Shown piece after piece: positions 1 through 64,000 of a stretch of 64,000 nt of DNA (position 1 is its first letter; each line of letters begins with the position of its first letter). This DNA is from Squalus acanthias. Taxonomy: Eukaryota. The stretch is from NCBI GenBank assembly GCA_030390025.1, contig CM059431.1:122824001-122888000 (forward strand). Reading direction: 5' to 3'. The translations under genes and the position numbers were made by a program. Below the pieces are notes generated by a model. That model saw only the letters and a program-made list of their open reading frames with translations. It was not told the DNA's origin and searched no databases.

Positions 1-457
1 GAATGAAGGCGTTCTCCACTTGCACCAACACTTCCTGTCACCTTAGGAATGTGAAACAAGTTTAGAAAGCTGCTAGATTTGCAGAAAGTTACACAGACTA
101 AATCAAACTGAAAAAACATGTCTGCTGCAAGTTGTTGATCTATAAATAATGCTGCTGGAGGTTCCTTCTTGCTTTTGAATGCTTGGTCAGTTGGTTGTAA
201 TTAACACAGGCTGGTAAGTGGAGCGGCAAACTCAAAAATGGCAGATCGGGCATCAGGTGATCGTTGCACACTCACTGATGTCACGATCTGCATAATCTAC
301 ATATCCTCAGCGAGTTTGGACATCGGCAGTGCTACCGCCCAGCCAAAAATAATGGCCACCGCGGGACCCACTGGTAGTGGCCAGTAGTGGGCCGGCTGCC
401 ATTTCTTTTCCAAAATGGGCCTTAATGGCCAGAGCTAACGCCTCCAATTTCTGGGCC

Positions 458-2280
458 AATTTACCTTCAACCAAGCCATGCTGGCTCTCTCTGATCAGCT
501 CATATTTTCTCTATTGCTCAATCACTCTATCCTTAATGACAGATTCTAGTACAACTGATGCTAAACTGACAGGCCTGTAGTCACCTGCTTTCTCTCTCCC
601 ATCCTTCGTAAATTATGGAGTGACATTAGCAATTTTCCACTACTTGGCACAATTTCTGACTCGAGAGCTTTGAAAGATTATTACTAATGCTTTTGCAATT
701 TCCTCACCTACTTCTTTTAATACCCTAGGGTGGAAACCATCAGGTCTTGGAGATTTATCTATCCTAAGTCCCATTATATTCTCCATTACCATTTATTTTA
801 CTGAACACGGTAAGTTCCTCTACTTTATTTATTTTTTAGTTTCCTTTCTATGCTCTTCCTCTACTGTGGAAATGGATACAAAGGGGTTAATTTTAACCCC
901 CAAAAATGGGTGGGTTTGGTCGGGTGGGAAGTTAAAATGTAAAAGAAATTCAGACTCGAACTCAACCCGTCTCAAACCCTCCCACTTCCGTTTTTAACAG
1001 AGGCGGGACAGGGGGCAGGCGACCAACCCGCTGTCAGGAGCCGGGTCACTCCTTTTAAATATTTGAATCAGGCTTTAACGCTGGCCGGCCGTGTTTCCTG
1101 GGCCTCGAGAAACCCGGCAGCTGAAGGGAAGCGAGGGTCGCTGCATGGAACAGGTAAGTGTCTTTCCAGCACTGCTTGTGGGTCAGGGGGAGTAGGAGTA
1201 CCCTCCCCCCCAGCCCACCAAGCTACCTTGTTAACCTCCCCAGCGATTGGACCCTCTGTCCCCCCCGCGATCCGATGTTCTCCACGGCCCGCGACCATGT
1301 CCCTGGCTCCCCCCACCAACCACCCGCCCATGTCCTCCATGGGCCCTCCGCGAACTTCTCCCCTCCTCCCCCAATCTCTCTATGGGCCCCCCGCGATCTT
1401 CTCTCCCTACTCCCCTGATCTCTCCGGGCCCCCATCGATGTACCCCCACCACGCGATCCCCAATTTCTCCTTCCATCCTCTACGCTCCTCGGCTGCAGCC
1501 TGGTGCTTCATGCCTACCATTTAATCTGGCTGGCTGTGGCCGGGAAATGGATTCCAAAAAATGGTAATCACATGCTGCCGTTAAATTCAGCAGGACCTGA
1601 GGTCAACCCGTTCTTCCGGGTTTCCCGACCGCAAAACTGTCCCCAGCTCCTTTTCTGCCTTCCCAGAAATATTGGGGCCAAAGTATTTGTTTAACATATC
1701 TGCCATTACCTTATTATTTATTACTGTATCACCTGTGTCTGTCATTAATAGATCCACATCTCCCTAGCCACTCTCTTTCTCTTAATATATTTTAATAAAA
1801 AATGTTACTATTAGCTTTTATATTACTTGCAAGTTTTTTTTTGTATTCCTTTTTGCAGCTCTTAATATTTTCATTGTGTCCCTTTGTTGTTTTCTATGTT
1901 TCCCCCAGGCCACTGGACGACCACTTTTCTTGGCATTTGTGTAAGTCACTTCTTTTAGCTTTACACTGCGTCTCACCTCACATGTTGACCATGGTTGCTT
2001 GACTGTATCAGTTGAACCTTTGATCTTTACGGTTGGGTACTGGTGTTGTGTTGTACTAAATCCTTCTTTGAATACCTCCCACTGATTTTCTGTAGGTTTA
2101 CCTGTGAACAGCTTTTCCCAGTTTAATGTGCTCATTCCTTTGAAGTCAGCCTTGTTTAGTGTGTGATCTTTCTCCTTATCAAACTCATACCATGTTATCG
2201 TCACTGTTTGCACTGTCTGCTCCCTTACTGTCGGATTATTAATTCATTACTCGATACTAAATCTAGTATGGCCAATAAAA
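458..2280 (-). mobile_element. Degenerate CR1 LINE ORF2 fragment (endonuclease-RT linker to RT start), split by a MITE at 883-1679
   Basis: Minus-strand ORF 1818..2213 reads LNKADFKGM...WEVFKE...KQPW. Bases around 560-760 read like KSPRPDGFHPRVLK and DYRPVSLAS. Many stops and frameshifts. Confidence 0.85.
883..1679. mobile_element. Non-autonomous Harbinger-like element (MITE) with 3-bp TSD AAA
   Basis: AAA at 880-882 and 1680-1682. Removing the element restores the CR1 sequence gatacaaagtatttgtttaac. Ends are ggggttaatttt / aatattggggcc. The left end is homologous to the terminus of the two-gene Harbinger at 43640-43756. Confidence 0.8.
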
Positions 2281-2454
2281 CATCTTGGCCCAGAATTTGC
2301 TGGAGTGGGGCATCTCACGGTCTACACCGTTTGTTAGACATTTCCCCTCCCCCTTCTGCTTTATTTACATCAGGTATTTTATTAATTTCTATACTATCAT
2401 CTAAACTTTTTTCTTTTCCGAGTACTTCTACAAATTTGTTTTTGCCTTAAAATA

Positions 2455-2522
2455 CTCCTATGAAGCGCCTTGGGACATTTAACTCTGTCAAATGTGCTAT
2501 ATAAATACACGTTGTTGTTGTT
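2455..2522 (+). mobile_element. SINE/L2-type 3' tail fragment
   Basis: tgaagcgccttgggacatt...tgctatataaatacacgttgttgttg matches the tails at 18400-18465 and 54575-54645. Confidence 0.7.
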
Positions 2523-2529
2523 CTTGTTC

Positions 2530-4555
2530 TATGAGGTGCAACCCCTGTGGATTCAGCAGAGGTAGAGGCAGGCTGCTCACTTCACTGCTGCGACTGCTTA
2601 GACAATTTTGGCAGACGTCCTCTGGGTTTTGGAGCCTGTGAGGGCTCCTCCAAAGACTGCTCCTCCTGCAACTGTGCAGGGGCAGACTCGGCCATCGGGA
2701 TCCGAGGAAGCATGTGGGGTTCTGACTGAAGGGAGGCAACAGGGGAGAAGTGGGAGCGCTTTGAGAAGAGCCCCCACTTCCATGTCCTCTCTCACCATTA
2801 TCCCTCTCATGGGCCACCCGCAATTCCCTGCCAGCAAGGAGCTGGAGAGCACCCTGCTGCACAGCAGTGGGGCGATGAACGCCCAGTCTATGTTAATATC
2901 CCTCCTTGAGATGAGGTCAATGAGCGTCTGCAATCTGTTGTTCACAGCAAGCATGTTCTCGATGGACTGGTGCATTTGCTGCTCCATGCAGGTGGCCATC
3001 CTTTCCATGGAACAGCACATCGTCGCCATCGCCTGCGAGATGGTGGTGCTCATGTTGGAGATCGTTCCATTCTCTGTACATTTGCAGACGTCGCGGCTGC
3101 AAAAGCTGCCAGAGCCTCATGCGATTGTTGCTGCCTCGCTAAGATCACCCTCCTTCACGATGGCCCCCAAGGTTTAGCATCTGCATGCAGCTCAGCAGAG
3201 CTAAGGGCATCCTACGCCCTCCGGTGAGGACTCTCCACTGCTGTCCCTGTCAACACCATCTGCTCTTGCTCACTTGTGAAGTGTGAGACACCAGGTGATC
3301 ACACTACTCTATCTCGCATAGGACCCACTGAGGTGTGCGTATCTGCGCTGGTGCTGGGTGCGCTTGGGTCTGCTGATGGTGCACCCTCAGATACTGGAGG
3401 TCTCTCTGAGGAGTCATCTTCCTCCTGCGGCTGTACAGTGGCGGGGTGGGGGAGGAGTGGGGGGGGGGAGATTGGTTGGGGGGCACTTGATGGACCTGTG
3501 GGACAGTAAAGAGATGAATTAGAAGTGTTATGATAAGAACGGGTAACGTTATCATTATGCACATGATGACATTTCTCTGGCTGCTGACATCAGTCACCAT
3601 ATGAGTGTCTGTTGTATGTCATGTGGTTGTATGAGATTTAATTCTGTCACTAGGTTGCTGGGAGGTCCATCTCTCTCCATCTCCACTACCAGCAGCTCTG
3701 CAACTCCAGAGATCGCTAGGGCCTTCTCTCTGCTGGAGTCAAATTTGTGAAGGCTGGTGGGCCACCTCCGGTTCTCCGCCTCTCCCTGTTGTTGTGTGCT
3801 CTCTTCTCCTGCAAGGAGGGAAAGAACAGAACTTTGAGTGAGAGTGATGGACCGAGTCTAAGGAATGGATCATAAGATCATAAGAAGTAGGAGCAGGAGT
3901 AGGCCATACGACCCTTTGGGCCTGCTCCGCCATTCAATAGGATCATGGCTGATCTGAACCTAGACTCACGTCCACTTCCCTGCCCGCTCCCCATAACCCT
4001 TCATTCCCTTATCAGCTAGGAAACTGTCTACATGGGCTACATCTGTGCAGGGTGACTATGAGGGAGTGGCGTGACATTACCAAATGGCCTCCCTTCTGTG
4101 GTGTTACTTGCTATGATTGCATTAGGATGAGGGTAAGTGTCAGTGGTGGTTAGTCAGAGGGGGATGTGAGTAGTGCAGAGACAGAGAGGGATGGGTGGAC
4201 CTGCAGGGTAGGTTGGTGTGAGGAGTGATGTGCAGGAGTAGGCTTGGGAAGGCAGAGTGATGGGGTTGGGGTGACAGGCACATCAGGATGTAGGTGAGTG
4301 TTGCATTGCACTCACCTTTCCTGGCTTCATGAGTACATTGAATCTCTTGCAGCACTGGATCCACATTCTCCTCACCACATCCCTGCTATTGACCTCCTCT
4401 GCGATGTCTTGCCATGCCCTCTTTGTCTCTTTTGTTGGTCTTTTTCTGCCATTCAGAGGGAAGAGGACCTCCCTGCATGCTCTTACTGTTTGGACCAGTA
4501 CTTCCAGGGAGGCATCTGGAAATCTTGGGGCTGCCCTCTGCCTTTGTGTCTCCAT
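2530..4555 (-). pseudogene. Harbinger Myb/SANT-like (trihelix, NAIF1/MSANTD-type) DNA-binding protein gene, decayed; exons about 4555-4316, 3808-3650, 3495-2530
   Basis: Exon 1 is open: METQRQRAAPRFPDASLEVLV...AWQDIAEEVNSRDVVRRMWIQCCKRFNVLMKPGK, then a GTGAGT donor. CAG acceptors at 3809-3811 and 3496-3498. Later exons are disrupted. Confidence 0.8.
3871..4030 (-). mobile_element. CR1 3' end inserted in the Myb-gene intron
   Basis: cataagatcataagaagtaggagcaggagtaggccat...gatcatggctgatct is the reverse complement of the CR1 3' UTR at 38285-38378. Confidence 0.85.
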
Positions 4556-4856
4556 GACCCACAGATTTGTCAATGTTATGAGGCAAATTAGAGCTCTGGC
4601 AATCACCTTCAACACTCCTACAGCAACCTTCACATGAGATGTGTGCAAGGTTGCTTTAAATATCCAAGCTGAAAACGAGTCATCAGTGATATCATCAGAC
4701 CCGCTCCATTTAATTGGGCTGGAAACGTGCATGACTCTTTTAATTGGTGCCATTGAGTTAAACGCGCAGTGCAGAACGCGCTGTTCAAATCTTCGAGATG
4801 CCAATCCGCTACGCGGCCCGCACGCACCTGACCCGAAGGTAAAGATTCCGGCCAAG

Positions 4857-5078
4857 GTGTTGGTTGGGGGATAAATATTGGCCAGGACACTGGGGAAAAC
4901 TCCCCTACTCTTCTTCGAAATAGTGCCATAGGATCTTTTTCATCCACCTGAGAGGGCCTCTGATTAGCATTTCATTTGAAAGACGGCACCTCTGACAGCA
5001 CAGCACTCTGGAATGGGAATTGAACCCACGACCTTCTGACTCAGAGGTGAGAGTGCTACCGCTGAGCCACAGCTGACA
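4857..5078 (-). mobile_element. tRNA-derived Deu-domain SINE (SacSINE1-like), 3'-truncated
   Basis: Reverse complement has a tRNA A/B-box head (tggctcagcggtagcactctc...gtgggttcaattccc) followed by gaagaagagtaggggag...cctggccaatatttatccc. Confidence 0.85.
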
Positions 5079-6426
5079 TTTGAGGAGGGCGTCCCAGTAG
5101 GAGAAGAGATTCAGAAAGCTCAGTCTGGGCAGTGAGATGGCTGTAGGCCTTACTGCCCAACTTCAGCCTTTTTTTTGCTGCAATCCCACCCAATTTCAGG
5201 CAGGATCATGGAGGAGAAAAATAACACTCTGCCCATTTAATCTCAATCAGCAGATTCAGGAACACTTCTGTTTACCTGGCCAAACAATTTTCTTTTTTCC
5301 AATCCCACACACTGTGGCACTTAAAATTATATTAGTATTAATAAAACTACTCCAATATCATGCATAACTTTATTACTGTAATATTAACCCTAAACTCATA
5401 AATGTAATGCCAATATACAATTTTACAAAAATGAAACTTTCCACTTATTCTCTCCTTATTGTCCCTTTTTCTTTTACTTTAAAGTTTCTTTTGTCTACTT
5501 CTAAAATGCCCTTTGTAAACTTTTTGTCTCTCTTTTGTTAATTTTAAAATATTTACTTTTTCTTTGAATGCTTCCCTTCTCACAGCATCAATTTTGGAGC
5601 AGAAACTTAAACAAAAGTGTTTTTATTGTCTGAAAATGTGAGTGAAAGCTTTTCTTGCAGTGAACGAGGAACACAATCCTGTTAAATTATAACTAAGAAA
5701 TGCAAATGAGTGAAAGGCTTAACAAATTCCTTTTCCAATGCTATGCATCTACCATGATACCAAGGGAAACCCGGCAGTCTTACACATAATGCCTGTTGTA
5801 GCAATTCCATGCAATCTGATCCTTATAATAGAACTGTATTTTTCCCACCTGATCTTCATGTACAAATTCACAAAAAGAAATGAAACGAAAATGAATGTGA
5901 GGAACTTTACAGACCAGAGAAGATTTCCTATCTGAGTTATGTTTTGTGAAATCTTAAACATTTGCAGTTCCAACTGAATGCAAAATCTAAAATGAGTTTG
6001 TAGCATATGAGAAGGTTTATATGAGTTCATGAGGCAGCATATTTTAATCAATTTTCAGATCGTGGGCAACACTGAATGCTTAGAAGAATGAGTTCTGGGA
6101 ATCTACCTCTTTAACACAAGGGAGAGTACAATGTTTGTAAAGCCACTGAACCTTCAGATCTGAAATGTGTGCTTAAATAAATCTGATAGATAGCTACAGC
6201 AAACATCATAAATGCCTGAGATTGTCATGGACTACTTCTCAGCATTGATTGATTTAACACAGCATGACTTGTGTTCTGATGATTCATGATAACTCACATC
6301 AATTTGCTGCTGAAGTGTTTTGGTCCATATTCAATGGCTCCCACTGTTCATTTTCATTCTGACATACTTGGGCTTTTTTTGCAATACATGACATATTTGC
6401 TCTCCCATTCTTATTGAAAAGACCGT

Positions 6427-7074
6427 GGCTCTGATTTTATCGGAGGGTGAGATCGGTCTGTGCGAGGGGCCTGGGCGAGCGAGATGCTCGAAAATCGAGG
6501 CCCAGAGAGATTTTAACTCCCGGGCCACATTTTAATATTCAGGCCACAACTCCCGCCCGAACCTGGCAGAAATCACAGGTTGACTGGTGGGCGGGAGCGG
6601 GAATTCGGGCAGCAGGAGGCCGCCACTAGGGTCATGCGGGAACAGTCTCCGGCAGTCATGGAAGTCGTGAGGGCAAGGCTGTGGGGGGGGCTCCAGACAT
6701 GATTAGGGGGAAGGGAGGAGGATGTCTGGGGCAAGAGCAGCCCAAGGTTTCTGTTTAGGCTACACCTCTTGGCCTGCAAGGAAACTAAAAGGAAAATTTA
6801 AACATATCTTACTGAGCCTCTTCTGACCTCCGATCCAACTTCCGGCAGGTTTGGCCTGGCAGGAAAGCCGTCACTACTCTTAGGCCTCCAGTTAAAATAG
6901 CAGATCGGGCCCCAATGACGTCTTCATAGCCCGATCTACATATATAAAGAGGACCCCGCCAGCTTGGGGTGGGTGTCCTCACTGCCTGCAATTTTAAATT
7001 GCAGCTTGTCAGATCAGGGTGGGAAAGGAGACCCCCCACTCCATTTTAACTGCACAGAGTTAAAATCGGGGGCT
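6427..7074. mobile_element. Harbinger-like MITE
   Basis: Imperfect inverted ends ggctctgatttt / aaaatcgggggct. GC-rich, non-coding, with gttaaaat subterminal motifs shared with the other MITEs. Confidence 0.65.
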
Positions 7075-7443
7075 TATGTCAGGTTGCAATCAAGGACAAC
7101 TAATGTCATGACAATGCTCTATTCAGAAAAAAATAAAGCTTCAGTATTAATGCTCCACCTTACCAGGCAAAAGTTACACTAAAATCTTTAAGGTCATGCA
7201 GGAAGAGTACCATAGAATCCTCAGATTTTCAGCTGTGAACACCTAGAAATTCCCTCCATGTGGTTTTGGGTGGCCGGATGGGGGAGTTCGCTGGCTGGCT
7301 GCCTGACAGTTGAATATAATTGATCTTTAGTGCTGCAGTGCTCTAAACTGCACTATTGCTGGAATCAAATTGAACAGATATACTGTGTAAACAAAATCAT
7401 GTCCTTAACATCTGATGGTATGGTCAGATGTACAGACACGACC

Positions 7444-7774
7444 AGTCCCAATTTTAACCTGGAGTGAGCGGGTGTGAGGCGTGCAGGGACCGACTGGGGC
7501 GGAAGGCAACACCCATGACAGCGCTAGTGCGAGGCCTGGATCAGTTTAGCTTTTGGGCCTCATTTGAACTCGGCAACGCGGAGTACTACCCATGGACGAC
7601 GGAAAAGGCGCAATATCCGGCAGGCTGGAATGGGAAATCGAATTTGCAGCACGGAGGAGAACTCCTGCTTCTCCTGGCCAACAAGGAAACCTTAAAAAAA
7701 AGATAATGAACCATTTTAACCTCCTTCACCCCCCACTCACACCGTTCCCGGGTAGGCAGGGTTAAAATCAGGCC
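7444..7774. mobile_element. Short Harbinger-like MITE
   Basis: Ends gtcccaattttaacct / gggttaaaatcaggcc. Confidence 0.6.
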
Positions 7775-7868
7775 TGTGGGCCTTCAATGTATTAAATCCG
7801 CCATGCAAATTGGGACTATGTGATTGCAGTGTCTTCAAAGTAAGCTGGACCAAAGCTGGTTATATTAA

Positions 7869-7998
7869 TACGATAGCAAAATACTGCGGATGTTGGAAAT
7901 CCGAAATAACAACAGAAAATGCTGGAAAAACTCAGCAGGCCAGGCAACATCCGTGGAGAGAGAAACAGAGTTAACGTTTCAGGTCGAAACCCTTCGTC
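7869..7998 (-). mobile_element. Penelope-type terminal repeat fragment with 11-bp TSD
   Basis: TSD ggttatattaa at 7858-7868 and 7999-8009. Body aaaatactgcggatg...ctcagcagg...aacgtttcaggtcgaaacccttcgtc resembles a common elasmobranch Penelope-derived repeat (recognised from memory). Confidence 0.75.
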
Positions 7999-8105
7999 GG
8001 TTATATTAACACTTGAAAGCTTTCAAAGCCAAACTTGTCACGATATATTTATAGTCTGTTGCTATCATTTGATGGTCATATAGTTTATCATTTGGTGTTG
8101 CTAAT

Positions 8106-9610
8106 GGCTTGGATTTTAGCTCGGAGTCACGTTACATGCAGGGGTGATGTTTTGAGGTCGGGAAACCTGAAAATATGGGCAGGACATTTTAAATTGTTAT
8201 TCTGTAAGTTTCCAGCCCACAGCCTGCCTAATTGATAGGCTGGCTGCCTGTCGGGTGAGAACTCCTCCAGCACAAGGCCGCAGCCGAGTTGGGCTGAGAG
8301 CAGATAGTTCTAGTGGGGGGTCGGTGAGATTGCCAGGGTGGGGGGATGGGGTTCAGATCACGTGGGGGTGGTTCCAATCGCGGGGGGGTTTCCAATCGCG
8401 GGGGAGGTGGCAGATGGTGGTCGTGGGGGCAGATGGTGTTCAGGGGGGTCCAGTGGTGGTCGGGGTTGTCCGATCATGGTGGGGGTGAGCAGATGGTAGC
8501 CGGGGCGGGGGAGCAGATGGTGAGGGGGCGGTGTCCGATTACGGGGGGCAGGAGCAGACAGATTGCGGGGCTGCGGTTTACTAGGTAGATTGTTGGGGCA
8601 GGAGGAAGCACTCCTGCTCCACCGGGCCCACAAGCAGTGCTGTAAATGCACTTGAACTCATGGATTCAGCCCTTCTCGCCTCCTTTCACCTGCCAGGTTT
8701 CCCGAAACCTGTGCTTAAAAATAGAATCCCTGTTAAAATGAAGGCACACAGGCCTAAAAATTCAATTGCTTTGCGCCTCCCGGGAAATTCAGCGGGAGGT
8801 TAGCGGCGGCGGTAACCGTTAGCACCACATGGCGCTGTGCCGCAGGCGATGGTGTCGCGCCGTGAAAAGCGCACCGCTCGTGCCCTGGCCGCGATCTTCG
8901 GTAGCGCCCCCTGACTTACCGCCGGACGCTACGTCCGACGGGGTCAGGGAGCCTACCTGCGGCCGGGGTGGCTCTAATTAAAGGGAAGGTGCCGGGCGGC
9001 CATTTATGTTGCTGGCCGCCTGCCAGCACCTGCCCCCTCTGCCGTCCCCGACCTCCTCTGAAGCCCCGCTGCGGAGTGCCGGCTGTGCTCCGTGAGCCCG
9101 GCACTTCTCTTGAGTACCGGGCTCTTTTGCCGGCACTCCAATCCTTGGTGACCCAGCTGGGCCCCGGGTCGCGCTGCGCAAGGCCCCTCCCCTTTAAGAA
9201 GGGGAGGAAGGCCTGCAGTACCGCGGCACATAGCGCTGCGATATTCACTCACAGCGCCCCAAGAGGGAGGCGGGGCGCCTCCAGTAGCACCCCGCTTCCC
9301 TCTTGGGGCGCTACCAATGAATTTCGGCCGCGGGGGCACTAACTTTTTCAGGGCACTAAAAGTTGCGCCCCGGCGAAGTTAACGCCCCAAAGGGGGCGTG
9401 ACTCAATTTTACCCCACAGGCTCATTGAAATATTTAAATGACCCAAACGCCTCCTGGGAGTGGATTGGTCGCCCACCCCTTGTCCCGCCTCCGTTAAAAC
9501 CAGAAGTGGGCAACTTTGAGGCGGGTTTTGGTGACTGTTTCAGATTTCTGGCTTTTTAACCTCTGACCCGAACCACCCCCACCCGTTTATGGGGTTAAAA
9601 TTTCCCCCCC
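8106..9610. mobile_element. Non-autonomous Harbinger-like element related to 883-1679 (opposite orientation), containing a nested MITE
   Basis: Right end ...ggggttaaaatttcccc is the reverse complement of 883-900. Internal ctcctgctcc...cccacaagcagtgctg matches 1168-1200 in reverse complement. Confidence 0.8.
8751..9415. mobile_element. Young CpG-rich Harbinger-like MITE, TSD ACA
   Basis: ACA at 8748-8750 and 9416-9418. Ends ggcctaaaaatt / aattttacccc. Many (g)gcgct/agcgcc subterminal motifs. A related end lies at 13555-13635. Confidence 0.8.
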
Positions 9611-10865
9611 CATTTTCTTCAAAGTAAGTTGGATTAAAGCTGGTTATATTAACACGTGAAAGCTTTCAAAGCCATACTTGCCATGATAGATGGTGTATCT
9701 ATTGTTTGTTGTTGTCATCTGATGATCACATAGTTTATCACTTGGTGTTGCTAAGAAAATAATGACACAAATGCTCCATTTTTGAATGTGCTATGACTAC
9801 TGATAGGGTCGCTGCTTAAAGGAACAAGCATGTGACAAAGCTCTTAAAGTTCAATTTTAGTTGCTCTGGAAGTCAGATTTATCTGAAATTCAAATTTGAG
9901 TTTTTATTCCTATTAATCTAACACTTCACTGTATTTCATGGCGATAGGTGAGATATTGCAGCTGCTATCAATCACTATTACATATACAGTGTTGCACTGA
10001 CAGTGCAGCTACGCGGTGAGTCTTTACAGGCTTCACTTAAAATCAGCGATGCAGACAGTGCTTCATGATAAATTGTCAAACAGGATTACAGCAGATTGTT
10101 TCAAAATAATCGCATCAAAGAGCCTGTTTCAACCGCTCAGTGAAGAATTTTTGTGTTGTAATTTAAATTACATTTTCTGACTGCATTGTTACTTGTTTCT
10201 CATTTTAATCAGCAAAACCTAAATGTAAATAGTCCATCGGTTTTGTTTTCAAATTTGAATAACTATATTGGCTGAGACATCGGATTGTTCCGGAAACCAG
10301 CCCGAATGGGTATCGCAAAAGGAACAGGTCGGCATGAGGCTCTCTGGAAATTGGGCATTGGGCCTGATCTGCATTAAGCCAGTGAAAACCAACTGTCTAT
10401 CCCGAAGCAACCTTGCCGGTTGATGCCTCAGGAAAACCGTCGGGCTCTGTTGCCAAGCCGGCCCGCAGGTAAGGAGGGAGGAGAGTTGGGGTGGGGTGAT
10501 GGGGGAGAGTTGGGGTGGGGTGATGGGGGAAAGGCTGGGCTGCCAGCTGCCCACAGTACTGTTGTGAAGCATTCTTGCTCCTGCTGGCTCTACATCAACG
10601 CAAGTTTTAATAAAAAAAGTGCACTTAGCTTTGTTGGCGGCCTCCAGCCGTCCTTTGAGGACCGACTGTTAGGCCGCTGTCGAGCCAGGAAAATGGAACT
10701 GTTTCTGCCATTGCTTTGAGGTTTCCACAGATCTTCCACCATAGTTGCAGTGACAATTGGGAGAACCCCTGCAGAAATTCAACCTTATCATTTTCATGAT
10801 TTCAAACACTGAGTGACATTACAGTGAAAGAAATACATCTTGCAAATTTCTTGAAGGAAGGCAAG

Positions 10866-10966
10866 ACCATAGGAACAGGAGGAGGCCATTTAGCCCCTCG
10901 AGCCTGTTCCACCATTCAATTAGATCATGGCTGATCTGCATCTTAACTCCATTTACCCACCTTGGT
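10866..10966 (-). mobile_element. CR1 3' end fragment
   Basis: cataggaacaggaggaggccatttagcccctcgagcctgttccaccattcaattagatcatggctgatct; a plus-strand counterpart is at 19900-20035. Confidence 0.85.
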
Positions 10967-11264
10967 AAAGGAAGGAAACATTCCAAACCCTGTAGTTCAG
11001 GCAATTCGGTGGACACAAGCTAATCTGTTAACTTTAAGAGAAATGACTGGATGGCACAGTTTGTTAGAGTGTTAGAATACTGCTCTTTTAACTCTGGGAT
11101 CTGACCTGAGCAAGAGTCCAACCAAAATTGAATAGAGCAAAGTCTCTTCTCTCTACTAGCATAAAAATTGAGGCAAAAGGCTCATCCTAGTACCCCCTAT
11201 AAACCAGTCGAATTTCTCAATACACTTCAAATTGGAGAGCTCTGAAGCCAAACAGACATAGAAG

Positions 11265-11615
11265 GGTTAGGAGATATGAATTGCACAGTTGAAAAGATGG
11301 GTTTCGAGAAGCCATTTAAAAATGGACAGAGAAGTAAGGAAAAGGTTTGAGAAGAAAGTTCTAGAAAGTAGGATCAAGGTGGCAGTAGGCTCTGCCACCA
11401 AAAGAGGACAAGCGGAAGGGAATGTTTCAGAGGAAGCTAGAGTATACAAACCACAGTGCATGGGCTAGGGAGTAGGACTGGAGGAGGTCGCAGAGTTAGT
11501 GAGGGGCGAGACTATGGAGGGATTTGTAAACAAGCACAAAGACTTTCAATGTCCTGCATTAGGGGATAGGGAGCCAGTGGATATAGTCAATTATCGGAGT
11601 GATGTGTAAATAGGA
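11265..11615 (-). mobile_element. Old L2 LINE 3' fragment
   Basis: Reverse complement resembles the L2 end at 63400-63725 (LHWLP-like segment, then fkxllkthlf-like 3' region). Confidence 0.6.
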
Positions 11616-12188
11616 TGATACTCAAAATGGGTACACAAAGTGGATAATGTGTTCTATTCTCTGGCACTGGCATTTTTCAGTTTGAGGAGTACAAAATCTG
11701 TTAAAAAGAAATTTACTTCTGATAAAAGAATATAAATTCTATTGCTCATAGGATCCACAGTCAACTGTAACACACAACATTTAAAGTTATTTTTTCTAGT
11801 TGAAGATTCATGAGCTAATTTCTTGTAATTATCTTTACTGAAGAAAAGATGTAGCATTCCTCTTTGATAAGTTAAATTGTCTATTGATGAAATTATAGCA
11901 ACCTTCACTTTCATTTCCACAGTGTGTTTCTTTTCCTGCAACAGCTTGCCTTGTCAGCCGAGTAACTTCTTCACCCAGCCTCACTTGTACTATGTCAGGA
12001 TACTCGTCGGAATCTCATTTAGCAGACTGACTCGTCTGTTAAATCCTGTGAAACCTTCTTAAACCTGTGCCATCTCACAGTCCTTTGTAATCTCGTCCCC
12101 ACTACTACCTATCGTATTCCCTCACTCGGGGCTACAGTTCTCATGTCTGCCAAAGGGAGTTAACAATGAATAATTCTGGTACATTATG

Positions 12189-13550
12189 GGGGAGATTTTC
12201 AACCTGCGCCCAAAATGGTCTGTTGCACCTGATAGGTGAGTGGGAGAGAGGCACAAACCCTTTATTAGGATTCGTGCCTCATTTCTGTATGCTAGGCAAG
12301 TTATCAGCTACTCGCACTGATGATTCGCAGCTTGGGGAGGAGCAGAAATTCGAGCAGCAATGACACTATTTAAAGCCAGCCTGCAGCTCTTAATGGGGAG
12401 GCACACGTTCCTGTGCCGCATGCTTCAGACGTCAAGCTTGATACAAACGACGGTCAGTGTGAGTTCTGCAAGGGCCTCTTGATTTTCAGATGTCTTGGAG
12501 GTTTTGTAGAGGAGGAAGAAGGGCCTGTTTCCACTGGTGGAAGAAGGGTGCAAAAGTAAATAGCATGGCAACAGTGGTCAGTGGTCATCTGAAATTCTGC
12601 AAGGAGGCAAGGATGGGCTCGAGGGTTTGCGCACAGATGACAGCTGTGCTGGCGGCGGACTCCTCTACGCTCCAAGCCAGTGCATCCATGCTGTCGGGCA
12701 CCCTTGCCATTGCACCCATGAGCTCCATATGCATGCTCAGAGCCTGAGTATTCATGGCCGCTATATCGAGGTCCTCGTCCGAGTCCTGTGCAGCAGAACT
12801 CGTGTGCGTACTCACCCTCCAGGGAGATGGCCCCTGAGCTTCCCTTCCCCCATGGCGTTGCTGCAGCCCGCTGGGTCCCGGAGCTTCACCCACATCAGAT
12901 GCAAACCCCCTGCTCCCCTCCAGGGAACGCGTGGCCCCAGTGTCAGAAGGCTCCGGTATCCTCTTCCACCTCCTCTGGTGCGTCGCTGCCACTGGCAGGC
13001 TGAGGGACAGGCTGCTCAGCTGGTGGTTCACTATCTGAGAGCAGGAAGGTACAAGAGTGGCTTTAACATGAGGGCAGAGGGGCAGGAAGGGAGCAAGGAC
13101 TGGAGACAGTTAGTTAGATTGAAAGTGTAAAAAGCTGGTGTTTTGAGGGGGAAGTGGTATGAGAGAGGAGAGAAAGTTGATAAACATACCATTGCTGTCC
13201 CCCAAGGGGATTGGCCTCTCCAACGGCCACAGCACCTACAACCTGGCTCGCAATGAGTCTATGGACTCTCTCCTCCAATTCTGTGAGGGGGTGCAGCTCC
13301 GCCTGACCTTCTGCCATCCGCTGGGTCTCTCGGCAGTTATGTGAAAGCTTAACCTGCAAGAAAAAGGACATCGTGTGAGTGAGTGTGCAGCCATGTGTTT
13401 GGCAGATGTGCCTACCATAGTTGAATAGCTGTTAATATGTGCATGGTGTGGGATGTGCGAGTTTTATGAGATGGCCATAGTTGTTGGATGAGTGTTGGGC
13501 ATTTGGGTATTTACACCGTCTGTGCACAGAGTGAGGTTGAGATGGTTATC
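12189..13550 (-). mobile_element. Harbinger derivative with Myb-gene exons 2-3 (13353-13190, 13034-about 12580)
   Basis: Terminus gggggagattttc at 12189. Exon 2 reads VKLSHNCRETQRMAEGQAELHPLTELEERV between a CAG acceptor and a GTATGT donor. Exon 3 includes SAAQDSDEDL...MHMELMGAMARVPDSM...SVEES. Confidence 0.75.
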
Positions 13551-13639
13551 GGCAGCGATAATTAGCGCCGGGCGCTAAGCTTTGCGCCCAGCCAATATTA
13601 GCGCCCCAAAAGGGGCGATACCCAAATTTTCCACCTAAC

Positions 13640-14091
13640 TTTTTAAAATAGTTAAATAGAGCAAAAGAAATGTTGGTGTTCTCACATGGGGAAAAGGCAA
13701 AGCTGAAATAAAGATTTATTTTATAGTTTCTTAAAAGTTTAATTTTTATTCAATTTCACACTGCACAAAATTAAAATGAGTTTTCCAGGCGCTTAACATT
13801 CATTTAGCAGTCAATACACTGTTGAAACCCCAGTTCCCCCAATCTCTTTGGGTCTAACTTTTAGTGGGGAATTTAACAGCGTAATTACTGCGGAAGAGCC
13901 AAAAATGTTGTCAGTTTCAATGATTTAGGAGATTTCACTGATTGCCGGCTCTGTGGGAGCGGTTGGGGGGTGCGGGGTTGGGGGGGGGGGTGGGTGCGGG
14001 TGCACAAATCCCGAAGCTGCGGTCAGTTTCAAAGGCGGAATGTCGGCGAATGCTGCCAGTTCACCGTCATCCCGACCGCAAATTCCAGGCC
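13640..14091. mobile_element. Harbinger-like MITE fragment
   Basis: Right end gcaaattccaggcc; left end unclear. Confidence 0.5.
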
Positions 14092-17030
14092 ATGAAGTTC
14101 ACCACAGCTGCTGGGGTAAGACTCCTCCTCACATCTCTCTTACTCTCTGCTTAGTCCTGCACCACCTGTAGTCCAACACTGACAAGCCTACCCTCCCCCG
14201 CTGCCCATCACTCTCCTCCAATCAGAGCAGCACATTTCACTGTACCACCTTCTGCTGCTACTTGCACACTCTGCACCTGCTAATATCCTCAGAATTACTC
14301 TCCTCACGCCCCCACACCAGTGGCATCCTTCACGCACCATCCAAACAATGCTACGCTGACATGCACATCTCCACAACCTTTCAGCATGCCAGACATTTAC
14401 TTTCTTCTTGCAGGACAAGCTACCACACAACATGAGGGAGCAGACGCACACAGGAGGAGGGTCACCTTCATTTCAACTGCTGACCCCAATGGAAGAGGCC
14501 GCTGGTGATGTAGTGGACAGAAGACGGGCTGGAAGCATGGCAGGTGTCAAGGCCGCAGGATAGGTTCCACAGTGTGTTTGGCCATCTTACTCTCCTTTTC
14601 TGTCTCACTGAATCATCTCACTCACAGGCCGTGATTTTGCTGACCTCGGCAGGTCCCGACCCCGCTGCTGGCTCCATCCCGCTCTGTGAAATGACTGTCC
14701 CTTGATTGGGCTTGTTAAGCCCGACCCAGCACGTTTCCCAGCCAAATAGAGGAAGCGGGTCTGGTGAACTCATTTGATGACGCGTCATCAGCCAGATTCC
14801 TTAAAGGGACCAAGTCCAAATTTATTTTGACATTTGTGCTGTCAGTGTTCTACAGTATTGAGGTGCTGCAAACACTGACAAGCACTGCACAGAGGTGCAG
14901 GGCTGCACCCAGGCTCTCCCATGACACCCTCCATATGCTTATGGAGGGAGTCACAGCACGCAGGGAGGTTCTCTTCCCTTCCATGGGCGGAAGAGACCTC
15001 CCCAGGAGAGCAACACAGCCTGGTTGCACATTGCACAGGAGGGCACAAGCAGGGATGTCATCAGGAGGACCTGGGTGCAGTGCCGCAAACATTTCAATGA
15101 TCTCAGTAGATCATGAAACGTTAGTACAAAGCCACACACAACCTCATCCTGCTGTGCCTCTCATCACATCCCCATCACTCTGCCTTCTCTACCCTACTCC
15201 TGCACATCCTTACTCACACCAATTTATCTTGCACCTCCACCCATCCCTCTCTATCTACATTATCACATCCCCATCTCAGTAGCCACCCCTCACACTCACC
15301 CTCATCCTAGTCCAATCATATCAACTAACAACACACAAGGGTAGGCACTTGGGTGTTTTATGCAATGTTCATGTAAAGTTTCTGTTAATGTGCTGTCAAA
15401 CATTGAAATCTTTATTTTCAACACTTTGCGTTCTTGGACAGTTTTGCGTGCACCTTTGGAAGTGGCTTAGTGAGTGGCAGTGAATGGCGAGACATAACGG
15501 TACCCCCCCCCCCCCGCAATGGTGATGAGTGTGAAAGGAATGGCTTGGACATTGTAGGGATGCTTTATGGTGTTGGTGTGGGGCGGTGCCAACCTGGTGC
15601 ATCATGTGGCAGCCAGGGTGTGCAGCATCAAGTGAAGTAAATCTGGCCATGGTGAGGCCATCCCTGGCCTCCCGGGCAGCAATGTGGTTGGGTGCTAATG
15701 CCTTGTGTCCTGCGCAGCATCAGTTGATTGTGGAGAAGATTGGTGTTGTTGTTAGTGCTGCTGGTGTGACTGGTGCTGCTGGTGTTGGTGTTGATTGTGG
15801 TGAGATTCTGAGGACCAAGGTGAGAGAGTTTCAAGGCCACCCATGCTGATGGAATAGATGGCAGGTGAAGTAGAGATGACAGAAGCGATCTGTTAATGGT
15901 GAGAGAGATAATGAGGTCAGACTGGATGGAGACTTGTGTAAAGACTTTCAGCATGGTGAATCTGTTGTGGAAATGCAGTCAGGGAAAGCTTGTGGCTGAG
16001 GGAAGATATCTCTGTAAGGTGGGAGCCTTTACTTTACATTTGAAGCTGTGACTCAACAGCTGATTCAATGGCCACTGACCTCCCGCCTCAGCTTGACAGA
16101 CATGGTCCATGACCAGGTTGGACCCCATGGGCAAGCTGTCAAGTTCAAAAGGTAAGCTGAAAATCATTTTTAAGTGGGTCTAACCAAGCCACTAATTACC
16201 TGAATTGGGTCGCCCGCCGCTGCCTGTCGGGTCTGCTCAGCGTTGACAGATCCGACATCGTGAAAGGCGCGTGGGAGCGAGTTGACAGCAAGTTTCCAAC
16301 CCGCTGTCAAAAATATCAAATTCCCCACCCAACCCGCCACCAATCCCGCCTGCTGACCCCCCAGAAAATTCCAGCCATACACTTTGCATGACATCCGGGT
16401 GCTGCTTAGAGCTGCCACTCATCTCTTTCTGTTACCCCTTGCCACTAACGGTTAACCCTTTTCACTCGCTTCTCTTTCTAGGTCCATCACAATCACAGGC
16501 CCAGTCAGAGTAGAGGAAGAGCAGCACAGTCCACTTGAATACACACTTTCACTTGAGATTGACATTGTAAGCACCAGCTCAGAAACTGGCACCCGAGGGT
16601 CAGTTACAGGGATCTGCACTGGGAAATTCACAATTGTGGAGCAAGGGCAGGAGGCCCAGGAACCAGCTCACCAGAGGACAAGCTCATGTTCTAGCTCTGC
16701 TGTAGAGAACACAGATGAAGACCTCCAGAGTCTTGCCCATAGAAGAAGACTAATGGCTGTGCACCACCAACTGCTCAGAGCATTGAATTGCCTGCCAGCG
16801 AGCCTGCGCACAATGGCATACAGTATGGAGGAGTCCAGCTCCAACTTGTGTGCAGTCATCACACATGGCAGCAAAACAATACAGTTAACCATGGAGCATC
16901 TGGTCACCTCGACGCACATTGCAGCGGGCCCCTTAGTTATAGAGCCTTTGGTGACAGCTTTCACTGCTTCGATGGAAGCAAAAACTGATGCCATTCAGAC
17001 TTTAGCTTCTACCATCTCCTCCAGCACATT
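14092..17030 (+). mobile_element. Harbinger Myb-gene remnant (exon 2 from 14414, exon 3 from 16482), with another Harbinger derivative inserted in intron 2
   Basis: ttcttgcag|DKLPHNMREQTHTGGG and ttctag|gtcc acceptors. ORF 16636..17127 (SSAVENTDEDL...AVHHQLLRALNCLPASL...SMEES) resembles exon 3 of the other copies. Confidence 0.75.
14627..16376 (+). mobile_element. Internally deleted Harbinger (Myb exon 1 plus fused transposase N- and C-termini), copy 1
   Basis: Ends ggccgtgatttt / aaaattccagcc; flanks aca/ata. Myb exon 1 RAAPRLSHDTLHMLMEGVTARREVLFP...WVQCRKHFNDL is frameshifted. Collinear with 52255-54030. Confidence 0.85.
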
Positions 17031-18156
17031 TTCTGTGCCCAGATTCCTTGGTGAATTCCCTGACTCCCTTTGTCTCTGCATGTGTGATGGTTTGGCCAAG
17101 ATGAAAGCTCGTGATTCATTTGGCTGATCTATGCCTTTACAGATGGCACATCAAACGACATGTGTGCTTTGCGGGGTGATCTTGTAAAGAATCTGCAAAT
17201 ACATTTGACAACTTCTCAACATTGCTTTGCAGGTGTATTTTGCTCTGGGTTGTAGTCTTTCCAGTGCTGCCCAATATCAAACCCTCACTTCATTTGAATC
17301 TTCTTCATACTTGAGTGGATTCTTTGACATAAGAGTCGTTGCTTGTCATGATTTAGATAAATCCTCTGTGAAGATATGAATGTAGAAATCCGGATTCTTT
17401 GTACCCTGCACGCTCTGCCTTAACACACACACATAGAACAACTTTAATTCTTGAAATGTTAATTGTAACTTCATCACTGGAAAAATCAACAATCACATCC
17501 ACATCGACATAATACTATGTAACGTGTGTCCAGATTACAGTGAGTTGTGCATGGCACAAACTAACCTCATGTAATTGAGTTATGTACCTAATGTGGTTGT
17601 TTTAGCATTTGCTGTGATATATTTTTATAAATCAAAGTATCTTATTTTAGTTTGATTGCTAAATCTTAGCTGGCTGGCAGTTGTAGGGAAGTGGTTCTTT
17701 CCCTGAACTAGCCAATTGCTTACATTTTTAGCTTATGCAATTTGATGCTGATATTATAGTAAGAATGCTGCTCAAATGTAAGGAGTGTTATTATTGCAGC
17801 AATATTAACTGAAAAATAAACACCAAAAATGCAGATTTAAATAAAAAATGTAAACATATACTTGACCTTCTATCCCTTTCTCCCTCCTATTCTCTTTTCT
17901 TTCAATTCTCTCTCTAATTTTTGCTCTTTAAACTATAACTTTCCTTTTCCTTTCATCTAAACTAACTTTATTCTGTATCTATTCCAACATGTTTCTAACT
18001 TCATAAAAACAACTTTAAAACCTTTAACTTACCCTCTTTCTTTCTTCCCCTGTCCAAATTGGAGGTGGGAGCCAGTTCCAAAAAACTGGCTCTTGTTCGT
18101 TGACTAGTGTCTTCTGAGGCTATTTTGTAAGCGAATTAAAATACCTAATAATGTCG

Positions 18157-18465
18157 TGTCAGCCAGTGGCTCAGTGGGTAGCACCCTCGCCTCTGGGTCA
18201 GAAGGATGTGGGTTCATAGAAGAAGAGCAGGGGAGTTATCCCCGGTGTCCTGGCCAATATTTATCCCTCAATCAACATCACTAAATCAGATTATCTGGTC
18301 ATTATCACATTGCTATTTGTGGGAGTTTGCTGTGTGCAGATTAGCTGCCGCGTTTCCTACATTACAACAGTGACTACACTTCAAAAAGTACTTAATTGGC
18401 TGTAAAATGCTTTGGGACATCCGGTGGTTGTGAAAGGCACTATATAAATGCAAGTCTTTCTTTCT
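18157..18465 (+). mobile_element. tRNA-derived Deu-domain SINE with internal deletion and L2-type tail
   Basis: Head tggctcagtgggtagcaccctcgcctctgggtcagaaggatgtgggttca; body cctggccaatatttatccctcaa; tail ctatataaatgcaagtctttctttct. Confidence 0.9.
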
Positions 18466-19028
18466 AAATCTTAAGATTGACGTGGTTACATTATTGATGT
18501 GATTAAGCAACCAGTTATGTGTAAAAATGCATCAAAACAGAAGGAGGCTCTGCTGAAGTAGTGTACACATCAGCAACCCCTTGAGAGGTGCCTGGATATG
18601 TAAACTCAAGCTTTAGGAGTTAAAGTAAAAGTAACTAAATCAACCTCAGCTGGTCGTGACCTGAGCAACGTTCAGCTAGATCAAGCTGAAGAAATTTCAG
18701 ATGATTTTGGATTTTTGGCTCAGATTTGCATGTAGTCATGTTGTTAAATCTTGTTATCTTATCGTGATGTGATTGTTCTTTGTGTTGTTGCAGCTCATAG
18801 ATCTAAATCTCCATGTCAGTGATTCCAACATCAACAACGATTTTGCCTTTGGTCTTCTTGCTGACCTTTAATTTAAAAGAACATAGCTTGGAGAAGGTAT
18901 GAGAGATAGGAGAGCAATCCTCGATTTAATCAGAAATGAACAGAAAAAAAAGACAGCTAAATGTAAAACATTATGCTAAGTAGCTTTCATTTTTGCAGGA
19001 CATCAATAAATCACCTAAAATTAAAAAA

Positions 19029-19420
19029 AGGAAGAATTTGCATTTATATTGCATCTTTCATATCTTCAGGATGTCCCAAAGCACTCTTCAGCCTATTAAT
19101 TGCTTTTGAAGTGCAGTCATCATTGTTATGTAGGCAAATGCAACACCCTATAAGCACACAGCAAGGCCCCGCAAACAGCAGTGATGGTTAAGGAATAAAT
19201 GTTGACGAGGACACCAGGAGAAAGTCCCTACTCTTCTTCAAAAAGTTCCATGCAATCTTTTATATCTAACTGAACAGACAGACAGGGCTTCAGTTTAACA
19301 TTTCATCTGAAAGACAGCACCTCCAGCAATGCAGCATTCAGAATTGTCAGTCTTAGATGCATCAAGTCTTGCAGTAGGGCTTTCAACCCATAAGCTTGTG
19401 ATTCAAAGAAAAGCTGACGC
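19029..19420 (-). mobile_element. Older Deu-domain SINE copy
   Basis: Reverse-complement similarity to 18157-18465 and 4857-5078. Confidence 0.8.
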
Positions 19421-19899
19421 TAGGCAGAAGATTTGCTGTAGTAAATTTAACCCACTGTGTTTAGTTAACTATTAGATAACAAGCATATCCATTCTAAATG
19501 TAATATTATTTTCACATTTTACTTTATAATTGTAAAATCTTTCCTCTCATCCTTAGCTAAATAAAAGATAGAAGTTTAATTACAGCGCACGTTTACTCTT
19601 GCAATGTCCCTGCAGGGGGAGGCGTCAAGTGAAAGCTGTGAGGTACAATTTTTTTGCATAGCTTCTGCCGACCAACTGAATAGTAAGAAACAGGTCACAT
19701 ACCTTCCTGAATGGCTCATTGCACAAAGGGATTGAAAAGAAATAAATAAAAATGAGTTGAGTTGTTTACATAAATGGTTCACTGGATATATGCACCATTT
19801 AGTATGGTACAGAGGCTGGCCCACACAGACCAAGAAGGTTTTACATTAAATACTGGAGATGACTGTTGCTGATGAATGCTTAGAACATTTGTCATTTTT

Positions 19900-20035
19900 G
19901 TTAGGCAAGGGTATCAAGGCACATAGAACCAAGGCGGGTAAATGGAGTTAAGGTCTAGATCAGCCATGATCTAGTTGACTGGTGGAACAGGCTCGAGGGG
20001 GTGAATGGCCTACTCTCGTTCCTCTGTTCCTATGA
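19900..20035 (+). mobile_element. CR1 3' end
   Basis: gatcagccatgatct...ggaacaggctcgagggggtgaatggcctactc...ttcctatg. Confidence 0.85.
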
Positions 20036-20356
20036 CATTCCTCTGTCCTCAAATTTAACAAAGAAATTAGCCAGGAATCCCTCTCCTGACTACTATCCAG
20101 TACCCCCTGCTAAAAAGTGTACGAGTGTGTGTGGACATTAAATAAGGAAAGGTTTAGGTTTGGCTGCAATGTCTGCCCCAATGAGCTTGTTTGCCAGTGT
20201 TCATTAGCTAGCTTCACTCTTGCAGAATGGTCACTCAAGAAATATTTTAGGAGTCACATCTAGTATGAATCAGTGTCTTCAGGACAGAAGGGGAACACAA
20301 AAAGGAAAGATGAAACTGGGTAAAGGTATCACATTTACCACTGTTTGTCAAATGAT

Positions 20357-21100
20357 GGCCCAAAAATTCGGCCGTTCTCGGGTGAGTACTCAGTGCGTAC
20401 TCACCCGTATTCGTTCCCGAAGAGCCGGTTTCCTGCATGCACTGTGCATGCGCGGGAAACCGGCACTTCCGGTATGGCGAAGGGGGCGGTTCCTAAGTGA
20501 ACCGCGTGCAGCACACTTAGGTTTTTTTTCAGGTTTCAACGCGAGGGTAAGTATGGAAGATTCTACGCAAGTAAAAAGGAGGCGTAAGACCCCTTTTGAA
20601 CAAGGTAAATAGTTAATTAAGTATAATTTTAATTTTTTTTCAACAGGTTTATCTTTTTTAGAGACTTTAAAGAAAGGTAAGTTTATTTTTATAACTTTTA
20701 AAAAGTATTTTAATTTTTTCAAAAATTTAAATTTTTGTTTAAAGTGGTTAATTTATTTAACTATAGTTATTTTATTAATGTGATGGGTTTTTTTTTAATT
20801 TATTTGAGGTTTAGCTGTTCTTTTGGGGCCGATTTCAATTCATAGATTTGACAGGTCTTCCTGTCAAATCTATGAATGAAAGATGGTCTGCTGCCATTGG
20901 CTCTCCATGGCCCACGTGATCCCAGGGGTCGCATCGCACTAACTGCGCCCCTGGAACACGCAAGCACTGTGCGCCGGCACTAGGGAGAGGCCCAGGACCC
21001 TGAAGTTCCTGCGGGGGCAAACAAGAACGGCAGACGCGGTACGTGATATCGCGTGCGATCCTTACCCCCGCAGCAAGCCTCCGAATCGAATTTCTAGGCC
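20357..21100. mobile_element. Harbinger-like MITE, TSD GAT, with several internal palindromes (copy 1)
   Basis: GAT at 20354-20356 and 21101-21103. TIRs ggcccaaaaattcg / cgaatttctaggcc. A homologous inverted copy is at 36628-37391. Confidence 0.9.
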
Positions 21101-23479
21101 GATAAATTATTGGAAGACAGAAGGATACTCATAAGAAGTAATTTTCTGAATTCACACGCCGGTACAAAGCCTCATCTGGCAGAAGTGCATGTTGGAAATT
21201 TGAGCTGGCGATGCACATAGTTTTCCATTTAAATAGTTGTATAATTGGAGTGGTGTGTGCCTGAATTTCTGATCTAAGCTCCTGGTGGGTGAGGCTCCCC
21301 CTGTGGCAGCACAAGATTAGAAAATTACCCCAATAGATTTCAGGATATTAGAAAAGCTGTAAATATTAGCTGCTGAAGCTGCAAAGGAAAAAGCTTGTAT
21401 AACTTGTCACATAACAGTTTGTGTAAATTATTTATTACCTTGCGCCAGTGAGCTGATAGTGATTTCATCTGGCAATTTATTCCTTTTAGACACACCGGTG
21501 CTGTCAGTTTCAGAATTGTTCAAAAAGCATTTATTAATTTATGAGGTGAATTACACAAATTAGCACCATTTTGCAGGGAGAAGGAACTCCAACTGAGGCC
21601 AAATAAAATCAACCTGAAGCAAAGAACTCTGTGCTAAAATATCATCTTGGCACAAAACAATTTTTCAGTGTTATTAGTTGCATTTTCTACTTCGGAGTTC
21701 ACTCTGAAAAGATGGAAAGTTATGATCCAAGTACAGTTTTCCCTTTTCACCACATTATCCATCCCCATGAAAGTGATTCAAATTTCCCAGTTTAATTGGC
21801 AAATAAATTCTCCATGGCATGGAAGAGATTTGCCTCCTCTCCTCCTCCATCTTACATAGCATAACCACAGGACGCTGCCAGAGGCAACCAAATCAAAGAC
21901 AGAATTTGCTAGCAACTAGCAACTCTTATGTTGCTGCACCTGATGATTTTGTTGATGACGTAAAAACTAACCACGTCTCTCAAACATGTGAGTATAGAAC
22001 CTGGCAAGACAGGCTGTCCATTAGCTTGCATGGCTTTGGACTGTTCTAAGCCTGGAAAAATAAAGATGACTACAACTTAGGAACATGGAGAATTTGCAGC
22101 CTATCAAATCAGACTTCAAATATTCCATCTGTGAGAAAATATATCCTGTTGATCACAGAAGTTGACACTGGTGAAAGGTAGGGTTAAGCCTTCTTGAAGA
22201 TTTTCAAATGTCCATATGTACAATTATGAACATTTGTAACTGAATGAAGATGGACACCTTTATAGAGCAAGGGTAGGTGGACAACATCATGGTCAATCTT
22301 TCTCAACTGTTTTAATGACTGGGCCTTCTTACAACTGGAGATAACACATCATTTGTCCAGCTACTGCCCAATTCTGTTTATATGCGCTTATAATGGCTTG
22401 CTTGTTGGTAATCTTTCAGAGGACCACAACAAGCTGCTCCTTCCTCAACTGCTGCATGCAAATAATGTCGAGTTCCCTGGCAGATTTTATTTCTTCTCAT
22501 CTCGCCCACTGCCACTTCCCAGGACCACCATGTGGAAGATGGTGATAGGCTCCATGAAGTGGCAGTAATGGCCCAGACTTTTCCCAATGGAAGAAGGGGG
22601 CTTTATAGCGGCCTCCTCCAGTGAGCCCCAGAGACTTACCTGCTGAAGGAAAACTTCAAATTCTCAGATCTCCTCAACTCCTTTAAAATCCTTCACCACC
22701 ATTTCTGGTGCTGTAGTGGAGTCCTTGCTGCAGCATCAGTGGAGTTTCCTTGGTTACCCTGGTGGTCTCCCTCTTGACAGTGGGAAACCTGCCAGGAACC
22801 TGCCATACATGTGTAATGATCTCTGAGACAGGAAAGTGTGCCAGAGCTGGTGTGGTTACAGAGGTGAGAGTGGTCTTTCCAACCTGCCCAATCCCCACTC
22901 CCAAAGAGGAGAACACCATCTCAAGAATCTGAACATCCATTCCTGCAATAGATTTCCTACTGAAACTGCTTCCTTGTCCACTTCAAGCAAATGGTGGCGG
23001 GGGTGGAGGGGTGGAGGGGGGAATTTTTGTCTTTCCATCCCGCTTACCACCACATCCCAGAGCTGCTATATGGAAGGTGGTGGTAGGCCTCGGGAATCAG
23101 AAGTAAAGGATTAGCATTCTGCCAGTGGAGGTAGAGGGCCTCATAGCTGCCTTCTCTTACCTGCTAAAAGCCTCAGTCTCAACCCAAGTCTTCAGTGGGA
23201 GCCTGCCTTCTGACCTTAGGAGTGCTTCTGCCCTGCTGCCCTGTTACACTGGTGGGCTCCCTCGTGATAATGAGAATCCCGCAGGGACGATGCCTTGCGT
23301 ATGTAATAAGCTCCAACCCAGGCAATGATTCAGTGCTGGGTGGACATGGAGAGGCCGAAAGCTCACTCCAAAGAGGAGAATCCCTGCCTAAGAATCTGAA
23401 CATCCATGCCAGTTACAGCTTTCCTAAGATCAAGCTTTAGCAAGGGATGTTATTTTTTCTTCTATGGACCAGACTGATC

Positions 23480-24300
23480 TGATTGGGTTAGAAGATAAAA
23501 TAGCATAGAATGAGAAAAGGTATTTTGGCCCAGCAAGCCTAATCATTTCACATTCCATTTACAATCCACTCTATCTTGGGCTCTATCAAATCTATTTAAT
23601 CTTCTGAAGAAAGTATCTGTAAAGCTTCCTGCCCGCATCAATAGGTAAATCAAGCAAAATTCTGATATTCCTAACGTTATAATCCTACATCATTTATCTT
23701 TTATAAGTTGGTTTCCATGGTCTAATACTGTGAGGAACATATTGGGAAAATGCACACCCCCAGCTAATGATTTTCTACTATTTTTATGGGCAGAAAGCCA
23801 AGGGCTGGGGTGTATAATTTCCCGACATATACACCTGGCATGTATCAGGAGTACTGAAACGAGAAAATCTTCCTTAACTTTCCCATTGTCCCAGTAGCTC
23901 AGTATCATCTTCAGTCACATTCATAAGGAGATACGTTTTCATCTTTTTCAAGCCTATTAATTAATATAGCATTACCTGCTTTAGCTAGGAGATCTAGCTG
24001 AGGTGGTTGTCTTCAGTTCTGTGCACACAATTAATGTTAAGTAATTGCTTATTATCTGTATTATCCATTCCCCTAAACATTTTAAAATGCCCCCTCGCTG
24101 TCTTCTTTTCTCAAACAAAAACAAAATCAACTCTGACTGCCTTAAATCCTGTAATAATCCTTCTTGGTCTTCCCTCAGTTCTCCAATGCATTCACATCCT
24201 TTTAAAGCTAGGATGCCTAAAATCAAATTCAGTGTTCCTGATGTGACTTTTACTGCATTGTGTTCATACTTTTGATAATTCAGATTAGACTTCCAGGGGC
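23480..24300 (-). mobile_element. Ancient, highly decayed CR1-like LINE 3' region
   Basis: Reverse complement has traces of LFLFEKRRQRG (compare LFSLEKRRLRGD) and a 3'-UTR-like catagaa...ggcccagcaagcct. Confidence 0.55.
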
Positions 24301-24489
24301 TTTTCACAAATATGGATTTCAATAACTTAACCACAAATAGTGAGCCTTTGGACCAGTGATAGCATTTCCACCTGAGTCGGAAGGTGAAAGATTTGAGACC
24401 CACTTCAGACAGCCCTGGCAAGTGGAGGCTAGAATATGGTTTCTAAATACAAGGTTGACAGCTAGCAGGGTACTCGGGCCTGTATGGAG

Positions 24490-24835
24490 TGACCACTGGC
24501 TCAGCAGTAGTGTTCCGGCCTCTGAATCAGAAGAGTGGATTTGAGCCCTACTGCAGACGGCCCCACCGAGAATACTGGGTTGATGTCCAGTGGGTGTACT
24601 TGCATGCAATGGGTCCAGTTGTCCACCCCCCGCCCCCACTCCCCATCATAAAGGGTAGATGTGGCTCTTTTGCCTTGGTTTCAGCCCACCTAAGAGAATC
24701 TACCCCGAAGATAAAAACAGTGAGGAAGGCAACGGGAAACAGCTGCTGCTACTCTACCTTAGCAAGTGGATCACGAATTTCATGTGTAAGACTTGAGCCA
24801 GGACCTGCCCTAGAACAGAACACAATGGATGGATA
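24490..24835 (+). mobile_element. tRNA-headed SINE of a different family (possibly RTE-type tail)
   Basis: Head tggctcagcagtagtgttccggcctctgaatcagaagagtggatttgagccc; body unrelated to the Deu SINEs. Tail assignment is tentative. Confidence 0.55.
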
Positions 24836-25434
24836 GACCCACAGATATATAATGGACAGTTGGGCTCAGTGTTAGAAAATAGCTAAAAATGCTTTATTTT
24901 GGCCATTATTGTAGTTCCAAGTTTTGGCCAATATTGCAGCAAATCTTTCATCAAATAACTTAACTATACACTAATACAAATGTTTTGATGTGGTGTGACT
25001 GTCCTTTTGACTTGATAGGTAGCATTTTCCACTTTGGCAGCAAGCTAACGCCAGGAGTCCACCTTGTGAGGTGGTTGTGGGGGCAGGGGCGGGCGGGGGA
25101 TGGCGGAGCAGGTGTGGTTGGGGAAAGGACTACTGTAGGTCCTGGCCACCTGCATAGAGGAGTAGGACCAGCTGCCTGTCGGACAGAATAGGAAGACCAA
25201 CTTTCAACAAAAATTTAAAATTCACTGGATGAGGGAGTGCAGGCAATCATCCTGATTGCACTCCTGTGGAGAAAGGCTTTAAATGTAAAATCCCCTTCCA
25301 CCTGCTATAATAACACTGGACGTGAGTAGCATGTTGGAATTCAGTGCATACAGTGTTGCTTTGGCAGTAATTATTCAAAAAGTGGAACATAGCTTAAGTC
25401 CATCATTACTGCCCACTATATACCTGCCCATATT

Positions 25435-27190
25435 TACATAGAATTACATCGAATATACAGCACAGAAACAGGCCATTCAGCCCCACTGGTCCATGCTGGT
25501 GTTTAAACTCCACTCCAGCCTCCTCCCATCCTTCCTCATCTAACTCTACCAGCATAACCCTCCATTCCCTTCTTCCTCATATGCTTATCTAGCTTCCCCT
25601 TAAATGCATCTATACTATTTGCCTCAACTACTCCCTGTGGTAGCGAGTTCCACATTCTCAGCACTCTCTGGGTAAAGAACCTTCTTCTGAATTCCCTATT
25701 TGATTTCTTGGTGACTATCTTACATTGATGGCCTTTAGTTTTGCTCTTCTCCACAAGTGGAAAAACTCTCTGTGTGTCTACTCTATCAAAACCTTTCATA
25801 ATTTTAAAGATCTCTATTAGGTCAACTTCTCTTTTCAAGAGAAAAGAGGCCCAGACTGTTCATCCTTTCCTGATAGGTATAACCTTATAGTTCTGGTACC
25901 ATCCTTGTAAATCTTTTTTGCACCCTCTCCAGTGCCTTTATATTCTTTTTATAATATGGAAACCAGAAATGTACACAGTACTCCAAGTGTGGTCTAACCA
26001 AGGTTCAATACAAGTTTAACATTACTTTTCATTCATCCCTCTGGAAATAAACCCTAATGCTTGGTTTGCTTTTTTATGGCCTTATTAACCTGTGTCACTA
26101 CTTTTAGTGATTTGTGTATTTGTACTCCCAGATCCCTTTGCTCCTCTATCCCATTTAGATTCTTATGTTCCAAGTAATATGTGACCTCCTTATTTTTCTT
26201 ACCAAAATGTAATACCTCACACTTATCTATGTTGAAATTCACTTGCCAATTATATGCCCATTCTGCAAGTTTATTAATGTCTTCTTATAATTTGTTGCAG
26301 TCCTCCTCAGAATCGTCTATCCCCACCCCCTCTAAATCTGGTGTTGTCCATAAATGTAGAAATTTTGCTTTTGATTCCAAAGTCTAAATTGTTAATATAA
26401 ATTGTGAACAACAGTGGTCCCAGCACTGATCCTTGTGGAACCCAACTCCCCACCTGTTACCACTCTGAATAGCTACCCTTTACCCATACTCTCTACTTTC
26501 TGTCTTGCAACTAGCTAGCTATGCATTCTGCTACTTGTCCCCTGACTCAGAATGCTCTGACATTATTCATTAGTCTATTATGTGGTACCTTATCGAAGGC
26601 CTTTTGGAAATCTAGATATATTAGATCTACTACATTACCCTGGTCTACTCTTTCTCTTACCTTTTCAAAGAATTAAATGAGGTTGGTCAAGCAAGACTTT
26701 CCCTTTTGAAATCCATGCTGACTATTCATTATTATATTTTTGGTTTCTAAATGTTTTTCTATTTTCTCCTTTAGTAGGGATTCCATTGTTTTTCCTACCA
26801 CCGATGATAAGCTGACTGGTCTATAGTTCCCTGGAAATGTTCTATCTCCCTTCTTAAATATAGGTATTACGTTAGCTATCCATCTGTCCTCAGGCACTAC
26901 ACTTTTTTCTAACAAATTATTAAATTTGTGTTATAGTGTCTCTGCTATCTCTTTCCTAGATTCTTTTAAAATGCACGGATGCAATCCATTTGGACCATGA
27001 GTTTTATCCTCTTTGAGTTTAATTTGCTTATTTAATATATCTCCTCTTTTTATTTTATATATGGTTATATCATTCCTAATCTCATCTTCCTATATCATGC
27101 CCACCTGATCCGTTTCCCTGGTAAATGCTGAAGCAAAATAATTATTTAAAATTTCTGCCATTTCGCTATCGCTGCCTGTGATTTTATCCT
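25435..27190 (-). mobile_element. 5'-truncated CR1 LINE (RT domain and 3' UTR), decayed
   Basis: ORF pieces PIFKKGD...PGNYRPVSLSSVVGK...SQHGFQKGKSCLTNL, FNIDKCEVLHFG and FFTQRVLRMWNSLP; 3' tail at about 25440. Confidence 0.95.
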
Positions 27191-28397
27191 GGGTGATGTT
27201 TTCAATGGCCGTCATCATTTCTGGTAGAAAATCCTGGATTTGGCAGTGATCAGAAAGAAGATGCAGAATGGTTCAGAATCCAGCAGAAGGAGAATATTGA
27301 ATCTTGCCTGTTTTGTTTGAAGTTCCAGCAAAACAAAACCAAAGTCTAGTCAATTTAGTATTCCTTCACCTCTTTTATTTGATGTAATTTACCTGTGATT
27401 CAGTCTAATTTCAGTTTCCCTGCATTGCTTGACAGTCAATGCAAAAGTTTCATCTGATTAAAGGATAAGCTCTACTCGATTGCACACTATCCACTGTCCA
27501 ATTCTAACATTAGAGAGCTTTATGATGGACGTAATGGACAGCTCTATACAGAGTGCCCTGCTGCCAGGCTATCTAAAGCAGGGCTACAAGAAATCACAAA
27601 GACACTAACAACTGCATAGGTATCTCTCTTTAGAAACGTTATATTGTGTGACAACTCTGTGGCATATGTGACAGCCACTGCACTTCAAAAGTAATTCAAT
27701 TTGAGACATTTTGATGCGTTATTATTTCACTAATATTATAATATTGCTCCCTTTAAAACAAATATCTGCAGATTAATGTATTGAATTGCAGATAGAGTAT
27801 ATCAGGAATTAGTACAATTCTCCCAGTAGCAGGTCTTCTTGTGTTGATGTGGCAGATGTCAACTCAATGCTATTGGTAATTGACAGTCTGGTTGCAACTG
27901 TATTAGCTAATTCAGCAAATCATTACAATTGTTTCTCTGTGATTAAAGGAACAAAAAAAAAAACACTATTTCAGCTTTCCCTGAGGTTTCAGGTATAATT
28001 GATTATACACCTGAAGGACCAGGAGCCGACTTATTCAGCAAAACTGCTTACAACAGGAAAAGATTTAATTCAATGAGCATGCAGGGAATTTATGAATGTT
28101 AAGGATGTCAACAGCCATATGTTTCTTGCTTATCCAACAGAAGCTCATGGCTCATTAATTTTGTCCCAATAATTTTCTGTAATTTTTTTCTTTCAGACTT
28201 GGAAACCTTTGCAGATTTGCAGCTGCAAATGTGCACGCTTGTATATATGAGCAGTTGTGTTCTTTTTCGGGGGAAAGTTTACTGACATTCTGCTGTTTGC
28301 AGCAAAAGCTGAACTTTAAACAGGCGAACTGAACTAATGAACGGAGGCTGAGCTTCTTTATTCCTAGCGTTAAACCATGAATTTTATAATGCACTGT

Positions 28398-28524
28398 AGC
28401 TGGGAATTTCCTCGGGGCATCTCCTGCTCTGCCACCATAACTTCGACAGAAGCCACGCTTACGTGCCAAACTTTTGCTGAAGTTATGCCAGCGGAGCAGG
28501 AGAAACCCCAAGGAACTTTGCCCT
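28398..28524. mobile_element. Short fold-back (palindromic) MITE
   Basis: Left arm ttcctcggggcatctcctgctctgccaccataacttcgacagaag pairs with right arm cttttgctgaagttatgccagcggagcaggagaaaccccaaggaa. Confidence 0.75.
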
Positions 28525-28880
28525 CCCCCTATAATTTGGTAACATAGCAAAAGTATTATATTTCTATAACTTTTATACATAATTTTTGCAACTAGGAGTT
28601 TTTATTTTGTCACTAACATACATCTTGGTGGGCCAAGGAATGAAGCCAAGCATATTGTGGTGGCTGTGAAGCGAGTTGGACAACAGTAGGATAGGGCCAA
28701 GACAGGATAGAGAACAAAGAGCAGGCAAGCCGCAAGGCCCACCAGAGACCAGAAAGCCTGAGCAGCCATCAGTACAGAAGGCAGCAGCTGGTGGTGCTCA
28801 GGCTGGAGAGTGAACAACAGGACCTACCTCTTTGTTTTTGTATTTTTGTTGGGCTGGCTTCTGAGACTGAAGTCAGGAAC

Positions 28881-30874
28881 TGTCATAGAAACATCTCTAA
28901 GCTTATTTTTTTCTTAGTATACAGACCAAGGTGCCCCTGACTCCACCTTATGCAATAGCACAACTTGCAGAGATTGCGCTTTTAAGGGGTCTTGTCGTGC
29001 TTGTATCGCAGACGGTGCTGGTGCGAGGTTAGGCCTTCGTTGCCTAATACTATTGCTTGCTCTGGTCTCCGGCCAGCCTTGTTGCAATAAGCACCTGTGA
29101 GTGGTTCGACCCACTCGCCCTTACGGTTCTAACACTGGACTTAGGTGCGAGAGCAGTAATGCAGAGAAAAACTCAAATAGACCCGGTTGAATAGTACGAA
29201 ATGGAAATCTTTATTGCATAGCGTCCAAGATCATGAAGTACATGTCATAGGCGCAAATTAACGAGAGTACACGTATGCATACATTCATAAAGCTTGGTCT
29301 ATGGTAATGAAGAACGCACGGCACATCGTAAAAAGGGGAACACATTATACTTTATCCTTATTAAAACCACCCTCCCTTATCAATACCTACACTACGTCTA
29401 GATTTGTAGGATCAGGAAACATGCTCACCACTCGTGATACTTCGGAGAATTTTAAAGTGAGGCACTCGGCTCGTTTCGCTGCAGCGCCTGACTGTCACGT
29501 GTTTGGAGGGGTCCCTGTACCCCACTTGTTTATCTTCGCTGCTGCGGCAAGCAGGCCGGGCTCCCCGTTGTCATGAAGAACTCGACAGAACTCGGGCCCG
29601 GTTGTAGAACTCAAAGAAAAGTCTTCCTGTACTGACACCAGTTGTCGGTAGAATTCAATGAAGAGTCGATGGACCCAAACCGGTTCGTGCAATAACCCGT
29701 AGAATTCAAGAAATGAGTTCTATATTTTCGGGCGCGGTCGGGGTTTACTGACCGTGGCGGCACGTGGATTCTTCTTCTTTTCTTGTCATTTCGTCTTGTC
29801 TTTTTGGGCCTTCGGGTCCAGACACCGTTTACTGACTCTCGGGATGGTGCACCCGGTCACTTGCCCTTGTCGAGGCGGCTCGTCCCGATTGAGCTCCACC
29901 CAACATTCGAATAACCGACCAGTACGGCTAAAAGTCAAGAGTCAACAAAGTCCAGAGAAACACAGCAGGCTGCTCGTCCAGCAGAGCGATACCCGAGGAT
30001 CAGAATAAGAGAATAAGAGACGATTCGAGCGAATAAGAGTTCAGCAGTCAGCAGCGAGATAAGAGCCAGCCGGGAGAATAAGAGTCGAATCAAGAGCATA
30101 AGAGACCGATGGACATTTGTTCACTATAGTTATAGTGCTGTGTACCCTTATCTCCCGCTCAAATCTTAATGTTTGTCCTTTGTGTAATATTGGCGCTCAA
30201 AACTCCCAGCATGGGGCGATTCTTCTCTTTAACGGGTTTCGGTAGCACCTGAAACTGGCCAACTACCCGTTAATGTTTTCCCCATTGTTGACCCAGCCAG
30301 GATCGTATCAATCGTCTCCCTGACTGGTTTTGGGGCCCCCCGAATAATTGTTTAATCACCCGTCGATGTCTCTCTCATTGTAGAGCCGTGGGGGTATTTG
30401 TGTATAGATGTGTCTGGATGGGCCTTCGATTGCCCAGTACAATGGTCCTTACTTGTGCATGGAAAACAATTCCAGCACTTATATCTTTGCTATTGTCACA
30501 AATGCAAACGGGTTGCATCCTGTCTTTATCAGTGTTTATCGAGTATGATCCAATCTTATATTGAATATTTATTCGACGCCATCTTGTCTGCCCACTGTAT
30601 TTCTGGAAGCTTCTGCCACGATGCGCGGCGGCCATTTTACAGGCTTCTGTGTCCTTTATATCATGACAGCATTTCGTTTAATAAAACTGATCAAACGAAT
30701 CTGCTTCTATCTTGTTATTTTGAATCGCGATAATTGCGAAACTTTACACGCTTTGCACGTGTATTATGCCGTATGCTGGAAGTCAATCTGCAGCCCACTT
30801 TTACAGTTGATACTGCACTGCAAGTGGCCGTAAAGATCACCACTGCACTAACTACTATGCAACTACTATGCAAC
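28881..30874 (-). mobile_element. Probable long solo LTR (about 2 kb), CpG-rich
   Basis: Ends tgtcatag / ctatgcaaca. Minus-strand TATAA at 30130-30134 and AATAAA at 29210-29215. No coding capacity; abrupt CpG enrichment. No TSD found, so the ends are approximate. Confidence 0.65.
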
Positions 30875-31223
30875 AGAGTTATTTCCAACTGCCTCTGAGG
30901 ACATCTGTAACATTAATCAATCGGCTCTGCACAGATGCCCCAGGTAGGTCACAAAGGCATTGCTTGCCAGAGCTAGCCAGTATATCAAATTCCCCATGGA
31001 TCCATGTCACCAACAGAGAACAGCCGAAAGGGATCCCCGTACTCCCAACCTTGTTAGATGTAACTTGTACTGTAGTTGTAATTGGCAAGACCTTGGAAAG
31101 TGTGGCTTGGCAAAGTAAAGTTTCAGCAAAAAGTCAGAAATATAAAGAGAAATAAATTGTACTTTTCTGTTATGAACACCTGACGCACGACGGCTGTAAG
31201 AAGTGTACATCTGAACAGCAACA
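30875..31223 (+). mobile_element. Possible 3' part of an older LTR whose 5' part may be about 28610-28880
   Basis: AATAAA at 31151-31156, about 70 bp before ...cagcaaca; LTR-like composition on both sides of the younger insert. Confidence 0.35.
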
Positions 31224-33524
31224 TCTGTTATCACGGTTTCTTAGTTGATGTTTTGAAAAGAATACAAAAAGATAGTTTTAAGAGAATTAATCAGTCACTT
31301 TTATTCAGTAATGCATTTTTGTATATGCTTAGTTAAAAAAAAATCCCTACTGAACCATTTTTGAGGCTAAAGGAATTTATTTTATCTATAAACCTGCAAT
31401 CTGTTTAAACAATGAACTCTTTCAGTATTTCATGAGGAAATTTTTGTTTGTTTACGGAAAGTTATGTTTATTAAAGACTTTATGGACTGGACTTCACCAG
31501 CCTATGAGACCAGTGGAAACACATCACCTTTTGCTTGGGAGGTTCCTAATTATTTATCTGGGCTGGGTTGGAATCAGTAGCATCACTCCATTGGCTTACT
31601 GATGTTGGGAAGGAGAGCAATACTGTGGTGCTGCTTTGAAAGCTGCACATTTTTTCTGAGAGTCGGAACCATAAGTATAAGAATGACTGAAGGAGGAGAC
31701 TCCTTGTGAGGGGCTGGGTGGGGAGGGAGACAACGGCAGTAGGAAGCACACTCAGGTTTTTGGATGCATCAATCAATGTGTTGCTTTCCAAGATAAGGGC
31801 AAGGAGGGACTATCTAGAGAGAGGACAAGAGAGCGTGAGTGATAGCTAGCGTTTACCTTTCTTCATTTACTGTTAATTTTCAAAAAAGCTCCAGAATTTT
31901 GAACCCAATTGATTACCTGTGTTTTGTTGACAGTTAGAAAAGCTCAATTGCATACAACTGTTTGACAGAGATTCAAATTTATAACACTTATCAGGGAAAG
32001 GAAGACGGAGAAGGAGACAGAGATGGAAAGAAAGACATGGAGAGAAAATGAGAACATGCAGTTTCTTTACTCATATTAATGTGATTTATTTTAAAACAAA
32101 ATGATTTGAATTTTGAAAGAACTTTGAGGGATACAGATGAGAAGCGATGGTAAGAAAGGCAGGGGAGGAGAGAAACTGGTTGAGTATGAGGGGACTCTGG
32201 ATTCTTGGCACTGAGCCCTGGTGGCAACAGGTGAGAGTCAGAGAGAGTGGATGGAGGGTTAAGGGTGAGGAAAGTGACAGCAGAGCAAAGAGGAGGATGA
32301 ATACAGGCTATGAGTGACTAGTTCCAAAGGGGAGAGGTAGAGATAGTGTTAGGAATGAGGGGGTGTTAGGAAAGGAACTGGCTAGTGGGAAGGTGACGGG
32401 ATCAGGGAGAAGCATGTGACTGGGGGAAGGGTTGAGAAAAGAGCTGCTGAAGGCTAAATTTCCCCGACAACCTCCATCCCAAATGGAACTGGTGGTGGCT
32501 TCTTTCCCTGCCTCAACATACCAAGTCATCCACCATCTTCCACTCAAAAGCAAAGAAGAAAAAGAGGTCAGAGATAAGAAGAACTAAGAAGAGTTATGGG
32601 GAAAGACGAGAAAGAGACAGAAGTAGGGGAGACAGGGAGAGAAACACCAACACAAAACCAGCAGAGGCAGGTAAGAGAGTAACCATATTGTCCAACTTAC
32701 TGTGTGGAATGAGACATGAGACTGACTAGCATTAAAAGAATTACAGAGAAAATTTTAATCCAATATATTATGCTTGGGCAATCAGAGAAAAATATGATGA
32801 TTCAGCCATGTAATTATGCAATTGGTAATCCTATGTCAATTACAAAATATGCAATTATTTCTAAAAATAACTCATGTCTGTTGTGCTGACATCACATAAC
32901 AGTCATCATTAGCAGAAAAAGGAATGGATCAGCTAATAATGCAATGTTTTACGCCCTTTATGAAACTCATTATTATGTTGTTACTAATATTTATACATAT
33001 ATTTTCAAAGGAAAACTATCAATGTGAAAAGGTAAAACACTTGCTTACTTCCTCTCTAAAGTTACATTTTATTTGATATTTTAACTCATTAGTATTAAGG
33101 ATTAAAACACTGCACAGAAATAATTCAAGCAAACATATGGAAGTCTGTCTCATCATGGTCCTTCCAAAGAACAATTATATATCATTCCCCTAGTTCTGTG
33201 ACTCAGAATTCAAAATGCCATGAAACCATATAAGCCCGTATTTGTGAGCTGCAGTACTCAGGGAAGTAGTATAAAAAGCAAGGAGAGAACATTTCCCTCT
33301 TTTCTACACATTGTGCGCAGCTAATGTACACTGTAACACAATTGAAAGGTATGTGCGGACAGCCAGCACTGCCGCCAGAAACTGCGTGCATGCTGCTTTG
33401 GAATCACTCACACAAGGAACAGTGTGCAATGGCCAAGGAGCCGGATGTTCTGAAAATTTCTAACATCTGGATGTTTTGTGTGTGCTTCCCGAAAAATAAC
33501 CATTAGGATTGCAATCACACTTAC

Positions 33525-33596
33525 CGATGGTCCTTCCAACATGAAGGAGCTGTCCAGATTTCAGGAATATAGTCCTTTGCATTTTTGGCTTGGAGT
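33525..33596 (-). other. Candidate 72-nt internal exon of an unidentified gene
   Basis: Acceptor cccttcctccttccacag and donor CG|gtaagt; length divisible by 3. Two open frames: LQAKNAKDYIPEIWTAPSCWKDH or SKPKMQRTIFLKSGQLLHVGRTI. Lies in non-repetitive sequence. Confidence 0.4.
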
Positions 33597-36054
33597 CTGT
33601 GGAAGGAGGAAGGGTGGCTGAGTTTGGAGGTGTGCTGCCATTTCCCAAATAGTAGCCTCCTTATCTTAGTTTCCTTTACTTTTTGTTCACTCGGTCACTC
33701 AATAACACAGAGGCATATAAGGCACACCATAGGATAGTACACAATATATTTGCATCCGACCAGAAATAGAAAGCATGCCTTGATTCAAATAATATTAATA
33801 CATTTTACTTTTCTTTCTCTCTAGGAAAAGAGATTATTCACAAGTTACTGGGATCAGTAAAATAGACCACAATGGTCTTTTGTGGTCCTGCACATTCCTA
33901 TGCAGCTAGGGTCAATAGGATCAGGGAGATGAATGCGCGGCTCAAAGATTGGTGTGGGAGAACTGGGTTTCGATTCGTGGGGCACTGGCACCAATACTGG
34001 GGAAAGAGAGAGCTGTTCCGTTGGGATGGACTACACCTGAACCATGCTGGGACCAGAGTTCTAGCGAATCGAATAACTAGGGAGGTAGATAGGGCTTTAA
34101 ACTAAATAAGGTGGGGGGGTGGGGTATCCCGGTGGAGAGAAATCTAGAATGCTAAAGAGAAAAGACAAGGATGCAGTGCAGGAAAGTGATTGGGGTAAGG
34201 ATAACCAGATTGTGTAGGAAGGGACAAAGCGTACAAGCAAAAGAGTGCACTAATAAATAGGGTCCGGGTAAGTTAAAATGGTAATAAGACAAATAGGGCC
34301 ATAGTACAAAAAAATGCTAAGATGTCTGAAAATGTTAAAAAGACAAATCTAAAGGCACTGTATCTGAATGCACGAAGCATTCGTAATAAGGTAAACAAAT
34401 TAACAGCGCAAATAGATGTAAATGGATATGATATAATTGCAATTACGGAGACATAACTGCAGGGTGACCAAGTTTGGGAGCTGAATATCCAAGGATATTC
34501 GTTATTTAGGAAGGACAGGCAAAAAGGAAAAGGAGGTGGGGTGGCATTGTTAGTAAAGGATGAAATCAGAGCAATAGTGAGAAAGGATATTGGCTCAGAA
34601 AATCAAGATGTAAAATCAGTCTGGGTGGAGCTAAGAAGCACCAAGGGGCAGAAAACATTGGTGGGAGTGGTCTATATGCCTCCAAACAGTAGTGGTGATG
34701 TAGGGGATGGCATCAAACAGGAAATTGATGATGCATGTAACAAGGGTACTACAGTAATCATGGGTTACTTTAATCTACATATAGACTGGCCAAACCAAAT
34801 TAGCAATAATACTGTGGAGGATGATTTCCTGGAGTGTGTATGAGATGTTTTTTTCGACCAATACGTTGCGGAGCCAACTAGGGAACAGGTTATCCTAGAT
34901 TGGGTACAGTGCAATGAGAAGGGGTTAATTAATAATCTTGTTGTGCGGGGTCCTTTAGGGAAGAGTAACCACAACATGATAGAATTCTTCATTAAGATGG
35001 AAAGTGAAGTAGTCCAATCCGAAACTAGGGTCCTAAATCTAAACAAAGGAAACTACGAAGGTATGAGGAGTGAGTTGGCTATGATAGATTGGGGAGCTTC
35101 ATAAAAGGCATGATGGTGGATAGGCAATGGCTAACATTTAAGGAACAAATGCATGAATTGCAACAGTTATACATTCCTTTCTGGCACAAAAACACAAAAG
35201 GAAAAGCGGCCCAACCATGGCTACCAAAAGAAATTAAGGATAGTATTAGATCCAAAGAGGAGTCATATAAAGTTGCCAGAAAAAGTAGCAAGCCTGAGGA
35301 TAGCAGTTTATAATTCATCAAAAAAGGACCAAGAGATTGATGAGGAGGGGAAAAATGGAGTATGAGAGTAAACTTGCAAGGAACATAAAAGCAGATTGTA
35401 AAAGCATCTACAAGTATGTAAAAAGAAAAAGATTAGTGAAGACAAATGTAGGTCCCTTACAGTCAGAAACGGTAGAATTTATAATGGGGAACAAGGAAAT
35501 GGCTGAGCAATTAAACAAATACTTTGGTTCTGTCTTCACGGAAGAGGAAACAAATAACTTCCCAGAAATGCTAGGAAACCAAGGGTCTAGTGAGAAGGAG
35601 GATTTAAATGAAATTCGTATTAGTAAAAAAATAGTGCTGGAGAAATTAATGGGACTGAAAGCTGATAAATCCCCAGGGCCTGATAATCTGCATCCCAGAG
35701 TACTAAATGAGGTAGCTATGGAAAGAGTGGATGCATTGGTTGTCATCTTCCAAAATTCTATAGATTATGGAACAGTTCCTGCAGATTGGAGGGTGACAAA
35801 TGTAACCCCACTGTTTAAAACAGGAGGGGGAGGGAAAACAGGGAACTACAGACGGTTAGCCTAACATCAGTAGTAGGGAAAATGCTAGAATCTATTATAA
35901 AGGATGTGATAACAGGACACTTAGAAAATATCAACAGGATTCGACAAAGTCAACATGGATTTATGAAAGGGAAATCGTGTTTGACAAACCTACTGTAGTT
36001 TTTTGAGGATGTAACTGGTAGAATAGATAAGGGAGAACCAGTGGATGTGGTGTA

Positions 36055-36409
36055 CAGGAAACTCTCATTTAAACGGCACCTAAATATCCGGAATTCTCTA
36101 ATAACTGGCAGAATTCATACTCCGAAAACTACAGTATACTGTCGTTTATAAGTTTTGTTTTACTGTTAAGTAATTAAAGAGTTATGGATTACCCTCAACT
36201 GGCATTACTTTACTTAATCAAGCATCTTCCACCATCCATTTAACACAGCATTCTGTAGGGGAGTACCCAATTATACTGCACATTTCTTGATTTTTTTATT
36301 TTTGTTTGTTAAAAATAGCCTCGGTAGATATACCTCTCCGTTAGCAAGAATTTTTAATCAACCGGCACCATCCCGGTCCCGTCGGTGCCGGATACGAAAG
36401 AGTTTCCTG
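36055..36409. mobile_element. Tc1/mariner-superfamily (pogo/Tigger-like) MITE, TSD TA
   Basis: TA|caggaaactct...agagtttcctg|TA. Removal restores CR1 gtggtgtatttggattttcag (VVYLDFQ). Confidence 0.92.
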
Positions 36410-36627
36410 TATTTGGATTTTCAGAAGGCCTTTGATAAAGTCCCACATAAGAGGTTAGTGTGCAAAATTAAAGCACATGGGATTGGGGGTAATATACTGG
36501 CATGGATTGAAAATTGGTTAACAGACAGGAAACAGAGAGTAGGAATAAATGGGTCTTTTTCGAGGTGGCAGGCAGTGACTAGTGGGGTACCACAGGGATC
36601 AGTGCTTGGGCCCCAGCTATTCACAAT

Positions 36628-37391
36628 GGGCCAGAAATTCAGCTTTCAGGCTTCCTGCGGGTGCAAGCATCGCGCGTGTACTTGCCTACCGCACCTGCAG
36701 TTGTGCTTTGGGCCCATGAGGACTTCGGGTCCTGGGCCTCCTCCAGCTGCCAGGCCGCAGTGCTTGTGTATCCCAGGGGCGCAGTTAGTTCGAAGCGTCC
36801 CCTGGGATCACGTGGGCCATGGAGAGCCAATCCTAGCAGGGCATTTTCATTCATAGATTTGACAGGAAGACCTGTCAAATCTATGAATAGAGATCGGCCC
36901 CAAAACCACACATAAACTTCAAATATATATTTTTTTTAAATCACATTTTTAAAATAACTATAAGTTAAATAAATTAACTACTTTAAACAAAAATTTAAAT
37001 TTTTGAAAAAATTAATTATTCTTTTTAACGGTGCTAAAAATAAACTTACCTTTCTTTAAAGTATCTAAAAAGGATAAACCTGTTGAAAAAATTATTAAAT
37101 AGTAATTAATTAACCACTTACCTTGTTAAAAACAGGCCTTGCGCCTCCTTTTTAAAAGCGCAGCTTCTTCATACTTACCTTCCTGGAGAAACCTGAAAAA
37201 AAAAATGAAGTTCGCTGCTTGCGCGCAGCCTCTCCCGCGCACGCGTTCGACTTCTGAACCCCCTCCTTCAGGGGAACGGAAGTTCCGGTTTCCCACGCAT
37301 GCACAGTGCATGCAGGAAACCGGCACTTCAGATGGCCTTACGGGTGAGTACACAACACGTACTCACCCGACAACAGCCGAATTTCTGGCCC
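36628..37391. mobile_element. Harbinger-like MITE (copy 2 of the 20357-21100 family)
   Basis: Perfect 13-bp TIR gggccagaaattc; flanks aat/att. Removal restores CR1 ttcacaatatatatcaatgat (FTIYIND). Confidence 0.92.
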
Positions 37392-38884
37392 ATTATATAT
37401 CAATGATTTGGATGAGGGAGCCAAATGTAATATTTCCAAGTTTGCTGATGACACGAAACTAGGTGGGACTGTGAGTTGTGAGGAGGATGCAAAGAGGCTT
37501 CAAGGTGATTCAGACAAGTTGAGTGAGTGGGCAATTACATGGTAGATGCAGTATAACGTGGATAAATATGAAGTTATCCACTTCGGTAGGAAAAACAGAA
37601 AGGCAGAGTATCAATTAAATGGTGATACATTGGGAAATGTTGATGTACAAAGGGACCTGGGTGTCCTTGTACACCAGTCACTAAAAGCAAACATGCAGGT
37701 GCAGCAAGCAGTTAGGAAGGCAAATGGTATGTTGGCCTTCATTGCAAGAGGATTTGAGTACAGGAGCAAGGATGTCTTACTACAGTTATACAGGGCCTTG
37801 GTGAGACCACACCTGGAGTACTGTGTGCAGTTTTGGTCTACTTAACTAAGAAAGGATATACTTGCCATAGAGGGAGTGCAGTGAAGGTTCACCAGACTGA
37901 TTCCTGGGATGGCAGGACTGTCGTATGAGGAGAGATTGGGTCGACTAGGCCTGTATTCACTCGAGTTTAGAGGAATGAGAGGGGATCTCATTGAAACTTA
38001 TAAAATTCTGACAGGGCTAGAGAGACTGGATGCAGGGAGGATGTTTCCCCTGGCTGGGGGGGTCTAGAACGAGGGGTCACAGTCTCAGGATATGGGGTAG
38101 GACATTTAGGACTGAGATGAGGAGTAATGTCTTCACTCAGAGGGTGGTGAACCTGTGGAATTCTCTACCACAGAAATCTGTGGAGGCCAAGTCTCTGAGT
38201 ATATTTAAGAAGGAGGTAGATAGATTTCTAGACAAAAAAGGCATCAAGGTTGTATGGGGAGGGAGCGGGAATATGGTATTGAGATAGAAGATCAGCCATG
38301 ATCATATTGAATGGCAGAGCAGGCTCGAAGGGCTGAAGGGCCTACCCCTGCTCCTATTTTCCAGTTTCAGTTCCTATGAGGCAGCAACAGGTGGTGGCGG
38401 TCAGGACCCAAGGGTTTCACAGTAGGTTTCATCATATACTCTACAGGACATGAGCACCATTACCTGAGGGCATTTAAAAAGCAAATGTAAATATGGAACA
38501 CTAGGTGGAGCACCCTCATACAAGTGAGACAGATCAAGTGGAGGTGGCAGCCAAAGAACAGCCAGCAACTGGCTAGGGTTACAACCCAGGCATTCCTCTG
38601 CCATATGTGCAAGAGATTGGTATGTTATTGGGCCAGCCTTCAGAAGGGAGATGATTGATGAGCAGAACACGATCATGACATCTTTTGAAACTGCACTGAA
38701 CACCTTGCAGGGCTTGTCAGAGAATGTGTGGCATTGCATCTCTTACATCTCAACCACAATGAGTCAGGGAACTACACAACTGTAGTCAACATTGGAATAC
38801 ATAACAAATTCACAATAATTTGTGCGGGAGCCCAGAGGCCAGAGAGACCAAACCAAGACACAACTTTCCTTGCGAATTGTGAGA

Positions 38885-39046
38885 GGTCTCCTAGCCAACC
38901 TCCCATCCTCCACCCTCTCTAAACTTCAGCTTATCCAAAACTCTACTGCCCGGATCCAATCACATGCCAAGTCCTGTTCACCTATCATTCCTGTCCTTGC
39001 TGACCTACGTGGTTCTGAGTCCTCCACCGCCTCCAATTTAAAAACC
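38885..39046 (+). mobile_element. L2 LINE fragment
   Basis: LPSSTLSKLQLIQNSTARI...SPIIPVLADL, the typical L2 ORF2 C-terminal motif. Confidence 0.8.
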
Positions 39047-39746
39047 TAGGCCGAGAAGTTGGGGATCGTTGGAAAACTGCCGGTAAAATTGGCGGCCAAG
39101 GATAGCGCATTTTAGTACTGCCTGCTCATTATCATCAGCGTGGTGGTGACTTGCTAGTGCAACGCGCTCTTTGCAGTGATAATCTCAGAAGGAGGCCAAA
39201 GGTCGCCTCTGCCTCCAGCTCGCAGTGTAGGGGAGCAGGGAAGAAAGGATCGATCCGAACAGTTGCTGTACGTGCTCCAAAAATATCAGCTGCCACCCGA
39301 TGTTTATCGATTTGTTGTTTGCTTATGACATGAATGCAGATAAAAGAGATTTTATCACAGATCATTTTCAATCGTTTCAATGGAGTTCACCCATTGATTT
39401 ACTGACCAACAAACACTGTAGGCCTCCCGGAAAGCTGCCAGAAAATGCAACTCCCCCCGCTCCCCCCACCCCACCGCCCCCCTTCCCCCAGAGGCGGGAT
39501 CTGAGCCGGGGGGTGGGGAGCGATAGCAGGTGCGAAATGTGGAAGATTGTGGGACGTGTGGGAATGTCCAATTTCAACATGGATGCCTCATTATCATTTT
39601 ACTGATGGGTTTCACGACGCCAGTGCCCATGAGTGAGCGCGATGCTCATCTGCATGACACAATTTCATGTCGACTCTTTAAAAGGCCAATGCACAAATGG
39701 CATTTTGAGGAGTTGGGAGAATTGTAGGAGAGAAATATAATTTGAG

Positions 39747-41855
39747 ATGGAGTCAGCAAGGGCAAAGGCTGTGTCCCATTTTAAGGAGGCATCCTTTGAT
39801 GTACCGCTGGGTGCTGTCAGGGCGAGGAAGGACGTCCTATTCCCCAGTAATGGAAAAAAAACCTGCTGCTGTAACGAAGAAGGAGATGACTGAAGAGGTG
39901 AGCAGCAGGAGTGTTGTGCTCAGGACATGGATTCAGTGCAGGAAGCAGTTTAATGACCTAACCAGGTAAGGAAAGGTGAGCAGAGTTGCAGATTCACCCA
40001 CATCCTATAGTACACCCATCCCCTCCTCCCCCACCCGCTCTGTCTTGTCAAGCGTACTCCATCAACAACAACAGCTTATATTTTTATAGTGCTTTTAACG
40101 TAATAAAATGGCCCAAGGTGCTTCACAGGATTGTTATCAAAAAAAACTGGCACCAAGCTATATAAGGTGATGTCAGGACAGGTGACCAAAAGTTTGGTCG
40201 TAGAGGTAGGTTTTAAGGAGCATCTTAAAGGAGGAAAGAGAAGTGGATTACATCACTCCTCACACCCACATCAGTTTCATCAGCACCCATCATTCCATTT
40301 CAATGCACTTCCTCACCTCCCTTTCCTCCATCCGCCACTACCACTCACCCCAATCCTTATGTAATGTGATACTACCTCGGTCAGCTCCCCCGATTCTCAG
40401 CACACATCCTCAAATGACACTAGCAACACATCCTGAAATGATTGACAGTGACACTCGTGATGCATCTGCCTGATCTCACCCTCACCGAATGCACTGCATC
40501 CATTGGATGCACACGTGCCTTACAGACACTCATATGTTTGTTGTGCCCCCCTTGCAGGAGAGCAGATCACATAATACAAGGGAGAGGGAGAGGACCGGAT
40601 GTGGGCCACCACAGATCATTGAGTTGACCACCTGCAGAGCAAGAGGACCTGGAGATAAATGGGATCTCAGCGTCCCTAAGCATTGGAGATGCCGAATCTT
40701 GGACTTCACTGCTGCATGGTGACTGCATTAAATATCTCCGACCCACATCTCATACAAGACTAAGTCATGTTGAAGTGATTTCAGAACCAAATGAGATATG
40801 ATCACCTTAATCATGTGAATTTCAACATTTTTACCTCCCCATGACTTAAACATATCGGTCTCTTATCTCCTCCAGGGCCATCACCTGTAGAACAGCAGTC
40901 CGTGCCCTTTGCGGACGACGTTTCCTCAGAGGAGCTAATTCCCTCTGAGGGTGCACCATCACAGGACACATGCTTACCAGGCGCCAGTGCAGATACTCAC
41001 ACTTCAGTGGGTCCAGTTAGACAGCTAGGTAGGTTCTCACATACTGAATCACAGTTCACAAGTGAGCACAAGCAGACAGCGGTGGTAGGGAGCTGTAGAG
41101 GGTCCACGTCGCTGGGCACAGTCCTCTCCAAGTTCTGTTCAGCTGGACAGAGATGCTGAAACTCGGGGGCCATCATTAAAAAGGAGAACAATAGAGGGTC
41201 AGCAGAAAAGGTACTGGCAGTCCTGCCAAGCAAATTTTCCGCAATATTATAGAGGATGGTGGCGTCCAGCTCAAACATTTGTGGATTGATGTCACAAGCC
41301 ATTGCGAGGATGTCTTCCACGGCCTCCTCCGTGGAGCTTGAATTGCTGTACACTAATCAGTCTCTGCAGGCCCTGACAGCCGTGCAAACTATGGGTGACA
41401 ACATGGCTGCTGTCTTAAACAGGATAACAGATACCTTAACCGTGGCCTTACAACGTGTCACTGGTTTGCTCCAAGCTGCTCTCCTGCAGAGTGGCAGAAG
41501 TGATGTGCCACTGTCCCAGGAGAGGGATGATGGCAAAAGGGAACATGGAAATGGGAACTCCACTCAAAGCACTCCCACTTCTCACCCTTTGCCGCCACCG
41601 CCCGCCCCTCCCCCTCCACCCCCGCCCCCGCCCAATGAGTAACCCACATGCTGCCTCCTCTCCGAATGGCCGAGTTTTCCCCATGCACAACAGTGTTTGG
41701 CAGGAACCTCACGGGCTCCAACACCCAGAGGTCGGCAGCCAAGAGCATCTCAGCAGACAGAGCAGGGATCGAAGCAGCCTGTCTCTGCCTCTGCTGAAGC
41801 CAGAGGGGTTGCACCACATAGGAGCAGTAGGGAAAGAAAAAGAAAAGCATTGTAA
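39747..41855 (+). pseudogene. Harbinger Myb/SANT-like gene; exons 39747-39975, 40558-40718, 40876-41855
   Basis: EEVSSRSVVLRTWIQCRKQFNDLTR; canonical AG/GT sites; exon 2 ESRSHNTRERERTGCGPP; stops and frameshifts. Confidence 0.85.
40065..40243 (-). mobile_element. L2-type 3' tail inserted in Myb intron 1
   Basis: caacaacaacagcttatatttttatagtgctttt...ccaaggtgcttcacagg...ggtgaccaaaagtttggtc. Confidence 0.75.
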
Positions 41856-42131
41856 TTCACCGAGAGAATGCACATGGGTCTTTATCAAAATATTGTGTTA
41901 GTAAGTTGAATTTGTTTATTCACATAAAATGTATTAATTTTACCACTTTCCCATGTTCACTATTCTTGCATGGCTAGTGCCAACTCAGGTTTCAGTTGCT
42001 TGGTAATGAATGTGAAGACATGAATTGACTGAGACCAATTGGATCAAGACTGCTTTGTGTAAGTGGGGAGGGGGGGCGGGGGCGGTGGGAGGGGCGGAGA
42101 TGTGATCGTTACTTTGGTCCAGTGTGAGTGA

Positions 42132-43332
42132 CTAACTGATCCTTCAAGCTATTAGGGCATCTCTGGCATCCCTGGCATCCTGAGCAACAATGTAATCGGC
42201 GGCTGGTCTGACGTTGGGGACCCCATCTTCCTCCTACTCCTCGTCCTCCTCCTATCCATTGGAATCCTCATCAGATGAAGAATGTTGAGTGGTTTGCTCC
42301 TCCTGCACCTCTAGTCCTCGCTGCTGCGCTATGTTGTGGAGAACGCAGCGCACCACGATTAACTTAGAGACCCTCACTGGCACATACTGAAGGTGCCTCC
42401 AGACCTGTCCAGGCACCTGAAGGGCATCTTGAACGTGCCAATGGCTTCCATGATCGCTTGATGGCACATCTGGTTGTCATATGGCTCACATTGTAGTGCT
42501 CTTTGTTTTCATTGGTGAGGTTCCTCAGAGGTTTCATCAGCCAGGTTTGAAGGGGGTATCCTTTGTCGCATAATAGCCAGGCCTTAAGAATGGTTTCAGG
42601 TGCGAGCAGGTTGAGGATGTTGGACTGCCGCAGTATGGAAGCATCATGGCAGCTCCAAGGGAATCTGCCACAGGCCTGCATGAACCTTTTCTTGTTGTTA
42701 CTCACCAACTGAACATTGATGGAAATACTTCCCATGCGCTTGATGAATATTCCTGCTTGCTGTGGTGGTGCTCAGATTGCCACGTGTATGCAATCAATGC
42801 CAACTCGCACCAGTGGGAAGCCAGCCAGAGACATGAACCTGAGTGCCCGCTCATTCTGACTAGTGTCATCACAGGGGAAGTTTACATAACTCCCAGCTCC
42901 GGCAAACAATCCACCTGCCTTAAGCATTTATGTGCAGCCAACTGCGATACCCTCAATATGTCTCTGGTAGCACCCTGGAAGGAACCAGGGGCAATAAAAT
43001 TGAGAGCAATGGTGTTCTTTTACAGCCACTGGTAATGCATGGCCACCAGGTCCAGCAGGTAGCAGGCCTTCTTCGAGGAGGCTGCAGATGTCTGAAGCTA
43101 CCTGACGTGACAATCTGACTTCGGAGTGCTGCTATTCCGAGAGGTCAAGGGAACTGAACTGCTATCGGTACACCCTGTTAGGTGGGTAGCGCATCCAGCG
43201 AACTCGACCCCTCTGTTACTCCTCTCTCTGTTGTCCACCTGCAGCTCCCTCCACAGCATATCCTTGCTGCTGCTGCTGCTGATTGCCTTCCTCATCTGAA
43301 GTCCAATCAAAAGCAGCCATGACACCACCCAT
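42132..43332 (-). pseudogene. HARBI1-like DDE transposase (DDE_Tnp_4 family), disrupted
   Basis: Motifs RYPPNRVYR, ALPVAVK, GSFQG, GIDCIHVAI, SINVQLV, FPWSCHDASIL, LCDKGYPL, YNVSHMTTR and CVLHN spread across frameshifts. Confidence 0.92.
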
Positions 43333-44989
43333 CCTGATGCTCTCTGTGTCAACACCTCCAAATAAGTCTCTCACAACAAATATTCTCACCAAACTGTTTA
43401 CCAGTGGGAACTGAGAAAGCAGCTGCGAGCACTGATCTTTTATCCATATCGGGACTCCTGACCGTTAACCATCCCATAAAGTGCCGTTCAATCTTGCCTC
43501 TGATTTACTGGCAAGTTTTGAAACCTGTGCTGGAGGCGTTCATTTCAAATTGCTGCCAAAATCTCAGGAAAGGAGGTGCATTGAAATATTCTAACGACAG
43601 GCCCACCTCTCCAGAGCAGGTTAGTGGATGCCACGATATCTGCCGCTGTTAAAATGGAAGCGGGCGCGCGTGTGGCGGGTTGGGGTCGCTTTTCGCAAAT
43701 TTGACAATTTAACCTCTCCAAACCCTCTCCTACCTGTCGTGGGGGTTAAAATTCCCTCTGTTACTTCTGAGAACACTGTGTGGGTGTTTCAGTCATCTGT
43801 AATATTTTAGCAGGGCCAGACTTGAGAATTACTGGAAGGCAGTTATCAATGTGTGCTAACATCACCAATTTTGCTGACTACACTGTTTTCTACTCCTCTT
43901 CTTCAACCTCTTTTACTATTATTGCTGTAATATGAGCCTCTTCTTTATCCTCCTTTAGTACTGCAAATGTAGGCAGCATGCAACAGACCATGATTATTTT
44001 GGCCACCTGTTATGGGCTATAAACAGAACCTTTACTTTAGCATCCCAATGGTGTGCTCTAGTGTGATTTTAGTTGAAGCATGTGCCTGATTATGCTTACA
44101 TTCCACTGCTATTTGGGGCTTTCTGACTGTAGTCATTAGCCATGGCTACAGAGAATAGACCTTGCCTCCGAATAGTCATCTATACAGTTTTTATGAACCA
44201 TCAAATACTGGAGGCACTATAGACAGCCATATAATGAATGCATCATGGATGCTTCTTGGATAACTGGCATTTACTTATATCATGATTTTTCTGTTAGACA
44301 TTACCTCCACATTAACTGAATGGAAGCCCTGTCTGTTCATGGCCAATGAGGTTGATGTGAGGAGTCCTTGGGCTAAACATTGAGTAGCGCCCCAAATTTG
44401 GTAAGTCCTGAGAGGGGGGATTGCAGCAGGTTACAGGGAAAGGGGTTGATCATGACTCCTGTGGATTCGGAGGAGCACTGTTGCTCCAATGAAGGGTTTA
44501 TTATTTTTAGAACTGACTTACCCTTGAGATTAAAATTGGCTCCAATACCTTAGTGGCCATTGCACCTGAATTTAATAACCCCTCATTAATTCATCTCCAA
44601 ATAAATCGTAGAAAGAAAAAAGTAAGAAAGACTTGCATTTATATAGTGCCTTTCACGACCACCGGACGTCTCAAAGCGCTTTACAACCAATGAAGTACTT
44701 TTGGAGTGTAGACAATGCGTAGAGCATTATGCTAACTCCGAAAGGAATTCCCACTTGTTGGCTATAGCTTCATTGTAGCAGCAAGCAACAATAGAAAGTC
44801 TTCTAAAAAACATTATACAAAAATGATGCAATCGACAGCAACAGAAGTACTTGATTACCACAAGGGCTCAAGATACAAAATAGCCTTTGGCTAATACAAT
44901 GCAATAAAGCATCAGTGCTTCATAATCACAAAAAAGTTTGCAATCAAATTTTCCAACAGAAACTTAGCTTTAAGAATGAAACTTCAGCA

Positions 44990-46533
44990 GGCTAGCAAGG
45001 GCACAGAATGTACTCTGGGTGGGGGACTTCAATGTCCATCACCAAGAGTGGCTCGGTAGCACCACTACTGACCGAGCTGGCCGAGTCCTGAAGGACATAA
45101 CTGCCAGTCTGGGCCTGCGACAGGTGGTGAGAGAACCAACACGAGGGAGAAACCTACTTGACCTCATCCTCACCAATCTAACTGTCGCAGATGCATCTGT
45201 CCATGACATTATTGGTAGCAGTGACCAAGTCATTGTGGAGATGAAGTCCCGTCTTCACACTGAGGACACCCTCCATGGTGTTGTGTGGCACTACCACTGT
45301 GCTAAATGGGATAGATTCAGTACAGATCTAGCAGCTCAAAACTGGGCATCCGTGAGGCGCTGTGGGCCATCAGCAGCAGCAGAATTGTATTCCACCACAA
45401 GCTGTAACCTCATGGCCTGGCATATACATCACTCTACCATTACCATCAAGCCAGGGGGCCAACCCTGGTACAATAAGGAGTGTAGAAGAGCATGCCAGGA
45501 GCAGCACCAGGCATACCTAAAAATGAGGTGCCAACCTGGGGAAGCTGCAACACAGGACTACATGTATGCTAACAAGCGGAAGCAGCATGCTATAGACAGG
45601 GCTAAGCGATCCCACAATCAATGGATCAGATCAAAGTTCTGGCGTCCTGCCACATCCAGTCATGAATGGTGGTGGACCATTAAACAACTAACGGGAGGAG
45701 GAGGCTCCATGAATATCCCCATCCTCAATGATGGTGGAGCCCAGCATGTGAGTGCAAAAGACAAGGCTGAAACATTTGCAACCATCTTCAGCCAGAAGTG
45801 CTGAGTGGATGATCCATATCAGCCTACTCTTGAGGTCCCCACCATCACAGAAGCCAGTCTTCAGCCAATTCGATTAATTCCACGTGATATCAAGAAACGG
45901 CTGAGCTCACTGGATACAGCAAAGGCTATGGGCCCCGACAACATCCCGGCTATCGTGCTGAAGACTTGTCCTCCAGAACTAGCCACACCTCTAGCCAAAT
46001 TGTTCCAGTACAGCATCTCTCCGACAATGTGCAAAACTGCCCAAGTATATCCTGTCCACAAACAGCAGGGCAAATGCAACCCGACCAATTACCGCCCCAT
46101 CAGTCTACTCTCAATCATCAGCAAAGTGATGTAAACTGTCATCGAAAGTGCTATCAAGCAGCACTTACTCACCAATGACCTACTCACCGATGCCCAGTTT
46201 GGGTTCCGCCAAGATCACTCGGCTCCCGACCTCATTACAGCCTGGTCCAAACATGGACAAAGGAGCTGAATTCCAGAGGTGAGATGAGAGTGACTGCCCT
46301 TGACATCAAGGCGGCACTTGACTGAGTGTGGCATCAAGGAGCCCTAGTAAAACTGAAGTCAATGGGAATCGGGGGGTCAACGCTCCACTGGCTGGAGTCA
46401 TACCTAGCACAAAGGAAGATGGTTGTGATGGTTGAAGGTCAATCACCACCACATTCTCGAGGGCAATTAGGATGGGCAATAAATGCTGGCATTGCCAGCG
46501 ACGCCCACATCCCATAAACGAATTAAAAAAAAA
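44990..46533 (+). mobile_element. Non-LTR retrotransposon of a second CR1-group family (endonuclease end plus RT start; internal deletion to the 3' tail)
   Basis: GDFNVHHQEWLGS, PTRGRNLLDLILTN, KAMGPDNIP, NYRPISLLSIISK, QFGFR and LDIKAA. After about 46444 it jumps to the 3' UTR and A-rich tail. Confidence 0.92.
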
Positions 46534-49500
46534 TTATAACGATTGTAGCACTGGTCTGTGTACCCAGTCTCGCACCTCTTGCATTTCACCTTCAGAAACT
46601 TCCAAAATAGGAGCTATATTATCTAACCTATTTTGATTTACCTATTTGTGCAGTATCTGTTAAATGCAATCTTTCACTTTTTTTTAATCAAGCTGTAATT
46701 TGTATATTTAATATTGACATAAAAAATCTTCCTTTGAGTGCAAAATGCGACCTTTACTTGGCTACCTGTCCATCCCTGTAAACATTGAAGTATATATTTT
46801 CTAACTCCCAGCAACAACTGCAGTGGGATGTTACCATGGTACCAGTATTCACTAGCTTGGAATGATTTACTGTAAAAGCACTTATCCTCTCACTTAGATT
46901 TATAAAAGGTCAGTCTCCTGTCAGTAAAATGTAATTGAAGATTTATAAGTCTAGATAATTGAACTACACTGACTAATAAAATGAAGGCATTATACAAAAT
47001 CACCACACACTGGCATGACTTAAAGGTAATCTCAGAGGACACAGGTGGTTCAGCTGTGTTTTGGATCCTAGATTCTTACCCGATATTCCAAAATGGCTTG
47101 CTGATTGGCTTTCAGAGGATTAAAAGGATCTAACAGAAAATGAGTTTGTGTGTTGCTCATCCCTGTGGGAGGCGATTCACAGGATTGACATGCTGTCAGT
47201 GGCCAGCTATAAATCCTACTTTTGAAGGTACAGGACTTACAGTCATACGGGACATGGTGGAGGTGTTTAATAAAACAACTACACACCAAAGTTTTAGAAG
47301 AGACAACACATTGTTTTTAAGTGGGAAAAATAACGTAGGGGACAACTTAGCAACTGACAGTGTTCCACTTCAACTGATTACTATTCCTAAGTGTCTGATT
47401 TGAAAGTATTTGATTACCACAAGGCCCCAAGATACAAAATCGCCTTTGGCTAAGCTCAGATTTCCCTTTAGAACCCAGCTATTCTGTTTGAAATGGCTAC
47501 ATGCATTGTAGACTACAATGAAAATCAATAGTGAAAAGATGTACTATTACGGTTTTTGAATTCAAACATTACCTCATATGTGATTTATTTTACAAAATGT
47601 GCTAGTATCTGAAAAGGTCGAGTGCTTTATTCCCATTCAGCCACACATTTGTTACATCACAATTGAAATATGATTTTCATCTATTAAGCTGCCTGTTGTT
47701 AATCCCACAATAATTGTTTGTGCTGTAATATTTTGGTAATACTAATGGATCTCCCGCTGTGTTGCTCATGGTAATCAGTTGACATACTGCTTTATAAGGA
47801 TGTGAGTGCTATACATGCAAAGTACAATGGGGATAATTTTGACTTTGTGCAATAGTGTAAAACAGGCAATAGCGAATCGGCAGCCCATTTTATATCTCTC
47901 CAGAGTTTACAATGTCAACTAAGTCGCTTATTGAAGTACTGACTCATGTGGGGGATAACAGAAAGAGAGCAAAAGCTTCCCCAGATTTAGAAAGATAAAA
48001 ATCAGACATCAAAGGTTACTCTTGCACATCCCCCTGCAGTTGGGTGCAGATGACACTTTTCATTGTATTTCAAGTAATCTGATATACAGTGAGTCACAGC
48101 GTTAGTATTTCGGTACAATTCTAGTCTTACTGGGTCTGACCAGCTTAAAAATAAAGCAATTTAAAAAATAATGTAGACAATGGTAATTGCTATTCATCAT
48201 TAAATGCATAAGATTAATAAGTTTGGTGATTGCAGCTAAGTGACCGCACATCACATATCTTAATTCATAGCTAAAATGCTGATATAATTTTCTGAAAATG
48301 AAGATTGATAGCCTTACAGCAGACTGCTTACTCATCTTGGCACAGAGAATTATTCGTACCATGGGAGGAATTGAAAGGAATGGAAAATAACAAACTTCAG
48401 AACAGAGGACCGAAGATTCTCAGCACTGGCAGTGTTTACTTTCTAAATAAACAAATCAAATGCAATTTTAATTCGTTACACTGAAACTTTGCTCCAAAGA
48501 TACGATGTTACCTTTGGCGAAACTTCCAAAGATGTTACTGGACTAATTCCCCCTCAGTTGCTTTTCCAAAATGGATGAGTTGTTCCAGGATGCATTGTCA
48601 CACTTATTTTTGTATGATCATTTTCATAATTTCCCACATACATCACAGCTGTGGAATGTGTTGACTTCATCCATTTTCCAAGAGATTACAAATGACATTC
48701 ATTCAGAAATTAAGTGGCAGACCTTCATCCTTTCATTTACGAATAAGAGCATGGCAGGATGAAAACACTTATCACAGATTTGGACACAAGGGAGCCAAAT
48801 TGCCTCTGGGCCTGCTCTGCCAATAGAAGTCTGGTGAGGTGGAACTCCTGGCCATCCATTGATTGCGCCCTGACCCTGCCCCACTTCCGCTGGGCACCGT
48901 GCCATTTACAGCACTGGTGGGGCACCTACTTGGGGAAAAGGAAGTAGTTGCATCATAAAGGTGCAGGGAGGGCCATGAGAACAGAAATAACATTTTCTTA
49001 AATCCTCACTTCCGAGTACTGCCAGCTTAGGTAATGCAATCAATCACGATGTTATCGAGGGGATTGCCAAAAACAGTATTTTACATTTAATTTCCTCCTC
49101 TGAAACCTTAGTAAGGCTGGCACCATGGGCAACATCATATGCCTGTCCACACTTCCACTGGATTTTTGCCAGGCTTTAAAAGGGGCAGGGACTCAGTATA
49201 ACCAGGTATCACTCCTAATTCTGTCCCAATGATTTTCCATCCATTAAAATGAATAGACAGAAAATAATGAGCAGCTTCAGGAATTAAGGATTAATCTCCA
49301 GGACATTGCTACGAGCAACCCAGGAGAAAAGTCATAGGGACATTAAAAAAATGTGTGTGTGATTTTTTTTCATTTTCTTTGAACATTTATTACTTTTAAA
49401 AATATTGGAGATGGGATAAAAAGGCTGTTTGACTGAGAGTGCAGCATCATTCAGTTGGGTAATTAAGAGTCTGTTTGCTTTCCAATTGGTGCGGGAAGGC

Positions 49501-50828
49501 GGAAACGCAGCGAGGATTGGCAGGTCAGGCGACCAATGATCGCTTGCCTCTCCAGCAGCGTCTAAAGGCAACTCTCGGAAGTGGGCGGGGGGTTGACGAT
49601 TACAACTGTGGGGACGGCGTTGCAGCTCTGTTCCTTCTGCCTCCACTGGAAGGTTTCTTTTTAACTTTCAATTTTTTTTTGAAAACTTACACTCGTTGGT
49701 GGCCGCAGAGGCTGATGAAGAATTCTGAACGGGGCAAGCCTCGCACCTGTTCTGTTCATTGTAAGCAAATGTTCCAGCGCAGCCCGGGACGCCTAAAAAA
49801 TAGGCCCAACGAATATAGTAGTAGCCCAACGTACGCGCAGATTGGGCGCAAGCTGTCCCACTGCTAAATTTGTCAACTTTAAGTTCGTTATATGCCTGGA
49901 AAAGGGCGCAAAGCATACCCATTTCGACCGCGTTATCTTTTTTTTTCACACACACGCACACGCAACATGCAGTGTTAGCAAGGAATCAGTACTTCTGTGA
50001 ATTATAACCTCAGTCAAATTACTTCATGCTACTTCAAGAGACTCTGTCCTATTAATATTGTCCCCAAGCTAAATGGTTATCAGTCGGGAAAATAATTGTA
50101 ATGCAGCATACTGCTAATTTTGCTCTTGTATCATACCAGTCCATAGAGCCAGTGAGAGGAATTATCAAAACATCAGCGACATTGCAAGTAATACAATGTT
50201 ATAGCATAATTTTAACTCCAGATCAAGGGCAATACAACCTGGGGACATTATAAATCTAGAAACTTTCATTTTCCATTTACAGTTCTGCCAACTTCAAAAC
50301 ACTGAAGAATCTTATGTTGTCACTTTGCCACGTCACTGTATTGGGTATGAAAAGGGGCACCATTTGTACAGAAACGTTCCTAGAGGTTTAAAAATACAGC
50401 TCTTACTTGGTTATTTTTTGATGAACATAAAACAAGTGTTTTTATTAAAAAAAGAACATGAGCAATCACATCTTCCACAGGCACTGCAGGAATATATTGT
50501 GAACACTTGAAATAATGTATTCTAAATGAAAGGAATGCAAACCTTGGCGGTAAAAAGCAATTCCTCCTAATTAATAGAACCCAACCATGTTATAAATTGA
50601 CTTTTAATATTATCTTCTCTTTGTAGTGAGAAATTGAGGTGAGGGGGTAAGGACCATTGCTCAGATACCACAACAGCTGAAAAGAGTAGCAGAAAAGACA
50701 AGGTAAATTAAGAAGTAATGATATAGGTACCAAGCTGGTATTTCAAAATACTGAAGATGTAGGAGGGAGAAAACATTGAGGGAAGTAAGGTGTCCCATTG
50801 TATTCCTGTACACTTTAGAGGATCATTG

Positions 50829-51335
50829 TTTTTTATTCATTCCTGGGATGTGGGCGTCGCTGGCATTTATTGCCCATCCCTAATTGCCCTTGAGAGGTGG
50901 TGGTGAGCCACCTTGTTGAACCACTGCAGTCAGTGTGGTGAAGGTACTCCCACAGTGCTGTTAGGGAGGGAGTTCCAGGATTTTGACCCAGCGACGATAA
51001 AGGAACGGCAATATATTTCCAAGTCAGGATGGTGCGTGACTTGGAGGGGAACTTGGAGGTGATGCTGTTCCCATGCGCCTGCAGCATTTGTCCTTCTAGG
51101 TGGTAGAGGTTGCGAGCTTGGGAGGTACTGTCGAAGAAACCTTGGTGAGTTGCTGCAGTGCATCTTGTAGATGGTACAAACTGCAGCCACGGTGCGCCGG
51201 TGGTGGAGGGAGTTAATGTTTAAGGTAATGGATCAGATGCCAATCAAGCGGGCTGCTTTGTCCTGGACGGTGTCGAGCTTCTTGAGTATTGTTAGAGCTG
51301 CACTCATTCAGGCAAGTGGAGAGTATTCCATCATA
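50829..51335 (-). mobile_element. 3' end of the same LINE family as 44990-46533
   Basis: The 3' tail gggatgtgggcgtcgctggc...atttattgcccatccctaattgccct is the reverse complement of 46459-46515; frame reads SFIVAGSKSWNSLP. Confidence 0.9.
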
Positions 51336-51789
51336 TTGTCTTGCAATGCGTACTTGCAGCTGGTTGGAATCTTTGGCTAAATCATAATTCAATACTTGCT
51401 GTAAACCAGATTGAAATATAATCAGAGCTTGACATTACAGGGTAGATTCCTTCACAGGAGTTACTGCAGTTGTGGGTGAGAAATTGCTTCAAAGCTATTC
51501 CGCTGGCTATATGTTATTCCCACCACTACTGGTATTTCTCACCAGAAACGATGGGGGGCATACAATATATATCCACCAATATATGAGTCGGCATATTAAA
51601 ATAATATGTAAATTACGTAAATACATTACCCAAAGTATATTCTGTCATTTGCTACTTCTTTGCCTGATCTGAAGGAAAAGGGATACTTGTCATTGTGGGT
51701 TACTCTTCTGTATATTTATTAAAATTATTTTTTCAGAAACAGTAAAAACACATAAAAGTGAGCTAATCAAACAGTATTGTAAATGGTGA

Positions 51790-52130
51790 AGCAAAAACAG
51801 AAACACTCAACGGGTGTAATTTTGACCTTGAGCAATAGCAAATCAGCAACCCATTTTACATCTCTCCCCATTTTTATTTCCTTTGCCGATAATGGAAATA
51901 AAAATCAGGAGAGATGTGAAACAGGTTACTGATTCTCTATCACCCATGTTACACTATCGCACAAAGTGAAAATTACCAGCAACATCTTTGGACAAAACAG
52001 TCTATTGAACGTTCTGAGTGCAACCCTTCATCAGAACTGAGGAGAAAAATTGGAAAATAAACAGCATTTCAAGAGGAACAGAACAAAGGGAAGGGGAGGA
52101 AAAACAGGCACGTCCACACAAGAGGAGGTA
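51790..52130 (-). mobile_element. Older Penelope-type terminal repeat, split by a fold-back MITE
   Basis: agcaaaaacagaaacactcaac...aacatctttgga...aacgttctgagtgcaacccttcatcagaactg is homologous to 7869-7998. Confidence 0.55.
51812..51980. mobile_element. Fold-back MITE, TSD AAC; half copy at 47829-47902
   Basis: AAC at 51809-51811 and 51981-51983. Arms acatctctccccatttttatttcc / ggaaataaaaatcaggagagatgt. Confidence 0.8.
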
Positions 52131-52254
52131 TGGGTACAATGACCTGTAATATGCTGAAGCAAAGGCTGGAAATTATTAATTGACTGAAGTAATATTAACA
52201 TGAGATGACAGGAGGAAGCATAATAAAAGAAATTAAAGACATAATAGAGACAAA

Positions 52255-54030
52255 GGCCAGAATTTTGCCGTGCAGAGAGAGTGGGATCGGAGGCGGGTCA
52301 GCTGTGAAATTGGAAATGATCGACAGTGGGTCAGGAACCCGCTGTCAACCCGCCTCCACGCTGGTCTCTCAGGTGTTGGGTCTGTCAGCGCTGAAGGCAA
52401 TTGACATCATTAAATGCATTGTTAACAGCCAACTAAGAATTATTTTAAACTTACCTTTAGATATTTAGTGGTCACCAATGGCTTCCCCGCTGCTCAGCTA
52501 AGGAGGTCGGGTGTTGAGTCAGCATGGGATCATTTACTAACTTGACAGCTGCAAATGGTCTATAAAAGCTCCCGTTTCATAGGTCTTCACTTTCCAAGCT
52601 CAGAAGCTATTGCTTACTGCATTTGGAAGACAGATTGAGCTTTATGCAGCTTGTAAGTGTTTGGAGCAAACTCTCTATCCAGTGTTACCTCATTAGAACA
52701 AACTCTCTTACCATTGACAGATCGCTTCTGTCATCTCAGCCTCACCTGCCATCTATTCCATCAGCATCAGTGCCCTTGAAAAAATCTCACCTTGGTCCTC
52801 AGAATCCCACCACAATCAGCCCCGACACAAGCAGCACCAGGCACACCAACAGCACCAACATCAACACCAATCTTCTCCACAATCAACTGATGCTGCACAG
52901 GACACAGGACATTAGCACCCGACTACATTGCTGCCCGGGATGCAAGGATGGCCTCACCCTGGCCAGATTTACTTCACTTGATGCTGTACACCCTGGCTGC
53001 CACATGATGCACCAGGTTGGCACCACCCCACACTAATACCATAAAGCATCCTTACAATGCCCAAGCCATTCCTTTCACACTCATCACCATTGCAGGGGTG
53101 GGGGTGGGGGGGGTGGGGGTGGTGGTACCGTTATGTCTCACCATTCACTGCAACTCACTAAGCCAATTCCAAAGGTGCACACAAATCTGTCTAAGAATGC
53201 AAAGTGTTGAAAGTAAAGGTTTCAATGTTTGACACCACATTAACAGAAACTTCACATTAACATTGTATAAAACACCCAAGTGCCTACCCTTGTGTATTGT
53301 TAGTTGGTATGCTTGGACTAGGATGAGGGTGAGTATGAGGGGTGGCTAGTGAGATGGGGAAGTAATAATGTAGATAGAGAGGGATGGGTGGAGGTGCAAG
53401 GTAAGTTGGTGTGAGTAAGGATGTGCAGGAGTAGGGTAGGGAAAGCCGAGTGATGGGGATGTGATGAGTGGCACAGCAGGATGAGGTTGAGTGTGGCTTG
53501 GCAGTAACGTTTCGTGATCTACTGAGATCATTGAAAGGTTTGCGCCACTGCAGCCTGGTCCTCCTGATGACATCCTTGCTTGTGTCCTCCTGTGCAATGT
53601 GCAACCAGGCTACGTTGGTCTCCTGGGGAGGTCTCTTCTGCCCATGGGAAGGGAAGAGGACCTCCCTGCATGCTGTGACTCCCTCCATAAGCATATGGAG
53701 AGAGTCATGAGAGAGCCTGGGAGCAGCCATACACATTTGTGCAGTGCTTGTCAGTGTTTGCAGCACCTCAATGCTGTAGAACACTGACAGCACAACTGTC
53801 AAAGTCAATTTGGGCATGGCCCCTTTAAGGAAACCGGCTGATGATGCGTCATCAAATGATGCCATCAGACCCGCTTCCTTTTAATTGGCCAAGAACCTCG
53901 CTGGGCGGGCTTAACAAACCCAATCATCGTAAAATCCCTTCAACAGAGCGGGATGGTGCAGGCAGCGGGCTGGCACCGCGCTATCGACCCTGGCCGCCCC
54001 AGACCAGCCTCGGTAGGCAAAATCACCGCC
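52255..54030 (-). mobile_element. Internally deleted Harbinger, copy 2 (inverted relative to 14627-16376)
   Basis: Ends ggccagaatttt / aaaatcaccgcc. ORF 53284..53865 contains an open Myb/SANT exon 1 (AAPRLSHDSLHMLMEGV...AWLHIAQE...WRKPFNDLSR). Confidence 0.88.
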
Positions 54031-54574
54031 AATGAATGTGTGAATAGCTGAGGCTGCACAGAAGAAGCTGGTAAAGTAGAACAAGATCCATCTGACTGAA
54101 AAGAAGAATAAAGCAGGCCAACACTGAGGGGGCTCAGGGTCACATGTACAAAGAGGATGGAGGTGTTTGGCAAAGTGGCCACCTAATTTGAGTTTGAGCT
54201 TCTTTTTCAACACTCAGAAAATGCATCCGAGATTATACATATATAATGAAGCAACATCAGTGTAAAGTGATTCGACCAGCAATGGACCTCACATTATTAA
54301 ATAGTGAGATCAGGAAAACCATACCTGAGTGGAAAGCCTTCAATGTGAGACAGAGATGGAGTGTGGAAGAATGCAAAGTAAAAGAGAATCAACTGGCAGA
54401 TTAAACTCAGAGATCACTAATGCCTTTATAAAAAAGACAATAAATTATTCCACCAAAATCACTAGTCTGTAAGTCATACTATATAGTCCTGTAAAAGGAT
54501 GTGATGGGAGATGCTCTGCACTCTGGGCTATCATGTTATTCACAGCGCTCCAGGAAGGAACTCTGTTCTAAATT

Positions 54575-54648
54575 GTACTTCATTGGCTGTAAAGCGCTTT
54601 GAGATGTCCGGTGGTCGTGAAAGGCGCTATGTAAATGCAAGTTGTTAA
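54575..54648 (+). mobile_element. Deu-SINE 3' tail fragment (another on the minus strand at about 44620-44712)
   Basis: gtacttcattggctgtaaagcgctttgagatgtccggtggtcgtgaaaggcgctatgtaaatgcaag. Confidence 0.8.
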
Positions 54649-55581
54649 AAAAACAATTTGATCGTGCTGCGTAGAATGGGCACCTAAGAGTCTAATATGG
54701 TGGGTGGCGTGCGCGCTCTCGTTCTGTGCTGGAAGTGTGCTGCCAACCATATTGGTAAAGGCTCCTCTGAATGTGTCTAGGGCACGTAACTAAAACAGCA
54801 GTAGGCCCTTTGCAATTTTTTTCAAAATTGGGACCGCTGGAGGCTGCCATCAGAAAGGTAAGTTTGAACATTTTTGCTTTCCTTATTGTGCATGAGTGCC
54901 CCTCTCGGCGCCACATTAAATCCGTGGTCCACTGTCGGCCACTGCTCACTCCCCTCCTGATTTCCTCACGCCACCTCCCGTGCTTTACCAGCAATCTCGG
55001 CCGGTGTCCGAGTCGGCTGATCTTGCTGACCCCCTTCCCCGAGACCCGCGAGCTACTTCTGCGGCGTCCGCAGTTCGTCGATAATAAGAAAATGAGGGCG
55101 ACAGACCAATTTGTGTGATCCTGCTGCCAGCCTCATTAGGCACGTGCAGCGTGCCCTACTCCGGGATCGTGCCCCAATTCGGGAGCAATCCAGTTCCTAG
55201 GCCTCGATGTCAAAAGAACCAGTTCTGATTTAGTTGCACAAATCCATAATATGTTCATATTGAGCTTTTTTCCAAAACATCTAGAGGGGTAAATTGTATA
55301 ATGTTTTAAAATGGGCACAGAGATTGTGATGCACTACAAACCTGCGCCCGTTCATTGTGATGCAGGGAGCACGCTAAATTTGTGCTGCCTGCTGTTTTAA
55401 ATGATTGTTGCGTGCAGCCAGCGCTACCTGCACTGTTGATTAGCTGCACGCATCAACAGGGGGCCCGATATCACGAGTGCCTCGCGCTACTTAAAGGCAG
55501 TCTGCACCTCTTTAGGGGGGTTTCTTGAATAGGTGGTGGTAGTCCTTTGTGAGCTGAATCTGTGCTGTCAAAGATTGAACA

Positions 55582-57350
55582 ATGGCTGAACGTGCGAGAG
55601 AGCGTGCACCAAGGTTTTTTGATAATGCGCTGGAGGCCTTGGTGGAAGAGGTGGCATGGAGTAGAGATGTCCTCTATCCGTAGAGGGGCAGGAGGCAGTG
55701 GCAAGAATTAGCAGTGGAGGTCAATGCCAGGAGTGTTGCTCCTCGAACAAGGATGCAGTGCAGGAAGAAGTTGAATGATCTCACACGAGATGTCAAGGTG
55801 AGAGACTTTATCTTCAAATGGCACATCCTACCAGGACAACCACTAGCCCCATCCTCTGCTCAATTCACTACACCTCCATCACTTACCTCCCAACAATCTC
55901 TATCAATCAGTACTAAACCCTAACATTCAACTGACCCTCACACACTTAGCACTGTAGCAAGCCTCGCACTAACAACACACAGCACGCACACACTGGCAGC
56001 TATTTAACCATGTCAGCCACATCACCCAAACATATTGCAGGACACACACTGACACACTTCCCTCTTTCTTGCTGAAAAAGGTGGCGCATAACAGAAGGCA
56101 GCAGGAAAGAACTGGGGGAGGACAAGTGCGCCTCATGTTTTAACACCCATGGAGGAGAAAGTGCTGACCATCATTGGAAGGGGCATCACTGAGGCCGTGG
56201 CCACTGGTGGAGCTGAAGCGATTCATGATGAGGATATCTGCATACCTAATCCTCCTTCTCTCATACCACTCCTCCCTCATCCCTCAATCTCTTCTGAGTG
56301 AGAAGCTGCAGAGGGGGTCAGCACCCGCTTCTTACTTTCTCCTCTCCCCTCACCACAACCCAACCCTTGTCCCTTTTTCATTTCAGATACCCAGAAACTG
56401 GAATTTGCCCAGTCAGTGGAGGAAGGGGAAGAAGACATTGAAGATGAAGATACACCTTCACTCGATCTTACACTCGCAGCCACCAGCTCAGAGATTGAAG
56501 CTTCATGTATTTTAGAGGCTAGGATAGAGGAGGTATGTGCACCTGGTGAGAGACCGGGCACAAGTGCACAGGAGCCAGGGCGGGCGGGGTGGGGGGGGGG
56601 GGGGAAAGGATAGCGCAGGTGCCAGATCGCCCAAGGGCGAGTTTGCCCAATAGATGAGGACTTTGATGAACCAGGCTACAGAAGAAGGCTTTGCACAGAG
56701 CTTGGAGCCCATCCTTTCCAACATGGAACGGGTGGTCACCTGTGGAATTCGGCATGATGCAGCATCTGATAGCCGATGACTCAACTTCTATTTCAGCAAA
56801 AGCAGCTTCCACCAAAGTTCTAAGTGCTACAGTGGAAGCTCAGACGGTTGCCATGCATGCTCAGACTGCTGCCATCATGGCTGTGGATACCAGTGTTCAA
56901 AGGGTCTTCCAGGCTGTCACAGCATTCCATCAATCTGTTCTCCAACAGATTACTAGGATTGCTGAGGCGCCATCCCAGGGAGAGTGCCAGTGACTCCATG
57001 GTGCATAAACCTGCTGCTTCTCATTTTTGTCCACCCCAGTCCAACGCCGGCATCTCCACATCATCACTGTCTCAGGTTGACAGCATTCGTGCTCCCACCT
57101 CTGCTACTCCACTAGTGCCTTTGCTGTTTCCATTCAGCCAGCCCAGCCCAGACTGCTGCAGCCAGGCCGAGATGGTGCAGTCTGAAGCCGGGCCTTCTAG
57201 ACCCAGAGCTGATCGAGGTCGTCCTCTGAGGCCATCTGCAGTCTCCTTAATTAAAGGTCAGTAGCCTTCTACCACCCATGCTGCAGCTGCTGTGGAAGTG
57301 CCTCGTAGGAGCATAGGAGAAGTAAAGGTACACGGATGACAGGCACTAAG
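55582..57350 (+). pseudogene. Harbinger Myb/SANT-like gene; exon 1 55582-55797, exon 2 from about 56075, exon 3 from 56387
   Basis: MAERARERAPRFFDNALEALVEEV...WQELAVEVNARSVAPRTRMQCRKKLNDLTRDVK|gtgaga; exon 2 KKVAHNRRQQERTGGG; internal stop and a mutated acceptor. Confidence 0.85.
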
Positions 57351-57541
57351 TGAATGCACAAGGATGATTTGTTAATGTTGTATGCATTATGTCATGATTT
57401 AATTTATAAATTTTGATCAGAATGTGCATTTTCTGCTGGCTTTTATTTATTTTTGTTGGAAAGAGGACGATGTAATGGTCAGTAATAGAGGAACGGTAAG
57501 GAGTGTGGGACTGTTGGTGAATGCGGAGTTGTGGGTTGAGG

Positions 57542-58693
57542 TTACTGGTATCGCTTATGAATTATTTGATCATGTAGAGCCCGGGCAGAAAGGGGCTGTC
57601 TACATTGTATCCTCCCTTCCTATTTCAGTTCCTCCACTTGCTGTTGCATTTCCTCCTCTTCCTCTTCCTCATGCTCCTGCTCCTCAGCTTCTCGCCTGAT
57701 AGGTGGTGGCAAGGGCTGTTTCCTCATAATAGCCAGGTTGTGCAGCATGCAGCATACTACCACAAATCTTGATACCCGCTCAGCTGTGTACTGCAGGACT
57801 TCTCCAGAGTGGTCCAGGCAGTGGAAGTGTTGCTTGAGGATGCCGATGGCGTGCTCTATAATGTTCCTTGTGGCAGCAGGGCTCTCATTGTCGGCCTGCT
57901 GTGCAAATATGCGTGGGTTCCAGACCAGAGTCATGAGCCATGAGCAATGGATAATACTTGTCGCCCAATAGCCAGCCTTTGACTTGCCATGGTGGGTCAA
58001 ATGCAGTTGGCAAAGAGGGCTGCCACAGAATGAAGGAATCATGACTACTGCCAGGATAACGGGCATTGACCTGCATGATGCATTGCTTGTGGTCGCACAC
58101 CAGCTGCACATTGAGGGAGTGGAATCCCTTTCGGTTCAGGAAAATGGTCAAGTTCACATGAGGCATAAATAAAGCAATGTGCGTTCAGTCAATGGCGAAG
58201 CCTGCAATCTGAGCAAACCCTCATGCTCACTCTGCCTGCTTGTCTCTGGCAAGAGGGAATGAGATGAAGCTGTCTCTCTTTGTATAGAGGGCCTCAGTCG
58301 TCTCCCTTATGCAGCAGTGTACTGCAAGCTGCAAGATATTGCATATATCTCCAGCAGCAGCCTGGAAGAAGCCAGATGCATGTTAAGAGCCACGGTCACC
58401 TTGACAGCCACAGGCTTTGAGGTTGCAGTTGTGGATGCAGCAGTTGGCAGATTTCAGTCACAACCTCTTTAGTGAAGTGAAGACATCTCAAACAAGTTAC
58501 TTCCAGACATGCGTCGCTAAAGTTGAAGTAAGAGAATTGCTTCCAAAAGACCCTCGGCGGATATGGCCTCCTGCTGAAAGCCCTTCTCCCTCCTCCTCTT
58601 CCCTCTTCTAGTAACTTGTCCTGCTCTGCGTGGCCTCTCTTCATTCTCCCAGTGATGCTCAATTCCAAGAGGAAGGCTTACCAGGCGATGCAT
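57542..58693 (-). pseudogene. HARBI1-like DDE transposase, disrupted
   Basis: RRPYPPRVF, FLNRKGFHSLNVQLVCD, ARYPGSSHDSFIL, WLLGDKYYPL, TRNIIEHAIGILK and VCCMLHNLA across frameshifts. Confidence 0.93.
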
Positions 58694-58808
58694 GTCTGGA
58701 AGTACTGTAACTTGTTTCAGCACAAGTATTTAAACCACCAAAGATGTACTTCAGCACCAGCCAGACCACTCCCTGTAGACTACCAAAACTTTAGAGAAGT
58801 ATAGGAGA

Positions 58809-59690
58809 TGTAAGAAATCATGGATTGAAAGAAATAATGTTCAGTTACGGGTTCCCTAGATAAGCAGTTTGTCTAAGTTGATGACACAGAAAGATTCCAG
58901 TCATGTCAGAAAAATAGCGGTACAGAGATTGAAATGCAGTCAGGAACAAATGGTTGAAGTGTCAGCGAGGTCAAATAACAAACACCAAAAGACAAATGGA
59001 AATGATAAGAGGATCGTAAAATGCAAGAAAACCCAGGATGATGATACCATAGCTAGACAATAAGGAGCCACAAAGTCATAAAATGTCCTTAAAGAAACAT
59101 AACAAAACATTCCTCAGAAAGATAAGAGAAAGGCCTCATCAGCCATGCAGAAAGGGGCAGTGAGAAATGTCTTCCCGCGCCACACTTGGATTATAGATGA
59201 TTGACACTAGATAGATCACAGCCCACTGAAATAACTATAAATATAGAGGGTTGAGAGAGGGAATCAGACAGCGAAGGCCAAAGGCTTCTTCGAGATGGAA
59301 ATCAATGCTGGCTCAGGCCTAACACCTTGACTAAGTTTAGCCTCTGAGGTGGATCAATGCTGGCTTATGCCGAACACCTCCAACAGCTCGAGGGACGAAT
59401 CAACAAAAGTGACTGCTGTTACTGGCTGCAGAGACCCGCTGACCCAAGACCTCCATGCTGTCTCATCAGACATCTAACCAATCGTCCGTCCGGTCGTGGC
59501 ATTCCGATTCGGGAGTTGGAGATCGCTCTCTACTGTCACGGGTTGTATGTCTATTATACTCAGCTTAAACCATATGTAATATCTGATTATGCTTTAAAAC
59601 TGTAGCTCTTTAATAAAAAACCTTGCAACTCCTAAGACCATTTGGATAATCTGTGTGTGACCTGTGATCCTAAACTTACTGAAAGCTACA
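58809..59690 (+). mobile_element. Solo LTR inserted in the Harbinger transposase 5' region
   Basis: TGTA...TACA ends; TATAAA at about 59237; AATAAA at about 59612; non-coding. TSD not clean (gaga versus aaaa). Confidence 0.75.
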
Positions 59691-61775
59691 AAAATGCGTA
59701 GAATTGCACCAGTAGCCAAAAGAAATAATCCAGCAATTAACCTGTAAGTGGTTCATGATCCCTTTAAGTAGCGCTGGTGTGGGGTCCATCATGCCATTTA
59801 ACGTCGTGTTCAGCTGTAAGCTGGAGTGTGGCATTCGAAACAGGCAATGCTGGCGTCAAATCAGCATTGCACACTGATTGATGTCATAGTCTGCCTGCTC
59901 TACATGCTGCTGGCGGTCGTTTGATGCGCGCACGCAAACCCCTTTACCAAGATGGCGTCAGGCGCATTTCCCGTCGGAAGTGTATGCGCACATCTCAGAC
60001 GACATTTTCGTGGGTTAGGAGGCTGATTAGCGTCTACAAAACGGACGCTGCAAAGCCCAGTTTCTCCCCATGAATTTAGGTAGATTACGATGAAAACAAT
60101 GCTTGGCACCACGTGACGGGAATACAGCTATAGGTAACATGGGCAAGTCGTTCAATTAGCTGACTCAACTGAGCACTGTTCTGAATGGAAATGTAATCAA
60201 CATTATGCAACAGAATTACCTGGCAGAAGATAATAAAATAAAATATGAAATAATCCATCACAAACATCCAGCATAAGGGTGTTGTTGACAGCAATGGTGA
60301 ACTGGCTGGATATTATTTTATCCAGAAGCAATAAAGCATTTGAAGGACTTTCTCCACTACTTGAATGTCACAGTACTTCAGAAATACAGGTTACCTAATG
60401 AACACGAGCCAAAGACATTTCAAATACTTTCAGCTCAAAATGCCAGTTATAACAGTAATATTATGAAGGGCTGCTGGCTTTCTGTAACAGCACCACAAGA
60501 GGACAATATGATTTCAGGTAAAACCACTGCCAAGACTTTACACAGCACTTCATCCTAAAGATTTAGGAGATCTGTTGCCCTGTGTTTGGGTAAGATGTTG
60601 CTATCCTTGGCTCTGGAGTCTGTATCAGAACTTACACTTTGGGCGTGGCGGTAATTTTAACCTCACCCGACCATTGGGAAACTGACAACATCGGATGCAA
60701 CACTGGTTTTACACTCCACCCGATTTCACTCGCCATTGAAGTTCCACTCAATCCCATGGGTTTCTCGCCCAGCGAGTTAAGCTAAAATGTCCCCCTTGGA
60801 GTCACAAAAAACAAGTGGAGAAGCTATTAATTGAAGTGAGCAGCCTATTTTTAAAAGCTTTTATTATAACAAGGCTATGAAGATAGCTCAAGTTGAGAGG
60901 AAGATTACAATTTTCTCTTTGATCTTCAGCTTAGACGAAGAAGTTGTCAAATGAGATAGCCGTTTATTGACAGAGCAATTGTATCTCAAAGCATTTGAGT
61001 GTCCTGGTCACATCTAGTATCACAGTTCTCTCGCTCTTCATGAAGAAAAACATCAAAATAATATGTCAAATTTTGGGGCCTAGTGCAGTGACAAGAATTA
61101 TAAAATCATTTGCCCCAGAAAAACTATATTTGGTCATTTTCAGCCAAATGTTCACAAAAATTACATTATCGTTTTTGTACAGGTACAGTAAATTTTCAAA
61201 ATATTAAATTCTCCCTTGTATAAAATTTGAGGCATAACATTACAAAATTCAGCTATATTTTGACTTGCTAAAAATAAACCTTAGTTGCTGTTTACTTGCC
61301 CCTTTTAATTCATATTTCTGCTTTCAGAATGTAACTCTCCACAGATTTCTACCTACAATAATAGCCTATATACATCAGCACGCATGGCTTTTTATGTCCT
61401 TGTTTTTTCATGCTCTAATTCACAAATACTGACTTCTGAGGCAAAATACTAACCCATGGCTGTTTCATTAAAATAATTTAGTATTGGGCTGTCACATACA
61501 TTCAAATAAACGCAAAAACTGCTTTTGCTTCTAAAATGTATACATTAATTTTGTCCAAAAAGTTACTGCTTCTGTCTTAAAAAATATAATTAAAGATTTT
61601 ACAAATAAAATATTTTGCAAATAAAATCACAACTATTTATATAATTAAATATCTTGCAATAAGCATGTGTCTGACATACTGAAAATGGTTGCGTTCTGCC
61701 CCTCTCCCTTTCAAAACTGCCATTAACACCCTTCCTTAAAGCAGCCAACCTCAACCCCTGTGTCCTTTCAAACTA

Positions 61776-62541
61776 CAGGAAACTTTTGTTTATCCGGCAC
61801 CCAAATACAGGAAACTCTTTATTAACCGGCACCGACGGGACCGGCGTGGTGCCGGTTAATCAAAAAGTCCGGATAACGGAGAGTTATATCTCCCAACTTA
61901 CGAGAGCCCCGTACACATTGACATGCGCCTGCATTCGGAGCTCCGTCTCCCCGGGGACCGCCAGCTGACCATCTGTCGTGTCCGCTGCCTACCCGGGCTG
62001 CACATTCCCCTCCCAATCTACACGCTCCGATACAAGGCAAACGCCTCGGGGTTTTTTTTAAAGTTAATTTTAAACGAGAGATGAAGGAAAACCCCGGTTA
62101 CCTACTCAAGAATTTTGCCGGTTAAGAGAGATTTCCGGATATTTGGGTGCCGGTTAATAAAGAGTTTCCTGTATCCGGAATTCTCACTTAACCGGCAAAA
62201 ATCATCCTCTGAAAACTCCTCTCAAATAACCGGCAATGTTGCCGAGTCGCAGTCGAGTCTCCGCGAACGGCGAGTACTCCGAAAACTCCTCTCAAATAAC
62301 CGGCAATGTTGCCGATCCCGAGTCCGCGTCCGCGAACGCCGATTTAGTCAGTAGGGGTAGTTTTCAAAAGTGCCACTACTCGGCCTCCTGGCGCTGTCGG
62401 AAGTATACTGCACATTTCTTGATTTATTTATTTTTCTTTGTTAAAAATAGCCTCGGTAGATATAACTCTCCGTTATCCGGTACTTTCGATAAACCGGCAC
62501 CACGCCGGTCCCGTCGGTGCCGGTTAATAAAGAGTTTCCTG
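61776..62541. mobile_element. Tc1/pogo-like MITE (outer), TSD TA, same family as 36055-36409
   Basis: TA at 61774-61775 and 62542-62543; caggaaact / agtttcctg ends; 62404-62541 aligns with 36272-36409. Confidence 0.9.
61808..62171. mobile_element. Tc1/pogo-like MITE (inner, inverted), TSD TA
   Basis: Perfect 26-bp TIR caggaaactctttattaaccggcacc; TA at 61806-61807 and 62172-62173. Confidence 0.92.
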
Positions 62542-64000
62542 TACTCCCTTATCTCCAATCTCCCTTTCCTGTCCAAATTCCATGAACATGTTGTTGCTTC
62601 CCAAATACATGCTCATTTTTCCTGCAATTCCATTTAAATCTCTCCAATCAAGTTTCAACCCATGTCACAGCACTGAAACAGTCCTAACCGACATCATAAA
62701 TGACTGTTACCGTGGTACATTATCCCTCCTTGTCCTCTGCAGCCTTTGACACTGTTGACTACACCAGCCTCCTCCAACGCCACTCCTCCACCGTCCAGCT
62801 CAGTGAGGCTGTCCCTAGTTCCAATCTTACCTATCCAATTGAAGTCACAGCATGTCCAGCAATGGCTTCTATTCACACCCCTGCACTGTTACATCCAGAG
62901 TCCCCCAAGGATCTATTCTTGACCCCCTCCTCTTCATCTACATGTTGCTCTCTGGTAACATCAGCAACAGACATGGACACACAGTTCTATCTCTCCTCTA
63001 TTGCCTCAGTATTGTCAGACTGCTTATCCGACACCTAATCTTGGATGAGCCGCAATTTCCTCCAGCTAAACATCAGGAAGACCGAAACATTCGTCTTAAG
63101 CCCAGTACCCTCACCACCGATTCCAACCCCTCTCCGGCCACTATCTCAGGTTAAACCAAACTGTTCCCAAACATGACCTGAGCGGAGCTTTTGATCCTAT
63201 AACCTCTCCATCATAAAGACTGCCTAAGTCCACCTCCATCACATCGCCTGCCTCTACCCCTACCTCAGCCCATCTTCAGCTGATGCCCTTCTCTATCCCT
63301 TTCTCACCTTCAGACTCAAGTATTACAATACTTTCTTATCCCATCCACCATGCTCCATGAACTTCAGCTCATCCAAAACCTGACTGCCCATATCCTATCC
63401 CACACCAAATCCCGATAACCCATTTTTGCTGACCTACATTATCTGCCGGTACCCAAATGCCTCCAATTTAAAATTTTCATCATTGTGCTGAAATCCCTGC
63501 ATGATCTCACCCCTATCGCTGTACCATCCTCCCTATGACCCCTTCAGCCCCAAATTCTCTGTTCCTCTGACTCTGGCCTTTTGTGTTACACCCATTCACC
63601 ACTGGTGACCGTGTCTTCAGCATTCTCAGCCTTATACTCTGGAATTCTCCCCCTAAACCCCATTTCACTTCTCTATCCTCCTTTCAGAACCTCCTTAAAA
63701 TACACCTCTTTGACTAAGCTTTGGTTCACCTCTTCCAATAACTCTTTCATTGGCTGAGCATTCATTTTTGTCAAAATTTAAAATTAATGCTTCAATTTTA
63801 AGATTCCCATCCTTGTTTTCAAATCCCTCCATGGCCTCGCCCCCTCCCTTCCTTCAGCCCTACAAGTCTTTGCGATAGCTGCACTCTTCCAATCCTGGCC
63901 TCTTGCGCATCCCCAAATTCAATCACTCCCCCGTTGGTGGCCCTGCCTTCAGGTGCCTAAGTTTTGGAATTCCTCCCTAAACCTTTCCGCCTCTCTACCT

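Follow-up and report, generated by a model that had tools for sequence, protein, structure and literature searches.

Two decayed PIF/Harbinger elements in a Squalus acanthias window and candidate domesticated transposase genes in sharks and rays

A 64,000-nucleotide stretch of Squalus acanthias DNA (the window) contains two genuine two-gene PIF/Harbinger elements of ~4.7 kb each, E1 and E2, in both of which a three-exon Myb/SANT gene on the plus strand converges on an intronless DDE_Tnp_4 transposase gene on the minus strand. We consider it very probable (about 0.9) that E1 and E2 were inserted long ago and independently of each other, that they belong to two different shark PIF/Harbinger families, each very abundant, and that both copies are now dead, shaped by neutral decay. 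The arrangement had been proposed from the letters of the DNA alone (the sequence-only reading) and is borne out by Pfam matches and collinear protein alignments. The elements and the repeat nested in E2 are:

39049..43759, plus strand: E1, 4711 bp, degraded Harbinger of autonomous type; left end less certain (alternatively 39436)
55286..60069, plus strand: E2, 4784 bp with the insert counted, degraded Harbinger of autonomous type; termini GGGGTAAATTGT and GGGGAGAAACTG
58745..59718, strand not given: LTR-like repeat (TG...CA, AATAAA) nested in E2 upstream of the transposase, ~0.9-1.0 kb; boundaries tentative

The proposed span of 39490..60069 is right at its far end, 60069 being the right end of E2; E1 most likely begins near 39049, which places 39490 too far to the right. 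The A-N-N-Y flank discussed below is found at 39049 and not at 39436, 39049 having been picked partly with the motif already known. The right terminus of E1 aligns, at a score of 99 against a shuffle maximum of 34, with a further Harbinger terminus located at 883. The E2 insert is repetitive by contig depth and is bounded by one TG...CA pair and a 5-bp direct repeat, found in a scan in which chance could give such a match; with the insert removed, E2 has ~400 bp upstream of its transposase ATG, like E1 (427 bp).

Both transposase genes are degraded:

42132..43332, minus strand: E1 transposase pseudogene, intronless; 5-6 stops, 4-6 frameshifts; triad D, D, K
57542..58693, minus strand: E2 transposase pseudogene, intronless; 4 stops, 4 frameshifts; D-D-E letters retained

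The Pfam search that the sequence-only reading had suggested as a check places both above the cut-off for DDE_Tnp_4 (PF13359), which is passed by three of the five ORFs tested from the two regions and, at 55.0 and 42.9 bits (cut-off 24.8), by read-through pieces of both genes. The E1 gene (43332-42168) is collinear with full-length shark and ray proteins at 52-55% identity and the E2 gene (58693-57548) at 55-61%, including 227 of 376 amino acids identical to protein P0007, and neither alignment has an intron-sized gap. The K at the third triad position of E1 adjoins a frameshift. The nearest relatives of the E1 transposase are P0038 of Heptranchias and a set of conserved proteins described below as group A, while the E2 transposase falls in a tree clade with eight Heptranchias gene models and one from Pristiophorus; the two clades are separate and both are starred (97* and 99*). 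The two transposases are identical at 130 of 323 amino acids (40%) and the two Myb proteins at 105 of 313 (34%). The clear difference between the elements that had been noticed earlier thus stands, and these comparisons support the assignment of E1 and E2 to two distinct PIF/Harbinger families.

The Myb/SANT genes were traced exon by exon through frameshift-aware alignment:

39747..39975, plus strand: E1 exon 1; ATG 39747, frameshift ~39861, stop 39967, GT donor 39976
40558..40718, plus strand: E1 exon 2; AG acceptor, GT donor, frameshift ~40630; 22/48 amino acids identical to P0145 80-127
40876..41855, plus strand: E1 exon 3; 2 stops, 4 frameshifts against P0145; 155/311 amino acids identical to P0145 135-465
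55582..55797, plus strand: E2 exon 1; stop 55681, deletion of 8 amino acids, GT donor 55798
56075..56233, plus strand: E2 exon 2; acceptor TG not AG, expected donor without GT, frameshift ~56114; 37/52 amino acids identical to P0141
56387..57339, plus strand: E2 exon 3; AG acceptor, 2-4 frameshifts, 1 stop; 37-48% identity to P0159/P0148

P0145, an intact Heptranchias protein of 465 amino acids, is collinear with the three exons of E1 (41 of 80 residues identical in exon 1), its junctions falling at GT/AG. In the E2 copy, a TG at the acceptor of intron 1 and the lack of GT at the donor of intron 2 restrict the description of the gene as spliced to the ancestor. The Pfam evidence is similarly divided: E2 exon 1 matches PF13873 at 30.2 bits (cut-off 21.7) and shares 43 of 72 residues with P0148, whereas E1 exon 1 is split by its frameshift into a 3' half that scores 17.1 bits, below the cut-off, and another half that gives no match, although it is collinear with P0145, which itself passes. 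A HMMER profile search returned 98 Myb matches and a word-indexed alignment search none among 4,732 candidates; an RNA-like run (contigs only) gave no splice joint at these genes among the 15 joints listed of about 7,500. No intact ORF was found in E1 or E2: every gene is broken by multiple stops and frameshifts, and all four are pseudogenes.

The window holds the remains of four transposases in total and of at least five Myb genes beyond those of E1 and E2, among them:

43893..44340, minus strand: fragment from a third Harbinger transposase, older, immediately beyond E1; 6 stops, 1 frameshift; PF13359 34.3 bits
52255..54030, minus strand: 1.78-kb non-autonomous Harbinger with Myb exon 1 only; PF13873 22.0 bits

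The former is low copy (depth 45-424 in its bin). The latter belongs to the same family as 14627-16376, with 87% identity over 1371 bp to 14661-15994, and reaches a depth of 4e5-1.8e6 in sequencing run X5. Further Harbinger pieces lie between and around E1 and E2, none of them listed in the sequence-only reading. With so many pieces in the window, two elements within 20 kb are unsurprising, and their closeness would reflect the high density of Harbinger elements in the genome rather than a joint system. The alternative that E1 and E2 function or cooperate as a pair, or form a domesticated cluster retained within 20 kb, is in our view extremely improbable: their common orientation and their occurrence at one and the same site in related organisms would fit such a pair, but any old fixed insertion is expected in close relatives too, the four genes are each broken many times, the proteins share only 34-40% identity and sit in different clades, and many other Harbinger pieces occupy the same window.

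The termini are GG-N4-AATTTT-like on both sides, but the putative terminal inverted repeats of E1 and E2 are short and degenerate (5-6 of 12 letters matching; 6 of 12 in E2). Subterminal similarity is slight: the left and right parts of E1 give a local alignment score of 27, not clearly above shuffles (maximum 41), and those of E2 a single match of 49 columns (35 against a maximum of 33). Putative MITEs at 39.05-39.44 kb and 54.7-55.2 kb show no inverted-repeat signal above shuffles, and a regular-expression scan for Harbinger ends found 17 matches against 9 expected in shuffles, an excess that is weak alone. Among seven window elements and 13 flanks, the left end of E1 being left out, 11 flanks fit the target pattern A-N-N-Y / R-N-N-T (background 0.134, P about 1.5e-8), including both flanks of E2. 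The 3-bp flanks, CTA/GTT for E1 and AGA/ATG for E2, match at one letter of three in each case, and a perfect target site duplication (TSD) is present in only one of the seven elements, a 169-bp MITE at 51812-51980. The 14 flank triplets of these elements include neither 5'-TWA-3', the TSD of the PIF/Harbinger group sensu Han 2015, nor 5'-CWG-3', that of the NuwaI group. The TSD mismatch exceeds what simple decay would predict and, with the degenerate repeats and the less certain left end of E1, counts against the reading given at the outset. Recombination between copies, leaving E1 or E2 a chimera with ends from different insertions, would explain it and would suit both the mismatch in six of seven elements and the two candidate left ends of E1. 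We regard this as unlikely, given that the palindromic pattern is matched on either side of E1 and of E2, that lengths of 4.7 kb are in line with reported averages of ~4.1-4.5 kb (PMC4482050) and that the mismatch is general in the window rather than peculiar to E1 and E2.

The reading of E1 and E2 as old members of abundant families draws on depth and on related organisms. Summed contig depth in run X5 is 4,314-19,898 over E1 and 4,779-107,869 over E2, compared with 3-20 in bins of unique sequence; the excess over the unique flanks is a factor of hundreds to thousands, depth not being equivalent to copy number. Three element ends are bridged by single-copy-depth contigs of related organisms, the right end of E1 in organism D and both ends of E2 in organism B, with 4-9% flank divergence; the rate in PMC10587355, as far as the part of that paper available goes, is expressed per generation. 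In each of the four runs, A>G and T>C outnumber every other kind of difference from related contigs; CpG observed/expected in the genes is 0.31-0.38. The families had been described as lineage-specific, which applies at the elasmobranch level, where 98 of the best 120 transposase matches are named chondrichthyan proteins, and not at the species level, since three ends recur in organism B or D. It is possible, though we doubt it, that the families are still active in the genome and that E1 and E2 are merely decayed members alongside intact copies. An intact E1-type Myb protein of 465 amino acids is annotated in Heptranchias (P0145) and some contigs show 99%+ likeness (over the whole stretch, LINEs included), but the gene models of the E2 clade are truncated (231-336 amino acids) and mutually 51-72% identical, as in a star-like old burst. 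Rebuilding the active ancestors by consensus, as the sequence-only reading had envisaged, is plausible in view of copy abundance and follows an established route, with Harbinger3_DR (cited in the available part of PMC3016246) as precedent; these two copies are not special for it.

By analogy with the established mechanism of Harbinger3_DR, the ancestral Myb/SANT protein, from a spliced gene, would have bound the element ends and imported the DDE transposase, which would have excised the element and integrated it into a target with the palindrome A-N-N-Y-[3 bp]-R-N-N-T. After insertion each copy would have decayed neutrally, through stops, frameshifts, CpG loss, splice-site loss and a nested insert. 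The sequence evidence supports placing E1 and E2 in the PIF/Harbinger (PHIS) superfamily. Like zebrafish Harbinger3_DR and the NuwaI group (Han et al. 2015, PMC4482050), they pair a DDE transposase with a Myb/SANT gene; their ends, like those of Harbinger3_DR, begin GG(G), the size is close to its ~4.5 kb, and their flanks fit the A-N-N-Y ... R-N-N-T contained in its target consensus, AAACAC-CWG-GTCTTT (PMC3016246, available part). Unlike Harbinger3_DR, which was compared by description rather than by sequence, E1 and E2 are dead, teleost transposases lie on separate branches of the tree, and no element among the seven in the window has CWG or TWA as its central triplet; given the absent CWG TSD, we file E1 and E2 as working like Harbinger3_DR and not as NuwaI members. 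Harbinger-Snek of sea kraits (PMC8437027) and the Myb-Harbingers of Pleurodeles (PMC5741667), as described in the portions of those papers available, likewise occur in two-ORF, single-ORF and short non-autonomous forms, whose window counterparts are the 1.78-kb family with Myb exon 1 only and the MITEs; those expansions are young or expressed, whereas E1 and E2 are older than the divergence from organisms B and D. PHIS elements have been listed as absent from sharks (PMC4482050), and none was found in the elephant shark, with a call to check other cartilaginous fish (PMC9179366). E1 and E2 fill this stated gap for sharks, although shark repeat annotations in more recent genome papers already include Harbinger by name (PMC8455134, PMC12498223); it is unmentioned in bioRxiv 2025.06.08.657570. 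As ordinary dead copies of a known superfamily, E1 and E2 themselves matter little.

The more interesting lead is a set of six groups of intact proteins labelled 'HARBI1', which we propose on sequence grounds as candidate domestications:

Group A: 7 sharks, all galeomorph; K/R in place of E in 7/7; sister to the E1 family
Group B: 5 sharks and rays
Group C: 4 rays; E is K/Q; within the wider clade of E2
Group D: 6 sharks and rays
Group E: 7 sharks
Group F: 13 named species of shark, skate and ray; G in place of the first catalytic D in 13/13

Pairwise identity within groups is 71-99% across shark and/or ray orders, 90% clusters span orders, the groups have 100* support with host-like branching in trees, and the D-D-E triad is mostly altered. 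Sequences from groups A-F include XP_041068236, XP_041039126, XP_062914350, XP_041068359, XP_041064058 and XP_041046722. Conserved Myb-like genes exist too, including a ray cluster at 96-99% identity. The change from E to K is probably a CpG transition and is not proof of domestication, as it also occurs in about ten transposon-like gene models and in E1. HARBI1, NAIF1 and MSANTD1-4 (PMC9392472, PMC9710019, available parts) represent the same two protein types, and shark relatives carry the database labels 'putative nuclease HARBI1' and 'MYPOP-like/NAIF1-like', whereas the window genes are pseudogenes within transposon ends. HARBI1 spans jawed vertebrates, while groups A-F have no bony-vertebrate member in our match list or trees, and the literature searched yielded no description of them as elasmobranch domestications. 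We lean, by a narrow margin, towards the view that the radiation behind E1 and E2 gave elasmobranchs at least five to six domesticated transposase genes distinct from HARBI1, which may serve, together with Myb partners, as chromatin adaptors that do not cut DNA, by analogy with the plant ALP1/HDP1 and insect DPLG pairs, and that Harbinger domestication has been especially recurrent in cartilaginous fish. If so, several unannotated elasmobranch genes would descend from this radiation, and recurrent domestication would reach beyond the base of the jawed vertebrates into sharks and rays. A seventh group (G, from Heterodontus and Scyliorhinus) was dropped as a candidate at 60% identity. In S. torazame, two near-identical group A entries lie on one contig.

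E1 and E2, two PIF/Harbinger elements of the window, each carry the two genes claimed for them in the sequence-only reading, as seen in Pfam matches and frameshift-aware alignments. As also described there, the Myb/SANT gene (+) and the DDE transposase gene (-) converge, with their 3' ends 200-280 bp apart in both elements.

Genes and limits of E1 and E2 (window coordinates)
39747-39975, 40558-40718, 40876-41855; +; E1 Myb exons 1-3, from alignment to the Heptranchias protein P0145
43332-42168; -; E1 transposase, intronless, from frameshift-aware alignment
55286-60069; limits of E2
55582-55797, 56075-~56233, 56387-~57339; +; E2 Myb exons 1-3, three exons as in E1
58693-57548; -; E2 transposase, intronless, from frameshift-aware alignment

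Of 5 ORFs tested in the transposase regions of E1 and E2, 3 scored above the cut-off of the DDE_Tnp_4 profile (PF13359), as did read-through pieces of both transposases. Against its three best references the E1 transposase shows 52-55% identity (5-6 stops, 4-6 frameshifts), and the E2 transposase shows 55-61% against references (3-4 stops, 4-5 frameshifts). Protein matches mark the window as shark DNA: a first search with the transposases (281 candidates) gave six matches, all to elasmobranchs, and in a second the best 120 of 499 matches comprised 98 named chondrichthyan, 14 bony-vertebrate and 8 unnamed proteins. That the elements differ clearly in sequence was borne out: the transposases share 130 of 323 residues and the Myb proteins 105 of 313, and they fall into separate supported clades (transposase trees from FastTree and a quick IQ-TREE run; the row nearest to E1 was flagged as a possible long branch). 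Gene models in E2's own clade are truncated and mutually 51-72% identical.

When the Myb exon-1 pieces of the window were used as HMMER queries, 98 proteins were returned, among them P0145, an intact 465-aa Myb-like protein collinear with the three E1 exons. The E1 gene has GT/AG at all four splice sites and, relative to P0145, 3 stops and 6 frameshifts. Exon 1 of E2 exceeds the cut-off of the Myb profile PF13873; this gene has 2 stops, 3-5 frameshifts and an 8-residue deletion inside the Myb domain, its intron-1 acceptor is TG instead of AG and its intron-2 donor lacks GT. The proposed spliced Myb gene therefore stands as to its three exons in both elements, but two splice signals have been lost in the E2 copy. 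Among 15 splice joints listed, of about 7,500 in the RNA-like run, none belonged to the elements. A 352-nt contig of the RNA-like run X21 is related to E2 Myb exon 3 (56855-57246) and has a depth of 1475, far over its neighbors; it is perhaps a related copy within a highly expressed transcript.

For the right end of E1 (43759), the alignment with a Harbinger terminus at 883 scored 99 vs. a shuffle maximum of 34; the left end of E1 is most likely 39049, the alternative being 39436. Both elements have putative TIRs, short and decayed, that match at 5-6 of 12 letters. Ends of seven window elements were set by a GG-N4-AATTTT shape before the target pattern was considered, and A-N-N-Y-[TSD]-R-N-N-T fits 11 of 13 of their flanks, a count that leaves out the E1 left end (background 0.134; P about 1.5e-8). 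Despite flanks that fit this palindromic pattern, the putative 3-bp duplications are fully identical in only one of the seven elements, which is more mismatch than decay alone would lead one to expect. No flanking triplet of the seven is TWA or CWG. Upstream of the E2 transposase, in its promoter region, lies an LTR-like insert of ~0.9-1.0 kb (58745-59718, boundaries tentative), which contains internal short tandem repeats.

Contigs of four of the 23 listed runs were aligned to 40400-60300 at 80% likeness, an interval that begins within E1, to the right of its left end. In run X5, unique bins had a summed contig depth (not a copy number) of 3-20, against 4,314-19,898 along E1, 4,779-107,869 along E2 and 0.4-1.8 million along an element at 52255-54030 that keeps Myb exon 1 only; all three are thus highly repeated. 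In each of the four runs A>G and T>C are the most frequent differences; the E1 and E2 genes have a CpG o/e of 0.31-0.38, and the two together fit methylated, decaying copies. Contigs of two relatives (organisms B and D), at single-copy depth there, bridge the E1 right end and both E2 ends, so both insertions are older than the splits from these organisms. Their unique flanks diverge by 4-9%.

Anatomy, lesions, repetition, presence in relatives and target context were seen directly for E1 and E2. From these we infer, with a probability of about 0.9, that their ancestors would have inserted independently, each at a preferred palindromic site, and that each copy would then have decayed neutrally. 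In such systems both proteins are required, the Myb-like one for binding of the ends and for import of the transposase (Sinzelle et al., 2008, as cited in PMC9392472 and PMC9710019). E1 and E2 are PIF/Harbinger (PHIS) members working like Harbinger3_DR, and are placed in the superfamily only, because their flanking triplets fit neither the TWA nor the CWG (NuwaI) group of Han et al. (PMC4482050). The Harbinger3_DR target consensus, AAACAC-CWG-GTCTTT, includes the A-N-N-Y / R-N-N-T pattern found around the window elements, and consensus reconstruction has already been achieved for that element (PMC3016246). Single-ORF derivatives are known in Harbinger-Snek (PMC8437027). Sharks are given as without PHIS elements in PMC4482050, and PMC9179366 found none in elephant shark and asked that other cartilaginous fish be tested; PIF-Harbinger is already named among the repeats of whale shark and of grey reef shark (PMC8455134; PMC12498223), and the supplementary repeat tables of these two papers may already hold the E1 and E2 families.

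The window contains MITEs and many further Harbinger pieces, so two elements within 20 kb are unremarkable.

Other Harbinger pieces
30.7-31.1 and 43.9-44.3 kb; transposase fragments
2.5-4.6, 12.6-13.4, 14.4-17.1 and 53.5-53.7 kb; Myb remains
14627-16376 (+) and 52255-54030 (-); non-autonomous Harbinger, 1.75-1.78 kb, Myb exon 1 only

The last two are 87% identical over 1371 bp, and their family, with a depth close to that of LINEs in the aligned runs, is extremely abundant. Nested Harbingers occupy 12188-17124: the element at 12188-14091 bears Myb exons 2-3 on the minus strand, and it and 14627-16376 apparently lie inside introns of an older Myb gene (exon 2, 14408-14518; exon 3, ~16480-17040). 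Paired Harbinger termini at 883-9611, with ~200 bp of subterminal inverted similarity (73%), surround an E1-kind Myb gene (4555-2528, minus) and LINE inserts. A repeat family at 36049-36420 and 61770-62550 has 29-bp perfect inverted arms, starting TACAGG and ending CCTGTA, ends that we take to be Tc1/mariner- or pogo-like.

Among the closest intact relatives of the E1 and E2 transposases are proteins whose conservation resembles that of host genes. From 20 transposase/Myb clusters picked from match lists, 10 Myb clusters and two trees (137 and 74 rows), with transposase relatives drawn from the best 120 of 499 matches and true HARBI1 absent from the tree, six groups emerged, each with 100* node support, labelled 'putative nuclease HARBI1', intact and spanning shark and/or ray orders.

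Groups A-F (triad, catalytic D-D-E)
A; P0016/P0018; 7 galeomorph sharks; 81-98% identical; K/R replaces E in 7/7; sister clade to E1's family
B; P0017/P0020; 5 sharks and rays; 87-97% identical; triad intact in 3/5
C; P0003/P0004; 4 rays; 83-99% identical; E is K/Q in 4/4
D; P0010-P0015; 6 sharks and rays; 71-84% identical; triad altered in 6/6
E; P0030/P0039; 7 sharks; E is K in 7/7
F; P0032/P0040; two 90% clusters holding 13 named sharks, skates and rays; G replaces the first D in 13/13

In groups A, B, C, E and F the branching order agrees with the host phylogeny; in D, Heptranchias falls outside rays plus galeomorphs, against that phylogeny. The conservation of these groups contrasts with the truncated, 51-72% identical gene models of E2's clade, and with the fossils, which have about ten lesions in each gene although the organisms that share them differ by only 4-9%. 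S. torazame has two group-A entries, and the E-to-K change also occurs in ordinary decaying copies. Whereas HARBI1 spans jawed vertebrates (PMC9392472), groups A-F hold no bony-vertebrate protein among the best 120 of 499 matches. No description of such elasmobranch genes was found in the open-access literature, subscription papers being outside our scope. Judged by sequence, we lean slightly towards groups A-F being real, undescribed elasmobranch domestications, and treat them as candidates.

Myb-like proteins of the P0142 cluster, P0146 and the P0151 cluster are candidate domesticated Myb partners. Their identity is 96-99% among stingrays and devil rays (a ray cluster covering Hypanus, Hemitrygon and Mobula), 95% for whale shark vs. 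zebra shark, and 56-65% when these groups are compared with Heptranchias. The ray cluster and group C lie on contigs of different length and are therefore not neighbours. In turtles (a 33-member cluster), caecilians and Bombina, a conserved HARBI1-like protein of 350 aa whose triad is broken (P0087, P0271, P0100, P0104, P0118) is possibly a tetrapod domestication separate from HARBI1. The database models P0006 (Pristiophorus; 523 aa) and P0138 (682 aa), with a Myb-DDE_Tnp_4 fusion and with a tandem of three Myb domains, may be chimeric genes or artefacts of gene prediction.
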